DNA of 64,000 nt, from positions 1 to 64,000 of the IMG/VR virus record IMGVR_UViG_3300028602_000007, one strand, 5' to 3'. The notes under the pieces were generated by a model. It saw only the letters and a program-made list of their open reading frames with translations, did not search any database and was not told the DNA's origin. Below are positions 1 through 64,000 of this stretch, piece by piece; the first letter of the stretch is position 1; each line of letters starts with the position of its first letter. The position numbers and the translations under genes were made by a program. The DNA comes from a virus (lineage: Duplodnaviria; Caudoviricetes).

Positions 1-191
1 GTGGCATTTTGTAAAATTTACTAGATTTTCTGTGAGTATGCTCAGTAAGTCTACGTTTTAAATCAATAGTAACCCCAACATACACTACATTATTAGATTC
101 ATTTAGTAATTCGTAAACCATATATGAATTCAAATATGAAATGTTTAGGTAAAAGACTTTCGAATGACTATAGCTTTACTACACTTTATAA

Positions 192-264
192 TGCCTTCTA
201 GTGTAATTGGTAACACGTCAGACTTTGACTCTGGAGAGTATGGGTTCGAGACCCGTGAAGGCAT
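192..264 (+). tRNA. tRNA-Gln(TTG)
   Basis: Cloverleaf with acceptor TGCCTTC/GAAGGCA, anticodon arm TCAGA-CTTTGAC-TCTGG and T-loop TTCGAGA. Confidence 0.93.
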
Positions 265-277
265 CTAATAACATTTT

Positions 278-367
278 GGAAGGTGAAGTCGTCTTATGGA
301 AAGGCAGCTAGTCTTGAAAACTAGATAGCAGGTTATGCTGCTCGGGGATCGGGTCCTCCTCCTTCCG
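278..367 (+). tRNA. tRNA-Ser(TGA), non-canonical (possible 8/4 fold)
   Basis: Anticodon arm CTAGT-CTTGAAA-ACTAG, long variable arm TAGCA/TGCTG, acceptor GGAAGG/CCTTCC with G73. G at position 8 and atypical T-loop ATCGGGT. Confidence 0.8.
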
Positions 368-483
368 CTTTTAAAATAAAGCTAATAGAGTGCAGAATTT
401 ATTAGAATCTTTAAATGTTGAAGCATTATTTTATTCTGCAAATTAATGGTGAGTAAGAGGTTTATTTGAAACCAAATTAATTT

Positions 484-567
484 ACCTGAATGGTGGAATT
501 AGGAATACACATAAGACTGAGGATCTTAGCCAGAAATGGTGTACGAGTTCGAATCTCGTTTCAGGTA
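484..567 (+). tRNA. tRNA-Leu(GAG)
   Basis: Acceptor ACCTGAA/TTCAGGT, anticodon arm TAAGA-CTGAGGA-TCTTA, variable arm, T-loop TTCGAAT. Confidence 0.92.
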
Positions 568-570
568 CAT

Positions 571-722
571 GCATAATAGTAATCATAATAATTACTTCGC
601 TTTGGAGCCGGTATATTATAGGTTCGAATCCTATCTCGGGGACAATTTTATTTTACAAATCTCGAGTGGCGGAATTGGTAGACGCGCCGTTATTGTAATA
701 CTATTTGAAACATTCTTTATGC
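571..722 (+). ncRNA. YrlA-like Y RNA 1 (permuted tRNA mimic, putative Ro60 ligand)
   Basis: Ends pair (GCATAA/TTATGC). Contains TTACTTCG, then T-arm ATAGG-TTCGAAT-CCTAT, acceptor stem CTCGGGG/TCTCGAG closed by an AT-rich loop, then D-arm GCG-GAATTGGTAGA-CGC. Ro60 gene lies 1.7 kb downstream. Confidence 0.8.
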
Positions 723-913
723 TATTTTAATAAATGGAATTTAATTGAAAAACATCATCATTCTATACTTTATGATAATGCGAAAGATTTATATAGAGAA
801 GATATTTGTTTAATTAATAGAACATTTTCTCTTGAAGAATTTGATGAAGCATTTTTATGATCATTTTCAGTTAAAGGAGATCGGTTTAATAGAGAAGTCA
901 AAATTTTAAAAAT

Positions 914-995
914 GCCCTTATGGCGTAATCGGTAGCCGCGCAGGTCTTAGGAACCTGTTTCGAAAGAAGTGTCAGTTCGAGTCTGACTAAGGGCA
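914..995 (+). tRNA. tRNA-Leu(TAG)
   Basis: Acceptor GCCCTTA/TAAGGGC, anticodon arm CAGGT-CTTAGGA-ACCTG, variable arm, T-loop TTCGAGT. Confidence 0.94.
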
Positions 996-1036
996 CTATT
1001 AAATAATTCTTTAAATTTAATATTAATATAATATAT

Positions 1037-1111
1037 GGTGTCTATAGTGTTAACGGTTAGCACAGAAGTTTGTGGAGCTTTTAGTGACCAGTTCGAATCT
1101 GGCTAGACACC
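1037..1111 (+). tRNA. tRNA-His(GTG)
   Basis: G-1 plus acceptor GTGTCTA/TAGACAC with C73, anticodon loop TTGTGGA. Confidence 0.93.
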
Positions 1112-1188
1112 CATTTTTAAATACTCCAGAAGGTTAAGAATTATATGTACGGCCTACTGAAGAATTAATCAATTATGAAAATAAAATT

Positions 1189-1345
1189 AAGCAATAGTAA
1201 TTCATAACAGTTACTTCGATTTCCATCTTAAGGAAGAGGTTGATGGTTCGAGTCCATCTTGTGGCACAAATATTAATTAAAATTGCCACAATAGCTCAAT
1301 CAGTAGAGTACTTAGAAAATATACTGTTTGATTCATTCTTTGCTT
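1189..1345 (+). ncRNA. YrlA-like Y RNA 2 (permuted tRNA mimic, putative Ro60 ligand)
   Basis: Ends pair (AAGCAA/TTGCTT) with an inner AACAGT/ACTGTT helix. Contains GTTACTTCG, T-arm GATGG-TTCGAGT-CCATC, closed acceptor stem TTGTGGC/GCCACAA, then D-arm TAGCTCAATCAGTAGAGT. Same flanking motifs as 571-722. Confidence 0.85.
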
Positions 1346-1353
1346 TTTTTTTT

Positions 1354-1439
1354 GGAAGATTTCTCCTAAATGGTAAAGGTCCAGACTGCTAATCTGGTGT
1401 CGTGAAAACGACATATGAGTTCGACTCTCATATCTTCCG
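1354..1439 (+). tRNA. tRNA-Ser(GCT)
   Basis: Acceptor GGAAGAT/ATCTTCC with G73, anticodon arm CCAGA-CTGCTAA-TCTGG, long variable arm TGTCG/CGACA. Confidence 0.9.
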
Positions 1440-1482
1440 CTAAAAATAAACCTAATATTTATAATTAGGTATAATATTAATT

Positions 1483-1767
1483 ATGAATAAAACATTAATT
1501 GAATATTGGTCATTTCCAAAACCAAATAATTATTTAGTTAAAAATGATAATTATGAATTAATTGAAACTGGAAAAGTTCGAACTCGTGTATTTTTTGCAT
1601 GGTTACCAGTTTATATAGGTCGAGCATTATTTGTTCCATTAAAAGACTACAAATTTAAATGGTTTAGATATGTAAGAGTTACAGAAAAAAAAGTTAAACA
1701 AAGATTTACTTTTTTTGATGATGGCTGGACATATCAAAATTATTGGGGAAAATGGAGTTCATATTAG
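1483..1767 (+). CDS. hypothetical protein
   Basis: 94-aa ORF after a promoter-like GGTATAAT, lying between tRNA genes. Confidence 0.55.
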   Translation: MNKTLIEYWSFPKPNNYLVKNDNYELIETGKVRTRVFFAWLPVYIGRALFVPLKDYKFKWFRYVRVTEKKVKQRFTFFDDGWTYQNYWGKWSSY

Positions 1768-1792
1768 GATATTATTGATGTAGAAAAATTAT

Positions 1793-1876
1793 GACCCCGT
1801 ATCTCAACGGTCTTCTAAACCGTGTCGTTAAATGAGTAATTGGAGTGACGTATGGGTTCGAATCCCATCGGGGTCT
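1793..1876 (+). tRNA. atypical tRNA-Arg(TCT) lacking a canonical D-arm
   Basis: Perfect acceptor GACCCCG/CGGGGTC, anticodon arm ACGGT-CTTCTAA-ACCGT and T-arm ATGGG-TTCGAAT-CCCAT. Only 7 nt separate the acceptor and anticodon stems; variable region is 28 nt. Confidence 0.75.
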
Positions 1877-1951
1877 CTTTTTAGATTAAACAATATCTTA
1901 TTTAATAGTAGGTTTGAATCCTACCAGGTACATTAAATATTTAAATAAAAT

Positions 1952-2028
1952 ACGCTCGTATTGGCCTAGTCTTCGAAACTAGAGACGCATAATGGATGAA
2001 AATGTGGGTTCGAGTCCCATCGAGCGTT
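1952..2028 (+). tRNA. atypical tRNA-Arg(TCG) lacking a canonical D-arm
   Basis: Perfect acceptor ACGCTCG/CGAGCGT, anticodon arm CTAGT-CTTCGAA-ACTAG, T-arm GTGGG-TTCGAGT-CCCAT, 7-nt connector and 21-nt variable region. Confidence 0.75.
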
Positions 2029-2105
2029 CTAATAAAACAAAGGTTTATGAGAAAATAAAAACATAAGTTTGAATTTTATAAATCCTCATGCGTTCATAGA
2101 AAGTC

Positions 2106-2179
2106 GACTCAGTAGCTCAGCGGATTAGAGTATATCCCTGCGAAGGATATGGTCGTGCGTTCGAATCGCACCTGAGTCT
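2106..2179 (+). tRNA. tRNA-Arg(GCG)
   Basis: Canonical cloverleaf, acceptor GACTCAG/CTGAGTC, anticodon arm TATCC-CTGCGAA-GGATA, D-loop GGA (A20). Confidence 0.92.
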
Positions 2180-2237
2180 CATAAAAGTATCACAGACTAA
2201 AGGTTCGAATTCTTTTAACGATACAATATAAATATAT

Positions 2238-2311
2238 GGTCCTGTACTCAAGTGGCTTAAGGGAGCTGTCTGCAAAACAGTTATTCGTCAGTTCGAATCT
2301 GACCAGGGCCT
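2238..2311 (+). tRNA. tRNA-Cys(GCA)
   Basis: Acceptor GGTCCTG/CAGGGCC with U73, anticodon loop CTGCAAA. Confidence 0.93.
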
Positions 2312-2395
2312 CTAAGACTTTTTGCGCAAATGAGTCCAATTACAAATTAAAGTAGTATAATAGCTACAATTATTAACTTAAAAAAACCGATACTA

Positions 2396-4024
2396 ATGGC
2401 AAAATTTAGAAATGCAAATCTTCGTCAACGTATGGATAACATGCAACCTGACGAAAAGGTCGTTACAGCTAACGCGATTCCAAAGCCAAACACTGTTAAT
2501 CGTTCGGGCGGAAAAGCTTATAAATTAGATAAGTGGTTGCGACTTATTACAATGTTAAATACATTGAAATTACAAAACCAATATTACCGTTCTGAAAATT
2601 CAACAATGAAGGAACTTAAATCGTTGGTTGCACAATGTGCAGTAGAAGATCCATATTTGGTTGCACAATGTATTGTATATTCTCGTTGTTTAGGTGAAGG
2701 CATGCGATCAATCAACCACTTAGCTGGTAGCTATTTAGCACCATACCTTGCTGGTCAAGATTGGGCTAAACGTTTTTATTCACTATGGGATAAACGAAAT
2801 AATAAAGGAGGTATGATTTACCGACCTGATGACATGAGCGAAATTCTTGCAGCTTTTTCAGCAATGAATAAAGTTAAAGCAACTAATGCAATGAAGAAAG
2901 GTTTCTCTGATGCAATTGAAAGATTAGATGCATATTCTATTCTTAAATATAAGTCTTCATTAATTGATGTAATTAATATAGTTCACCCTAATCCTAATAA
3001 ATCAAAAGCATTTGTTAATTATAAAGGTGAATCAATTAAAGCAATTGATGCAGTTATTAAAGGATTATCAGTGTCAGCTGATACTTGGGAATCTGCACAA
3101 TCTGAGGCTGGACAAATTGTTGCAAAAGCAGTAAAAGAAGGCAAGATTGATAAAAAGGAAGCAGAAAAAGTTCTTAAAGAAGCAAAGTCAGATAACTGGG
3201 CAGGTCTATTGAAAGATGGTAAGCTTGGTATTTTAGCAGCTCTTCGTAATATTAGAAATATTTTAAAAGTTACAAAAGATGAAACTACTCTTCGTCAACT
3301 TGAAATGTTACTATCAGACGGAGATGCTATTCGAAAAGGACTTATTATGCCATATCAAATTGACTTAGCTACAGAAGTTATTGCTAGTGAATTCAAATCA
3401 ATGAATTCACGTGGAATTCAATCTGCATTAGCTAAAGGATATGAAGCTGCTGTTCCAAATTTAGCACAAGCATTGCCAGGTAAAAACTTAGTAATGATTG
3501 ATATTTCCGGTTCTATGAACTGGACAAATATGGTAAATGGAGCAAAAAAAGCAGCTTATAGCAAATCATGTATGGATAAAGCTTCATTAATTGGTGCAAC
3601 AATTGCTAAAGCAACTAATGCTGATGTTATTGTATTCGGATCGTCTGCTGAATATAAACAATATAATCCAAACTCTAGTGTTTTTGAAATTGCAAATGCA
3701 TTTAAAGGAAACGGTGGAGGTACTAGTTTAGCATCTGCTTGGAAAGTTGCTCAAAAAAGCGGCGAAACATATGATAGAGTATTCATATTGTCAGATAATA
3801 TTGCAAACAAAGGAAGTTCTTATAATGCATATAAAAGTTATGTGGCAAATATTGGAAATCCATATGTTTACTCAGTAGACCTTGGAGCTTATGGCACAAC
3901 ACAATTAGTTGGAGACAAAGTTCGATACTACTATGGATTTGGATATGCAATGTTCGAAGATATTGCAAATTCAGAATTTAATCCAACTGCACACTTTGAT
4001 AAAATTCGAGAAATCGTAATTTAA
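2396..4024 (+). CDS. Ro60/Rsr-like TROVE-domain RNA-binding protein with C-terminal vWA domain
   Basis: N-terminal NxxGGxAY, TROVE-type ALRNIRNI, vWA MIDAS motif DISGSM, GGT and ILSD motifs, 542 aa, Y-like RNAs nearby. Confidence 0.9.
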   Translation: MAKFRNANLRQRMDNMQPDEKVVTANAIPKPNTVNRSGGKAYKLDKWLRLITMLNTLKLQNQYYRSENSTMKELKSLVAQCAVEDPYLVAQCIVYSRCLGEGMRSINHLAGSYLAPYLAGQDWAKRFYSLWDKRNNKGGMIYRPDDMSEILAAFSAMNKVKATNAMKKGFSDAIERLDAYSILKYKSSLIDVINIVHPNPNKSKAFVNYKGESIKAIDAVIKGLSVSADTWESAQSEAGQIVAKAVKEGKIDKKEAEKVLKEAKSDNWAGLLKDGKLGILAALRNIRNILKVTKDETTLRQLEMLLSDGDAIRKGLIMPYQIDLATEVIASEFKSMNSRGIQSALAKGYEAAVPNLAQALPGKNLVMIDISGSMNWTNMVNGAKKAAYSKSCMDKASLIGATIAKATNADVIVFGSSAEYKQYNPNSSVFEIANAFKGNGGGTSLASAWKVAQKSGETYDRVFILSDNIANKGSSYNAYKSYVANIGNPYVYSVDLGAYGTTQLVGDKVRYYYGFGYAMFEDIANSEFNPTAHFDKIREIVI

Positions 4025-4028
4025 GTAT

Positions 4029-4058
4029 AAAAGCTATTCATTTGAATAGCTTTTTTTT
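4029..4058 (+). terminator. Rho-independent terminator after Ro60
   Basis: AAGCTATTC-ATTT-GAATAGCTT followed by a T-run. Confidence 0.85.
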
Positions 4059-4275
4059 ATGTTTAAATAGCCATTCATTTTAACTAATTAGTATATTAGA
4101 ATTAATAGAAAATAAATTATATGAATTCAATACACCTAATGAATTTGTTTCTGACTTAATAAATAGATTATCTGCTAAGTTTGATAATGTATATATGAGT
4201 TTTGCAGAAGATGGATCTAAAATAATAAAACACAAATATTAAAACTATTTTAGTTTTGTATATATAAAAATATAT

Positions 4276-4351
4276 CGCGGGGTGGACTGGAGATGGCTAC
4301 CAGCTTGGTCTCATAAGCCAAATGACGCGGGTTCGAGTCCCGCTCCCGCTA
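4276..4351 (+). tRNA. tRNA-Met(CAT), probably initiator
   Basis: CGCGGGG...TCCCGCT with C1:U72 mismatch, anticodon loop CTCATAA. Confidence 0.88.
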
Positions 4352-4874
4352 CTTTTGGTAATAAAAATTACCTTTCATTTTTTTTGATTTTTAACCTTTG
4401 TTTTAACTAACAAAGGTTTTTTATTTAAAATAAATAATTTTATGAAAAAGATCGATTTCAACTTCTAAAATTCGAATATCTAAGGAAGTGCGAGCTAAAT
4501 TAATAGATCCAACTAATAATTTTAGAATCATAACAGATCACACCAGAAATACAAATAATAGAATTAAATAGTTATACTATTTGGAAATGGAAGGTCACGC
4601 CTTTATCACCAAGAAGTCAACTCTAATAATTAGAGTTGATATTATCATAGATGGAATCTCCAAATCAGTTAATGTATATGAAGGAAATATTGCAATTATT
4701 TCAAATGAAACAATTTTTGGCAAAAATAATTAATTTTATTAAAGATAATTGGAAATATTTATTATCTATATTAATTCTACTATTTGGCATATATGTTTAT
4801 ACAAACAGAAAGAAAACCAAATCAACAAAAAAGTAGTATAATAAATTATTATAAATAAAAAGGAGGAACTTAAA

Positions 4875-5351
4875 ATTCAAACTTTTTTACCATATAGTGG
4901 ATTTCAAGAATCAGCAATAATTCTTGATAAAAAACGAGCTTGGAAACAAGTTGTTGAATCAAAACAATTAATATGTTCATTAAGAGCAAATAATTTACCA
5001 AATGATTGGATTGAAACCAAATCTTATCAAACTCAGCCGTTTAAAAATCATCCAGCTAGATTAATGTGGAAAGGATATGAAGAATTATTAAAACTCTATT
5101 TTAATGATTTTTTAGAAGTATGTAAACTCACACATAAGATAAATACAAAAATGGAACCATTAATAATTAACATAGATCTTATTAAATTTCCATTTTGGTT
5201 AGGTATTGAAAACTTTCATAGAGCAATGCGTAGTCGATTAATTGAAAAAAATAGAGAATATTATCTTCCGTTATTTCCAAATGATGATGGATTTAATGAA
5301 AGTAAATATTTTTGGCCAATTATGGAAACTCAAAAATTTAAAGTAATATGA
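4875..5351 (+). CDS. pyrimidine-dimer DNA glycosylase/DenV-like family protein (ATT start)
   Basis: Frame opens upstream of the tracked ORF (5064) as (I)QTFLPY...LDKKRAWKQVVE...HPARLMWKGYE...PFWLG..FH, with AGGAGG just upstream. Confidence 0.7.
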   Translation: MQTFLPYSGFQESAIILDKKRAWKQVVESKQLICSLRANNLPNDWIETKSYQTQPFKNHPARLMWKGYEELLKLYFNDFLEVCKLTHKINTKMEPLIINIDLIKFPFWLGIENFHRAMRSRLIEKNREYYLPLFPNDDGFNESKYFWPIMETQKFKVI

Positions 5352-5554
5352 AAAAAAGAGGAGTCGGTATTTGTTCAAATTGCTTAAACGAATTTAAGTA
5401 TATTGATTTAGTTAGAGTACATATTTTAAGTAAGTTTGGAATTCCATATATTGCACCATATTGTAAAAAATGTGCAAAACTAAAATATCCAAATTTTATA
5501 GAATTTAAAGTTAAAGAATCAGTTGCTTTGCCTAGAGTTAAAAATAAAAATTAA
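5348..5554 (+). CDS. small putative zinc-binding protein
   Basis: Two CxxC motifs, overlaps the upstream stop codon. Confidence 0.55.
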   Translation: MKKRGVGICSNCLNEFKYIDLVRVHILSKFGIPYIAPYCKKCAKLKYPNFIEFKVKESVALPRVKNKN

Positions 5555-5558
5555 TAAT

Positions 5559-5909
5559 ATGAATGATACAACCAAATCTATTAAAAAATTATTTAATGAA
5601 TTTAAATTGGGAAATTCATTAATAACTGCGAGGTATTCGTTAAATAAAGAAACTATTTTGACTGGAAATATTCCAGAAAAAGAGATCATTAATATAATCG
5701 ATAAAAACATTATAACTGAGTTTGCAAATGAAGTATCGCGAAGCCATCCATCTGCAATTAAAGAAGTTGAATCTGACATGCCAGATATACGAATTCGCGA
5801 ACTTCAAATGTTAGTATTAAATCCTGCTGATTTTAAAACAATCCTAGAATCAGCAATCCAATTATTAACCGAAGAAGAATTAACTAAAATTAGAAATTAT
5901 GAAATTTAA
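5559..5909 (+). CDS. hypothetical protein
   Basis: ORF in a tightly packed operon; probable start MNDTT. Confidence 0.6.
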   Translation: MNDTTKSIKKLFNEFKLGNSLITARYSLNKETILTGNIPEKEIINIIDKNIITEFANEVSRSHPSAIKEVESDMPDIRIRELQMLVLNPADFKTILESAIQLLTEEELTKIRNYEI

Positions 5910-6198
5910 AGAAAATATCATTAAGAATATTAGTAATATTGCTTCATATATAATAGTATTAGCAATAGGTTTTATTATTGGATATTATTATTTAATAATA
6001 TATAATGCTAAAGAAACACAATCTTCTCCAATTATTGAAGTTAATGATTTACAAGACATTTCAATTGGATTTACAGATCGTAATGAATTAATGATTATTA
6101 AAAGAGAAACTGGAAAATATGTAGTATATGAAGATTCGGTTGCAATAGTAATTTTTAATACACTAATGAATAAAAAATATAATTTGGAGGTCAATTAA
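5899..6198 (+). CDS. membrane-anchored hypothetical protein
   Basis: N-terminal hydrophobic helix, directly upstream of the SLT gene. Confidence 0.65.
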   Translation: MKFKENIIKNISNIASYIIVLAIGFIIGYYYLIIYNAKETQSSPIIEVNDLQDISIGFTDRNELMIIKRETGKYVVYEDSVAIVIFNTLMNKKYNLEVN

Positions 6199-6720
6199 AT
6201 GAAACGAATATTTCTTATTTTATTTTCAATATTAATTTTATTAATTGGAGCGGCTTGGTCTTATGAAAAATCGCCAAATCAAAATATTAAGTTTACTGAA
6301 AAGCCTGTAGTTTTTGAAGAACTACCAACTAGTGTTAATATTTATGAGTATATTTTAAAATATTCTGAAAAATATAATGTTCCTATTAGTATTTCATTAG
6401 GCGTTGCTAGACTTGAAACAAGTTATTTAGGAATATTTCACTGGTCATATAATCCCATCCAAACATCATATGCGGCTGCTTATGGAATAATGCAAATACA
6501 AGAACCAACAGCATCGTATATCCAGAAAAGAAATGTTACTAAAGATGAACTTTTATATAATTATGAATTTAATATAGAAACCTCAATAAAATATCTATCA
6601 ATATTATATGATAGATATAGCGATTGGCAAAAAGCATTAGGATATTATCATACAGGATATCCAATCGTAAACTGGTATGCATTAAATGTAACACAAGGAA
6701 TTAAATCAACAGACGGATAA
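6199..6720 (+). CDS. secreted lytic transglycosylase (SLT domain)
   Basis: Signal/anchor peptide and motifs ARLETS, AYGIMQI, ALGYYHTG. Confidence 0.88.
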   Translation: MKRIFLILFSILILLIGAAWSYEKSPNQNIKFTEKPVVFEELPTSVNIYEYILKYSEKYNVPISISLGVARLETSYLGIFHWSYNPIQTSYAAAYGIMQIQEPTASYIQKRNVTKDELLYNYEFNIETSIKYLSILYDRYSDWQKALGYYHTGYPIVNWYALNVTQGIKSTDG

Positions 6721-6810
6721 TTAAAAATTAAATAAGATGATTAACTTTTGTAATCAATGTTCAAATTTACTTTTTGGAAAAAACGTAGAAACTTAAAAAA
6801 AATAAAATTT

Positions 6811-7002
6811 ATGGAAACTAATTATAAAATTGAATTTGTTAAATCAAAAAGACGTTTATCTAAACAATATTTTTGGAGAGTTAAAAGCTCAAATGGACAA
6901 ATTATATTAACATCAGAAACTTATAAAAATAAAACATTTGCAATAAAAATTTCTCAAAATTTCGCAACTGCTTTAAATTGTTTATGGGTTGATCTTACTT
7001 AA
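6811..7002 (+). CDS. YegP/DUF1508-like small protein
   Basis: YFWRVKSSNGQIILTSETY motif. Confidence 0.7.
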   Translation: METNYKIEFVKSKRRLSKQYFWRVKSSNGQIILTSETYKNKTFAIKISQNFATALNCLWVDLT

Positions 7003-7075
7003 TTGCTTTGTATTAATTAATTAATTAATTTTATTAAAAACATCAGATAAATAATAAAAATTTATCTGATGTTTT

Positions 7076-8740
7076 ATGTTAAATGAAAAAGTATTTAAAT
7101 CTTATGAATCCTTTGTAAATGAAAGTTTTTTTTCTGATAAAATTTCGAAATATGGAAAGCGTGCAATTAACGCAATTAAAAAATTCATTGGGAAAGGTGC
7201 GAATTTTTTAAATTCACTAGTATTTCAATCAACTAATCAAGTCTCAAAAGATGGAAAAGCTGGAACAATTCCAATTGGTGTACATATTTTTCCATCTAAA
7301 AATGATATTGCTGCTCTTGCGGAAAAGGGAATTACTGCAAAAATTCCAAATGCAGTAGAAATTTATAAAAATGAGAAAACTAATGTTAACGAAGAAGTTG
7401 TTCCATTAGAGTCAGATCCTGATTCTAATGTTCCAAATATACATGAAGAAGATCTTAATGAACTTATTTCGGATGCATTAAATGATCCAGATGGATTACC
7501 GTTGATGATTTGGGGAGCTCCAGGTATTGCAAAAACAGCAATTGTTCAAAGATCACAAACTGCATATGGCGGTAGATTAATTGATTTACAATTAACAACA
7601 TATGCTCCAGAAGATTTCTTTTTACCAAAAGAAGATTCAGATTCATTTAGAAAAGAAAATAAATTTTCAGCTAGAGCAACTCGTATTCCTCAAGCGTGGT
7701 TACCAGTATATCATGAAAGCGAAGGAGAAGAAGGTGATGCTATTGCAAACGGAATAGACGGAGAAGGCGGAGTTCTTTTCTTAGATGAATTGTCTAGAGC
7801 AAGAGAAGCAATTCGAAATGTGTGTTTAAAACTTGTACATGAGAAAAAAATGGATGGCGGTTGGGTTTTAGGAAGCAAATGGAGAATAATAGCAGCTTCA
7901 AACAGAATCATGGACGACCCAGATACAAATGCTTCTGAATTCGGAACTGCATTATCTAATCGTTTCCAAAATTATAATTTTGTTCCAACAATAGATGATC
8001 TTACTAAATTTATGACGTCGCAAGGCGAGTTAATTGATAGTAAAATTATTGGATTTTTAAATTGGTCTAAAGGTGAAGAATATTTTCATAAACTAGATCC
8101 AGATAAAGGAATGATTGCTTGGCCGAGCCCACGAACTTGGGTCGAAGGTGCTAAACGTTGGAAACGTAAAGAAGATAGAATAAACCGAAAATTAACAAAA
8201 AAAGAAATATATTTAATAATGGCTGGTCATGTTGGAACCGAAGCAGCTGATGCATTTATTAAATATATTACATTATCTGAAAAAATTGATTTAGAAAAAT
8301 TAGCTAAAGTATATACAGATCCAGAAAACGCACCACTTCCGCCAACTAGAGATGTTGGGGGAGAAGATTTAATTGAACAAGACATTGCATATATTATGGC
8401 AATCGCGATTGCATATGAACACAGATATAGTAGGCTATCTCAAGAACAATTAAAAAATATTATAATATATACAGCTAGAGTAAATAATGCAACAACCGCA
8501 ACCCAAATATTAGCAGCTGTTTCTAAAGTACACCCATATATTAAAGCTGACCCAGCAAAGTCATCAGACAGTATGGTTGATGTTTATAAGAAATTTTTAG
8601 TTCAATATTTTTTACCAAAATATCCTAGTCAAAAAGCAGCAATTGATAAAATATTAAAAGATTCGCAAACTTCATCTCAAGAACAGCAGCCTCAAAATTA
8701 TGAAATTTCGAATTCAGATTCTGAAACAAATGATGATTAA
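7076..8740 (+). CDS. MoxR-like AAA+ ATPase
   Basis: Walker A WGAPGIAKT, Walker B LFLDE, sensor AASN, ALSNRF, PSPRTW. Confidence 0.88.
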   Translation: MLNEKVFKSYESFVNESFFSDKISKYGKRAINAIKKFIGKGANFLNSLVFQSTNQVSKDGKAGTIPIGVHIFPSKNDIAALAEKGITAKIPNAVEIYKNEKTNVNEEVVPLESDPDSNVPNIHEEDLNELISDALNDPDGLPLMIWGAPGIAKTAIVQRSQTAYGGRLIDLQLTTYAPEDFFLPKEDSDSFRKENKFSARATRIPQAWLPVYHESEGEEGDAIANGIDGEGGVLFLDELSRAREAIRNVCLKLVHEKKMDGGWVLGSKWRIIAASNRIMDDPDTNASEFGTALSNRFQNYNFVPTIDDLTKFMTSQGELIDSKIIGFLNWSKGEEYFHKLDPDKGMIAWPSPRTWVEGAKRWKRKEDRINRKLTKKEIYLIMAGHVGTEAADAFIKYITLSEKIDLEKLAKVYTDPENAPLPPTRDVGGEDLIEQDIAYIMAIAIAYEHRYSRLSQEQLKNIIIYTARVNNATTATQILAAVSKVHPYIKADPAKSSDSMVDVYKKFLVQYFLPKYPSQKAAIDKILKDSQTSSQEQQPQNYEISNSDSETNDD

Positions 8741-8742
8741 AT

Positions 8743-10377
8743 ATGGATATAATTAATTTTAATGAATTTGTTAAATATTCTAAATTTGTAAATTCACAAA
8801 TAATAACAAATAAAATTTATGAAAGTTCTAATCCAAATGAACCAAATGATGCTACTAAAAAGAAAATAGCTAGAACTAAGGTTGAATATGCTGGACAAGT
8901 ATTGCCAACTAAATTTCCATTTTTTGCAGAAATTTTATTTAATCAGCAAATCATATATACATATGATTCACGAATACCAACAGCAGCAACTGATGGACAC
9001 AGAATTTTTATTAATCCTAATTTTTTCTATCCAATGTCAACTCGACAGGTTTTATTTGTTTTAGCACATGAAGTTATGCATACTGCATTATTACATACAG
9101 TTCGTCAATATTCTAGAGATCATAATCGCTGGAATATTGCAGCAGACCATGAAATTAATTTACTATTAGCCTATGATAAAATATTATCAATCGAGGAGAT
9201 AACTAATGAGTTACATGGATATGCTAACCCCGAATATAAAGGACAAACTGCTGAAGAAATTTATAATGATCCAGATTTACAGGTTGGAAATAAACCAAGC
9301 AGTGGAGAACCTGAATCAGATGGAAACTCTATGCCTGAAGACGAAGTTCCTAGTAATGGAGAATCAGGATCAGGAGGAGACCCAGCGCCAGGAGGAGAAT
9401 CTGAAAATGGAGAATCAGGATCAGGAGGAGACCCAGCACCAGGAAGAGAATCTGAAAATGGAGAACCAGGATCAGGAGGAGACCCAGCACCAGGCGGAGA
9501 ATCTGAGTCAGACAGACCTTCTGATATTGATAAAGAAACTAATGATTCTGAACATCCAATAACTGAAATTAGAGGACCTAAAACTGGTGAAGTAATAACT
9601 AGAGAAGAAGGTGATGCGATCGCTAGACGTGAAGGTATTGATGTAGATGGAGATTCGAGTTTACCTGCAAAAAATGAAGATTTACTTAAGCGAGAAATTA
9701 GAGAAGCAGCACAACGACATTTAACTAATAGATCATCTACTGCAGGACGAGGAAATAACGGTAGTCTTTACCAAAGAATAATGCAATTGACTGAACCAAA
9801 AATAAATTGGAAACAAGTCTTGTCTAAATATATTGGAAAACTTGCATCTTCTAGTGAATTCAAAATGCCAAATAGAAGATTTGTATCTCGTGGAGAATAT
9901 AGACACGGATTAGTTGATGAATTTTCTATGTTAGAAAGAGCTGCTATTGTATTTGATGTTAGTGGATCAATTGCAAATGAGTTTCCTATAATTGCAGCAG
10001 AAGTCACAGGAATTGTTAAATCAAAAAAAGTAAAACGAATACATATTGTTCCATTCGCAGATAGTGTAGTTACTCCATTTGAAATTAAGGGATCAAAGAA
10101 ACCAACTCCTGAAGATTTTGCAAAAGTTGCAACAGGAGGTGGAACTTCCGGTTTTAATGCAGTTGTTGATTATATTAATGAAAAAACTAGAAAAAATCCA
10201 GACTTTGTAGTTATTATAACAGATGGGTACTTATATGGAGATTTTCCACCAAAGATTACTCCAAAATGGAGCAAAAAAGTAATTTGGCTAATTTTTGATA
10301 ATCCAAATTTTAATCCTGGAAATAATTGGGGTAAAGTTATACATGCAAATCAAGATAATGGATTTTATAACAAATAA
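8743..10377 (+). CDS. putative metallopeptidase (HExxH) + vWA domain protein (DUF2201-like)
   Basis: TAATDG, HEVMH, WNIAADHEIN, acidic linker, DVSGS MIDAS, GGGT, ITDG. Confidence 0.85.
   Translation: MDIINFNEFVKYSKFVNSQIITNKIYESSNPNEPNDATKKKIARTKVEYAGQVLPTKFPFFAEILFNQQIIYTYDSRIPTAATDGHRIFINPNFFYPMSTRQVLFVLAHEVMHTALLHTVRQYSRDHNRWNIAADHEINLLLAYDKILSIEEITNELHGYANPEYKGQTAEEIYNDPDLQVGNKPSSGEPESDGNSMPEDEVPSNGESGSGGDPAPGGESENGESGSGGDPAPGRESENGEPGSGGDPAPGGESESDRPSDIDKETNDSEHPITEIRGPKTGEVITREEGDAIARREGIDVDGDSSLPAKNEDLLKREIREAAQRHLTNRSSTAGRGNNGSLYQRIMQLTEPKINWKQVLSKYIGKLASSSEFKMPNRRFVSRGEYRHGLVDEFSMLERAAIVFDVSGSIANEFPIIAAEVTGIVKSKKVKRIHIVPFADSVVTPFEIKGSKKPTPEDFAKVATGGGTSGFNAVVDYINEKTRKNPDFVVIITDGYLYGDFPPKITPKWSKKVIWLIFDNPNFNPGNNWGKVIHANQDNGFYNK
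9355..9507 (+). repeat. three 51-bp tandem repeats (NGESGSGGDPAPGGESE)
   Basis: Near-identical units start at 9355, 9406 and 9457. Confidence 0.95.
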
Positions 10378-10382
10378 ATTAT

Positions 10383-10409
10383 AAACCATAAAGCTTTTAT
10401 ATAGTATAA
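10383..10409 (+). promoter_or_regulatory. putative early/middle promoter AAACC-N14-TAGTATAA
   Basis: Motif recurs upstream of non-structural genes (about 1448, 2353, 14918, 31366, 53699). Confidence 0.5.
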
Positions 10410-10428
10410 ATTATTAAAAATAGTTTAT

Positions 10429-12156
10429 ATGTCAAATACTCTTCATTTGGAATTTGATCAATTCATTAAAAATAATCATCCAAATTTAATATTTCGTCCA
10501 CAGCAAAAAGAAGTAATATTAGATATGATTGATGCATATTTTGAAAATCCAAATGGAATATATTTATTAGATGCACCAACTGGAAGCGGTAAAAGTTTAA
10601 TTGCGATGATGTTTTCCGACTTCTTAGTACATAAGAAAAATAAAGGATATATTTTAGCCTCAGATTTAGTTTTACATCAACAATATGTTAATGATTTTAG
10701 AAGAATGAAACTATGGAATTGGGGTGATGTAAAAGGAATTGATAATTATTTATGTATAGTTAATAATGAACCATTTTCAATAGGAGATTGCAAAAATAAG
10801 GGAATTTCATATAAAGAAGCTGAACAACTATCATGTTTTAAACAATGTAAATATTTAATGAGTAGACGTAAAGCAATACGTTCACCGATCTCATTACTTA
10901 CTTATCCATATGCATTAATTCAAAGAAATTTTGTTGAAAATAAACAAGATATTCCACCTTTTCCAAAAAGAGATTTTGTTGTATGTGATGAAGCTCATAA
11001 ATTATTAGATATTGTGCAAAGCCATTTTAGTCCAATTGTATCACATGATATTTATAAAAAAATTGATAAATTATTAGATACTTTATTTGAAATTGGAGTA
11101 TCTGTGCCAAAGATAAGTTCAGTTAGATTAGAAAAAGCAATTCATAAAATCGATAAAGAAAATAATAACAAAATACTATTAGAACAATTAAAAATAGTAA
11201 CAAAAGAATTATCTAAATTGATAAGCATAGTTGGAGATCTAAGAGAACAAGCAAGCGATTACTTCATAGATGAAAAAGTACCAAAAGACTGGATCATTGC
11301 TTTTAATTTATATGATTGGTGCAAAGATGTTCATTGTAAATTAGAAGATTATTGCGAAATTATAGATAAAGTCGGCATACAAAAAATGGTAAAAAATCCA
11401 AATGATAAAAATATCATTTTTAATTGCATTGATGAATATTATTTATTAGATAAGCATTTTTATAATAAATTTGGATTTAAATTGTTAATGACGGCTACGA
11501 TGGGAAAACCTGCAGATTTTATGAAAAACCACGGTATATCAAAAGCAAAATATTTTAAAATGAGTTCTCATTTTAATTGGGAAAAATCACCAATTATATA
11601 TTATCCTGGACGAAGATTATCTGAACGATTCATTGATGACAATTTTGATTGGAGTATTGAAAAACTATTAGATATATTAAGTATGCACACTGGTGAATCT
11701 GGAATAATTCATACTGCTTCATATGACAGAGCTAAAAAAATACACCAGGCTTTACCGAAAATGATTAAGAGTAAAGTATTATTATATAAAGGGTCAGAAG
11801 AAAAAACTAAGGTTTTAAAAAAAATGAAAAAGAAACCAGGTTTAATAATAATGGGACCTTCTTTATTAGAAGGATTAAACTTAATCGATGACTTGTCAAG
11901 ATTTCAAATATTTATGAAAGTTCCGTATCCTCATTTGGGAGATAAATATGTTGCTGCAAAATTACAGCATTCGCAAGACTGGTATAATTGGAAAACATCT
12001 GTTAATGTATTACAAGGAGTAGGCAGATCAATACGAAGCGAAACAGACTGGGCAATAACTTACTTATTAGATGGTGGATTTGGTGATTTATTTAGAAATG
12101 CAGGATCACAATTTCCAATTGAATTTAGAAATCGAATTCAAATAGAAAGAAAATAA
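10429..12156 (+). CDS. DinG/YoaA-like SF2 helicase
   Basis: Q motif RPQQ, APTGSGKS, Cys cluster, DEAH, QGVGRSIRSETD. Confidence 0.88.
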   Translation: MSNTLHLEFDQFIKNNHPNLIFRPQQKEVILDMIDAYFENPNGIYLLDAPTGSGKSLIAMMFSDFLVHKKNKGYILASDLVLHQQYVNDFRRMKLWNWGDVKGIDNYLCIVNNEPFSIGDCKNKGISYKEAEQLSCFKQCKYLMSRRKAIRSPISLLTYPYALIQRNFVENKQDIPPFPKRDFVVCDEAHKLLDIVQSHFSPIVSHDIYKKIDKLLDTLFEIGVSVPKISSVRLEKAIHKIDKENNNKILLEQLKIVTKELSKLISIVGDLREQASDYFIDEKVPKDWIIAFNLYDWCKDVHCKLEDYCEIIDKVGIQKMVKNPNDKNIIFNCIDEYYLLDKHFYNKFGFKLLMTATMGKPADFMKNHGISKAKYFKMSSHFNWEKSPIIYYPGRRLSERFIDDNFDWSIEKLLDILSMHTGESGIIHTASYDRAKKIHQALPKMIKSKVLLYKGSEEKTKVLKKMKKKPGLIIMGPSLLEGLNLIDDLSRFQIFMKVPYPHLGDKYVAAKLQHSQDWYNWKTSVNVLQGVGRSIRSETDWAITYLLDGGFGDLFRNAGSQFPIEFRNRIQIERK

Positions 12157-12521
12157 TGTTAGATATGCAAAGAGATACAAATCGAGCATTTTATCATATA
12201 AAATTCGAAAATGGAGTATCTACAAAATTAGAACTTATTAGTAAAAATGATAAAACATTATATTCGAATTTAAAAAAAGAGCAACACTCATTACTTAATC
12301 AAATTAATGAGTTACCAAAAAGAAAAAAACGAATATTAAATAAATTAAATAAACAATTAGAAAAAATTAATCAAAAAATATCAAATGACTTTCCATATGA
12401 TTTTTTTGTTATTGGATCAGATTTGTATAATGCAATTGGAACAGGAACTATTTTTATAAATTCTCAAAATAGACGAGTTGAAATTAAAAAAATTTCAAAA
12501 AATGAAATGATTAATAATTAA
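12156..12521 (+). CDS. hypothetical protein
   Basis: Translationally coupled ORF. Confidence 0.6.
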   Translation: MLDMQRDTNRAFYHIKFENGVSTKLELISKNDKTLYSNLKKEQHSLLNQINELPKRKKRILNKLNKQLEKINQKISNDFPYDFFVIGSDLYNAIGTGTIFINSQNRRVEIKKISKNEMINN

Positions 12522-12620
12522 CATAAAGCCTTGTATAATTATGTATGTTTTGGGTTTACGAGCCCTTGAATAATCAACAAATGGTTATGAAAAAATATGC
12601 AAAAAATAATAGGAAAAATT

Positions 12621-13358
12621 ATGAATACAACAACAACATTAAATGATGAAAGATTGCCATTTTATATAACTGACAATCTTCCTACTGCAAATATTTCAGT
12701 AAAAAGAAATAGAGTAAAACATTATCAAAATACTGTATATTTGAAAAACAATACATCGTTTGAAATTGAATTATGGAATCCAATGAATTCTTCAGTATTA
12801 GCAACGATTTCAGTTAACGGAAATTTAATATCTAGTTCTGGACTAATAATTAATCCAGGACAACGAGTTTATTTAGAAAGATTTATTGATAATAATGCAA
12901 AATTTATCTTTAAAACGTATAAGGCTGAAAACTCAGAAGAAGGATTAACTGCAATTAAAAATAATGGAGATATTTGTGTTACTTTTTATAACGAAGAAAT
13001 CTTTTATCCAACATATACCTTTACTAATAATTGGTATGTGTATAGTGATAGCGGTACCTATCCAAATATAGTGAATGAGGTTAGCTCTAGTAATCAATAT
13101 AATTATCAAACAACAACGAATCTTAGTGAAATTGAAACAGGTAGAGTAACTGGTGGAGAAAATTCTAATCAAGAATTAGTAAATGGATATGGAACGTTTT
13201 CTCAAATTCCATATACTACTATTAATTTAAAAATTTTACCAGCAAGTAAATTGCCAACTTCAATAAATGAAATTAGAACATATTGTTCTAATTGCGGAAG
13301 AAGATGGAGATCAAATGAAAATTTTTGTCCAATCTGTGGAGTTCCTAAAAACTCTTAA
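12621..13358 (+). CDS. hypothetical protein with C-terminal zinc ribbon
   Basis: C-terminal CSNCG...FCPICG; start could be 12597 or 12621. Confidence 0.7.
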   Translation: MNTTTTLNDERLPFYITDNLPTANISVKRNRVKHYQNTVYLKNNTSFEIELWNPMNSSVLATISVNGNLISSSGLIINPGQRVYLERFIDNNAKFIFKTYKAENSEEGLTAIKNNGDICVTFYNEEIFYPTYTFTNNWYVYSDSGTYPNIVNEVSSSNQYNYQTTTNLSEIETGRVTGGENSNQELVNGYGTFSQIPYTTINLKILPASKLPTSINEIRTYCSNCGRRWRSNENFCPICGVPKNS

Positions 13359-13436
13359 TAATTATTAATAATTAATAGTATACAAGACTTTAATATCTCC
13401 CATTTAAATATAAATAATTTTAAATATTATATTTAA

Positions 13437-13718
13437 ATGGGAGATATGAGTTTAACAAGTATAGGTAAAGGTAAAGTATTATCATTTGATGAATTTATTA
13501 CATCTAGAGAAGGCGGATTAGAGGTTCCACAAACTGAAGAGCTACCAACTTCTACTGAGATTACAAATGAACCTGGAGATTTGAACATTGATTCTCCAGA
13601 AATAACAGATATACAAACAGATTCTAATGAAGAGCCTGAAAATTTTATTAATTCAGAAGAAAATTCAATAGAATCATTACCTCAAACAGAAGAAGAATCA
13701 GGCAATACAATTAATTAA
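13437..13718 (+). CDS. acidic putative internal head protein
   Basis: KVLSFDEFI motif, preceded by TATAAATA. Confidence 0.6.
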   Translation: MGDMSLTSIGKGKVLSFDEFITSREGGLEVPQTEELPTSTEITNEPGDLNIDSPEITDIQTDSNEEPENFINSEENSIESLPQTEEESGNTIN

Positions 13719-13759
13719 AAATATTTAAGATAGCAAAGTTTTGCTATATATTTAGTAGC

Positions 13760-14365
13760 ATGGCTAAAAATGGAACAATTATTTCAGAATTAATACGCGC
13801 AATTTCTGTAGTACTAGCTGCATTAATTCCTAGTATAATTGCAATAACACATAAAAGAAAAAAGAAAAAGCTAGAAAATAGTAAAGTTAAGTCTGCTCAA
13901 AATCGAGTACTAACAGATAGTAAAATACAAGGACTTCTTGGTGTATTATTAAATTGTACAAACGCAGATCGAGCATATATTTATAGATTTCACCCTAAAG
14001 AAAATCCTAAATATTTTAGTTGTGCATATGAACAAGTTGCACCAGGAGTTAGCTCTGAAATTAATAATCGACAATTATTAATACTGAATGAGCATCCAAT
14101 TTTTTTAGAATATTTAAATAGTGATTCGGCTGAATGCTATGATATAAATAAAATAGTAGATGAACAGCTTGGAAAATTACTTAGAGTGCAAGGAGTTGTT
14201 AATTTTTATATTTATCCAATAAAAAATAATTTTAAAAATATTATTGGATTTGTTGGTTTAGATTATATACATAATTTGCAAATTAAAGATATATCATTAT
14301 TAACTATTGCATTAGATAATTTTGCATTTCAAGTATCTGATGAAATTATAAATTATGAAGAATAA
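13760..14365 (+). CDS. membrane-anchored GAF-domain protein
   Basis: N-terminal TM helix, ADRAYIYRFH, E..APGV, IIGFVGLD GAF-like motifs. Confidence 0.7.
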   Translation: MAKNGTIISELIRAISVVLAALIPSIIAITHKRKKKKLENSKVKSAQNRVLTDSKIQGLLGVLLNCTNADRAYIYRFHPKENPKYFSCAYEQVAPGVSSEINNRQLLILNEHPIFLEYLNSDSAECYDINKIVDEQLGKLLRVQGVVNFYIYPIKNNFKNIIGFVGLDYIHNLQIKDISLLTIALDNFAFQVSDEIINYEE

Positions 14366-14777
14366 GAAAGTACTATTTATTGATGATAATGAACAAGATT
14401 TGTTTATGTATGGACAAATGATGAAGAGCTTAGGGTATGAAGTATTATTAATCAATTATTTGGAGTTTTCTATTGATAAGATTTTTAAATTTAATCCTAA
14501 TATTATTTTTTTAGATTTTTTTCTTGGTAATGATAAAACTGGAATCGATTTATTAAAAGAAATCAGAAAAGCAGGTTATCTTGGTAAAATTTGTATGCTA
14601 AGTGGTGAAGATAATAGTAAAATAATAGAAAGAAGCATACGTGCAGGAGCTGATGATTACCATGTTAAACCGATATATAGTAGTACTATTAATAATGTAA
14701 TTGAACGATCAACTGATTTTGTAAAAAAATCAGCAATTGAAAAAATTGCTGCAAATTTATATAATATTGTAATATAA
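14355..14777 (+). CDS. single-domain response regulator (REC)
   Basis: LFIDDN, phospho-acceptor FLD, MLSG, GADDYHVKP. Confidence 0.9.
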   Translation: MKNKKVLFIDDNEQDLFMYGQMMKSLGYEVLLINYLEFSIDKIFKFNPNIIFLDFFLGNDKTGIDLLKEIRKAGYLGKICMLSGEDNSKIIERSIRAGADDYHVKPIYSSTINNVIERSTDFVKKSAIEKIAANLYNIVI

Positions 14778-14908
14778 TGTCAAATAAAATAGTTGAAACT
14801 TTTAATCAATTTCTACAACAAGCTAGTTTAGCTCAAACTGGCAATCCTAAATTATTTGCAGAGAAATTAAAAACAAAGAAAAATCCACAAAAAATTAAAT
14901 CCAAGTAA
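14777..14908 (+). CDS. 43-aa basic peptide (not in ORF track)
   Basis: MSNKIVETFNQFLQQ..., coupled to the REC stop codon. Confidence 0.5.
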   Translation: MSNKIVETFNQFLQQASLAQTGNPKLFAEKLKTKKNPQKIKSK

Positions 14909-14946
14909 CTACTTCTGTAGTATAATAATCTTAAAATATTAAGATT

Positions 14947-15252
14947 ATGAGTAATCATTTAAATTTAATTAATCAAGAATATTCAAAATTAAATAATGAT
15001 GAGCGTCTTTTTTTATATAAAAAAATAAAAAATGAACTTACCATTGATGAAATTTTAAACGATTTTATTAGTAATTTAATTTATAATGAGATTTCAGAAA
15101 ATGCTATATTAAACCAGCTTTTATATCTCTGTGAATCTGTAGTTCAAGAAGATTTAACTAAAAATATTTTTGAAATTTGGAAAAATCGAAAGCTTCTAAC
15201 GCAATCACAAATTGATAGAATTAGTGAATTTTCAAAAGAACCATTTATCTAA
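14947..15252 (+). CDS. hypothetical protein
   Basis: First of a run of coupled small ORFs after TAGTATAA. Confidence 0.6.
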   Translation: MSNHLNLINQEYSKLNNDERLFLYKKIKNELTIDEILNDFISNLIYNEISENAILNQLLYLCESVVQEDLTKNIFEIWKNRKLLTQSQIDRISEFSKEPFI

Positions 15253-15437
15253 TGAAAAAGGGATTTGAGATTTTATTAGAATGGCACGCTTCTAATTATT
15301 TAAAAAATTATTCTAATTTGCCAAGTATTGTTTATTTAGATAGGTTTGGAGGTCCATATATTTTAAAATATATTGAATTAAATGACGTTAAAGTATTATT
15401 AGATGATTTTAATGAAAAAATAAAAAATTTAAAATAA
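15252..15437 (+). CDS. hypothetical protein
   Basis: TAATG coupling. Confidence 0.55.
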   Translation: MKKGFEILLEWHASNYLKNYSNLPSIVYLDRFGGPYILKYIELNDVKVLLDDFNEKIKNLK

Positions 15438-15640
15438 TGGAAAATACAGAATTTCGGTCTAAACATCCAAGCGATGTATATTTTTGGATAATAAAGGTGT
15501 TTGAATCATGTGAAACAGCGAGACAGATCAGAAATGCAAGAAAATTAATATGGAGTTATGAAAAAATATATGGCAAGTCTATGACTAGACAGTTATTAGC
15601 TAAATTTAATTTATGCGAAATTAATATATTAAAATCATGA
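15437..15640 (+). CDS. hypothetical protein
   Basis: TAATG coupling. Confidence 0.55.
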   Translation: MENTEFRSKHPSDVYFWIIKVFESCETARQIRNARKLIWSYEKIYGKSMTRQLLAKFNLCEINILKS

Positions 15641-15878
15641 AACTTATTTTTTAGATATAGACGGCCCTCTTGCACATGGAACTTGGGATTTAGGAAAAGT
15701 TGAAATTGATACTCGAACAACAATTAGCTATCCACTAAATAAAGAAGCTTGTGAATCTCTTGTTAGAATAATTGAAGCAACTAATGCTAAAATTATAATA
15801 AGCTCAGATTGGAAATACTGGTATACTTTAAAGCAATTAAATGAAATTTTAGAATATTATGATGTGTTTCTGAAATAA
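15637..15878 (+). pseudogene. frameshifted, truncated HAD-domain phosphatase
   Basis: MKLIF(L)DIDG...AKIIISSDWK is restored by adding one T to the T6 run near 15650. Confidence 0.65.
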
Positions 15879-15962
15879 GTGCAATTACAACAATTGGAGA
15901 CAATAATTATACAATAAAAGACACATTATGTGATCTTGAAGAAAAAATAATAACTATTTTAA

Positions 15963-16172
15963 ATGGAAAAAACTGACAACACATTAGATATTACTAAATT
16001 AAGTAAAGAATATGGTGCTAGTATTATGCAAGCATTAGCAATTTCTCAACAAAATGGTACAATTAAAAACCCAAATGATTTAGAAGAATTGATTTCAGCT
16101 GGAATCGAAACTGCGTTAGAAGATTATAAAGAAAAATTATTTAATGATAAGAAAACTGAAATAGAACTATAA
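15963..16172 (+). CDS. hypothetical protein
   Basis: ORF in operon. Confidence 0.55.
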   Translation: MEKTDNTLDITKLSKEYGASIMQALAISQQNGTIKNPNDLEELISAGIETALEDYKEKLFNDKKTEIEL

Positions 16173-16175
16173 ATT

Positions 16176-16532
16176 ATGAAATTTATAATATTCGAAAAAC
16201 TAATAAATCAAATAAAAAATCAATACGAAACTGCATCTAGTTTAATTTCAATTGGAATAGATTTATACGATTATAATGAATATTGGATGGAAATTATTTC
16301 AATAATGTTTGCTAGTTATTATGGAGAATTTGGAGCAGATTTAATTTTTGCATATATTTATGAATATGTTGATGATTCATCTAAATTATATCATAAAAAT
16401 GTTGAATCTTTATGGAAAGCAGTTGAAAAGTATCGAGTAAGTGAAAATTTTGTAGAATATAAAATAAATGATAAAAATACTATTACTAATGATGATATTT
16501 TTGAATTATTAAATAATAATCATGAAAATTAA
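16176..16532 (+). CDS. hypothetical protein
   Basis: ORF in operon. Confidence 0.6.
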   Translation: MKFIIFEKLINQIKNQYETASSLISIGIDLYDYNEYWMEIISIMFASYYGEFGADLIFAYIYEYVDDSSKLYHKNVESLWKAVEKYRVSENFVEYKINDKNTITNDDIFELLNNNHEN

Positions 16533-17121
16533 AGTAAATAATAATACATTTTTAGAAAGTTTGAAAAAATTAAATAATCATAATCGATTGTATTATAGAA
16601 TATATTCTATTTTAAGATATGATATTTTTCATTTTATAAAGAATATATGGATTTATCGAAAAAATTTATGGAATGCTACTGATTATGATGCATCATATTC
16701 TCTTGGTTTTGTAGAAACACAATTAACTAGAGTTTCTAAATATTTAGAAAAATATGGTATGGAAGAAAACATATCTAAGAATAAAAAAATAAAAAAAATA
16801 AACCAAGCAATTGAATTAATTGGTAATTTTAGAAAAGATTTATATATTAAAATTGCGGAAAATCAATTAAATAAAAAAGTATCAACTAATTTTAAATTTG
16901 TTGATATTAATGATGATGAATCTGAGTTAATATCGATGAATACTGATCAAGAAGAACTTAATAATTCAGAAATTTTTTCTCTTTCTCAAAAAATCGAAAG
17001 AACTGAATGGGATCGTTTATTTGAAATATTAAAAGGCCAAGATTTATCTAAATATGAAAACTCAAATGAGGAATGGAATTCATGGTTTAATGGTTCTGGT
17101 ATAAAAAACTGGTGGGATTAG
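16522..17121 (+). CDS. hypothetical phage protein
   Basis: 199-aa ORF ending NWWD. Confidence 0.7.
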   Translation: MKIKVNNNTFLESLKKLNNHNRLYYRIYSILRYDIFHFIKNIWIYRKNLWNATDYDASYSLGFVETQLTRVSKYLEKYGMEENISKNKKIKKINQAIELIGNFRKDLYIKIAENQLNKKVSTNFKFVDINDDESELISMNTDQEELNNSEIFSLSQKIERTEWDRLFEILKGQDLSKYENSNEEWNSWFNGSGIKNWWD

Positions 17122-17130
17122 AAATTAATT

Positions 17131-19134
17131 ATGAAAAATATGACAAAACAATCATCTTCTGCATCAAATACGCCATTGATTAATTCACTTGGAACTGATA
17201 TAACACAGTTAGCACTAAATAATGAATTAGATCCAGTGGTTGGTCGAATTAATGAAATTGATCGATGCAGTCGAATATTATCTAGACGTAAGAAAAATAA
17301 TCCTTTATTAATTGGAGAACCTGGAGTTGGTAAAACAGCAATCGTAGAAGGATTAGCAATGCGTATTATTAATAAAACATGTTCTAGAGCATTATTTGGA
17401 AAACGAATTATTTCTTTAGAGCTTGCAAATTTAGTAGCTGGTACTAAGTATCGAGGAGAGTTTGAACAGAGAATTGAGCAAATAATTAAAGAAGTTAAAG
17501 AAAGTTCTGATATTATTTTATTTATTGATGAAGTACATTCTTTGGTTGGTGCAGGAGCAGCAAGCGGCTCATTAGATGCTGCTAACATATTAAAGCCAGC
17601 ATTAGCTAGAGGTGAAATCCAGTGTATTGGATCAACGACAACTGATGAATTTAGAAATTCTATAGAAAAAGATGGTGCATTAAATAGAAGGTTTCAACAA
17701 GTATTAGTAAAACCAACAACAGTAGAAGAAACTAGAATAATTTTAGAAAATATTAAAGACAAATATGAATCTCATCATTCTGTAATATATAGTTCAGATG
17801 CATTAGATGCATGTGTTTCACTAAGCGATCGATATATTACAGATAGATTCTTACCAGACAAAGCAATTGATCTATTAGATGAAGCTGGCGCAACTGTTCA
17901 TGTAAATGGAATAACAATTCCTAAAAAAATTAAAGATCTTGAGAAAAAATTAAATGAAGTTACTAAAGAAAAAGAAGTAGCTGTTCAAAATCAGCAATAT
18001 GAATTAGCTGCACAACTAAGAGATGCAGTTTATGAGGTAATGGATAAAATAAAAGAAGCAAAGAAGGAATGGGAAGAAGAACTAGATTTATTAGAGAATA
18101 GATTACCAGTAACAGATGGCGATATTTCAAAATTAGTTTCAATAATGACTGGTATTCCAGTTTATAAAATGAGTGGATTTGAAAAAGAAGAATTATCTAA
18201 AATCGAAGAAACTTTAAAAAAATATATAATTGGACAAGATATAGCAATTCAAAAATTAGGAAAATCAATAAAAAGATCAAGAGCAGGATTAAAAGAACCA
18301 AATCGTCCAATTGGAACATTTTTATTTACTGGACCAAGTGGAGTAGGAAAAACTGAATTAGCTAAAAGACTTGCAAATTTATTATTTGGAACAGATGATG
18401 CATTAATTAGGATTGATATGTCAGAATATAGCGAAAAAATATCAGCAAGTCGTTTAACTGGAGCTCCTCCTGGATATGTTGGTTACGAAGAAGGTGGACA
18501 ATTAACTGAAAGAGTTAGAAGAAACCCATATTCTGTAATATTATTAGATGAAATCGAAAAAGCAGATTCTTCTATCTTTAATATTTTATTACAAGTATTA
18601 GACGATGGTAGATTAACTGACGGACAAGGAAAAACTGTTGATTTTAAAAACACGATTATTATTATGACATCAAATGTTGGTGTTCGTAAATTACAAGATT
18701 TCGGAAGAGGTGTTGGCTTCAATACTAAATACCGTATAGATAATGAAAATGAAGAAAAAAAATCAATAGTTGCAGCGGAAGTTTCTAAAAAGTTTCCACC
18801 TGAATTTATTAATAGATTAGATGAAATTATTACATTTGATTCTTTGTCGAAAGAAAATATGTATAAAATTATTGATATTGAAATTAATAAGCTGAAGGAT
18901 CGAGTTATAGAAAATGGATATTCTATTGAAATTGATAAAAAAGCCAAAGCTTTTTTAATTGATAATGGATATAATGATAAACTAGGAGCTCGTCCGTTAA
19001 AACATGCAATTCAAACATACGTCGAAAATCTTTTAGCTGATGCATATATAAACAATCAAATAAAGGACGGAGATAAATTAATAATTACTAAGAGGATTAA
19101 CGAAAAAGAATTAAGCATTAAAGGATTACATTAA
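17131..19134 (+). CDS. clpC: ClpC-like Hsp100 ATPase lacking N-terminal domain
   Basis: Two AAA modules (GEPGVGKT, GPSGVGKT), GTKYRGEFE pore loop, UVR coiled coil, GVGF ClpP-docking loop, GARPL. Confidence 0.92.
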   Translation: MKNMTKQSSSASNTPLINSLGTDITQLALNNELDPVVGRINEIDRCSRILSRRKKNNPLLIGEPGVGKTAIVEGLAMRIINKTCSRALFGKRIISLELANLVAGTKYRGEFEQRIEQIIKEVKESSDIILFIDEVHSLVGAGAASGSLDAANILKPALARGEIQCIGSTTTDEFRNSIEKDGALNRRFQQVLVKPTTVEETRIILENIKDKYESHHSVIYSSDALDACVSLSDRYITDRFLPDKAIDLLDEAGATVHVNGITIPKKIKDLEKKLNEVTKEKEVAVQNQQYELAAQLRDAVYEVMDKIKEAKKEWEEELDLLENRLPVTDGDISKLVSIMTGIPVYKMSGFEKEELSKIEETLKKYIIGQDIAIQKLGKSIKRSRAGLKEPNRPIGTFLFTGPSGVGKTELAKRLANLLFGTDDALIRIDMSEYSEKISASRLTGAPPGYVGYEEGGQLTERVRRNPYSVILLDEIEKADSSIFNILLQVLDDGRLTDGQGKTVDFKNTIIIMTSNVGVRKLQDFGRGVGFNTKYRIDNENEEKKSIVAAEVSKKFPPEFINRLDEIITFDSLSKENMYKIIDIEINKLKDRVIENGYSIEIDKKAKAFLIDNGYNDKLGARPLKHAIQTYVENLLADAYINNQIKDGDKLIITKRINEKELSIKGLH

Positions 19135-19135
19135 T

Positions 19136-19752
19136 ATGAAACGATTAATTATATTAATACTTTTATTTTTTATAACATTTGAAAGTATTTCACAAACTCA
19201 AAATATCTCAAATAAAATATTTAACAATTCACAATCTAATATTAATAGATATTTTCAATAGATGGATCGACTTTTTATATTAAAGGTGAACCTGCCGGTT
19301 CATTCGGTGGAACTTTTGGTTTAATTATTAATAACTCAGTTTCAATTGGAATTGTTGGATCATATATTAATTCAACAAGTAATGAACCGACTCCAATTTT
19401 AATTATTCCACATCAATATACAAATTATATTATTAAAAAATATTTTTGGTATAGCGGAATACAAATAGAACCAATTGCTGGGTATAAATCTCAATTTCAT
19501 TTGTCATTTCCTATGAGTTTTGGAATTGGACAAAGATCTTATAGAATACAAGAAACTAATGAAATTTGGACATATTATGCACAATCATTAAGTTGTGAAA
19601 CTTTTTTATATGGGTTAATTGGAATTCATTTAGAATCTAATATTGCAGAATATGTTATATTTGCAATTGGTCCATCTTTTATGTATACAACAAACCTACC
19701 ATTTTTACGAGCTCCGCGAATCGATCTTATTATTAAAATTGGCAAATACTAA
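19136..19752 (+). pseudogene. frameshifted secreted/outer-membrane beta-strand protein
   Basis: Signal peptide MKRLIILILLFFITFESISQ. One extra T near 19255 joins it to an open frame of amphipathic strands ending IKIGKY. Confidence 0.55.
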
Positions 19753-19799
19753 TAATTTCCTATATTTAATAAATATAATTACTTATAATGTATTTGCAT

Positions 19800-19807
19800 T
19801 ATAAATA
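19800..19807 (+). promoter_or_regulatory. T4-type late promoter TATAAATA
   Basis: Exact T4 late consensus upstream of the operon leading to neck and gp25. Confidence 0.65.
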
Positions 19808-19827
19808 ATAAAAAATATTTATTAGAT

Positions 19828-20241
19828 ATGGGAAAATTTGGAAAATATGATATTCCTAAATTTTTAGTTAATACTCAAACCCGCGAAGTAGACGAAGATA
19901 CTGATTTACAAAGTGAACAGCCTACACATACTCAACCAAGTTCACATAAAATTTCAAGTTTTTCAGAATTTGCACAAGAATCAGATTCTATTAATGAAGA
20001 AGATATGATAATTGATTCAGATTTAGAAAATGAACCATGTGAAGATTGTGATAATTCTGACACCTTATCAGAAAAAGCAAAAGAAACTATTAAGAATATG
20101 TGTAACTCAGTATTAATACACGAGGCACACCTCTACGAGTCGTCAGAGGATCCTAACCAAACATATGAAACTTTTCTAAGGGAAGCTACTCATTATATGG
20201 CAGAATGTTTAATTAGAGCTGCTCAAAATTTAAAAGTATAA
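19828..20241 (+). CDS. acidic hypothetical (putative head) protein
   Basis: Internal KISSFSEF motif, late promoter upstream. Confidence 0.65.
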   Translation: MGKFGKYDIPKFLVNTQTREVDEDTDLQSEQPTHTQPSSHKISSFSEFAQESDSINEEDMIIDSDLENEPCEDCDNSDTLSEKAKETIKNMCNSVLIHEAHLYESSEDPNQTYETFLREATHYMAECLIRAAQNLKV

Positions 20242-20990
20242 TGATTAAGTCAATTGGAATAATATCTGGCAAATTTAAACCTCCACATGCTGGTCATTTT
20301 CAAGCAATACAAAATATTAATAATGAAAATGATCAAGTACATGTGTTTATTTCACCAATTGAACAAAATGGAATTAATGCAAATACTGCAAAATCAATTT
20401 TACTTGAATATTTTAAATTACTATCTAATTCTAACTCTATACATTTACATATTTCAGAAGAGTCTCCTGTGAAATCAGCAATGTCATACATTGCAAAATT
20501 AGGAGATTCTAAAAATGCAAAAGATTTTATTGTTAATGTATATGCATTAACTGACGATATGCAAAGATTCGAAGCATTAAATAATTTTAAAGGAAATTTA
20601 CGTAAAATTAATAAGATTGAAACTGGCCGAATAAATGGAATTTCTAGTACACAATTAAGAAATGCAATAGAAAATAATGATATTGATAAATTTAAAGAAG
20701 GTATACCGAGTGGAATTGATTATAAAAAAGTTTGGAAATTATTAAAAGAAAATGGAGCATACACAATTCCAGCAGATTCTTTTAAAACACCAAAAAAATA
20801 CGATTTTAATGTACAGCCTTCTAAAATTAGTACAAACTTAGGTGGGATTCCAAATCATTGGACCAATTCAAATCCAATTTCTAGATGGGATTTTATGACA
20901 AACCCAGTCATAAATAATATTCGTGAAAATAATTCAATAGTATTGACATTTAATCAATTCTGTAATGAACAAATAAATAATAAAAAATAA
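20241..20990 (+). CDS. cytidylyltransferase-like (HxGH) nucleotidyltransferase
   Basis: GKFKPPHAGH and ISSTQLR motifs. Confidence 0.82.
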   Translation: MIKSIGIISGKFKPPHAGHFQAIQNINNENDQVHVFISPIEQNGINANTAKSILLEYFKLLSNSNSIHLHISEESPVKSAMSYIAKLGDSKNAKDFIVNVYALTDDMQRFEALNNFKGNLRKINKIETGRINGISSTQLRNAIENNDIDKFKEGIPSGIDYKKVWKLLKENGAYTIPADSFKTPKKYDFNVQPSKISTNLGGIPNHWTNSNPISRWDFMTNPVINNIRENNSIVLTFNQFCNEQINNKK

Positions 20991-20996
20991 AAAACG

Positions 20997-21476
20997 ATGA
21001 ATAACGATAGAATATTAAATTTTGATGACTTTGAAAAAAAGAATATATTAACTGACCCTGAAAAAGTAGTTAAATCTGCTCAAACTCCAAAGCCTAAAAA
21101 AGAAAATTTTGTTGATCAAGTGAAACGAGCTGAATTAACTCAACCTGAAATAACTGAACCTGATTATACAAAGGTCGAAAAAGTTAATGAAGAAACTGAC
21201 GAAATGGCTAGGTTAAGAACAATAATTGCACAATTACAAGAAGAAATTCAAAAAGAAGAAAGTGAATTTCAAGAAAAAATTATTGCTAAAAAAAATGACT
21301 TGATTGAAAAACAAAAAGCATATAATACATTAGCAAATACAGAAAGAGAAAAAGAAGCAATTGCTGTAAAACAATCACAAAATATACAACAGCAAACAGT
21401 TCAACCACAAGTGACTCAACCAAATGTAGGAATGATGAATACTGTACAAGCAAGTGAATACCCAACATCAGTATAA
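20997..21476 (+). CDS. coiled-coil hypothetical protein
   Basis: N-terminal RILNFDDF, coiled coil. Confidence 0.65.
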   Translation: MNNDRILNFDDFEKKNILTDPEKVVKSAQTPKPKKENFVDQVKRAELTQPEITEPDYTKVEKVNEETDEMARLRTIIAQLQEEIQKEESEFQEKIIAKKNDLIEKQKAYNTLANTEREKEAIAVKQSQNIQQQTVQPQVTQPNVGMMNTVQASEYPTSV

Positions 21477-21493
21477 AAAAAAATAAAAGTTAA

Positions 21494-22228
21494 ATGACTA
21501 GAGCTGAATTAATTGATGATATTAAACAAGAAATGACCTTTGCTCAAGCATTACCATATACAATACCAGATAAAGAAATTGGGCGTATTATTGATATTGC
21601 AGCTAAATATTTTTATGATAACTGGAGACATGCAGTTGAACCTAGATATATTTTAATACCTGACGCGTTATTCAAAAATGAAAGATTTAGAACTAGTCGA
21701 ACAATTAAAATGCCAGATTGTATTCAATTTGTTCATGAAGTTAAAGAAGCAAAAGGAGGTTCAATGTTTTCAACGATTGATCGCGATTTTGCAGAAAATA
21801 AATTTATTGGTTCTGAAATATTCTTAACGCCATTTATTGGTGAATCAATTATGTATCGTACTGTAATGTTTTCGTTTTTAGATTTAACAAAAAATATGAT
21901 GATTGATACACTTGCATATGATTATAATAAAAATACGAAGATGGTATCAATTACTGGAAGAACTCCAAATACTAAAGTTGTTATGAAAGTCTCTAAAAAA
22001 ATAGAAGAGCAATACTTATATGAAGATGAGATGTTTCAACGATATGTTAGAGCAAAAGCAAAGGTTAAACTTGGAGAATTATTAACAAGCTTCGATTTTA
22101 CATTACCTGGAGGAGTTCGACCAAATTATCAAACTTTTGTAACAAAAGCAGATGCTGAATTTGATAAAGTTACAGAAATGATGAAGGGCGAAAATACTCC
22201 AGACTGGATATATTTAACTCATTTTTAA
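21494..22228 (+). CDS. neck/head-completion protein (T4 gp13-like)
   Basis: C-terminal YVRAKAK..LG......F..TLPGGV..N pattern typical of gp13-like proteins. Confidence 0.7.
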   Translation: MTRAELIDDIKQEMTFAQALPYTIPDKEIGRIIDIAAKYFYDNWRHAVEPRYILIPDALFKNERFRTSRTIKMPDCIQFVHEVKEAKGGSMFSTIDRDFAENKFIGSEIFLTPFIGESIMYRTVMFSFLDLTKNMMIDTLAYDYNKNTKMVSITGRTPNTKVVMKVSKKIEEQYLYEDEMFQRYVRAKAKVKLGELLTSFDFTLPGGVRPNYQTFVTKADAEFDKVTEMMKGENTPDWIYLTHF

Positions 22229-22230
22229 TT

Positions 22231-22605
22231 ATGGATGATTTTTATTTTAGAAATATAGATGATAAAAACTTTAAAGATAATATATTTTCAGTTAGCAATG
22301 AAATTGAAAATACTGTATCTCAAGTTAGAATGACGATTTTAACAAAAAAGGGTGAAGTCTTAGGTGAACCTAATTTTGGAATAGACGCAACAAAATACTT
22401 ATTTGAATTTGAAGGATACCCATTGGATATTTTAGAAAAAGAAGCAGCTGAACAAATTGAAAATTATGTTATGTTATCAAAAAGAAATAAAGTTGTACCT
22501 ACTGCATTTACATTAAGTGAAGTATCTGATTTATATAAAGTTGGACTAGGCTTAGATATTTCAATAAATGGAAATAGAACATTTGCAGCACTATATGAAG
22601 ATTAA
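22231..22605 (+). CDS. baseplate wedge protein (gp25-like)
   Basis: ILTKKGEVLGEPNFG...YLFE motif. Confidence 0.8.
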   Translation: MDDFYFRNIDDKNFKDNIFSVSNEIENTVSQVRMTILTKKGEVLGEPNFGIDATKYLFEFEGYPLDILEKEAAEQIENYVMLSKRNKVVPTAFTLSEVSDLYKVGLGLDISINGNRTFAALYED

Positions 22606-22641
22606 ATAAAAGGTAAGAAAAATTCTTACCTTTTTTATTTA
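22604..22641. terminator. bidirectional terminator
   Basis: AAAAGGTAAGAA-AAA-TTCTTACCTTTT between convergent genes. Confidence 0.8.
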
Positions 22642-22649
22642 TAATATGT

Positions 22650-24338
22650 TTATAAATCGCCAGTTTCTCCCATTTCACTAGCAGTTTCTTTACCAGGAGA
22701 GCCTTGATCAACTAGATTTTCAGCAGGAGCCATTCCACCTGCAGGTTCTGGTAAAACAACCTCAGCGTCTTGAGCTTCACCAGAAGATCCTCCAGATTTA
22801 GCTAAATAGTCTTTATTTTTTCTAAGCAATTGATCGCTCATTTTTAAATATTCGGTCACTAAGAAATCAGATGAGAAATATGGCTTTCCGTAATCATTAG
22901 TAATTGCTTTAAGTGCATTAATTGCAGCGATTCGTTTATTAAGAAGATCTTGATTTTTAATTTCTTCAAATACATTATCGTCATACCATACAACGCCAAC
23001 TGCATTTTTGAATTTATCATCATTTCTTAATTCTTTAACATCTAAACACATTTGCAAATATAAAGGCTTTGTAATTAATTCTTTATACGCAGCACGAAGA
23101 CGATGAATAAATTTATTATATCTAATTTCTTCCCTAGATATTCCTTCTGATGTTAATGTAAAAATTCCACCACCTTCACTAAATCTAGAAGCTGGTATTT
23201 TAGAATCTTGTTTTAATTTTTCTGTAAAATATTTAAGAAGTTCAGAACCTGACAAATTCGGACCTGCATATTCTAAAGGTTCTATTTTTACTTGTTGTTG
23301 CTGATCATTTACTGGAACAACGTAATTTTTATAAAATAAAATATTAGGTTTTCCATCAACTTTTAATTCACCAGATTCTCCATCAAAATAAATATCTTCC
23401 TTTAGAGTATTAGTAAATTCTCGAACATCTTCTTGGCCCTTTTGCATAGATTTTGTTCCAATTGGAACTGTTGTAACTAATCTAATCGGAGCATGCATAG
23501 TATGCCAAATTACTTTAGAATGTTCAATAATTCTAAGCATATTAAATGAACGAACTAATCTTTCTGCGAAACTTACTCTCTTAGTTCGCATATGATTAGA
23601 ATATGATATGTAAATAATTTGAGAATCTGATAACTGCCTATTTTGTTTTGTTAATGGATCACGCTGAGTCCATTGTAAAATAAGTTTACCTTCTTCAGAT
23701 TGAGTTACTTCTGGGTATAAAGAAGCTGGATCTAATTCCTTAAATCCAATAATTTCTTTAGGATTAACGATGTCATCGTATATTATTTCGAAAGCTAAGT
23801 GCCCTTCGATTAACCATTGATAAAAATATTGCCAAGCAGATATACCTTGATCAAAACCCCATCTACTATAAATTTTAGTAAATGCTTTTTTATAAGATTG
23901 AGAAATTCTATCTTGATATTCTAGTCGATTTTTTCGGTTATCTCCTAAATATGACATTTCTCCAATTAAATCATTCACATAACAAAATCGATTATCCTCA
24001 TCATATACAATTACATCATCTGTAATTGTTTCTAAAATAAATTCAATTTCACCACTCGATGCAACATCTCTTAATCGTTCGCGCTTTGACACATAATCTA
24101 ACTGAAAAAATGCAATTGCTTTTGTTTTAAGAGATGATGTTGTATCTGACAAAGCTAAAGTAGCTTTCATTAAATTATCGCCTGCATATGATCCTCCACT
24201 TCCTAATTGACTTTCGATAAAACCAATTGCTTGTGAATTTTTAACAAGTAAGTCATCATATTTTAAACCATATCTACTTAAATTATTAAATCTTGATCGA
24301 ATGAACCTACCTGCATTACCTTCTAAAAATCCTGCCAT
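22650..24338 (-). CDS. portal protein (T4 gp20-like)
   Basis: 562 aa, W..EG, MLRIIEHSKVIW..MHAP.R, YF..KL...SKIP.SR, ISREEIRYNKFI.RLR. Confidence 0.88.
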   Translation of the reverse strand: MAGFLEGNAGRFIRSRFNNLSRYGLKYDDLLVKNSQAIGFIESQLGSGGSYAGDNLMKATLALSDTTSSLKTKAIAFFQLDYVSKRERLRDVASSGEIEFILETITDDVIVYDEDNRFCYVNDLIGEMSYLGDNRKNRLEYQDRISQSYKKAFTKIYSRWGFDQGISAWQYFYQWLIEGHLAFEIIYDDIVNPKEIIGFKELDPASLYPEVTQSEEGKLILQWTQRDPLTKQNRQLSDSQIIYISYSNHMRTKRVSFAERLVRSFNMLRIIEHSKVIWHTMHAPIRLVTTVPIGTKSMQKGQEDVREFTNTLKEDIYFDGESGELKVDGKPNILFYKNYVVPVNDQQQQVKIEPLEYAGPNLSGSELLKYFTEKLKQDSKIPASRFSEGGGIFTLTSEGISREEIRYNKFIHRLRAAYKELITKPLYLQMCLDVKELRNDDKFKNAVGVVWYDDNVFEEIKNQDLLNKRIAAINALKAITNDYGKPYFSSDFLVTEYLKMSDQLLRKNKDYLAKSGGSSGEAQDAEVVLPEPAGGMAPAENLVDQGSPGKETASEMGETGDL

Positions 24339-24343
24339 TTATA

Positions 24344-24991
24344 TTATGTAAATTTTGTTAAAAAATAAGAAATTGGAGTTTTCGAAATAACAGTTCCATC
24401 ATTAGTATATTCACAATATGATAATAATGGAACACTATCCCAATCAATAAGAGATAGTGATTTACTCATTTCTTCTTTTTTATATTTATCAATTAAGAAT
24501 TCTAAGTTAAAATTTATTCGATTACTAATTTGTTTAATAAATGATCTATTAACTTGAAATAATTGATTATTTTGTGATATTTTAAATTGTTCGTTTAATT
24601 CTATAAAATTTCCATCTGAATTTATAAAAGATTCTAAACTAGACATTAAAAAAGTCAAATATTGTTGAATAAACCATTTTCTTATTTTATTAGGTAATAA
24701 CTTTATATTTAAACCTACTTCAAATGGACCTTCCTGTCCCAATGATAAAATAATTGGTTTAATATCAAAATACGGCTTTTTCAAACTAGTTTTTGTTTGA
24801 TATTCGTCTAAACTAGAAATGTCATCTTCATTTATCCCAGATAGTGAATTGAAAACATAAAAATATCCTGGAATTAATTTAGAATATGAAAATAATAATG
24901 AATCTTTTTCGAAATAATAAGGTTTTCCATAATATGAAGTATTATCAACACTTCCGTCTAAAATAAAATTTTTTATTTGTTTAATACTCAT
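24344..24991 (-). CDS. DNA end-protector-like protein (gp2-like)
   Basis: PGYFYVF, YFD.KP.IL and GLNIKLLP..IR resemble gp2; adjacent to gp4-like gene. Confidence 0.5.
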   Translation of the reverse strand: MSIKQIKNFILDGSVDNTSYYGKPYYFEKDSLLFSYSKLIPGYFYVFNSLSGINEDDISSLDEYQTKTSLKKPYFDIKPIILSLGQEGPFEVGLNIKLLPNKIRKWFIQQYLTFLMSSLESFINSDGNFIELNEQFKISQNNQLFQVNRSFIKQISNRINFNLEFLIDKYKKEEMSKSLSLIDWDSVPLLSYCEYTNDGTVISKTPISYFLTKFT

Positions 24992-25003
24992 ACTAAATAT
25001 CTT

Positions 25004-25519
25004 TTATTTGTTATTAAATAGAAAGTTTTCTGTTATAATGCCAAACTTTACGTTATTATTTTTTGCAAATTCTCTAGCTGCTTCAAATTTTGCTTGATTA
25101 ATAATATATTGCTTTGCTGCATATAAGTAATTTGAAGTTTGTTTATCGGTCATTCGACTTGGTTTAGTTGGCGGATTTATATATTTTAATGGCTTTACTT
25201 CTATTAAATATTTTTCACGATTTCCATTATTATCTTCAATAATAATATAAAAATCAATATAGTATATATGACCCTTACGATCTAATGGATTATAATATTT
25301 TATTCCAAGAGGTTCGCTTGCATATTTAATAACAGATGGATTAGTATCACACCATTGTAAAAATTTAAACTCCCAAGAACTTCTAAAAATAATTTCATTT
25401 GGATTTCCAACATATTTACTAGGATTAGCTGGCTTAAAATAACCTTGTCTAGGCCGACCAGGTGCACCGTTTCTTGGTTTAAGAAAATCTTGTATTTTTT
25501 TATTTTTTGTTGGTTGCAT
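25004..25519 (-). CDS. head completion nuclease (T4 gp4-like, TnsA N-terminal fold)
   Basis: GYFKP.NP.KY.G, FRSSWE, YYIDF, IEVKP, NQAKF.AA, IITE. Confidence 0.88.
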   Translation of the reverse strand: MQPTKNKKIQDFLKPRNGAPGRPRQGYFKPANPSKYVGNPNEIIFRSSWEFKFLQWCDTNPSVIKYASEPLGIKYYNPLDRKGHIYYIDFYIIIEDNNGNREKYLIEVKPLKYINPPTKPSRMTDKQTSNYLYAAKQYIINQAKFEAAREFAKNNNVKFGIITENFLFNNK

Positions 25520-25580
25520 ATCTTAATTATTTATAAAATAATTAAAATATGTATAATACAAAAATCTATAAATTAAATAA

Positions 25581-26819
25581 TTAATTATAATTTTTGTTCA
25601 TTTGATTGATATGACACCAATCAAATCTTTCTGAAACTGTTAATGTTTCAAATGGCGGATTATAATCACCCATAAATTGTTTGTAAATATTTATTGCACC
25701 ATTAATATCTCGATTTATGTTATTTCCACAATCACAAATGTATTGTCTATCACTTAAATCTAAATCATAATTAATAGCACCACATTTACAACACGTTTTT
25801 GAAGTCCATGCTTCATTAACTTTTATAACTTGATTACCTTTCAACTTACATTTGTACTCTAAAAGGTGTATAAAAGTTTGTAGATTCCAATTATTTTGCA
25901 TCTGTCTATTTAAAGACTTGAAATTTGATTTTATGTTTTTCTTTAAATTAGTTAATTCTCCTATTAATATAGTCTTGTTTTCATTAGATAAATCTTTAGT
26001 TACTTTTTGAAGTGTTAAATTTGTTTGAGTTTTCTTTTTACTATAAACTTTTTTTAATTTTTTATTGATTTGTTTAGATTTTCGACTATTCTTTTTCTTT
26101 GTATCTCTTAACGACTTTAATTCATCAATTCTTTTATCTAAAAACTTTTGATTTTTGCTTAAATATTTTGAACTATAAACAGTTCCTCTGTTATGTTCAA
26201 CATCATAAATACCAAGTAAATTTTTCTTACCTAAATCAATGCTTAAAACTTTATTCTTATCAATATTTTTTAAATCTTCTTCCTTTTTTTCATAAATTAT
26301 TGATGCAAAATATTTATTATTTTGCTTATAAATTTTAAGTTGTTTAATTTCAGATTCTCGTGTCTTGTTTCTTAAACATTTTAAATCTTTAATAGGAATA
26401 ATATAATCTAATTCAATATCTAATTTTCTATAATTTGAGTATGAAATTTTTAAAATGTTTTCTTTAATAATAAAATCTTGCGTAAAAGATAAAGTAAAAA
26501 AGTAATTTTTACCTCTAAATTTAGGTGGTCTTGGGTTTAAGTCTTTATTTTGTTTAACAAGTTTAAAAAATGATGAATAATTATTGTGTAATGTTCTTAA
26601 AATTTCCTTTTTAATGTCAAATGTTAAATATTCAGATTTATAATTTTTTAATTCTTTTTGTTGAGCATAGTAGGAAATAAACCTTTTATCAATGTCATAT
26701 TGTTCTTTTAATTTACCGAGATAATGATTATACAACTTCCTCCCATCATTAGATATAGAATCTATGATAGACTGTTGTCCATCAGTCAATCTTAATTGTA
26801 TCTTAAAAGTTAATAACAT
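25581..26819 (-). mobile_element. tnpB: TnpB RNA-guided endonuclease (IS200/IS605 family, no tnpA nearby)
   Basis: N-terminal HTH, PPKFR, RuvC-I SIDLG, RuvC-II GEL, Zn finger TSKTCCKCG...CDCG, RuvC-III RDINGAINI. Confidence 0.9.
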
Positions 26820-26955
26820 TTAAAGTTCCCTTTATTATATATATATTAAAGTTTGAAATAAAAATTAATAAATTTATAAAAAAGTTAAAAATAAATTTTA
26901 ATTATGAAAAATTACGTTAATTATATTTGTTATGAAATATTATTGATAATTTTTA

Positions 26956-28077
26956 TTATAAAAAAGCTAAATCTAATGGGCTTTCACTGAAATATGAGTT
27001 TAACCATATATTAAAATCAGAAATTGTTAAATTCGGTTGTTTATTTTTTAAAAAAGTTATTAAATCATTAATATCCTTTAAATCTTTAAGTTTTATTATC
27101 TCAGATGACGTCTTACACATCTTTTTTAAATCATACATAATCTTATTCCATAATAAAATTGAATACCTGGATTTAATTAGATTCATCATTTCGGTTTTAC
27201 CTGCATTATCTTTATCAAATAATATTCTCATATTATTTTTTGCGCCCAATGATGAAAGTATACTTTTTGCCTTACTAACACCAGACGTTGCGATACAATT
27301 ATCAACAAATAAGGAGTCAAATTGACCTTCAGTTAAACAAATTGGTTTAGAAAAATTTACATTTAATATATTAAAATAATTATTCAAATAATTCGCATCA
27401 TCAATTAAATCCTTTTTAATATCTTTTTGCGAAAATATATTAACTAAATCTGAATACGATTTAATAATATACTTTCGCTCAACTGTATCTGATAAATATC
27501 TAATTGCCAAACCTAATACTTTTCCGGAACGTTTATCAAAATTAAAAATTAATATTTTACTATCACTAGAATCTCCATATAAAAAATCACCATAATCAGC
27601 GATCATATTTAAATTACGTTTATTAATATAAGAAATTGCATTTGGATTTTCGGTTGAAATATCTAATCTTTTAAGATTAAATCTATTAATTATTTCACTA
27701 ATTGTTAATAGCTTCGAAGTATCAGATGTTAAAAACCGCACTAATGGATTTCCAGTTCTTTTAATATCAACTGGTTTATAGTTAACATCTGCGATAAAAG
27801 ATGGTAACATTATTCCATTTTCGCGACTCGTTTTAGTAATAAATTCACTTAACGGCATATATGCCATGCATCCATCGTTAAAACACTTATATGCTCCGCT
27901 GTCTAAATAAATATTCCCTCTCTTTTTTGAAGATTTTTTATGAGAATCTCCACAAATGGGGCATGCAAAATTTAATTTACGATCATTTGAATCATCAAGT
28001 CTTTGCTTTTCAATATTATTAGGAAATCTTTTCTGTAATAAAATTTTAACAAATTGAACAATCTCCTCGCGTTTCAT
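26956..28077 (-). CDS. DNA primase (T4 gp61-like)
   Basis: Zn finger CPICGDS...YKCFNDGC, TOPRIM EGQFDS, FDKD.AG, KDIND. Confidence 0.88.
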   Translation of the reverse strand: MKREEIVQFVKILLQKRFPNNIEKQRLDDSNDRKLNFACPICGDSHKKSSKKRGNIYLDSGAYKCFNDGCMAYMPLSEFITKTSRENGIMLPSFIADVNYKPVDIKRTGNPLVRFLTSDTSKLLTISEIINRFNLKRLDISTENPNAISYINKRNLNMIADYGDFLYGDSSDSKILIFNFDKRSGKVLGLAIRYLSDTVERKYIIKSYSDLVNIFSQKDIKKDLIDDANYLNNYFNILNVNFSKPICLTEGQFDSLFVDNCIATSGVSKAKSILSSLGAKNNMRILFDKDNAGKTEMMNLIKSRYSILLWNKIMYDLKKMCKTSSEIIKLKDLKDINDLITFLKNKQPNLTISDFNIWLNSYFSESPLDLAFL

Positions 28078-28094
28078 TTTTATTAATTTTTATT

Positions 28095-29684
28095 TTATTC
28101 TTCTCTTTGTTTAGCTCGTTCAATCGCCCTAGTTGCTCGACCATAAGCATTCTTAGTTGGTATTGCTTTTTCAAGTGTTCGTATTTTTGCATTTGTTTTT
28201 AACCACATATTTTCATCATCAGGATGAGTTGCCCATCCATTTAATTTAAGAAAATCTGCCATTTCTGAATAAGGTAGTTCAAATGGATCAGTTACTTCAA
28301 TTTCAAGTTTTTTGCCCATTCTTTGTAAATATTTCCAAAGTTCAAATTTTGGAACAATTGTTGTAGATAATCCAAACTGTGTAATTTCACTTAAATATCC
28401 AGAAAATAAGTCTTGTGGTATTTCAACATCCGTCTTTCCTATATATTTTCCATATTCATTTGGAATCATTTTCCATTCAAGAGTTTCTGTATTAACTACG
28501 TATAATGGATAAATGTCATCATCTGTTATAACTTTTTTTCGACTTCTACTTTTAATTATTTCAACTTGCCTATTTAAATTTTGATCAATGTTCCAAAATC
28601 CCATAGCTATTAATAATTTATTAATAGGTTCTACTATTAATCTAAAAAATTGATGATCTCTATCAATTGGTATTGCAAAATCAGGTACATCTCCTGGAGG
28701 ATATGCAAAAATATCAAAACCATATTCATTTTCATCTGGATTCGTATAATAAAAACGAATTTTAGACCCACTTCGAATCATTGGGTACTTTTCATTATTT
28801 GTTTTTTTAATAATATGATTATGATATGCTGATGCTCTACCGTATATTGGCATACCCTTTTCAATTTCTAATGGATTTAACGAGTTAAGATATTCTTCAA
28901 AAACACGTACTCTAAAACTAAAAGCAATATCATTTATTTCTAAATTATCTAAATCTTTTCGCATTTCTTTTAGAATTGGAATTAAATCATTTTCTAAATC
29001 CAAATCATAACCTTTATCTAATAATAACCAATAAATTTTCTTTAAATTATCTCTTGCCCAAATTGGATAAGATGCTTGTATTGCTTCTAATCCTTTAATT
29101 AATAAACTTGGCTTTTTTAAATGATCTTCTTTTGTTACTACTTCTAATACATATTTCTTCTTAGCTGCCCAAATTCCTGCTCTAGATATGCTTTCAAGTT
29201 CAAAATTTTGTCTATTTTTAGTATGGAAATGTTCTGCATATTTTTCTAAAACTTTAACAAAATAATTTTTTAATCGATAAGCGTTCATATCAATAACGAA
29301 TTGTATTGCTTGGTCATCAGATAACTGTAATCCTTCTACTGAATTAATTGCTGTTTCAATACAAGTATATACAGAGTCAGTATCAGTATAAATCGCTGAA
29401 TCTATTTCAATTTTATTAATTTTATATTGATCTATACTTAACTTTTTATGTAATTCATAATCAGTATGCCATAAATTTGTAAAATAATAATTAATTGATC
29501 GAATTGCGAATTTAATTAAATCCTGACCTTGTAAAGTAATAGATTGCGCAATCTCATTATCATGGAAATAAAAATAACGATTACCAAATGCTCCGTAAAA
29601 AGAGTTAATCAAAATCTTAACAGCTCCTTGTTTAAGATCTAATGATTTAATTTGTTTTTCTAATTGACTTATATCTTTATTCAT
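28095..29684 (-). CDS. family B DNA polymerase, C-terminal (fingers/palm/thumb) subunit
   Basis: KILINSFYGAFG, ITLQGQ, YTDTDS, KKKY, KGLE. No exonuclease domain or region II motif. Confidence 0.88.
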   Translation of the reverse strand: MNKDISQLEKQIKSLDLKQGAVKILINSFYGAFGNRYFYFHDNEIAQSITLQGQDLIKFAIRSINYYFTNLWHTDYELHKKLSIDQYKINKIEIDSAIYTDTDSVYTCIETAINSVEGLQLSDDQAIQFVIDMNAYRLKNYFVKVLEKYAEHFHTKNRQNFELESISRAGIWAAKKKYVLEVVTKEDHLKKPSLLIKGLEAIQASYPIWARDNLKKIYWLLLDKGYDLDLENDLIPILKEMRKDLDNLEINDIAFSFRVRVFEEYLNSLNPLEIEKGMPIYGRASAYHNHIIKKTNNEKYPMIRSGSKIRFYYTNPDENEYGFDIFAYPPGDVPDFAIPIDRDHQFFRLIVEPINKLLIAMGFWNIDQNLNRQVEIIKSRSRKKVITDDDIYPLYVVNTETLEWKMIPNEYGKYIGKTDVEIPQDLFSGYLSEITQFGLSTTIVPKFELWKYLQRMGKKLEIEVTDPFELPYSEMADFLKLNGWATHPDDENMWLKTNAKIRTLEKAIPTKNAYGRATRAIERAKQREE

Positions 29685-29764
29685 ATAATGAATTATATCA
29701 TAAATTTTTCATTAGTTCTTAATTTTTTTTATGGAGCGTTTATATATAATAATAAAATATTTAT

Positions 29765-31349
29765 AATGATACAGAAATCATATTTTTTAACGGATAACGG
29801 TCGAGTAAATTCACAAAGAGTAAAACGAACATGGTTAGAAAAAAATAATCCTGATTTTTTAAAAAAAATCGAAAAAAATGTACCGCTTGAATTACGTATA
29901 GTTGAAAAAATTTGGTTATATTTTGAAAATTTATCAGAACCGCCTAAATGTAAACATTGTAACTTAAAAAATGTTAAATTCTTAGGATTACTAAATGGTT
30001 ATAGAGAATACTGCTCAACTAAATGCTCCAATTCAGCAGATGATGTGAAATTAAAAAAAGAGCAAATATATTTAATGAAATATAATGTTAAAAATCCGTT
30101 TCAAAGTGAAAGTATTAAAGATAAGATTAAGAAAACTTTAATTAAAAAATATAATGTTGATAATATTGCAAAAAGCATAGATCATAAACAAAAAACAATA
30201 GAAACTAATGTAAAACGATATAATGCTAATTGGGGCTTATCAAAGAACAGCACAGTTCGTGATAACTTAAACATTCAAAATAAATTAAATTTTGAAAAAT
30301 TATTAAAAGATAATAATTTTACGTTATTAAATTGGTCACCTGACAAGTTTGGAATGGTTAAAATACATAGTAATGCATGCAATCATACATTCGAATTAAA
30401 TAAATGGCAAACCTATCAACGGCTTATGATTTCAGATGTAGAATTATGCCCAATATGCAATCCATTTGGAACATGTAAGAATACTAATATTGAATTAAAT
30501 ATTCAAAATTTATTAAAAGAAAATAACATAGAGTTTATTACAAATTATAGGAAATTAATTAATCCATTAGAAGTAGACATTTTTGTCCCAAGTAAAAACC
30601 TTGCAATTGAAATAAATGGAATATATTGGCATTCTGACATCTTTAAAGGTAAAGACTATCATACAAACAAACATAAAATGTGTAAAGAAAAGAATATACA
30701 ACTATTAACGATATGGGAAGACCAATTATTATATAAAAAGTCAATTGTAGAATCAATAATATTAAGTAAACTTGGAATATTTAAAAATAGAATATTTGCA
30801 AGATCTTGTGAAATAAAAGAAATTTCAACAAAAGAAGCAACTCATTTTTTAAAAAATACACATTTACAGGGATATTCTACATCAACTGTAAAAATCGGAT
30901 TATTTCATAATAACGAATTAATTTCAGTAGCAACATTTGGTAAACAACGAATAATGTATAAACAAACTAAAACTAATGATTTTACTTGGGAACTAGTTAG
31001 ATTTGCAACCAAATTAAATACACAAATAGTAGGAGGATTTTCAAAATTAATGGCATACTTTGTTAGAAAATATAAACCTTTTAAAATAATATCTTTCGCA
31101 TCAAAAGATATATCAAATGGCAAATCTTATGAAAAACTTGGATTTAATAAGATTAATGAAACTTCTCAAAGTTATTGGTACGTAGATAAAGCTACATTAA
31201 CTCGACATAATCGATATACTTTTAGAAAAAGTCAACTAATCAAAATGGGATATTCTAAAAAAATGACAGAATTTGAAATAATGAATGAGTTGTCATATTT
31301 TAGAATTTGGGACACTGGCCAAATTAAATATCTTCTTACTGTTAACTAA
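29765..31349 (+). CDS. homing-endonuclease-like protein (Cys motifs, KYxV repeats, PD-(D/E)xK nuclease domain)
   Basis: YCSTKCS, KYNV repeats, EVDIFVPSKNLAIEINGIYWHS, IWEDQ; paralogue of 58520..60214; probable start MIQKS. Confidence 0.7.
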
Positions 31350-31408
31350 TTCACTATTCTGAAATAACCGTTTTTAAATTAAATAGTATAAAATAATAAA
31401 AATTAATC

Positions 31409-31972
31409 GTGTCTAAACTTGATATACAACGAGAAGTTATATATAAATTTCCATTTTTAAAAGATTTTCCATTTTCTGAATATTCTATTAAATTTGAAAA
31501 TTATGATAAATATGATAATACAAATATCTCAATAATAAAATTTACATATAATAAAAATAAAATATCAATGTCTATTTCGATATTCGAAAACGACTTAGCT
31601 TTTATTAAAAATTTAGCTGATTCTATTTCTAATATCGATGAAATTTTTAATATTATAGAAGATGCACTAAATTCACAAAATATTTTAGATAAGAGAAATG
31701 GGAATATCATTGCAGAAGAATGGTATGAAGATCTTAATAATGGAAAATCTAGATTAAGTTATAGTACATCTGGTGAAATTTTAATTAGTTTAATAGAATC
31801 GCAAGATCAATTCACCTCAATTGTAAATAAATTAAACAAATTAGAGATTGGAAATGGAATAGTTGGCTTAAATGAAACTGAATATTCAATAATATTAACA
31901 TATTATCAGTTTCGTTTAATTTACATAAAAATGTTATTAGGAATAATAATTTCTTCAAAAATATCAATATGA
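31409..31972 (+). CDS. hypothetical protein
   Basis: GTG-start ORF after TAGTATAA. Confidence 0.6.
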   Translation: MSKLDIQREVIYKFPFLKDFPFSEYSIKFENYDKYDNTNISIIKFTYNKNKISMSISIFENDLAFIKNLADSISNIDEIFNIIEDALNSQNILDKRNGNIIAEEWYEDLNNGKSRLSYSTSGEILISLIESQDQFTSIVNKLNKLEIGNGIVGLNETEYSIILTYYQFRLIYIKMLLGIIISSKISI

Positions 31973-32026
31973 ATTTATATAGACTGTGATTTATGATAAA
32001 TAATTTTTTAAAATTATAAAATTATA

Positions 32027-32797
32027 ATGAGTCCACACGTTTTAACTTTTTCCAAATTTATATTAGAAAATAGAGAAAATGATATACATACAACATTAGA
32101 TAAAGAATATGAAGATCAATTATCTGACTTTAATTATGAATCTGAAATATTATCATTAATTGAAAAACTTGAACGTTATTGGATTAAAATGGAGAAAGAT
32201 TATTTGTGGAATAGAGAATATCGATACTCTTTAAAATTTCCGCATTTTGCATTATACGCAAAACTAGATTATCCAGATTTAGAAAAAATTTCAAAAATTA
32301 TAAAGGATGATGAAGCTGATGATGATGAATTATTAGATATATGGTATAAATGGATAATGTATCAACGTGCAATATTTATAGATGATCTTGATTATTCTTG
32401 GATAAAGCATGTCGGTTGGGGCGGAAATTCTGGTGGATGGATCCTACTTACACCAAACATTAATTATGATGATGTAGTAAATGATATTACTGAGTTATTA
32501 GAGTTGTATATTTCAGAAAAAAATGAAATTAAAAATAACGTATCAAATTGGGAATATATTATGAACAATTTAGAAGACCTAGATTATATTCAGTTAAGTG
32601 AAATTGGCTTAATTGAAATGCCAGAAGAGATAATTAATCTTAAAAAATCAGCAGATATTGTAATTAAAATAACACAAGAAAGTTTACAAGAAGCAAAAAA
32701 TATTGAAGCAGATTTAGTTGAAATTAATAATCGACTTATTAAATTTAAACAAAATGCAGATTCTTATTTTTATAGTTATTTAGAAGAGGAATATTAA
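32027..32797 (+). CDS. acidic putative virion-associated protein
   Basis: N-terminal HVLTFSKFILE, late promoter upstream. Confidence 0.65.
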   Translation: MSPHVLTFSKFILENRENDIHTTLDKEYEDQLSDFNYESEILSLIEKLERYWIKMEKDYLWNREYRYSLKFPHFALYAKLDYPDLEKISKIIKDDEADDDELLDIWYKWIMYQRAIFIDDLDYSWIKHVGWGGNSGGWILLTPNINYDDVVNDITELLELYISEKNEIKNNVSNWEYIMNNLEDLDYIQLSEIGLIEMPEEIINLKKSADIVIKITQESLQEAKNIEADLVEINNRLIKFKQNADSYFYSYLEEEY

Positions 32798-32798
32798 A

Positions 32799-34397
32799 TT
32801 ACGATAATAAATATTTTCTTTTGGAAATTGGAAATTTTTGTTTTTTATAAATACTCTCACGCTCTTTTCCATGCTTTATCATATATCCGTCTAAGTCATC
32901 AACCAAATCTAAAATTACAACTTTAGTTTTACCTGTTAAATTTCGCATACCTCGGCCAATTGCTTGACGAATAGTAATTTCAGATTTAAAACTTTCTGCA
33001 AAAATAATATAATTTACATTTTTTAAATTGATACCAGTTGCAAAAGTACCAAATGAAGCAACTAATACAATATTTGAATTATTTTCCATTATTGATTGAT
33101 ATTCATTTCTATCTGATGTTTCGACTTCTCCATCAATATAATAAACATTTTCATTATTTGGTAAAATGCTTTCTTGTATACGTTTGCCGTATAAATCTTT
33201 AACATTATTAAATAAAATTAATTTATTACCAGGTAACCCATTTGCTAACTTAGTGATAAATTTAATTCTCGGTTCATATCCTAAAATAAAAGACTTTTCT
33301 ATATTATAAAGATCTCCACCTGGTACAGATTTACTATCTGTTAGATCTTTATATTTTTTAATAAAAGGTTCAGTACTTGGATATTTTAATTTAATTTGTT
33401 CAATAAAAACATCGACTGAATAATTATTATCAATTAAATACTTAGCACTAACTGTTTTAGTAAGCGGGCCTAAATATTCTTGAATTTTATAAAAATCTGA
33501 AAATTGTTCTCCAATCTTAATTGTTCCAGATAATCCTAATTTATATTCTGCATTAGTTGATGCTTTTAAAATATTTCGTATAGAATCACCTTTTCCAGTA
33601 TGAGCTTCATCTATACAAACAACTCTAAAATTTTCAAAAAATTCAGGCTTTGCCCACCTAGTAATAGTTTTTTTATCATTCTTCTTTTTTCGCTTTTTAG
33701 ATTTATCCATTATAACACTTTGATATGTTGTGATTAATAATTCACAATCATCAAATAGCTCTTGTTTAAAACTTTTTCCTCCACCAATTTGCATAATATT
33801 CCAAGGAATTAACCCTGTCTGATATTCATTATTAAATGCATCAACTGTTTGTTTAACTAACGACACCTTGGGCACAATTAAAATCGCTTTATTGTTTTTA
33901 TCAATTAATCCTTTTCTTTTCAAAAAAGATAAATATATAAAAAAGATTAGTGTTTTTCCAGCAGAAGTGGCAAGCTCCATTGAACTAAATTTATATTTTA
34001 GTCCTTTATATGCAGCATCTAGTTGATATGAATATGGGATTAACGGCTTTCCGTTATCTAAAATTACACCATCTAATAAAACAGAAGAAAACTTATCAAT
34101 TTGATCCTTTGTAAAATCTAAATTTAATAATGAATCTAATCCATTAATTTTAATTTTACATTCATTCTTTTTTGAAAATTTTAGTAATTCATTCCATAAT
34201 CCAATTCCGATTAATTTAGTTTTATCATCATAAAACCTATCATAACCATCCCATAATTTTCGTTTATACATTGGATCATGAAAATAACCATCTCTTCTTT
34301 TTTTGAAGAACAGTTTTAAATCATATACTTCAAATTTATTTTGAAAATCAATAAGTTCTAAGTGTAATTTGTCTTCTGTAACTTTAAAAGTTAACAT
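32799..34397 (-). CDS. uvsW: UvsW-like SF2 helicase
   Basis: YQ, LATSAGKT, DEAH, GLSGT, TFATGIN, QAIGRGMR. Confidence 0.88.
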   Translation of the reverse strand: MLTFKVTEDKLHLELIDFQNKFEVYDLKLFFKKRRDGYFHDPMYKRKLWDGYDRFYDDKTKLIGIGLWNELLKFSKKNECKIKINGLDSLLNLDFTKDQIDKFSSVLLDGVILDNGKPLIPYSYQLDAAYKGLKYKFSSMELATSAGKTLIFFIYLSFLKRKGLIDKNNKAILIVPKVSLVKQTVDAFNNEYQTGLIPWNIMQIGGGKSFKQELFDDCELLITTYQSVIMDKSKKRKKKNDKKTITRWAKPEFFENFRVVCIDEAHTGKGDSIRNILKASTNAEYKLGLSGTIKIGEQFSDFYKIQEYLGPLTKTVSAKYLIDNNYSVDVFIEQIKLKYPSTEPFIKKYKDLTDSKSVPGGDLYNIEKSFILGYEPRIKFITKLANGLPGNKLILFNNVKDLYGKRIQESILPNNENVYYIDGEVETSDRNEYQSIMENNSNIVLVASFGTFATGINLKNVNYIIFAESFKSEITIRQAIGRGMRNLTGKTKVVILDLVDDLDGYMIKHGKERESIYKKQKFPISKRKYLLS

Positions 34398-34837
34398 TAA
34401 TTTCCATCTAATAATTTTTGAGAAGCAATTCTATCTTTAATTCCAAATAATACAGAATCAACTGTTTTTATTGCTTCTGAATGAAAATCAATCTGAGCTT
34501 TTAATAAATCGATTTTTTCTTGTAAATCAGATAATTTACCATCAACTAAATGTCCTTTTTCAGTTGGCTGATATCTAGCTTGTCCGATTTTAGAAACATT
34601 TTCCCATTCAGTGCCTTTTCTAGAACGATAAAGTTTTTTATATTTAATATAATGTTCAATTAAAGTATGATTATCTTCTAATAATCGTTGACGTAAACTT
34701 AAAAAAGTTACTTGTACTTCTGGAATATTTTTAATGTTATATAATAATTGTATACCTTCTTTAATTTCAGTAGAATATACGCTACGATCATTTTTAAATC
34801 GAGCAGATAACGTTATTTTTTTATCGTCAACTTCCAT
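34397..34837 (-). CDS. UvsY-like recombination mediator
   Basis: 146-aa helical protein coupled to uvsW, C-terminal FGIKDRI pattern. Confidence 0.55.
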   Translation of the reverse strand: MEVDDKKITLSARFKNDRSVYSTEIKEGIQLLYNIKNIPEVQVTFLSLRQRLLEDNHTLIEHYIKYKKLYRSRKGTEWENVSKIGQARYQPTEKGHLVDGKLSDLQEKIDLLKAQIDFHSEAIKTVDSVLFGIKDRIASQKLLDGN

Positions 34838-34869
34838 TATATTATTTTATTTAAAAAGTAAATTAGGTT

Positions 34870-35343
34870 TTACATTAAAAATGTATAATACATACTTTCG
34901 ATTTGATAATAATCGCTATTAAATTCTGAAACTTGGTGGCTTGCGTAAATCTTATTTCCAATCGGATGGTGTTGCCCATTTTTATAAAAAATTGAAATAG
35001 CTCCATCATATAAGCAAATAATAGAATCTAAGTTATAATGTTTTAACGAACCTTCTACAATATGTTTAAATTCATCTAATGTAACTTTGCTATCTTCATT
35101 TGTTATAAAAATACTAGGATATATCATTTTAATATGTTGGCCTGCCTTTGCTAATGAAGTAATTGTTTGAACTGCATATGTTAATTCGCCAAACGAGTCT
35201 AAGTCATTTAAAAAAGAGTTATATTGATCAGATGACGTAAAATTATATATTGCAAATGGTTTTTGAGCTTGTACGCAATCTCTAATTAAGTGGTATTTGT
35301 TTCCTGAATACTCTCTAGTTCTGCGTAATGTTCTTTCACTCAT
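34870..35343 (-). CDS. hypothetical protein
   Basis: 157-aa ORF. Confidence 0.65.
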   Translation of the reverse strand: MSERTLRRTREYSGNKYHLIRDCVQAQKPFAIYNFTSSDQYNSFLNDLDSFGELTYAVQTITSLAKAGQHIKMIYPSIFITNEDSKVTLDEFKHIVEGSLKHYNLDSIICLYDGAISIFYKNGQHHPIGNKIYASHQVSEFNSDYYQIESMYYTFLM

Positions 35344-35406
35344 ATTTTTAGTAAATTATTTAAACTACTATACTATTTATTAGTAAAAGAAACAAATTAT
35401 ATACGT

Positions 35407-35952
35407 ATGAAAACAAATATTAATATTTTTGATTTTGATGATACTTTATTTAGAGTACCGAGTTTTCTTTGTGAAACTGCAAAGAACCGTACACCATATC
35501 AATGGTATGATGATCCAGCTTCATTAAAAGAACCAAATCTGCCTAAGCCAATTAAGAATATTGTTGAAAAAACATGGAATAAATCTGGCAATGATAAAAA
35601 TTATTTAATTACACATCGAGTAAAAGCATGTGAACTTGAAATTAATAACTTATTAAAATCAGTAAATTGCGAATTCGAAGAACGCTTTTTTCTAGGAAGA
35701 GTTGATAATAAAGTGATGAAAGTCCTTGAAATTTTAGATAAAAATCCTCAATGCAAAAAATTAACAATATATGAAGATTCATTATTCGAAATAATGAATT
35801 ATGCTGCGATGCTAGACGATGAATTATCTAATGAAATTGAAATAATTTTTGTTTTTGTAGATAAACGTAGAATTATTTCATTTCCAATAAGTGTTGCAAT
35901 TAAATTAACTGAATATAATATTGATATTGAAAAATTATTTGTTGTTGTATGA
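35407..35952 (+). CDS. HAD-superfamily phosphatase
   Basis: IFDFDDTLF (DxD), LITHR, K, IYED. Confidence 0.75.
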   Translation: MKTNINIFDFDDTLFRVPSFLCETAKNRTPYQWYDDPASLKEPNLPKPIKNIVEKTWNKSGNDKNYLITHRVKACELEINNLLKSVNCEFEERFFLGRVDNKVMKVLEILDKNPQCKKLTIYEDSLFEIMNYAAMLDDELSNEIEIIFVFVDKRRIISFPISVAIKLTEYNIDIEKLFVVV

Positions 35953-36563
35953 TATTATTCATAGAAGGAAGTCGTGCTGTTGGAAAAACTTATTTAATCA
36001 ATAAGTTTTTTGAACAAGTTAAATTAACTAATATTGAATATTATAAATTTTATTTTGCAAATCATATTAAATTACTAAATTTACAAAATCTTGATAATTC
36101 TTCAGCATTACACTATTTTAGTTTGGGAAATATTATGACAATATTAGAAATGAATTTGCGAAAAGAATATAAAGATAAAATTTGGATTTTTGATCGTGCT
36201 ATTATTTCTGCATATGCTTGGGCTATTTTAAGAAATCGATTATCATTTGAAACGGCAAAGTCTGAATATTTAAAACTATTAAGTAGTAATTTATATTCAA
36301 ATTGTAAAACGCTGGTAATTAAAACAAAAATAGATCGTTCAACAATTGAATCTACTAGAAATAAAGATGTATTTGATGGACTTCATACAACACTTAATGA
36401 ATACACAAAATTATCTGAATTTGTTGAAATTGGATTTCAATTTCTAAATGATAAAAATAAAAATAATAAGATCGTTTCAATTACAAATAATTTTGACGAA
36501 GAATCAACTATTAAATTCATTGAAGCAGGAACACATCTTTTATCGTTACCGACTAATAAATAA
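35949..36563 (+). CDS. P-loop nucleotide/nucleoside kinase-like protein
   Basis: IEGSRAVGKT and IFDR motifs of NMP/dNK-type kinases. Confidence 0.72.
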   Translation: MILFIEGSRAVGKTYLINKFFEQVKLTNIEYYKFYFANHIKLLNLQNLDNSSALHYFSLGNIMTILEMNLRKEYKDKIWIFDRAIISAYAWAILRNRLSFETAKSEYLKLLSSNLYSNCKTLVIKTKIDRSTIESTRNKDVFDGLHTTLNEYTKLSEFVEIGFQFLNDKNKNNKIVSITNNFDEESTIKFIEAGTHLLSLPTNK

Positions 36564-36600
36564 TAAAAATTATTATGTGTAAATATACACAAATCTGTAC

Positions 36601-38520
36601 ATGGCAGGATTATCACATCTAAAAGATATATTAGAAAAAAAGGGAGTTGACTTCATTAATAATTTACTTAATAATCAAGTTATTATTAATGAAAAAATGG
36701 ATGGTGCTTTTTTTGGAATAAAAAAAGATACAACTACTAATAAAATTCGATTTTTTAAAAGAAATTCTGAATTTACTTATGTGGATCGAGTATTAAGTAA
36801 ATTTTTTGAAAAAGCAGTATCTTATTTTGAAAAAAATAATGATAGATTTTTAAAAGAAATTCCACCAAATTATTTTTTTGGAATGGAATATTTTTCAAAT
36901 AAAAAATCTCAAAGTATTGCATATGATAAGATTCCGAAAAATAATTTAATTTTAAGTTACATTAATATATTAGATGAAACGGGAAACATCGTAAGAACAA
37001 TACAAACAAAGGAAGAACTTAATGAATGGGCAGATATTTTAGGAATAGAACGGCCTCCTATTATATTTCAAGGAAAACTATCAGATGAACAAAAAAAGAA
37101 AATTAATGAATTTATTCATACTCCATTTAATGAATTATTAGAAACTTTTAAAACAACATCATTTACTCGTTATATAATTTCAATATTAAATCCAAATTTA
37201 GAAAAAACATTTTTAAATGATTCATTAGATAAAGATATTGAAGGCGTAGTTTTTAGGTTTTATTCAAAAGATACAAAAGAAGATCCAGTTTTTGTAGCAA
37301 AACTAATAGATCCAACATTTCAAGAATTTGCAAAAAAAAGAGCAACTAATCAAAACACAAATAAAAGTGATGATTATGTTTGGATAATTGTTATTGATTT
37401 AATGAATTTTATAGAACTGTATTCATTAAGTGAATTAAGAAATATTAAATTAAATGGAAACACTTATGAAGAACGATATATTTCATTAGTAAATGAATTG
37501 TATTTAAAATTCATAAAAGAATTTGGCCAAAAGTATAGGGACTTAGATATTCAAGTTCCAGATTTTTTACAAAAAGAAGAGTTTAGCGTAAATCTAAAAT
37601 TATTAAAAGATAAAAATGTTGAATCAATGATTGAATCTAACTCTAATTTTAAAGAAATCTATAGAATTTTCTTAAATATGTTTAGAAAAAAGAAAATTCG
37701 AGTAAATTCATCATTCTTTACAAAAGAAATGAAAGTTAATTTGAATGATCAAATTAGTAAAATTAGTAAAATTATTATGGGAGATTCAGTATATGAAAGT
37801 TATTTTCCAACATTTAATGAATTTGTTGGAGAAGATCGAGATCCTGGATATTTCGAAACCTTTAAAGAACTTGAAAATCGAAAAACTAAACCAGTTAATT
37901 TAATAATTTCAGACTTTCAACCAATACACATTGGACATATTAAGTCAGCTGAAAGTTTATTTGATGAGAATGGTTTACCGTGTTTATTAGTATTAGTTCA
38001 TAATGGACGAATTACTAAAATGAAACCTTTTAAAAAGGAAACAATTGTAAATGGTTTACAAAAATTACAAAGTACTCACCCAAGTTTTATAACTGGATAC
38101 GTTGCAGTTCCTAATGGAGAAGTTGAATCATTATTAAAAACAATAAAACCAGACTATGAACCTAATATTATTGCTGCAACTAAGAGTAGAATTAGAGATA
38201 TTGCTTTACAATTAGAATTAGCAAAAAAGCGTAGTAGAAATTTAAATTTCAAAAATAATGTTAGATTAATGGAAATGCCGCAAGCTGCTATAAAAGACAT
38301 CATTATGGACACTATTAGAAATAATGATTATCGTACTTTTAAATCAGCGGCTCCATCAGAAATTCATTCAGATTTCATAAACATGACAAATGATGTAATG
38401 GAACAAATGAATTCTAATATTCAAATAAATGAGGGAAAGAAACTTAATGAACAGATTGATTCTAACATAAAAAAAGATGATATTCAATTAGCAAAATTCG
38501 ATTTAGATAAACTAAAATAA
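36601..38520 (+). CDS. ATP-dependent (RNA) ligase-like domain fused to HIGH nucleotidyltransferase-like domain
   Basis: Ligase motifs I EKMDG, III GMEY, IV EGVVF, V AKL; C-terminal FQPIHIGH. Confidence 0.7.
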   Translation: MAGLSHLKDILEKKGVDFINNLLNNQVIINEKMDGAFFGIKKDTTTNKIRFFKRNSEFTYVDRVLSKFFEKAVSYFEKNNDRFLKEIPPNYFFGMEYFSNKKSQSIAYDKIPKNNLILSYINILDETGNIVRTIQTKEELNEWADILGIERPPIIFQGKLSDEQKKKINEFIHTPFNELLETFKTTSFTRYIISILNPNLEKTFLNDSLDKDIEGVVFRFYSKDTKEDPVFVAKLIDPTFQEFAKKRATNQNTNKSDDYVWIIVIDLMNFIELYSLSELRNIKLNGNTYEERYISLVNELYLKFIKEFGQKYRDLDIQVPDFLQKEEFSVNLKLLKDKNVESMIESNSNFKEIYRIFLNMFRKKKIRVNSSFFTKEMKVNLNDQISKISKIIMGDSVYESYFPTFNEFVGEDRDPGYFETFKELENRKTKPVNLIISDFQPIHIGHIKSAESLFDENGLPCLLVLVHNGRITKMKPFKKETIVNGLQKLQSTHPSFITGYVAVPNGEVESLLKTIKPDYEPNIIAATKSRIRDIALQLELAKKRSRNLNFKNNVRLMEMPQAAIKDIIMDTIRNNDYRTFKSAAPSEIHSDFINMTNDVMEQMNSNIQINEGKKLNEQIDSNIKKDDIQLAKFDLDKLK

Positions 38521-38552
38521 AAAAAAACCTCAATTAAATTGAGGTTTTTTTA
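38519..38552. terminator. bidirectional terminator
   Basis: AAAAAAACCTCAATT-A-AATTGAGGTTTTTTT. Confidence 0.85.
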
Positions 38553-38557
38553 TAAAT

Positions 38558-38773
38558 TTAAACAGTTTTAAGAAATCGCTTAATTTCAGCTTGAAGTTTA
38601 ATCCGGTCGTCAATGTTGGTTGGAACATTTCCTAGTCTCATTTTTCGAGAAAGAATTTTCCAATTTTCAGAATTCATAAACAACGATCGCATACCAGCTT
38701 TCCAACTAAGTTTAGCTTGTTTAATTTTTTGATATTCTTCAAAATTACTTCTAATACTTTTAATAGCTTCCAT
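38558..38773 (-). CDS. hypothetical protein
   Basis: 71-aa ORF ending at the terminator. Confidence 0.55.
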   Translation of the reverse strand: MEAIKSIRSNFEEYQKIKQAKLSWKAGMRSLFMNSENWKILSRKMRLGNVPTNIDDRIKLQAEIKRFLKTV

Positions 38774-38820
38774 AATTATTTTTATTTTAATTTGATTTTG
38801 TACTAAAGTACTAAATAATT

Positions 38821-40386
38821 TTAAAATAAGGTTGTAAATTCACCATTTATAAAATTAATATGTTGAGTTTTACCGTCTTCATGAATTATTACGTGCGATT
38901 GTAACCAACTACTTGGACCAATATTATAATTAACCCTAAGCTTAGTTGACGTTCCTACAGCTAATGCACCGTCCTTTCTACCTGGAGAATGATAGTGTCC
39001 TGTTATAATTTTTGTATTTAAATTACGATATTGATTTAGTGAACCATATGATCCATTTTGACCAATATCGCCATGCTGAGCAACTTCCCAATCTTTAATT
39101 AAATAACTTTCACTTCGATTTAAAGTAATAAAATTTGGAAATCTTTCATTAATTAAATATGGAATAACTCCATTTTTAGCTTTTCCGCTTAAAATTAATG
39201 TTGAATATTCCATATATTCTAATGCATTTTTAATAGTTGCACCTTTTCGCCAGTCAGTAGTTTGTAACCACTTATCTAAAAAGTCATCATGGTTTCCACG
39301 AACAATTATTGTATTATAATCAGCACTATCAAAATCTTCTAATCCTTCTAACATACATTCAACATCATCCTTTAAACTATTAGAACCTGATAATTCGCGT
39401 TCATATTGAATAAACGGATTATTCATATCATGATGATTTATTGATAATCCATCAAACACATCATGTAATACTACATTTTTAGGTTTTATTACCTCAAACA
39501 GTTTTAATGTTTTATGAATAACCGTTGGATCGTGTTGACCAAAATGAATATCTCCAAGAACAATACCTGCAATCGAATTAAGTTTAATTATCTTACTTTC
39601 TCCGTTTATATATTCAAGTCTAGTATTTAAATCACTAAAGCTCCCATCATTAGTTGCAGTTACTTGTCTTACAAAAAAAGTTGATTTATCTTTAATTTCA
39701 ACAATAACAAATCCTAAAGTATGATGAAACTCTCCTTTTTTGCCGGCTTTCGAATCTGTATAATTACTTAATGTACAGGCACCAGTTGTAACCATTACCT
39801 TTGGCAAAACTCCCTCTAATACTGGAATTGTTTCCATTTGAACTTTTGGCGATCCAAAAACACACGAATCTACACCAGATAAAGCCATCATTCCAGACAT
39901 TGGATTAATTGCAGTAGGCTGAATTTTAATATCAGACATAATCCAAATATGTTTATGTGGATTATGTCTATTTGCATCTAAGTATTTTTCAATACGATTA
40001 TCCCAAGTATTATAATCATTATCTGTAAATACCGAAGTTGGATTTTTATAACGACCAGCAATTACATGGATATCTGCATTAATATGTTCAGCATATTTTT
40101 CTAAATTAGAAACAAATTTTTCATGTATAGGCGTATCATTTTGGGCCCAAGTAATTAAAAATCTTTTCTTTTTACTAAGTTTACGTTCTTTAGCTTTAAT
40201 AAATTGCGGAGACTCAATTGTTGCTTTTTCACTGATTCCTAATTTAGATATCCATCTCCTAACAGTACGTTCTGATTTATCTAAATACATGCTAAGTCTT
40301 TCCATTCGTTCATCCCAACTAAGATCTAATCTATAAATTGAAATAATCTCTGAAATGTTGGTAGGTGTTAAATCTTCAAAATTCAT
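38821..40386 (-). CDS. calcineurin-like metallophosphoesterase with N-terminal HTH
   Basis: GDIH, HDVFDG, GNHD, QHGD, GHYH; SERTVRRW HTH. Confidence 0.8.
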   Translation of the reverse strand: MNFEDLTPTNISEIISIYRLDLSWDERMERLSMYLDKSERTVRRWISKLGISEKATIESPQFIKAKERKLSKKKRFLITWAQNDTPIHEKFVSNLEKYAEHINADIHVIAGRYKNPTSVFTDNDYNTWDNRIEKYLDANRHNPHKHIWIMSDIKIQPTAINPMSGMMALSGVDSCVFGSPKVQMETIPVLEGVLPKVMVTTGACTLSNYTDSKAGKKGEFHHTLGFVIVEIKDKSTFFVRQVTATNDGSFSDLNTRLEYINGESKIIKLNSIAGIVLGDIHFGQHDPTVIHKTLKLFEVIKPKNVVLHDVFDGLSINHHDMNNPFIQYERELSGSNSLKDDVECMLEGLEDFDSADYNTIIVRGNHDDFLDKWLQTTDWRKGATIKNALEYMEYSTLILSGKAKNGVIPYLINERFPNFITLNRSESYLIKDWEVAQHGDIGQNGSYGSLNQYRNLNTKIITGHYHSPGRKDGALAVGTSTKLRVNYNIGPSSWLQSHVIIHEDGKTQHINFINGEFTTLF

Positions 40387-40489
40387 ATATCTTTATTTAA
40401 CATTTTAATTATCTATATTTTATATACAATACTAATAAAGTTTTTATTATGTATGTTATTAATAGAAGACTTGAATAAATAATAAAGAT

Positions 40490-40675
40490 ATGGAAAAAAC
40501 TCATAAAAATGCAAAAAACTATAGAGAAGGCAAAGAACCTTTGTCAAATGCAGTACTTCAACACCCAGACGGAAGCCCAGTTTATGATTACATAAAAGGA
40601 AAAATTGAAAGAAATTTCTGGGTTATTCCATTTAAAAAATGGAATAACAATCAAAAAATTACACATAAACAATGA
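40490..40675 (+). CDS. hypothetical protein
   Basis: Follows ATAAATA, coupled to the next gene. Confidence 0.55.
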   Translation: MEKTHKNAKNYREGKEPLSNAVLQHPDGSPVYDYIKGKIERNFWVIPFKKWNNNQKITHKQ

Positions 40676-41196
40676 AAAAAATAGAAAAAATTGATATTGG
40701 AGATCTTCCTATTTTTAATGTAATTGATACGAACTTAACTGAGCCCGAACAAACAGTTGAAATTGATATAGAAAAACAAATTAATCAAAATGATTTAAGT
40801 GAACCTCCAAAAAATAATGATTTAAATATATCAGTTTTTATATTAGCATTATTACGCATTGCTGATCAAGCGAAAGTTATTCACTTTCAAGCAGACACTA
40901 AGCATGAACATATTGAATTTGGAAATTTTTATGATGAATTCATTATAATAATGGACGACTTAGTTGAAAGTATTTTAGGAAAATATGGGTTAAACGAATT
41001 TAAATTCGGATCAGCAAATTTAGAGTTAACTGATAGAGACCTTGCGATTTCTAACTTTTTTACTGATATTGATTATATGCTAAGAGAAGTTCCTAATCAA
41101 ATTTTTGATAAAGAAATTGATAATGAAATTTTTGCAAAGATAGATGAATTATTAATGCTAAAAAATAAAACGCAATATTTATTGCTATTTAAGTAA
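40672..41196 (+). CDS. ferritin/Dps-like four-helix protein (DUF5856-like)
   Basis: HFQ....EH..FG.FYD......D.LVE..LGKYG...NKTQYLL. Confidence 0.7.
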   Translation: MKKIEKIDIGDLPIFNVIDTNLTEPEQTVEIDIEKQINQNDLSEPPKNNDLNISVFILALLRIADQAKVIHFQADTKHEHIEFGNFYDEFIIIMDDLVESILGKYGLNEFKFGSANLELTDRDLAISNFFTDIDYMLREVPNQIFDKEIDNEIFAKIDELLMLKNKTQYLLLFK

Positions 41197-41197
41197 T

Positions 41198-42811
41198 ATG
41201 TTTAATGTAAAACGGATAAATCAATTAGAAAAAATTCTACTAGAATCGAATTTAATAAAAACAAATCAACAATTTGTTGCGATAAATCAAGATTATCAAA
41301 AAGCAAATAATGATAATGATAAATCAAATATATATCAAAGATTAGATTATTTAATTGATATGATGATTGATCAACAAATTATTAATTTTGAAAAAGATCT
41401 TGAACAACCAATTGGTGAACGTGAATTTGGCTCTGATTATGGAACTAAATTAATTATCGAATATTTAAAATATTGTAAAACTAGATTAATTAAACTAAGT
41501 GAATTAATTAATGTTGAACTTAAAAAAAGTAGCATTAATACTGAAAAATTAAAAAGTTTATCAATTGATAGAATTAAAATAGCTGCTAGAATCGAAGCAT
41601 TAGATCAAATATATACAGCATTTAAAAAAATTAATGATCAAGATTTACATGAACGAGCAGAATCAGTCTTATCTGAAATTATACGAATCAAATCTGAAAT
41701 GACGAATGCATATGCTAAATCAATTGAAGAGATTGGACTTGCGATTAAAGAACCATTAATTTTAATAAAAAAACAAGATAAACAAAAAGAACAAAAAAAA
41801 GAGTATGCAGGTTCAATATTAACTAAATTAAATGGATTAGATACAATTATTCAATTTTATCCAGCTGATGATAAAAAACAAGCTGAGCAAGCTGAGAATA
41901 CAATAGAAGGAACTATTATAAATGAAATTGGAAATGAAGATTTTGAGAAAATAAAAAAAGAAATTTTAAATAGTGAAGAAGAACTTGTAATATTAAGAAG
42001 AATTTTAAGATTAAAGTACATGCATTTTGGAAGTGAAGAAGATCTATTTAAAGAAGTAGATCAAATAAAAGTTTCGATAAATGGACTTGAAGGAACTCGA
42101 AATAGAATGCCAATTTCTAAACCTGCAGCAATCACGTATTTGCGAAAAGTATTACAAGATGAAGTTTCTAAAATTTTAGCTAATATGAGAGCTAAAAACA
42201 TAACAACTAAAGAAACTAAAGGAATTCATTATGATTTTAATATTAAATTACCATTATATACAAAAGTTGCATTGTCAGTTAATGGAAAACAAATTGCAGA
42301 TAATTCAAAAATTATGAAATTTAGAAAAAGGTTTCAATCTATAATGGATTTAATACCGGCTGGATCAATCGAAACTACTCCAGCTGGAGAAGCTTGGGCA
42401 AATTTTGGACAACAAACACATTTAGCATACGCAAAAGTATTGAATAAAGCAGGTAGAGTTATAGGAAAAATGGTTGGTGGAAGAGAAGGGGAAATGAAAG
42501 GAGATGCTATAACTAGATTACTTATACCTAGTACAGATGTACTAAATAATGATAAATTAAGATCAAATGAAACAATTAATGAAGAAGGAAGTCCTGTAGC
42601 CGGTGGATCTACTCCAGGGACAGCATATCAAGTTCCCAGTAGTATTGGATCGCAAGGGGCAATACAACCACCAACTGAAAATACAATTGGATCTGGAGAT
42701 AAATTTCAGCCAGGAATACCTAAGAAAAAAACTAAAAAGAAAAAGAAAAAGAAAAAGACAGTATATGAAAAAAGGTTAACTGTTATGAATTTTTCAACAT
42801 TTTCAAAATAA
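41198..42811 (+). CDS. hypothetical protein with poly-Lys tail
   Basis: 537 aa helical, KKKTKKKKKKKK near the C-terminus. Confidence 0.7.
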   Translation: MFNVKRINQLEKILLESNLIKTNQQFVAINQDYQKANNDNDKSNIYQRLDYLIDMMIDQQIINFEKDLEQPIGEREFGSDYGTKLIIEYLKYCKTRLIKLSELINVELKKSSINTEKLKSLSIDRIKIAARIEALDQIYTAFKKINDQDLHERAESVLSEIIRIKSEMTNAYAKSIEEIGLAIKEPLILIKKQDKQKEQKKEYAGSILTKLNGLDTIIQFYPADDKKQAEQAENTIEGTIINEIGNEDFEKIKKEILNSEEELVILRRILRLKYMHFGSEEDLFKEVDQIKVSINGLEGTRNRMPISKPAAITYLRKVLQDEVSKILANMRAKNITTKETKGIHYDFNIKLPLYTKVALSVNGKQIADNSKIMKFRKRFQSIMDLIPAGSIETTPAGEAWANFGQQTHLAYAKVLNKAGRVIGKMVGGREGEMKGDAITRLLIPSTDVLNNDKLRSNETINEEGSPVAGGSTPGTAYQVPSSIGSQGAIQPPTENTIGSGDKFQPGIPKKKTKKKKKKKKTVYEKRLTVMNFSTFSK

Positions 42812-42820
42812 TTACAAATA

Positions 42821-43534
42821 ATGAATTTTAAAATACAAGATCGAGTTATTATAAAAAGTAAAGACCAAGAAGAAGAAAATATGAAAATATTTCAAAAATT
42901 ACAAGGTATTCCCGGTATAATAACTGATATTTATTATAATGATTATGCGCCAGAAACGCAAAGATATGAAGTTACAATAAAAAAACCAATAATAACAGAA
43001 GACGGAATTGAGCTCACAGTAATTGATGGGTTATATAATGAAAATTTATTAATGGCAAATAATCCAGATAAAATATCTGAAAATAATCATGCAATTACTT
43101 CATTTTTGGTATATGAATCTATAGAAAACGGTTCATGGTATTATGGATTAGTTGATTGTCATGGAATTATTTCATTTATTAAAGAGCCTGATGAATCAGA
43201 TGAATGGAGCGATGTTGATCAATTATTCGATATAGGGCTAATTGATATAGATTCTAGCGATTCTCCTGAAAAAAAAGAATATAATAAAAAGGTTAATATG
43301 ATGAGCATGACAGCTCGAGCAAATCAACAACGATATACTCTTGTATATCGAGCAAAAGTTTCACCAGAAACAGCTACCGATATTAGTTTATTATTAAAAA
43401 AAGGAAACGAGGAAGAAGCATTAAATATATTAAAAAATGAAGCAATCGAAGTTCAGCTTGCAAAAAATGGTGGAATTAATTTAGAAAAAGCATGGGATAA
43501 AATCCCAAATCCAATGCTCGATCCTATGTATTAA
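42821..43534 (+). CDS. hypothetical protein
   Basis: 237-aa ORF. Confidence 0.7.
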   Translation: MNFKIQDRVIIKSKDQEEENMKIFQKLQGIPGIITDIYYNDYAPETQRYEVTIKKPIITEDGIELTVIDGLYNENLLMANNPDKISENNHAITSFLVYESIENGSWYYGLVDCHGIISFIKEPDESDEWSDVDQLFDIGLIDIDSSDSPEKKEYNKKVNMMSMTARANQQRYTLVYRAKVSPETATDISLLLKKGNEEEALNILKNEAIEVQLAKNGGINLEKAWDKIPNPMLDPMY

Positions 43535-43590
43535 ATAAATATTTTCAATATTGTAAATTGCCTAATAAATAATTAAAAGTAATTTATAAT

Positions 43591-45732
43591 ATGACAGGTG
43601 GATTTTCTATTTTTGACCAGCTTAGTGGATTTACCTATAATACAGTTGGTCCATTCGCTAATTTTCCAATTATTAATACTAGCCCTAAGTCAACACTATT
43701 AAAAGTAGAAGAAGCTTTTTCTGGAGTAAATTACTTAGAAGCTTTAACTAAAACAAGTAAAGCTGGATTAGTTGATAATTTAAGCAATTTAAATAATTAT
43801 AAAAATTCAGGAGGCTCATTACAGTCATCTGACGCCGATTCTATCTTTAATAAGTTTTCAATATTTAAATATTCAAAATTTATTAATGGTGCAGTATATC
43901 AGCCGCAAGCTCATTTTATTGGATATGGATTAGGAACAAAAAATGATCCAAACAATGATGCAAACCCGCTTATTAATCTAGCAACAACTACTAATAATAT
44001 ATTATCAGCAAATAATGAAATTGCTAGACAAAAACGAATAAACAGTTTAGTAACAGATAATGAGCTTGCTTCAATAATGGCAAATGCAATTGAAAAAAAT
44101 GAATTAATTACACAATCTGCGAATGAATATGCAATTAAAAATGCATCTAGTATTGCAAACCCAACTGCAAAAAATATAATAAAATGGGCAAGCACTCAAT
44201 CAATGCATAGTACAACTGGATTTCAGCCATATGCAATGACCGATTTTATGTTTTGTAAAAATTATGGAAAAATTCCAAATAATAGATTAATTACACTAAG
44301 GCGATATCCTTTTCCAATTGATGATGCGTTAAGAATACCAGGTAGAAAAAATCCAATTCCAATTGCGCAAGCAGTTACTTGGTTTGGCGGAGATACTAAA
44401 AATACATTATCTAAAATCGGAGTAATGAATTGGAATATGAAATGGAAAACACTAAAAGTTACAGAACAAGAAATTGAAGGTAATGAAGTAACAGTTACTG
44501 ATTTAGCGAATGTTTTTAAAAAAATACCAAAACTTGAAAAATTAGGAGATACGTTATTGAGTGTTTACGTTGGACTTAATGGAAATAATGCACAACTACA
44601 ACAGTTATCTGGAATTGAAAAACGCATGCAAGACTATATTAGAGCATTATATACTGACACTGGACCTTATTGGAATCGAGTATATGGACCAGTTAATGTA
44701 ATACATGAATCTACTCGTAGAGAAAGAGGAATGCAAGATGGATGGGACACACCATTTACTATTAATTTTCATTATTCATTTAGATCATTTAATGGTCTAA
44801 GTCCTAAAATTGTTGCTTTAGATTTAATATCGAACTTTCTAAATTTAACATATAATGATGCAGAATTTTTAGGACAATTATCTAGATATTTTCCAAGATT
44901 AGGAGTTAAGTTTGATCAAACAATGACGGAGTTAATAGGAGAAGTATTAACTAAATGGGGAACAAGTTTCAATAATGATTTTGCGTCAATCGCAGATCAA
45001 TTGAACCCTATATTAAATGCAATGAAAACTTCTGCATTAAAATCGTATGATGATTTAATTCAAACTGACGGAGCTGGCAATAATTTCTTTAAAACAGTCG
45101 AAACTGGAGCAGTTAATACTGCACAAGCCTTAACTTCTTCTTTACTGTCAGAAGTTATTCCTAAATGGATTTCAGCTAAATCTGCTTTGTCAGATCGACC
45201 AATTGGCGAATGGCATTTGGTCGTTGGAAATCCAATGAATCCTATAATGACAATGGGAGATTTAATCGTTAATCAATGTACCTTAGAATTTGACGAAGAA
45301 ATGGGGCCTGATGATTTTCCAACGGGGTGTACTTTTTCAGTAAAATTAAAACAAGGAAAGCCTAGAGACAAAGTAGCAATAGAACGTATTTTTAACTTAG
45401 GACAAGCTAAATTAACATATAATAAATTAAGAAATCCATCATCAGCCGATGATACTTTTGGTGAAACTAATAATGAAAAATGGAAAGAACTAGTTAATGG
45501 TAGTGTTAATGGAGAAAACGCACTCTCTGATGAAGAAAAAGAATATATAACACAAACGTTAGGAACAGGATCATTTGATCAATATAGAAATCGTATAAGA
45601 AAATCTTATGGATATACAGCTACGCCAGATACTAAAGTTTCTAATCAAGATGGAAGCTCTTCGAGTGAATTAGGTATGATGGATGATTCATTATTATGGT
45701 TATACTTTGATAGAGGAGAAGAAAAAACCTAA
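43591..45732 (+). CDS. putative baseplate/tail structural protein
   Basis: First gene of a late operon that ends in gp53-like and gp5-like genes. Confidence 0.5.
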   Translation: MTGGFSIFDQLSGFTYNTVGPFANFPIINTSPKSTLLKVEEAFSGVNYLEALTKTSKAGLVDNLSNLNNYKNSGGSLQSSDADSIFNKFSIFKYSKFINGAVYQPQAHFIGYGLGTKNDPNNDANPLINLATTTNNILSANNEIARQKRINSLVTDNELASIMANAIEKNELITQSANEYAIKNASSIANPTAKNIIKWASTQSMHSTTGFQPYAMTDFMFCKNYGKIPNNRLITLRRYPFPIDDALRIPGRKNPIPIAQAVTWFGGDTKNTLSKIGVMNWNMKWKTLKVTEQEIEGNEVTVTDLANVFKKIPKLEKLGDTLLSVYVGLNGNNAQLQQLSGIEKRMQDYIRALYTDTGPYWNRVYGPVNVIHESTRRERGMQDGWDTPFTINFHYSFRSFNGLSPKIVALDLISNFLNLTYNDAEFLGQLSRYFPRLGVKFDQTMTELIGEVLTKWGTSFNNDFASIADQLNPILNAMKTSALKSYDDLIQTDGAGNNFFKTVETGAVNTAQALTSSLLSEVIPKWISAKSALSDRPIGEWHLVVGNPMNPIMTMGDLIVNQCTLEFDEEMGPDDFPTGCTFSVKLKQGKPRDKVAIERIFNLGQAKLTYNKLRNPSSADDTFGETNNEKWKELVNGSVNGENALSDEEKEYITQTLGTGSFDQYRNRIRKSYGYTATPDTKVSNQDGSSSSELGMMDDSLLWLYFDRGEEKT

Positions 45733-45738
45733 TTAATT

Positions 45739-46533
45739 ATGTTATTTTTAAAAACATTAACAAATAAAAAAACATTTACTAAAGCAAATGGAGATCTTCT
45801 TGTTGATCTAATAAGAAGGTCGGTATCATTTTTAGGAATTCGTACAAATTCTGGTAAAACATATATAGTAACAGAAGAGACTGCAATGCGGCCTGATTTA
45901 GTATCTCAATATTTCTATCAAGATCAAAATTATTTAGATGTATTATTAAAATATAATGGATATTCTAATCCATTTGCATTAGACGTCGGTGATATATTAA
46001 AAATTCCTAATGTTAAAACACTTGAAAAATTTAGCAAAGAACAAGTAGATGAAGTAATTGGCAGTAATGGTTATACTGGAGGAACTGACACTTTTGGTAC
46101 AAGTGCAGGATCATTATCAAATAATATAATGAGTCGCAAAAAATCAACAAATATTGTTCTTTCTCCAAAAACAAAAAAAGACAAAGCTAGATTAAAATAT
46201 CTATTACAAAGAAGTAATATCGCAGATGCTAATTTGGCTAAGTTGAATGCATTAATTAATAGTGGATCAATTAATCCAGAAGATATAACTAGTCAAGTAT
46301 TAGCTGCACTGCAGGGTGGAAATTTTTCTGGGACAAAACCTTCAAATTCAGCATTTCAAGTTGGAAATACTGTACCTGTTCCTCCAAATATTGCATTAGA
46401 TAATGGAGTAAAAATAGAAAATGGAAGAATAATATTTGGAGCAGACGTAACTAATCTTAAAAAAGAAGATTGTACAGAACCAGTATCTAGAGCTAAACTA
46501 AAAGAAACTCTATTAAAAAATAAAATTGCATAA
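45739..46533 (+). CDS. baseplate wedge protein (gp53-like, LysM-like)
   Basis: RPDLVSQYFY...LLKYNG.SNPF.L..GDILKIP. Confidence 0.75.
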   Translation: MLFLKTLTNKKTFTKANGDLLVDLIRRSVSFLGIRTNSGKTYIVTEETAMRPDLVSQYFYQDQNYLDVLLKYNGYSNPFALDVGDILKIPNVKTLEKFSKEQVDEVIGSNGYTGGTDTFGTSAGSLSNNIMSRKKSTNIVLSPKTKKDKARLKYLLQRSNIADANLAKLNALINSGSINPEDITSQVLAALQGGNFSGTKPSNSAFQVGNTVPVPPNIALDNGVKIENGRIIFGADVTNLKKEDCTEPVSRAKLKETLLKNKIA

Positions 46534-48095
46534 TGTCGCAAGAAAATAGAATACTCATAAGAAATGCTCCAACACTTACTCCTAGATTAATAGCATTACC
46601 AGACTATGAAAGCGAAAAAGCTAAAAATAGTAACAGGCAATTATTTGATAGAGAAGGAGCTAGTACGTATCGTCGGCAATCTGGAAAATCTAATCCACTT
46701 ATTAAAATAGGAACTTCAATTTTACCTAGCAATAATATTATGTCTTTAGAAATTAGACAAGATTCTTTTATTCCTGAAATTCAATTAATGTTCACAGATT
46801 ATGAATTTGCATTTACGTCTAGAACATATCCGGTTTCAGACATAATTGTTAGTATATTTATACAATCCAATGTAAAAGAACTAAAATCTTTTTCTGGAGA
46901 TTTTATAATTACAAATATTTCATCAATTCCTATCCCCGGAAGTAATAATATTATGTATTCAGTTAGTGGAGAATTACATATACCTAAATTATATTCTTCA
47001 TATTCAAAATCATATAAAAATATGTCGTCATTAGCAGTCCTTGAACAAGTAGCAAATGAATTAAATTTAGGATTTGCAGATAATCAGCCAGAAGGAACTA
47101 ATGATATCATGACATGGTTAATGCCAAATATTTCATATAGAGAATTTATTAATCAAGTTATAAAGTTTGCTTATAAAAATGATAATTCATTTTTTGATTG
47201 TTTTATAGATCGGTATTATAATTTAAATTTTATTAATGTTGAAAAACAATTTGCTAAAGATACAGAAATTGATACTGGGTATATTGCAAGAGACCAATCT
47301 AACCTTAATATGAATCGAGTATTACCAAATGACGAATTTGATTCAGTTGAAGTTCCTATTATTTTAACAAATCATCCAAATATAAAAGGTAACGAATTTT
47401 ACATAATTGATTTTAATTTAATTAGTAATCATGGTGAAATATTAAAAAAATATGCAATTCGCAGTTATTTATATTGGTATGAGCATGGATCAGCAAGTCC
47501 TAGTGTAGAAAACGAACCAACTAAAAAATTAGAAAGTCCACCATTTAGAATGCAGTATGTAGAACCATTAATATCAACGATAACAAACGATGGAAAGCTC
47601 CCACAAACTACTAGTTTAAATGAATATGCAACAAATGATGAAACTAGTCCAATTGTAAATGACCGAGATTGGGCTGGCTTGGATTATGGAAATGCACATC
47701 CTTCTTATAAATTCGCAGAATTATTAAATTTTAAAAATAAAATAGAAATAGAAAAAAATTTATTAGAAATAACATTATCTGGATTCAGTTTAAATATTAT
47801 TAGAGGAAGCCGCGTTAGAGTTGAAATGTTTTTAAATAGATTATCTGCATTAAATTCAAATGTTTTAGCTGAAGATTATGACCCCGAGTCAGAACCAGTA
47901 TTAAATGATATAGAAGATAATACATCAGAAAGAAATAGTGCACTGAATAATTTAGTTGAAGATAAAGTATTAAGTGATTTTTATTATGTTAAAGAAATTA
48001 CATACACATATAAAGATGGTAAATTTATGACTCATTTAAAACTGAGCAGAAGACATTGGATTTTACCATTACCTAAAAATGAAATTTATGTATAA
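46533..48095 (+). CDS. putative baseplate hub protein
   Basis: Lies between gp53-like and gp5-like genes; C-terminal LSDFYYVKEITY...HLKLSRR pattern. Confidence 0.55.
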   Translation: MSQENRILIRNAPTLTPRLIALPDYESEKAKNSNRQLFDREGASTYRRQSGKSNPLIKIGTSILPSNNIMSLEIRQDSFIPEIQLMFTDYEFAFTSRTYPVSDIIVSIFIQSNVKELKSFSGDFIITNISSIPIPGSNNIMYSVSGELHIPKLYSSYSKSYKNMSSLAVLEQVANELNLGFADNQPEGTNDIMTWLMPNISYREFINQVIKFAYKNDNSFFDCFIDRYYNLNFINVEKQFAKDTEIDTGYIARDQSNLNMNRVLPNDEFDSVEVPIILTNHPNIKGNEFYIIDFNLISNHGEILKKYAIRSYLYWYEHGSASPSVENEPTKKLESPPFRMQYVEPLISTITNDGKLPQTTSLNEYATNDETSPIVNDRDWAGLDYGNAHPSYKFAELLNFKNKIEIEKNLLEITLSGFSLNIIRGSRVRVEMFLNRLSALNSNVLAEDYDPESEPVLNDIEDNTSERNSALNNLVEDKVLSDFYYVKEITYTYKDGKFMTHLKLSRRHWILPLPKNEIYV

Positions 48096-49210
48096 TGGCA
48101 ACACCAATAAACGAAATAAGTAGAGTTAATCAATTTATAAAATCATCAGTAGATGATTACCAAGACCCTATATTTTTAACATTCGCAATTGATTTTTTTC
48201 CAATAGAAAAACAATATCCAATGGGCGATCGTTTATTAAATTCAGCTTTATTAAAACCAAAAAATGGATCAGATTTAATAGATGAAAAAAATAGAGAAGT
48301 TGAATTTTCTGCAATAAAATGGTTAAATGAATATTACCAAGGTTTCGATCATCCAAGGAGAGACCCAGCTGTCGCATTAGCTAGAATGCATAGTAATTTA
48401 AAATTAGTTCAAGATTCTCCATGGTATTTTCAATCAATTACTGGAATTGGAGATTTATGGAACCGTTCATATAATGTAGAAAGAGGAAATAAATTGACAA
48501 AAATAACAATTAATGCAGTTGATTCAATTAAACAGCCATTAACAGAAATCGCTGAAGATTATATGACTGCTGTCTATGATCAAGATAGATTATCATATAG
48601 ATTGCCTGATAATTTAAGATGGTTTGATATGACAATTGCATTATTTGAAATACGTAATATACAAGACTATTCAAATAATTTTTTTCAATATGATGAACGT
48701 GGAAATTTAATAAGTGGATTAAACGTTGTTAAATTTAATTGTAAAATGTGCGAATTTGATTTTACTAACTTTTTAGACGGATCAATTTCTGAACATACGA
48801 TTTATAATAACGAAAAGCCACTTTCTCCAAGAGTCGATATTAATATTGGTTGGGTTGAACAAGAAAGAATTACATTGGGAGAAGGTGAAGACTATCGAAA
48901 AATGGCACTAGTTGGAGGCGTTTTAGACACATTAAATAATAGACTAAGTAGATTTATTCAAAATGCAACAAGATTGCCAGGAGAAATCATCGGATCAGTA
49001 CTAAATGAAGTACAGACATTTGCTGAAGTTAAAACAATGGGAAATATTTATACTGGAGCAAATGCTGCATTAACAAATATGCGAAATATACCAGGAAGAT
49101 TAACTGGAAGAAATCCAATAGTCGGCCCGCCTAATTCTAGTAGTGTTGGAGATGATATATATCAAGATATAAATACACCAAAGGTTGATAATATCGGTAA
49201 TGTATATTAA
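48095..49210 (+). CDS. putative tail/baseplate protein
   Basis: Coupled gene in the baseplate operon. Confidence 0.5.
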   Translation: MATPINEISRVNQFIKSSVDDYQDPIFLTFAIDFFPIEKQYPMGDRLLNSALLKPKNGSDLIDEKNREVEFSAIKWLNEYYQGFDHPRRDPAVALARMHSNLKLVQDSPWYFQSITGIGDLWNRSYNVERGNKLTKITINAVDSIKQPLTEIAEDYMTAVYDQDRLSYRLPDNLRWFDMTIALFEIRNIQDYSNNFFQYDERGNLISGLNVVKFNCKMCEFDFTNFLDGSISEHTIYNNEKPLSPRVDINIGWVEQERITLGEGEDYRKMALVGGVLDTLNNRLSRFIQNATRLPGEIIGSVLNEVQTFAEVKTMGNIYTGANAALTNMRNIPGRLTGRNPIVGPPNSSSVGDDIYQDINTPKVDNIGNVY

Positions 49211-49241
49211 TCTATTTTATAAAAGTTAGTATAAAATTAAA

Positions 49242-50027
49242 ATGAATAAAACACAAAGAAATAATAAATATCAAGCAATTTATTTAGGAAAAGTTGAAGA
49301 TATAGATGACCCTTTGTACGAAGGCAGATGTAAAATTAGAGTATTTTCTATATTTGATAATTTAGAATTAGAAGATTTGCCATGGGCAGCACCTGCGGCA
49401 AAACCGTTATTTTTTGGACAAGACGCAAGAAGTGGATCATTATCAATTCCTAAAGTCGGAGCAATTGTTAAAATTATATTTGCAAACGGTGATATTTATT
49501 CTCCAGAATATATTCAAATACAAGAAGTTGGTGATGATATTAAAGATGAATTAAAAAAGGGTGGTACTAAATATGAAGGTGCACATTTTATTTTATTCGA
49601 CGGCGATGAAGAAATTAAAGTTTGGTTTGATCAAGAAATCGGATTACAAATAGAATTAAAGAAATCATTCGTTCGCATAGATAATAACACTTCTAATATT
49701 TTAATTGAACATAAGGATAATTTATCATCAATTTCATTAGAAGATAATGTTATTAGAATAGTGTCAGACTCAGAAGTAAAAGTTACAACTGGATCAAAAG
49801 CAACAATTACTGCAAAAACAGTTCATATTGATGGATTAAATACAGTACTCGGAGCTAGCTCTATACAGAATAGTGCAGTTAGAGGAGAACCATTGATGGC
49901 ATTACTTAAAACAATAGCAGCTGCAGTAGATGCTAAAATGCCAGCAACAGCTGGGGCATTGGCAGCAACAGTAGAAGCGTCAAAACCTATGGTATTATCT
50001 AGATCAGTAACAGTTGGTGCTTTCTAA
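49242..50027 (+). CDS. baseplate hub/spike protein (gp5/VgrG OB-fold)
   Basis: YLGKVEDIDDP...GRCKIRV...LPWA...IPKVG..V.I.F..GD...P. Confidence 0.85.
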   Translation: MNKTQRNNKYQAIYLGKVEDIDDPLYEGRCKIRVFSIFDNLELEDLPWAAPAAKPLFFGQDARSGSLSIPKVGAIVKIIFANGDIYSPEYIQIQEVGDDIKDELKKGGTKYEGAHFILFDGDEEIKVWFDQEIGLQIELKKSFVRIDNNTSNILIEHKDNLSSISLEDNVIRIVSDSEVKVTTGSKATITAKTVHIDGLNTVLGASSIQNSAVRGEPLMALLKTIAAAVDAKMPATAGALAATVEASKPMVLSRSVTVGAF

Positions 50028-50854
50028 AAAGAAATATTAAATTCATTTTCACACGTAGTAAGTTCAACTTCTTCTTTTGGTGTTGAACTATCACCTAAAT
50101 GAGATTTACTAAAACTTAATTTATGAGTTGTTCTAGATTTATTAATATCTTCTTCTAAGGTAGGAATATCTAATCTATTTGGAAAAAATCGACTAGATGC
50201 ATAATATTTATCAGCTAAGTTATTTCTAACCATTTCCATATGATGCATAGAAATATCATCTCTATTTAATACTTTTACTTTTACATAATTATCATCAACT
50301 AATCCACGAGTTGGATCTATTCCTGAAAAATGAGTTTGCATAACATGATGTCTAGAATTAGCAGTTATTCTATAAATAAATGGAACTTTCCATCTAGCAT
50401 ATCCTCTATGCAAAGTTGGCGAAACATAATTTATGTATTCGACAGCGGTTGCATCTAAGTTTTCATTTTCAATAATTTCTTTTGCTTTTATAAATTCATG
50501 TTCCCTATAAAATTCGTCAGCATCCATCGAAAGATAATGTGTACATTTATTAAAAATAGCAAAATTTAAACAATCTTGTCTTTTATTTAATTCAAATCTC
50601 TTTGCTTGCATCACTTCATTTGGACTAATTAATCTACTTGGTATGAATTTTGTAAAATGAATTAAGTGATCAATTAATTTATCATTTTTTAATTTATTTA
50701 AAGTTGGAAGTAAATTAGGCGAACACTGAGTTCCTCCCCAAGAAATAGTTTGATATGAAACTATTACTATATCAACAACCTCTCTAATTGAACGAATTGA
50801 TTGCTCTAATGTTTCTAACCCATCAAATACTATATACCCTGCTGCTAATTTCAT
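50024..50854 (-). CDS. GT-A fold glycosyltransferase-like protein
   Basis: LEQSIRSIR, KR..L, YLSMDADEFY (DxD), MHH. Confidence 0.72.
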   Translation of the reverse strand: MKLAAGYIVFDGLETLEQSIRSIREVVDIVIVSYQTISWGGTQCSPNLLPTLNKLKNDKLIDHLIHFTKFIPSRLISPNEVMQAKRFELNKRQDCLNFAIFNKCTHYLSMDADEFYREHEFIKAKEIIENENLDATAVEYINYVSPTLHRGYARWKVPFIYRITANSRHHVMQTHFSGIDPTRGLVDDNYVKVKVLNRDDISMHHMEMVRNNLADKYYASSRFFPNRLDIPTLEEDINKSRTTHKLSFSKSHLGDSSTPKEEVELTTCENEFNISF

Positions 50855-50871
50855 TTATTAATATCTATTAT

Positions 50872-51075
50872 TTAATAATGATCTGTTTTTCCACAAATTT
50901 GACATTCATAATGATTTTTATGCGAATCATTACCTATACATTCAAATGCAGATTTGCCGTCTTCGTATTTATGAGTACAAATTTCTTGCATTGCATCAAT
51001 CGCGTTATTAATTTTAGATATTCGAGCTTTTAATTCAGTTCGCTCATTTTTTAATTTAGTTATTGTGTCTTTCAT
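50872..51075 (-). CDS. small zinc-finger protein
   Basis: Coiled coil, CTH and CQICG. Confidence 0.55.
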   Translation of the reverse strand: MKDTITKLKNERTELKARISKINNAIDAMQEICTHKYEDGKSAFECIGNDSHKNHYECQICGKTDHY

Positions 51076-51110
51076 AATTAATAGATTTTAAATTTTTAAA
51101 TATAATTTTT

Positions 51111-52169
51111 TTATAATTTAAAATTAACAAGTAAATCACTATTATCAATTGATTTTGTATATTTATTTAATTCATTTTTTAAATAAGATCTATATTCTTC
51201 TGGTATAGAATTTAAGGTATAATCAAAATAATTAATTAACCAATTTAATTTAATATCTTTATATTCTAATAATTCTGGTATATCTAAATTATATTTATTC
51301 ATTGCATATATTAAACTAGCACCTTGTTTTAATGGTCTTTTTGATATAAATTTATAAATTTCTGAATTTTTATTATACTTTATTTTTATACCATTTAATA
51401 ATTTTTTTCTAAAACATTTATAACAATTATTACAACCTTTACCATTTACTCCTCTTATACAAGATTGTGCAATTAATTTATTATCATTTACTATTTTATT
51501 TGTTAATATTTCAGAACAAGGAATACATGGGTAAAATAATGGAATATTAGCATTTTTAAAAAAATTAAACCAGTTTTCATAATAATCAGTATTATGAAAA
51601 TCTCTATATTTATATCCTTTTTCTATATATGTTGATTCTAACATCATACCAGTTGATAAATACCCAATATTTAAATAATCTAATAATAATATAAATCCAC
51701 CAAAAAATGAATAATCATTCATAAAACCAGGTCGTAATTGTTGACCAGTTGATTTATTATAATGATATCTAATATCTTCTAGATCTGATTCAATCATTAT
51801 AACATCATGATTTGTATTATTAATAACATATAATGCATTATCATGTTTATATAATGATTTTCCATTTATTATTCTTTTATGATGAAATAAAATTAATTTA
51901 TCTTTTGGTAATAATGAATAAGCAGCAACTGAATCAATTCCACCAGAAAAAGCTAACCCTATTTTATCACCAGAACTTTTTCTTTTAAATTTATAATTTT
52001 TTAATTTTGTATCTATAGGATAATGAAGTATGATTAATGATAATATTTTTAATTCATCATCTACCTCTTTTATATTAAAATAAGATGGCATTATAAAAAT
52101 AGTTTTAATGCCATTATAATTTATAATTAATTCATTATTTTTTTGTGTAAATATTTTATTTAATTCCAT
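51111..52169 (-). CDS. PP-loop (adenine nucleotide alpha-hydrolase-like) protein with Cys cluster
   Basis: AFSGGIDS and SC......CNNCYKCFRK. Confidence 0.65.
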   Translation of the reverse strand: MELNKIFTQKNNELIINYNGIKTIFIMPSYFNIKEVDDELKILSLIILHYPIDTKLKNYKFKRKSSGDKIGLAFSGGIDSVAAYSLLPKDKLILFHHKRIINGKSLYKHDNALYVINNTNHDVIMIESDLEDIRYHYNKSTGQQLRPGFMNDYSFFGGFILLLDYLNIGYLSTGMMLESTYIEKGYKYRDFHNTDYYENWFNFFKNANIPLFYPCIPCSEILTNKIVNDNKLIAQSCIRGVNGKGCNNCYKCFRKKLLNGIKIKYNKNSEIYKFISKRPLKQGASLIYAMNKYNLDIPELLEYKDIKLNWLINYFDYTLNSIPEEYRSYLKNELNKYTKSIDNSDLLVNFKL

Positions 52170-52213
52170 ATTTTTATTTTTATTTTATTATGTTATATTT
52201 AAATGTTTATATT

Positions 52214-53668
52214 TCATATTTCTTTAGTAAATTTTGCAGTTGTTCTAGGAATATAAATTTCTTCTTTTGAATATTCTTTTTTAATTTGTTTTTTATATGA
52301 ATTTCTTAATTCAGAATTAAACCCTGTTTCTGGATTTAATGTTAAACTTTTAGAATGTAATCTTCTATAAAAAACAGATTTTTCTAGATTATAGAGTCGA
52401 ATACTTGATCCTAATCTATGTATTAATTCAGTATCTGCTCCACATTTCCATGGCATATATCCACCAGCAAAGGAATCTATCATTGCTTTTCTAAAATAAA
52501 TTATTCCATGAGCAATATGTGTTTTTATTTCTACTTGGTTAGTTTTATTTTGAAAATTATTATACGCTAATCTAACAATATCATTGAATCTATTAGCTGC
52601 GACTTCTTTAACTAAAAAGGGTCTCATAATATCATCAGAATCAAATCTTATGATATTATCATATTTTGCTAATGATATTAAAGTATTTGTTGTTATATAA
52701 GTTCCAACGTTTTTATCCATCATATATACACTAAGATTTCGATATTTATGATGTATTTCTTTTAATTTATTTAATGTTTTTTCACAATTATCTACTCCGA
52801 CTAATATTTCAAATTCATTATTATCAATAAAATATGTTTGTTTTTCTATTGAATCTAAACACTCTTCTATATAATCAGCGGTATTATATGCAGTAATTAA
52901 TATGCTAAATGGATATCGGTTTGGATCTTCTGTTGTTGTAGTCGTAGTTGTTGAGACTACTGATTTTTCAAAAATATTGTGTTTAGCTTTACTAATGCTT
53001 TTAGTTAATTTAATAAGTTTTTTATTTTTTTCAAACTCATTAATATATTTTGTGGTTTTATTAGTTGATTTAAATGTAGTATTTTCTAAATCAAATGCAA
53101 TAACTCTATCTAAGTTTAAATTTGAAATATTTGAACTATTTAATAATGCTCCATTTACTAATTGTAGATTACTTAATTTTTTATTAATTAAAAAATTTCG
53201 ATATATTGAATATGTAAACGCAGTATCAGTTATTTGTAAATAAGAATTTCTTCTAATTGAAGAAAACGCAGTTTTGAATTGATTTCCTTTTTTTAAAAAG
53301 CATAACTTTGTTGATATTTTACCTTGATATTGTTTATAAAAAACACTCTCAGTATTAGAAGTTTGTAAATTATTAATAACAAAAAGAGTTGGATCTATAT
53401 AAAACCGATCATCATCAATATATTCAAATAATACTTTAATAAAAGCTTGATTTGAATAATCATTTTCTAAATTATGTGATTCTAATTCTAATATTTTAAA
53501 ATTATTAAAATATTTATTTAGATATTTAAAATTAGAACTAGGTAATTCATAATCAGATAATATAATTAATTCAACTTCTGTATTTTGAAAGCATGTCGCA
53601 ATTGAAAATATTGATTTATTAAAATATTTCTTAATCGAATTATCAAAATATGTATATACTTTGATCAT
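52214..53668 (-). CDS. two-domain glycosyltransferase (C-terminal GT2)
   Basis: FSILITAYN...IEECLDSI..QT, VGVD, FDSDD, GADTE, YRR.H; poly-Thr linker. Confidence 0.85.
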   Translation of the reverse strand: MIKVYTYFDNSIKKYFNKSIFSIATCFQNTEVELIILSDYELPSSNFKYLNKYFNNFKILELESHNLENDYSNQAFIKVLFEYIDDDRFYIDPTLFVINNLQTSNTESVFYKQYQGKISTKLCFLKKGNQFKTAFSSIRRNSYLQITDTAFTYSIYRNFLINKKLSNLQLVNGALLNSSNISNLNLDRVIAFDLENTTFKSTNKTTKYINEFEKNKKLIKLTKSISKAKHNIFEKSVVSTTTTTTTEDPNRYPFSILITAYNTADYIEECLDSIEKQTYFIDNNEFEILVGVDNCEKTLNKLKEIHHKYRNLSVYMMDKNVGTYITTNTLISLAKYDNIIRFDSDDIMRPFLVKEVAANRFNDIVRLAYNNFQNKTNQVEIKTHIAHGIIYFRKAMIDSFAGGYMPWKCGADTELIHRLGSSIRLYNLEKSVFYRRLHSKSLTLNPETGFNSELRNSYKKQIKKEYSKEEIYIPRTTAKFTKEI

Positions 53669-53747
53669 TTTTGGTAAATTTATTTTATTTATTAATATAA
53701 ACTAATATTATACATTTAGTATAGTACTCAAAAAAAGCAAATAGATT

Positions 53748-54620
53748 TTGGAAAAAGAAACATATTATTCTATATTAGGAATCACAAAAGAAGCAACTGA
53801 TAAAGAAATTAAAAAAGCATATCGAGATCTTTCTAAAAAATATCATCCAGATAAAAACCCAGATGGAGAAGATATGTTTAAAAAAATAACAGAAGCATAT
53901 TCAGTATTAAGTGATCCTATAAAAAAACAGAATTATGATATTTCTGGAAATCCAGATAATTCATTGAATTCTATGTTTAGTCATATGACTACTATTATCC
54001 GAGCAGAACATCTAAATGTATATTTGGAAGAATCATTGTCAATTCTTGAATTAATAAATGGCGTAAACCGTACACTTAAATATACAATAACTAATTCTAG
54101 TTTATCAGAAAGTAAAACTGAAGAAAAAAAAGTTACTTATAAAATTAATATGTCAACTTCAACATATCCAATGATTATGTTAGATGATAAAGTTGGGATT
54201 GTATTAAAAGTTAAAGGAGCTGGCTCTAATCAAGAAATTGAAGGATTTGGAATGGGATTTGGCGGTAAAAAAACAATGTTAGCGTCTGGCGATTTATATA
54301 TTAAAATAAATATAGATTGGAAAGATCTTATTTTATCAGAAAATGGCGATCTTATTCATAATTATGAAATGCAATTATATGATATATTATTTAATGACGA
54401 AAATGTATTAGAAACAGTTTTTAATAAAAAATATAAAATAAAAAAGATTAATTCTAAATCTTTAGATAATATTAAAATTAAAATACCTAAAATTGGAATA
54501 ATGAACAATTTTGGAATTAGAGGATCTTATATTTTTAAAATTATTCCAATTATGCCAGATCTTTCTAAACTTAATGAAGATAAACTTACCTCTCTTAAAG
54601 AATTGCTTAGAAACCTTTGA
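53748..54620 (+). CDS. DnaJ-domain co-chaperone
   Basis: YYSILG...[16 protein letters not shown]...FK.I.EAY.VLSD. Confidence 0.88.
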
Positions 54621-54691
54621 TAAATAAGATTAGTTAATGTTTTATATTTTATAAACATTACTAATAAATATTTAAAAAAGTTTCTAAGAAG

Positions 54692-56689
54692 TTGACTAAT
54701 ACTGCGACATTACTTAATAGTAAAACAAAGCTTTCTCCTAATGAAGTTTTAATTTTAGAGAAAGTAAATTCGCCATTAACATATTCAGAAGATAGTAGCG
54801 GCGATATTATAATGGAAGGAACTTGTGCGGTATTCGGTAAAATGAATGATAATAACCGAGTATATGAAAAACAAGAATACCTACCACATTTATCATATCT
54901 TTCTGAAAAAATCAAAAAAGGCCAATTATTTGGTGAATTAGACCATCCTCAAAGTTTTGATGTTTCCTTAAAAAACGTATCTCATGTAGTAGAATCATTA
55001 ACATATGATGAACCGAGTAATAGTGTAAAAATAAGATTACGGATACTAAATACTCCAAGTGGAAGAATTGCAAAAACTCTTATTAAAGCAGGTGCAACTA
55101 TTTCAAGTTCATCAAGGGCAGCTGGACAAGTTTTAGAGAATGGAACTGTTAAACTACATAAGATTTTTACTTATGATTTAGTAGCAGAGCCTGGATTTAA
55201 TGAAGCTGCTCTATCTAAAGTTGCTGAAAGTTTACAAGGTAATTATAGCATGATATTAGAATCATTAGATACACTTCAATCTACTTCGATTACTAACAAG
55301 TTAGTTGACATTTCTGAAAATTTAAATTTTTCAGATTCTGTGAAAATTTTTAAAATAAATAATTCTGATATTAATAAGACTTCACAAAATAATGAAAATA
55401 TAATGGCTAATGACTATGTAACTAGAGAGGAAATGAATCAATATTCTGAAGTTGTTAAGAAAAGATTTTCTCAATTAAAAGAAAGTATTTCTAAAAATAA
55501 TGATGATTTGTTAACACTTTCGGAAAACAGTACAGATAATAATCCTATTACAGAAAAACTTATAGAATTTACGAATTACCTAGCAGGCGAAATGCAACAA
55601 ATTATTGAATTTACAGATTATTTGTCAACTATGATGAATAAAGGAATTGGATATACTGAACACGTTGCTGAAAAAGTTAATAATGTAATTGATTATTCTG
55701 ATTATTTAGCAGGAATGACAAGTAAAAATATTGATTTTTCTAATTACTTAGGAGAAAAACTTAATCAAGGATTAAATTATACTGAGTATGTTGGAAATAT
55801 GACAGAAAAAAGTATTTTATTTGGAAATTACTTAGCTGAAAACATTAATAAAGGAATTGCATATACTGAATATATTGGGGAACAGACATCAAAAGGACTT
55901 AATTTCTCTAATTACTTAGCTGAAAATATTAATAATGCTATTAAGTATTCTGAATATCTAGGTAGCAATATCAAAAAAGGAATTGCATATACTGAATATA
56001 TCGCAGAAACGATGAATCAAAATGTTGGATCAACAGCTTCTGCTAAAACACGAAGACTATTGTCTGATGTTACTGCGTTAAATGAAAATAAAGAAATTGC
56101 AATAAACGAAAATTCATCAATTGATAATATTGTAGCAGCAGTAGATGGAATAATCGAAAACATTTCATCGAATTCAGCAAAATCTGTTTTAGAAAATAAA
56201 TACCCATTCTTAAAATTCTTAACTGAATCTAATAAGAAAAAGTTTTATTCATTAGATAAAGATATGCAAAAAGCAATTGTTGAAACTCTTAGTGGAGCAG
56301 TATATTTCAATGAAGAACAAGTAATTAGTTTAATGGAAGCAGTAATCAATAAAGAACAGGAAAATATTCCTAACTATATTAGATTTATGCCACCTACATA
56401 TAAAGAAATTTATGAAAATATGGATAATTCTGAAAAAAATATGATTGCTGCACAAGCATCAGTAGTAACAGTAAATACTCCATATCAAGTAAAAGCTTTT
56501 TGGGATTCAAGAGATTTACGTGCAATAAATGAAAGAATTGCAAGAAATGAAGAAATAAATAAAAATCAAAATACAGCAGTTAACGAAAGCCGAAGTAAAG
56601 AAGGATTAGTGTCGTTAGAGTCTGTATACGAAAGTATGCGTGGATATTCAAATGCATACTTAGAAGCTCTCAAAAGAAGAGCGTATTAA
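54692..56689 (+). CDS. prohead protease (gp21-like) fused to scaffold-like domain
   Basis: N.NNRVY, GELDHP, ILNTPSG, SSRAAG, YDLVAEPG; C-terminal 14-aa repeats; directly upstream of the major capsid gene. Confidence 0.88.
   Translation: MTNTATLLNSKTKLSPNEVLILEKVNSPLTYSEDSSGDIIMEGTCAVFGKMNDNNRVYEKQEYLPHLSYLSEKIKKGQLFGELDHPQSFDVSLKNVSHVVESLTYDEPSNSVKIRLRILNTPSGRIAKTLIKAGATISSSSRAAGQVLENGTVKLHKIFTYDLVAEPGFNEAALSKVAESLQGNYSMILESLDTLQSTSITNKLVDISENLNFSDSVKIFKINNSDINKTSQNNENIMANDYVTREEMNQYSEVVKKRFSQLKESISKNNDDLLTLSENSTDNNPITEKLIEFTNYLAGEMQQIIEFTDYLSTMMNKGIGYTEHVAEKVNNVIDYSDYLAGMTSKNIDFSNYLGEKLNQGLNYTEYVGNMTEKSILFGNYLAENINKGIAYTEYIGEQTSKGLNFSNYLAENINNAIKYSEYLGSNIKKGIAYTEYIAETMNQNVGSTASAKTRRLLSDVTALNENKEIAINENSSIDNIVAAVDGIIENISSNSAKSVLENKYPFLKFLTESNKKKFYSLDKDMQKAIVETLSGAVYFNEEQVISLMEAVINKEQENIPNYIRFMPPTYKEIYENMDNSEKNMIAAQASVVTVNTPYQVKAFWDSRDLRAINERIARNEEINKNQNTAVNESRSKEGLVSLESVYESMRGYSNAYLEALKRRAY
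55562..56015 (+). repeat. about 11 degenerate 14-aa (42-bp) repeats in the scaffold region
   Basis: Units of the type I.Y/F(T/S).YLAE.INKG. Confidence 0.75.
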
Positions 56690-56706
56690 AAAAAGCCTCA
56701 TAAAAA

Positions 56707-58413
56707 ATGGCAACATCAAAAATTTTCAAAAAGTTAAACGATCAGCATGTAATTGATACGTGGATGCCTATTTTGGAAAGCTATGGAGCAAGCAAAGAGA
56801 CTTTAAATGCTAGACCTTGGTTAGTTGACATAGCACATTATCATGCAATTTTTGATAATGCAGGCGCAGTTAACGAATCAACTGCACCTGGTTTATTTTA
56901 TCAACAACCTGGTTCAGTTAGCAATATGGGTTCAATTAGTGCACCAACTAGCTCAATGACTCCTTTTTCAGCATTCGGTGCTGGAACCGCAGCTAAAGCA
57001 AGTTATGCAAGTTCTGGATCTGGTGATAAATTCCCGAGTTTACTTCCTGTAGCTATTCAAGTTGCAGCTAAAACTATTGGTTTTGATATGGTTGGTGTAG
57101 TTCCTATGGACGCACCGGTTGGTTTCTTACCATATTTAGATTATGTATACCAAGGTGGTAATACTGATCAAGAATACAATCCATTCGTAGTAAAAATTAA
57201 TGGAGTTAAAGGTTCAACTGTTCTTACTACAGGAGGAACATTCTCTCAATTAATTAGTGGTGACACTGCTACTATTACAGTTGGTGGTGATGTATTAACA
57301 TTATCTTTTATTGGTTTCTCAAGAGTTGACGGAACTGGTATGTGGAAAGTTATTAGTGATTCATCAACTAGCGGAGAAAAATCATTAGCTGATTATATTA
57401 CAACTGGTAGTGTTTTCACAACGGCAACAATTGCAGGAGCTGCATTAGTTAAAACTTATACACTTCTAGCAGCAAATACTCCATCATTAGTATCTGCATT
57501 AGAAAACCATATTTCTGGATTCACAACTTCATCTGATGCAAATTATGCAACTGATGCATGGGACGGACCATATCTTGGAACAACTGATTCTCAAATCGAA
57601 GGAATGAAGAGAGAAACAGCAGAAGTTTCTAAATTCCGTCAAATGGGTTTAAAAATGTTCACTAAGTTCGTTGAAGCTAAGGGCGACCAAGTATCTGTCT
57701 CAGCAACAGTTGAGCAGATCCAAGATCTTAATAGAGTTTGGAACTTTGACGTTATTTCTATGTTAGAAAATGTTGCAGTTAACGAAGTGGCACAATCAAT
57801 TAACAAAAAACTTGTTGATAGATGCTTTGCACTCGGAGCAATACATAAAACTAACATTGATGCAATCGAAGGTAGTGGAATTACTACATTGGATTTAACA
57901 GTTGGTTCTGGATTCGAAAATGTTTCTACTCTACAACGTAGAGTTGTTACTAAGATCTTAGAAATGGCTAACTTGATTTATCACAGAGGTCGTTTTGGAG
58001 CAGGTACGCATATCGTTACTAACGGTAGAGTAGCATCAGCTCTAGCAGACGTATCTGGATATTCAATCGCACCATTTAATAATGATCTTCCATCAGGACC
58101 TGGACAATTATATCCAGCTGGTAAAGTTCACGGTTTAACAATTTATGTTGATCCTAACCTCAAATTTGGTGATAATAGAATTCATATTGGACGTAAAGGC
58201 GCAGATGAAGAACCAGGTATTAAATTCTTACCTTATATCATGGCAGAATCTCTACAAACTATTTCCGAAGGTACATTCTCACCAAAAATTGGTTTAAAAT
58301 CACGTTATGCTATTACTGAAGCAGGATGGCACCCAGAAACTCAGTACATCACAATGACTGTTAATGGTCTTGGAGTACTTACTGGATCGGTTGCTCCTTC
58401 TACTGCGTATTAA
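56707..58413 (+). CDS. major capsid protein (gp23-like)
   Basis: W.PILE, VGVVPM..P.G, EQIQDL, E....IN, PYI, PKIGLKSRYA. Confidence 0.9.
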   Translation: MATSKIFKKLNDQHVIDTWMPILESYGASKETLNARPWLVDIAHYHAIFDNAGAVNESTAPGLFYQQPGSVSNMGSISAPTSSMTPFSAFGAGTAAKASYASSGSGDKFPSLLPVAIQVAAKTIGFDMVGVVPMDAPVGFLPYLDYVYQGGNTDQEYNPFVVKINGVKGSTVLTTGGTFSQLISGDTATITVGGDVLTLSFIGFSRVDGTGMWKVISDSSTSGEKSLADYITTGSVFTTATIAGAALVKTYTLLAANTPSLVSALENHISGFTTSSDANYATDAWDGPYLGTTDSQIEGMKRETAEVSKFRQMGLKMFTKFVEAKGDQVSVSATVEQIQDLNRVWNFDVISMLENVAVNEVAQSINKKLVDRCFALGAIHKTNIDAIEGSGITTLDLTVGSGFENVSTLQRRVVTKILEMANLIYHRGRFGAGTHIVTNGRVASALADVSGYSIAPFNNDLPSGPGQLYPAGKVHGLTIYVDPNLKFGDNRIHIGRKGADEEPGIKFLPYIMAESLQTISEGTFSPKIGLKSRYAITEAGWHPETQYITMTVNGLGVLTGSVAPSTAY

Positions 58414-58437
58414 TATCTAACAAAATCTTAATTGATA

Positions 58438-58467
58438 TAAACTCCTAATTTATTAGGAGTTTTTTTT
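58438..58467 (+). terminator. terminator after major capsid gene
   Basis: AAACTCCTAAT-TT-ATTAGGAGTTT followed by a T-run. Confidence 0.85.
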
Positions 58468-58519
58468 GTATAATTAAGATATATAAAAATAAACCAATTT
58501 TAAGAGAAATCATAGCACT

Positions 58520-60214
58520 ATGGAAAAACAAATTAAAGAATTAAGAGAAACTTTAAAATATAAAAAAGAACATAAAATACGAATAATTAAAGAACTTAAA
58601 GAATTATCAATTAATCAACAATTAATTGATTATATCATGATTAAATATGATATAAAAGATTTAAATATTTCCCAACTATTATATGAAGTGTTAACTGATG
58701 GAACTAACTCTACTTGTGTTTGTGGAAGAAAAAAACAGTTCTATCGATATTCATCAGGATATCACAAAACGTGTGGAAAAAAAGAATGCATAGACATAAG
58801 TAGAAATAAAAATTATAAAAAAACTATTAAAAATAAATATGGAGTAAACCATGCAACTCAACTAAAAACAACTAGAGATAAACAAAAACAAACAATGTTA
58901 AAAAAATATGGAGTCGATCATAATTCAAAAGGAGAATTAAGACAAAATTATACAAATACAATGTTAAAAAAATATGGAGTCGATTCGCCATTAAAAAATA
59001 AAGAAATATTAGAAAAAAGAAATAATACTGTTTTATCTAAATTTGGAACATTAGATTTCATACAATCAAATAAAACAAAAGAAACTAATTTACAAAAATA
59101 TGGATTTGAAAACGCAGCAAAAAATGAAAAAATTAAAGAAAAAATTAAAGAATCAAACACTAAAACCAGTATTAAAATCGCAGCAAAGAAATTACAAAAA
59201 CACGATATCGAAATAATAAAGTATTATTCAGATTCTCAAAAATATGAACTACTTTGTAAAAAATGTGGAAATTCTTTAAGTTTACCAGGATGCTCAGTTA
59301 ATACTAGATTAAGACAAAACGAATCGCCATGTTTGATTTGTAATCCATACGTTCCAGATAAATCAAGTTCAAATTTAGAAAAAGAAATTATTGCTTTTAT
59401 TAAAGAAATATCAAACATACCAATTTTAACTAATTATAAACAAGCAATTAAAAATATTGAATTTGATATTTATTTCCCTACTAAAAAAATTGCAATTGAA
59501 GTTAATGGAGTATATTGGCATTCTGAAATTTTTAAAGAAAAAAAATATCATTTTACTAAATCACAATTAGCAATAAATAATGAAATTAAAGTATATCAAA
59601 TATGGGAAGATGACTGGAATTTGAATAAAGAATTAATAAAAAATATGATTAGTATTTGGTTAAATCATGACATTACAACTATTTATGCCAGAAATTGTAA
59701 TATAAAAATAATTAATAATAAAACAGCAATAGACTTTTGTAATACTAATCATTTAAAACGTGGAAAATCGTCAACTATACAAATTGGATTATTTAATAAA
59801 ACTGAATTAATTGGGGTTATGACATTTTTAAAAATAAAAAATATATGGCACTTAGATCGATTATGTTTTAAACAAAAAACTAAAGTGATTGGTGGAGCAT
59901 CTAAGTTATTAAAATTTTTTATTAGAAACTACTCTCCCAATAAAATTTTAACAAAAGCCGATGTTGATTTAAGCCCAGATAAAAATAATAACGTTTATCA
60001 AAAATTAGGATTTAAAAATATTGGATGGACTCAGTCTTATAGTTGGGTAATAAATGGAATTAGAGAAAACCGCCGTAAATTTACAAAAAAGAAATTAGTT
60101 AAACTTGGATATTCAACTAAACTTAGTGAATCTGAAATAATGAGTAATCTAAAATATTATAGAACTTTCGAAAGTGGAAATTGGTCATATTGTTTAAACT
60201 CTACAAACTTATGA
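58520..60214 (+). CDS. homing-endonuclease-like protein
   Basis: Cys motifs, KYGV repeats, EFDIYFPTKKIAIEVNGVYWHS, IWEDDW; paralogue of 29765..31349. Confidence 0.7.
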   Translation: MEKQIKELRETLKYKKEHKIRIIKELKELSINQQLIDYIMIKYDIKDLNISQLLYEVLTDGTNSTCVCGRKKQFYRYSSGYHKTCGKKECIDISRNKNYKKTIKNKYGVNHATQLKTTRDKQKQTMLKKYGVDHNSKGELRQNYTNTMLKKYGVDSPLKNKEILEKRNNTVLSKFGTLDFIQSNKTKETNLQKYGFENAAKNEKIKEKIKESNTKTSIKIAAKKLQKHDIEIIKYYSDSQKYELLCKKCGNSLSLPGCSVNTRLRQNESPCLICNPYVPDKSSSNLEKEIIAFIKEISNIPILTNYKQAIKNIEFDIYFPTKKIAIEVNGVYWHSEIFKEKKYHFTKSQLAINNEIKVYQIWEDDWNLNKELIKNMISIWLNHDITTIYARNCNIKIINNKTAIDFCNTNHLKRGKSSTIQIGLFNKTELIGVMTFLKIKNIWHLDRLCFKQKTKVIGGASKLLKFFIRNYSPNKILTKADVDLSPDKNNNVYQKLGFKNIGWTQSYSWVINGIRENRRKFTKKKLVKLGYSTKLSESEIMSNLKYYRTFESGNWSYCLNSTNL

Positions 60215-60269
60215 AAACTTCCCTAATAAATAAAGATAGTTATTAATATTAAAAAAAAAGTAAATAAAC

Positions 60270-60692
60270 ATGGGTAAAAATGTTGTTATGTCATATGATG
60301 AATTTCTATTAGAAAAGAAAACTAATCAAGAACTAAGTAATTCTACTCCAAGCGGAAGTAAAATTTCTAATTCAGTAAATGACAATATGGCTAAACTGCC
60401 AGAGAAAAAAGGATCTACTCCAAATAAACGAACAGATTCTAATATGGCTAAAATGCCAGAGAAAAAAGGAAGTATTCCTAAAAAAAGAGTAAATCAAGGT
60501 ACAACGACTTTGCCTACTAAAAAAGGATCTGCTCTAACTAAAGTAATTAATCAAAATACCGCAGATCTTCCAAAAGGAGGAAGTTCATTAAGTAAAACAG
60601 TTGATCCAAAAATGGCAAAAATGCTAATTGGCAAAGTTACTCCAAATGCAGCAGTTAATAAAGCATATACTGGAATGAAAAATAAAAAATAA
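60270..60692 (+). CDS. basic repetitive putative internal head protein
   Basis: VVMSYDEFLLE followed by MAK(L/M)PEKKGS repeats; late promoter upstream. Confidence 0.65.
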   Translation: MGKNVVMSYDEFLLEKKTNQELSNSTPSGSKISNSVNDNMAKLPEKKGSTPNKRTDSNMAKMPEKKGSIPKKRVNQGTTTLPTKKGSALTKVINQNTADLPKGGSSLSKTVDPKMAKMLIGKVTPNAAVNKAYTGMKNKK

Positions 60693-60698
60693 GATTAA

Positions 60699-61217
60699 AT
60701 GACAAATCAATCTATAAAAGCATATGCTACATTTGAATCATTTGAACAAGATATGAATTCAATTGATACAACTGGAACTGAAGTTGAACTAGATAGTCCA
60801 ATTGAAAATCTTTATCAAGAAAATGTAGAAAATTTGCCAGATACGATAGAAGATGCATATAGACAAGGATTAGAAGATATGCATAATTATATAGAAAATC
60901 GAGAATCTGAAATAATTGAAGAACCTGATCCAGAAGATCCATCCGGTCCCCCGGTTGTTAATGAAGAAAATTCATTAAAAGATTTGGTTGGAAAATCAGA
61001 TGATGAAGAATTAGATTTAGATGACGCTAGATCTATTGGAAAGAAAATTTCTAAAATGAAAGGAGACGATCGAAAAAAGTATGTAGGAATTGTTAATTTC
61101 ATGGGAGCATCTTGTCGAATATATAATGAAATTTGGGCAAATTATAAACCAGTTGATCCTTCTAAGAAAAAATCGAATAAAGGAAAAGAATTTAAAGGTA
61201 ATAAAGATAGATATTAA
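60699..61217 (+). CDS. hypothetical protein
   Basis: AYATFESF motif, acidic. Confidence 0.65.
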   Translation: MTNQSIKAYATFESFEQDMNSIDTTGTEVELDSPIENLYQENVENLPDTIEDAYRQGLEDMHNYIENRESEIIEEPDPEDPSGPPVVNEENSLKDLVGKSDDEELDLDDARSIGKKISKMKGDDRKKYVGIVNFMGASCRIYNEIWANYKPVDPSKKKSNKGKEFKGNKDRY

Positions 61218-61220
61218 ATA

Positions 61221-61628
61221 ATGAAAAAACTTATATTTGATTATAATAGTTTTGTAAATGAAATGTTTAGGTCTGATTTAAAACCTAGAATTAAAAAAGA
61301 TTTTATAGACCCTAATAAAGTTTATGATTATACTATCGGAAATGCAAAACTTGATCAATTAGTTTCAAATTATAATTTTAAACCAGAAAATCAAAGAATT
61401 AATATTTTACCTAATGATACTGTTCGATTTTATATAACTGAACCTGGTAAATTTACTCATATTAAAAATATAATAAAGAAAAAAATAAACGATGACATTA
61501 AAAAATATAAAATAGAAGATCCAAAAATCGAAATTTATTATAATGTCATTAATGGAATATCAGATAATCCAGAATTATCTCAAAAAGTTGAAATTGTTGG
61601 AGTATTAGCTGCAACTTTTATTGATTAA
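61221..61628 (+). CDS. hypothetical protein
   Basis: LIFDYNSFVNE motif. Confidence 0.65.
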   Translation: MKKLIFDYNSFVNEMFRSDLKPRIKKDFIDPNKVYDYTIGNAKLDQLVSNYNFKPENQRINILPNDTVRFYITEPGKFTHIKNIIKKKINDDIKKYKIEDPKIEIYYNVINGISDNPELSQKVEIVGVLAATFID

Positions 61629-61645
61629 TAAAATATAATAATATT

Positions 61646-62104
61646 ATGGAAAAAACAATTATTACTGATTATAATACTTTTATAAAAGAAAGATATAATC
61701 GTTCAATTAATGAAAGCTTTGAAGCTGACAATATTGAAAATGACAATACCGAAAACACAGAAGATCTTACAGATGATAATTTAAATAATGAAGAACAATC
61801 CGACTTTGATTATATTAGTAAAGAAGAATTAATCAAGAAAGCAGAAGAATCAGAAGAACCTATCATTATTGTAACAATTACCGAAGATGAGTTAGATGAA
61901 TTTATAAATGAAGTAGACGATGAAATAAAAGATCGTTTTGAAATATTTAAATTTGGCGAACCTACTGAAAATGAGGAAGAAGCTAAAACTGAAAATGATT
62001 TAATGGCTGATAATATTGAAGATAGTAACGAAGAGCTTGAATATTCAAAAACTATTCAAAGTCGATATGGTGCTAACGAATCTGATTTTAATAATGAAGA
62101 TTAA
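61646..62104 (+). CDS. acidic hypothetical protein
   Basis: IITDYNTFIKE...INES motif. Confidence 0.65.
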   Translation: MEKTIITDYNTFIKERYNRSINESFEADNIENDNTENTEDLTDDNLNNEEQSDFDYISKEELIKKAEESEEPIIIVTITEDELDEFINEVDDEIKDRFEIFKFGEPTENEEEAKTENDLMADNIEDSNEELEYSKTIQSRYGANESDFNNED

Positions 62105-62115
62105 TATAAAGAAAA

Positions 62116-63201
62116 ATGGTAGGTGACGGAATAATTGTAGAATCTAAGGTTAGTTTTAAAATAACTTGGGATAATCCAGGTAATAATAAACAGCCTATTT
62201 GGAATCAAAATAAGCAAGAAGTTATTATACACGAATCAGACATATATCCTGATTTAATGTATACTAATATGTTTGGTTTATCTACTTATTATAAATATAC
62301 AAACATTGATAGCTTATTAAATTTAATAAAACGAATAAATTCATATATTGATAATAAGATAGCTGTATCTGAAAATTCAAACAAGTCTATTAAGTCAATA
62401 GCAAATAAAGAATATCCAATAGCAAATAAGGAATATCCAATAGCAAATAAGGAATATCCAATAGCAAATAAGGAATATCCAATAGCAAATAAGGAATATC
62501 CAATAGCAAATAAGGAATATCCAATAGCAAATAAGGAATATCCAATAGCTACAAAAACATCAAATGTTCCTAGCGTACAAAATAGAGGAGGTGTTCCTAG
62601 CGTACAAAATAGAGGAGGTGTTCCTAGCGTACAAAATAGAGGAGGTGTTCCTAGCGTACAAAATAGAGGAGGTGTTCCTAGCTTACCGAATCAATTGATT
62701 CATAAAGATGAGATAACTAATGAACCTCAGCCGATAAACTCGCCAGATGCATCAAATGAATTGTCTGAGTCTTCTAAATATAAAGTTATAGTGTATGGAA
62801 AAGAATTAAATTTTATTGATGCACAATCAAATAATGAAAGCATAGAAGTTAAACATTTTGTTTCTAAAAATTTATATCGTAAAATTAATAATGAAACTAT
62901 TGATAATACTGAAAAAATTTGGATAGAAATAATAACTAAATCTAAAACTTATAAATTTCAAATGTCTGAATTCGGACAAACAGAAGATGGTGTTAATCTA
63001 TTAGTTGAAATATTACCAACAATACAATTAACGATTACACCAAATGAAAATAATAATATTACTAAAAATACAGAAATTGATGACGATATATATTTTAATG
63101 AACTTTCAAAAATTAAAAATTCAGATATAGAAAAAGAAAGATATCGAAAATCAAAAGAAGAAACCGAAAAAATGGCAAAAATGGCAAAATCAATAAAATA
63201 A
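62116..63201 (+). CDS. hypothetical protein with two tandem-repeat tracts
   Basis: 361-aa ORF. Confidence 0.7.
   Translation: MVGDGIIVESKVSFKITWDNPGNNKQPIWNQNKQEVIIHESDIYPDLMYTNMFGLSTYYKYTNIDSLLNLIKRINSYIDNKIAVSENSNKSIKSIANKEYPIANKEYPIANKEYPIANKEYPIANKEYPIANKEYPIANKEYPIATKTSNVPSVQNRGGVPSVQNRGGVPSVQNRGGVPSVQNRGGVPSLPNQLIHKDEITNEPQPINSPDASNELSESSKYKVIVYGKELNFIDAQSNNESIEVKHFVSKNLYRKINNETIDNTEKIWIEIITKSKTYKFQMSEFGQTEDGVNLLVEILPTIQLTITPNENNNITKNTEIDDDIYFNELSKIKNSDIEKERYRKSKEETEKMAKMAKSIK
62401..62547 (+). repeat. 7 x 21-bp tandem repeat (ANKEYPI)
   Basis: GCAAATAAGGAATATCCAATA units. Confidence 0.97.
62566..62682 (+). repeat. 4.3 x 27-bp tandem repeat (VPSVQNRGG)
   Basis: GTTCCTAGCGTACAAAATAGAGGAGGT units. 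Confidence 0.97.
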
Positions 63202-63257
63202 GTAGCTATTAATAAAGTGCCAAGTTCTCTAATAAATAAATAAAAACATAATTACAA

Positions 63258-63860
63258 ATGGCTGGTTTACCACATTTTAAAAATCATACAGCTGGTCCTG
63301 GAAGATATGAACCGATTTATTTAAATCAGTTCGAAGTAATAATTACTCCGCCTCCAGCAATTTCAGAAAAAATTGGATTTCAAAACAATCTTACATTAGA
63401 ACATATTATTAAAGTTGGACCATTACCTGAACTTTCAGGAAATGCAGGCGGCCAATTAGCAACACAAAAATATAAATTCGCTGACCGTGCGTATGCTGCA
63501 GCTCGTCCTGCTACAACATTATCTAAATTTAAAATAGATTTTTCTCTTAACCTTAATGAAGATAATGATAATTACATTTATAATGCATTTAGAGCTTGGT
63601 CTGATTTAATTTATAATCCAATGACTGGCGCACAAGGTTTAAAACGAGATTATGCAGGAAGTACAGCAAATCCAGCAATTGTTCAAGTAACAATATTTAA
63701 TAGAGCAGGACTTATTTTTAGAGATTTTGTATTCAATCCAGTATTCTTAGATTCTGAAAAGTTCAATGAATGGTCACTAGATTATTCAGATGAAGGTATT
63801 GCAACATTATCTGTTCCATTTGTAGCAGATCGATATATTGAAACTCGAATTGGGCAATAA
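63258..63860 (+). CDS. tail tube protein (gp19-like)
   Basis: N.FEV.I.PP, FRAWSDLIYNP.TG..GLK.DY, L.Y, F..D; late promoter upstream. Confidence 0.8.
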   Translation: MAGLPHFKNHTAGPGRYEPIYLNQFEVIITPPPAISEKIGFQNNLTLEHIIKVGPLPELSGNAGGQLATQKYKFADRAYAAARPATTLSKFKIDFSLNLNEDNDNYIYNAFRAWSDLIYNPMTGAQGLKRDYAGSTANPAIVQVTIFNRAGLIFRDFVFNPVFLDSEKFNEWSLDYSDEGIATLSVPFVADRYIETRIGQ

Positions 63861-63877
63861 AATAATTTTTATTCAAA

Positions 63878-64000
63878 ATGGACATGTTTAATGTAAAAAG
63901 AAGAGATTTTCCAAAAACGTCAAACTTTACAGAAATTGACAAACCTCCATTTGGTGGTCCAAATGAAACTGAAAAATTTGATGGAAATACTAGAAAATCT
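63878..64000 (+). CDS. hypothetical protein (partial, runs off the window)
   Basis: ATG at 63878 with an open frame to the window end. Confidence 0.5.
   Translation, partial: MDMFNVKRRDFPKTSNFTEIDKPPFGGPNETEKFDGNTRKS

Follow-up and report, generated by a model that had tools for sequence, protein, structure and literature searches.

The window analysed here, a whole stretch of 64,000 nt, comes from a large uncultured T4-related phage (G000, the source phage), a member of an uncultured clade of the T4 superfamily with genomes of ~250 to 270 kb. Its GC content is 26%, F, Y, I, N, and K are abundant in its proteins, and the window holds head genes of T4 type:

22650-24338 (-): portal protein, T4 gp20 type (Pfam Portal_T4, 4.5e-61)
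54692-56689 (+): 665-aa fusion of prohead protease and scaffold (Pfam Peptidase_S77 and S80, both above cut-off; Foldseek)
54746-55186 (+), aa 19-165 of that product: protease domain
55556-56029 (+), aa 289-446: eleven tandem 14-aa repeats at exact 14-aa spacing
About aa 500-630 (+): helical C-terminal domain
56707-58413 (+): major capsid protein (MCP), gp23 type (Pfam Gp23, 1.5e-41)

The protease domain matched T4 gp21 (5JBL) in Foldseek with an E value of 5e-11 and a target TM score of 0.76-0.79. A DnaJ gene directly adjoins the protease-scaffold gene, and the phage also encodes a ClpA/ClpB-like ATPase, GroEL, and GroES. The MCP carries a candidate maturation site, [VIL]-[NF]-E, at aa 55-57 (AVNE, nt 56866-56877), whose Glu is invariant among the 40 listed relatives' N termini (50 aligned) and at which cleavage of the N-arm would be predicted; the site lacks an aromatic pair in the source phage.

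Around these genes lie others that share a short peptide, referred to here as the tag. Its strict form was defined as [FY]xx[FY][ILV]xE (also run as [FY]xx[FY][ILVMCA]xE) in the first 35 aa and its relaxed form as [FY]xxF in the first 25 aa, while the earlier note had quoted fifteen peptides under a looser pattern, [ILV]xx[FY]xx[FY]. All fifteen were found in the open reading frames named, and they are listed below with a helicase identified in addition:

7076-8740 (+): MoxR-like AAA+ ATPase (Pfam AAA_5, bpMoxR); strict tag VFKSYESFVNE, aa 6-16, nt 7091-7123; ATAAATA 30 nt upstream
8743-10377 (+): metallopeptidase (DUF2201_N) with vWA-like region (Pfam), in one operon with 7076; partial tag IINFNEFV, aa 3-10, no Glu at +6
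10429-12156 (+): DNA helicase (phrog_2488, 7.8e-104); partial tag LEFDQFIK, aa 7-14
13437-13718 (+): very acidic 93-aa protein (pI 4.1); partial tag VLSFDEFI, aa 14-21; TATAAATA 28 nt upstream
14777-14908 (+): basic 43-aa putative ORF; partial tag IVETFNQFL, aa 5-13, with Gln in place of the expected Glu
19828-20241 (+): acidic 137-aa protein; internal strict motif ISSFSEFAQE, aa 42-51; TATAAATA 28 nt upstream
20241-20990 (+): HIGH-motif nucleotidyltransferase (Pfam CTP_transf_like, 22.9 bits, barely above cut-off); C-terminal VLTFNQFCNE, aa 234-243 of 249
20997-21476 (+): 159-aa protein; partial tag ILNFDDF, aa 6-12; ATAAATA 25 nt upstream
32027-32797 (+): acidic 256-aa protein; strict tag VLTFSKFILE, aa 5-14; ATAAATA 32 nt upstream
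36601-38520 (+): fusion of RNA ligase (Pfam RNA_ligase at 26-235) and nucleotidyltransferase (CTP_transf_like at 439-534, below cut-off, 19.1 bits vs 21); FPTFNEFVGE between the domains, aa 402-411
41198-42811 (+): basic 537-aa protein; C-terminal partial motif VMNFSTF, aa 529-535
42821-43534 (+): 237-aa fusion protein; degenerate motif ITSFLVYE, aa 92-99, at the junction of two modules
60270-62104 (+): operon of four genes a short way downstream of the capsid gene, as follows
60270-60692 (+): basic protein (pI 10.2); strict tag VMSYDEFLLE; ATAAATA 45 nt upstream
60699-61217 (+): acidic protein; partial tag YATFESFE
61221-61628 (+): protein with strict tag IFDYNSFVNE
61646-62104 (+): very acidic protein (pI 4.1); strict tag ITDYNTFIKE

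Partial tags keep the aromatic pair and lack a correctly spaced phi-x-E, and the Glu at the processing position is absent from half of the window's N-terminal examples. The tag consensus, M-K-x-[ILV]-K-x-F-[TS]-Q-F-[ILV]-N-E, falls mostly at residues 4-16, with a minority of copies at a C terminus or module junction, and forms a short hydrophobic core with Lys or Arg on its flanks.

Chance expectation was estimated by shuffling residues within each protein. The loose pattern lay near chance overall (102 observed vs 85 +/- 8 expected) and gave 19 vs 8.8 in the first 30 aa. Among window proteins the strict tag occurred 5 times against 0.52 expected (maximum 4 in 500 shuffles), and the relaxed tag 12 times against 2.4 (maximum 7). 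Because the definitions were sharpened after the data had been seen, replication in three relatives (G001, G002, and G005) is the stronger test: G002 alone gave 15 N-terminal strict tags vs 0.93 expected, and the four genomes pooled gave 49 vs 4.9 (~10-fold), with 9 vs 3.2 in the C-terminal last 30 aa and 60 vs 30 for internal positions. As a positive control, the same expressions recovered T4 IPI, IPII, and IPIII, as well as FGSFLTE, the site of gp23 maturation. The enrichment is not a matter of AT-rich composition, since it also appears in compared genomes at 36-39% GC. Synonymous codons of the tag vary freely and match genome usage, which places selection on the peptide. BLASTP found no relatedness among the carriers beyond the tag, in agreement with the earlier note; orthologues keep the tag while their bodies diverge, modules are shuffled behind tags, and the tagged repertoire differs between relatives.

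Individual genes repeat this picture. The AAA+ ATPase at 7076 has no homologue in relatives G001-G005. A search of a 5.8-billion-protein database (homologues of at least 44% identity plus a few more distant) placed a strict tag at residues 6-15 in 29 of the 30 nearest homologues, while homologues from cultured N4-like phages lack the whole N-terminal extension. Orthologues of 32027 are tagged in G001 and G002 and partially so in G005, those of 20997 retain LNFDDF or LKFDEF without phi-x-E, and the G002 helicase reads FEEFIK, an extension absent in more distant relatives. A tagged 5'-3' deoxyribonucleotidase lies at 80481-81182 of the source genome and, like the helicase at 10429, looks early or metabolic. 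In relatives, too, a tagged counterpart of the 60270 gene is conserved, immediately behind the capsid gene; here an insert (58520-60214, one intervening gene) parts the operon from the capsid gene, and none of its four genes matches a PHROG family.

The C-terminal and junction examples are rescued by comparative sequence data. In 19828 the motif sits directly ahead of a conserved C-terminal domain, and the orthologues in G001, G002, and G005 have a variable N-terminal part, then F[DEA][QND]F[LV]NE, then that domain. The C-terminal motif of 20241 corresponds to FDDFCKE in G001 and FSDYISD in G005. The C terminus of 41198 consists of a copy of the capsid protein N-arm (residues 472-508 match residues 57-93 of a relative's MCP; 54% identity, E 7e-5), a poly-Lys run, and then VMNFSTF, and its orthologues end in FSDFLKQ (G001) and FADFIKE (G002). 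The halves of 42821 are separate genes in relatives, the second beginning with a tag (MPESRVLTFSSFLNE in L074, for example), and the fusion recurs in G005, where FSSFLNE stands at position 93. The ligase fusion at 36601, whose motif is internal, is the weakest enzyme case; the motif is present in the G001 and G002 orthologues, which at 45-60% identity is uninformative.

The earlier note also placed most of these genes in units headed by ATAAATA, and this association was borne out. The heptamer lies 24-46 nt upstream of 7076, 13437, 19828, 20997, 32027, 36601, and 60270, and is 3-6 times likelier upstream of tagged than untagged ORFs. For the relaxed tag, p ranged from 1e-4 to 7e-3 across all four genomes; for the strict tag, it was 0.03-0.05 in three and 0.15 in G005. 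No more than 30-50% of tagged genes come with an ATAAATA of their own, and the heptamer also precedes structural genes.

The scaffold repeats have the consensus K-G-I-x-[YF]-[ST]-[EN]-Y-[LIV]-[AG]-E-x-x-N, the core of which, I-x-Y-S-E-Y-[LIV]-A-E, is the tag pattern with Y where tags have F. There are 11 or 12 repeats in nearly all of ~60 relatives and a chain of 4 in one, and the repeat region contains no tandem repeat at the DNA level. In the AF2 model the repeats form long helices, with a low pLDDT of ~40-47. A matrix trained on the scaffold repeats alone, with aromatics merged into one class, retrieves N-terminal tags, with matches in the first 30 aa of 7 vs 0.56 expected in G002, 5 vs 0.62 in G001, and 7 vs 0.42 in G005; of its four matches in T4, both within the first 30 residues were the capsid-targeting sequences (CTS) of IPII and IPIII. 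With the full amino acid alphabet, the matrix did not retrieve tags. The repeats have Y or H as second aromatic where the tags have F, so that repeats and tags follow a like pattern and are not interchangeable.

We consider the motif to be a T4-type capsid-targeting and processing peptide, with a probability of roughly 0.65. In the T4 CTS (sequence from PMC8442874), mutagenesis assigned residues 4 and 7 to targeting and 8 and 10 to processing (PMC9026906). The conserved tag positions (aromatic, aromatic at +3, aliphatic at +4, Glu at +6) are those four, so the resemblance that the earlier note proposed is real and specific. Counting against this reading are the tagged enzymes of early or metabolic look, the tagged genes that lack an ATAAATA of their own, the N-terminal examples lacking Glu, the low confidence of the AF2 repeat model, the outcome of the full-alphabet matrix, and the sharpening of the definitions on the data. 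Under this reading, the prohead would be built on the gp21-type serine protease fused to a long helical scaffold of eleven repeats, and single-copy tagged proteins would associate with this core during shell assembly. The two aromatics would supply binding, and the aliphatic-x-Glu would be the later protease cut site, as in every scaffold repeat. Tagged proteins would be retained in the head, and their later fate may differ from protein to protein: ejection into the host, degradation as core material, or a role as assembly factor.

Like the tag, the T4 CTS is a short leader at the N termini of proteins that are otherwise unrelated; in both, the carriers vary between relatives, the aromatics are three apart and followed by aliphatic-x-Glu, and a protease of gp21 type accompanies a capsid protein of gp23 type. 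It differs in number (3-4 in T4 vs 11-19 strict tags per genome here) and in the position of the first aromatic (residue 4 vs usually 6-8). The carriers here include large enzymes and are mostly acidic, whereas those of T4 are basic, and tags here also occur at C termini and module junctions. The protease here is fused to the scaffold, which is an array of the tag pattern, whereas T4 gp22 has one loosely similar site. T4 Alt, a head-packaged ADP-ribosyltransferase whose N- and C-terminal propeptides are cut by gp21 (PMC9026906), provides a head-loaded enzyme processed at both ends and thus a precedent for the C-terminal motifs of 20241 and 41198. Alt has FASFV 36 residues from its C terminus, although its N-terminal leader, MELITELFDE, misses the strict pattern. 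By analogy only, encapsulin cargo-loading peptides and P22 scaffold-fusion cargo also bring unrelated proteins into an HK97-fold shell by a short terminal peptide; those systems use other peptides and other binding partners, and no protease takes the peptide off. The phiKZ-like giant phages SPN3US, phiKZ, and 201phi2-1 load many proteins through long head- and ejection-protein propeptides cut at [AGS]-x-E by an S80 protease (PMC5694885, PMC10052503), the Pfam family also matched here. Their propeptides, however, are mostly >100 residues, with small residues at P3, and have no short tag in common; a counterpart of the scaffold is not confirmed in those phages (PMC5694885). The two-gene pair at 7076 and 8743 is the MoxR AAA+/vWA-metallopeptidase pair of T4-like jumbo phages, for which Iyer et al. 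(2021, PMC7824862) proposed that it acts in the assembly of virions. The passages there on MoxR, vWA, propeptide, and packaging make no mention of an N-terminal leader, whereas the ATPase here and 29 of its 30 nearest homologues bear one that is CTS-like.

A tentative reading that deserves serious weight is that the tag does direct proteins into the prohead but that its carriers are for the most part assembly factors or auxiliaries of the core or scaffold, like T4 gp67 and gp68, rather than host-delivered cargo, and would be degraded or expelled at maturation or work only in assembly. Strong acidity (pI 4.1-5.4) and low sequence complexity mark most carriers, and in T4 the core proteins gp67 and gp68 are acidic while the injected internal proteins are basic (PMC9026906). 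The assembly role proposed for the MoxR/vWA pair and the DnaJ gene kept directly by the protease-scaffold gene point the same way. However, the tagged nucleotidyltransferase, deoxyribonucleotidase, and helicase have no obvious assembly role, the repertoire varies among relatives like that of T-even internal proteins, and the basic 60270 protein resembles a DNA-associated internal protein. It is unlikely that the motif is only an extended prohead-protease recognition site (P7 to P1), a cleavage mark with no loading role, so that any head entry would depend on other parts of each protein. The fit of the T4 gp23 site FGSFLTE, the phi-A-E that ends every scaffold repeat, and the 2-fold internal enrichment favor it, but in T4 the aromatic positions set targeting and not processing (PMC9026906). 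The aromatic pair without Glu in 8743, 13437, and 20997 and their orthologues also suits a binding signal and not a cleavage site, and the phage's own capsid maturation site has no such pair.

Less probable still is a tag read outside the prohead, by phage chaperones (DnaJ with host DnaK, the ClpB-like AAA+, GroEL/GroES) or for degradation or localisation. With its short hydrophobic core and flanking Lys or Arg, the tag has the shape that DnaK generally binds, and the phage encodes the chaperones listed above. Nothing links these chaperones to the tag pattern, however, which agrees with the four mapped positions of the T4 CTS and with the scaffold repeats, and chaperone binding leaves the invariant Glu unexplained. 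That the motif is a by-product of composition, of a nucleotide signal at start codons, or of common descent was tested and found unsupported, and we regard it as very improbable. The AT-rich genome and the near-chance loose motif would favor it, but composition-keeping shuffles give 10-fold fewer N-terminal matches, the enrichment is replicated at higher GC, synonymous sites vary freely, and carriers have no similarity outside the tag.

Likeness to the T4 CTS, T4-type head machinery, and conservation in orthologues thus uphold the capsid-targeting part of the earlier note, while its description of the carriers as injected cargo exceeds the evidence. The acidic tagged proteins could equally be prohead-core components degraded like gp67 and gp68, and the MoxR/vWA-peptidase pair, too, may belong to the core or to assembly instead of being injected. 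What is new is a gp21-type protease joined to a scaffold of 11 tag-like repeats. Because the scaffold amounts to eleven copies of a tag-like peptide, this phage probably packs an unusually large set of proteins into its head.

All 15 of the peptides that the earlier note had quoted as a recurrent capsid-targeting-like motif were found in the ORFs it named (ORFs are designated here by their start coordinate in the window). With chance expectation taken from residues shuffled within each protein, the loose pattern proposed in that note proved to be near chance overall (102 observed versus 85 ± 8 expected), but a sharper form of it was enriched. Five window proteins (7076, 32027, 60270, 61221, and 61646) have this strict tag, [FY]xx[FY][ILVMCA]xE, within their first 35 residues versus 0.52 expected, and none of 500 shuffles reached five. 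The simpler aromatic pair [FY]xxF occurs in the first 25 residues of 12 window proteins versus 2.4 expected. In 19828, 20241, and 36601, whose motifs are internal or C-terminal, an aliphatic-x-Glu (phi-x-E) also follows the second aromatic. It is missing from 8743, 13437, 14777, 20997, and 60699, whose tags would be targeting-only at best.

Because the pattern had been refined after this genome had been seen, the count was redone in other genomes. The complete 270-kb genome of a relative, G002 (38% GC), has 15 strict N-terminal tags versus 0.93 expected, and the replication set was extended with two further relatives, G001 (39% GC) and G005 (36% GC). When these were pooled with the full record (G000), there were 49 N-terminal matches versus 4.9 expected, 9 versus 3.2 in the last 30 residues, and 60 versus 30 at internal positions. 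Genomes of the clade carry 11 to 19 strict tags each, plus many partial ones that have the aromatic pair without phi-x-E. The consensus of 52 tags from the four genomes is M-K-x-[ILV]-K-x-F-[TS]-Q-F-[ILV]-N-E with Ser or Ala next; the first aromatic lies most commonly at residues 6 to 8.

Several simpler origins of such a peptide were considered. Shared ancestry of the carriers was rejected, as BLASTP similarity among them does not extend beyond the tag. An artifact of composition was rejected by the within-protein shuffles, and the enrichment persists at GC contents much higher than the ~26% of the window. A signal at the nucleotide level was likewise rejected; TTT/TTC, GAA/GAG, and all of the aliphatic codons in the tags vary as they do in the genome at large, and selection therefore acts on the peptide rather than on DNA or RNA.

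The resemblance to the T4 capsid targeting sequence (CTS) suggested in the earlier note was borne out. The T4 CTS, MKTYQEFIAE, is cut once, after Glu (PMC8442874), and amber-suppressor mutagenesis assigned targeting mainly to residues 4 and 7 and processing to residues 8 and 10, with Asp at position 10 blocking cutting but not targeting (PMC9026906). The mapped residues Y4, F7, I8, and E10 coincide with the four conserved positions of the clade motif. As a positive control, the same patterns applied to the T4 genome recovered IPII and IPIII (MKTYQEFIAE), IPI (MKTFKEFTST), the gp23 maturation site FGSFLTE, and small ORF 61.1 (AF158101 18966-19130, minus strand), a 54-aa protein annotated as hypothetical whose N terminus, MKTFKEFIKE, is a near-perfect CTS. 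CTS-tagged internal proteins are well established for T4 and phages close to it (PMC9026906). T4 has only 3 to 4 N-terminal matches compared with the 11 to 19 strict tags per genome in this clade. Two looser likenesses were also seen in T4: Alt (AF158101 123454-125502, minus strand) has FASFV 36 residues before its C terminus, and the scaffold protein gp22 (AF158101 104117-104926, plus strand) has one AYINYVQRE that loosely resembles the scaffold repeat of the clade described below.

Orthologues of the carriers usually keep the tag while the remainder of the protein diverges to 25 to 60% identity, and domains are reshuffled behind the tags. The product of 60270, a basic 140-aa protein, is encoded directly after the capsid gene in relatives, and its N-terminal tag is always present. 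Since no homologue of the 7076 AAA+ ATPase was found in five relatives, its conservation was taken from a database of 5.8 billion proteins, where 29 of the 30 nearest homologues (at least 44% identity) have a strict tag at residues 6 to 15, as do a few more distant ones. Other distant homologues (~30 to 38% identity; P0037-P0120) have in common another stereotyped leader, MKKLV[SP]ESIxE[FT]...LNEG, which may be the tag of another clade with its own phi-x-E sites. In the homologues from cultured N4-like phages, only the ATPase core was matched and the N-terminal extension was absent. Beyond the window, a 5'-3' deoxyribonucleotidase of the HAD type (G000 80481-81182, minus strand) has the strict tag IMNFNEFINE, and the G001 and G002 orthologues are tagged too; this would be a surprising enzyme to be targeted to the head.

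Comparative data also support the claim that the motif occurs at C termini or domain junctions. In orthologues of the 20241 nucleotidyltransferase and the 537-aa protein of 41198, the C termini repeat the motif (FDDFCKE, FSDYISD, FADFIKE, and FSDFLKQ), and T4 Alt, with a C-terminal propeptide that gp21 cuts, is a precedent (PMC9026906). The weak ITSFLVYE of 42821 lies at a fusion junction; relatives encode the two halves separately, and the second half opens with a full tag. In 19828, 60699, and the ORF at 63878-64573 just outside the window (~50 orthologues), the motif directly precedes a conserved C-terminal part. In the 36601 ligase fusion, conservation of the internal motif carries little weight, given how similar the orthologues are. 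The C terminus of 41198-42811 (window 42611-42811) also carries a copy of the capsid N-arm (GSGDKF and flanks; 54% identity over 37 aa to residues 57-93 of a relative's major capsid protein, E = 7e-5), with INE in front of it and 12 consecutive Lys, then a partial tag, behind it.

The window covers the first 64 kb of an IMG/VR virus record of 120,754 bp (CheckV completeness, ~47%) and begins with a tRNA cluster. A gene inside that cluster (2396-4024, plus strand) gave weak, below-cutoff matches to TROVE and Ro60-vWA. Searching 17 kb against GenBank phages by Megablast returned zero matches, so that no close cultured relative was found there. The nearest capsid proteins of GenBank phages are 32 to 36% identical and belong to uncultured 460- to 640-kb phages and Prevotella Lak megaphages, and IMG/VR holds ~80 relatives at 57 to 84% capsid identity, several of them on contigs of 250 to 270 kb. 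A gp21-type (S77) protease, a capsid protein of the gp23 type, and a scaffold region are all encoded by the phage, whose T4-type head genes are as follows:

22650-24338, minus strand, portal protein of the gp20 type (Pfam Portal_T4, 4.5e-61)
54692-56689, T4-type prohead protease as the N-terminal domain with a scaffold region fused behind it (Pfam S77 and S80 over cutoff)
56707-58413, major capsid protein of the gp23 type (Pfam Gp23, 1.5e-41)

The protease scores 32 to 34 bits against Pfam S77 (cutoff, 27 bits). When the protease domain was searched against PDB sequences with phmmer, T4 gp21 was missed, but a fold search recovered it: Foldseek aligned the AF2 model with T4 gp21 (5JBL) over 165 columns (E = 5e-11; target TM, 0.76 to 0.79; rmsd, 2.4 to 3.0). 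His85, Ser140/141, and Asp162, the putative catalytic residues, are invariant in 23 relatives. In the capsid N-arm, a phi-x-E site lies at aa 55-57, and its Glu is invariant in the N termini of the 40 relatives inspected among the 50 aligned.

Behind the protease domain are eleven repeats at an exact spacing of 14 residues (aa 289-446), such as GIAYTEYIAE, SILFGNYLAE, and GLNFSNYLAE. Their consensus is K-G-I-x-Y-S-[EN]-Y-[LIV]-A-E-N-L-N, and phi-A-E is present in every repeat. Nearly all of the ~60 relatives checked have 11 or 12 repeats, and one has a chain of 4. Tandem Repeats Finder detected no DNA-level repeat in the scaffold gene, the repeat region matched no Pfam family, and the low-confidence AF2 model of the array consists of long helices. 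A library of 1.8 billion proteins yielded 265 cluster representatives for the scaffold region at E ≤ 1e-3, most of them 600 to 830 residues long; uncultured phages of 460 to 735 kb are represented among them. The repeats in such proteins from other metagenomic phages (P0121-P0270) mostly span ~5 to 18 units, with a few lower, and their number might track capsid size. In 40-kb regions of LR756500 and LR756504 (uncultured phages of 460 to 636 kb), scaffold repeats were present and few N-terminal tags were found in the sampled stretch.

Repeat and tag share one pattern: an aromatic, a second aromatic three residues later, an aliphatic, any residue, and Glu. A full-alphabet matrix trained only on the scaffold repeats did not retrieve the tags, because the repeats have Y or H, and the tags F, as the second aromatic; we therefore claim the same pattern and not the same peptide. 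With the aromatics merged into one class, the scaffold-trained matrix did retrieve them, with 7 matches in the first 30 aa of proteins versus 0.56 expected in G002, 5 versus 0.62 in G001, 7 versus 0.42 in G005, and 2 versus 0.23 in G000. On T4 it gave 4 matches overall, and both of those within the first 30 residues are the CTSs of IPII and IPIII. As judged from these sequence comparisons, the likeness appears to be real and physicochemical rather than one of identity.

The genes of the carriers also fall in units headed by ATAAATA, as had been noticed from the sequence for most of them. The motif lies 24 to 46 nt before the start of 7076, 13437, 19828, 20997, 32027, 36601, and 60270 and at the same distance before the protease-scaffold, baseplate, tube, sheath, and fiber genes, and the remaining tagged genes are downstream members of tight operons behind ATAAATA-headed genes. 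In each of the four genomes, tagged ORFs are 3 to 6 times likelier (odds ratio) than untagged ORFs to have this promoter-like motif upstream (P = 1e-4 to 7e-3 for the relaxed tag; 0.03 to 0.05 for the strict tag in three genomes and 0.15 in G005).

Other genes were observed as follows (G000 coordinates lie beyond the window):

17131-19134, plus strand, ClpA/ClpB-like double AAA+ ATPase
25581-26819 and 28095-29684, minus strand, TnpB/Cas12f-like OrfB_IS605 gene close to an ORF in which residues 1 to 111 match a family-B DNA polymerase over only part of its length
53748-54620, plus strand, full DnaJ (J domain and C-terminal domain), directly upstream of the protease-scaffold gene, a position conserved in relatives
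58520-60214, plus strand, 564-aa DUF7487 and GNAT acetyltransferase gene that separates the capsid gene from the tagged operon, missing there in most relatives (L046, one of them, has a 570-aa gene at the same place)
G000 81160-81474 and 90622-92226, minus strand, GroES- and GroEL-like genes, respectively, judged by their N-terminal sequences only

The phage carries its own set of chaperones (DnaJ, ClpA/ClpB-like, and GroES-/GroEL-like), and its family-B DNA polymerase may be split or interrupted.

Taken as a mechanism, tagged proteins would join the protease-scaffold core via the aromatic pair during shell formation. The protease would then cut behind the Glu of the tags and of each scaffold repeat and at the phi-x-E site of the capsid N-arm, and the mature parts would stay in the head after cleavage. 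For this cleavage there is indirect support in the invariant Glu of the capsid N-arm site and the phi-A-E of the scaffold repeats. The earlier note had described the carriers as candidate injected cargo. T4 internal proteins are basic, whereas most carriers are acidic (pI 4.1 to 5.4) and nearer the T4 core proteins gp67 and gp68, and a role in virion assembly has been proposed for the MoxR/vWA-metallopeptidase pair (PMC7824862); for these reasons "head-targeted" is better supported as a description than "injected cargo." Long propeptides are documented in phiKZ-like phages (PMC5694885). A more speculative reading, to which we give a probability of roughly 0.3, is that the tag represents one free-standing copy of the repeat by which the scaffold associates with itself; cargo would then load by scaffold mimicry, and a cut by the fused protease at the same phi-x-E in tag and scaffold would release it. 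If true, this mimicry would explain the binding partner of the T4 CTS, which the T4 reviews consulted leave unsettled. In that case, the clade would load some 15 to 50 different proteins into each virion, among them AAA+, peptidase, nucleotidyltransferase, nucleotidase, and helicase enzymes, and the number of repeats, 5 to 18 in the 265 related scaffold clusters, might rise with head size.

Foreign proteins have already been loaded into capsids via the T4 CTS (PMC8442874, PMC10229621), and natural tag variants with their scaffold partners would widen this toolbox. In a literature search of incomplete coverage, we found no paper linking capsid targeting sequences with metagenomic huge phages, and neither the tag in uncultured large phages nor a scaffold of CTS-like repeats was found described. 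To our knowledge, a defined set of head-carried proteins that are delivered with the DNA is available for only a handful of phages. Those of T4 include anti-restriction and host-takeover proteins. A recognizable tag would let candidate head-loaded proteins be read from sequence in uncultured large phages, and the tag count here points to a candidate repertoire several times that of T4, with a repeat scaffold of the same pattern offering a concrete, testable idea for the tag's binding partner.
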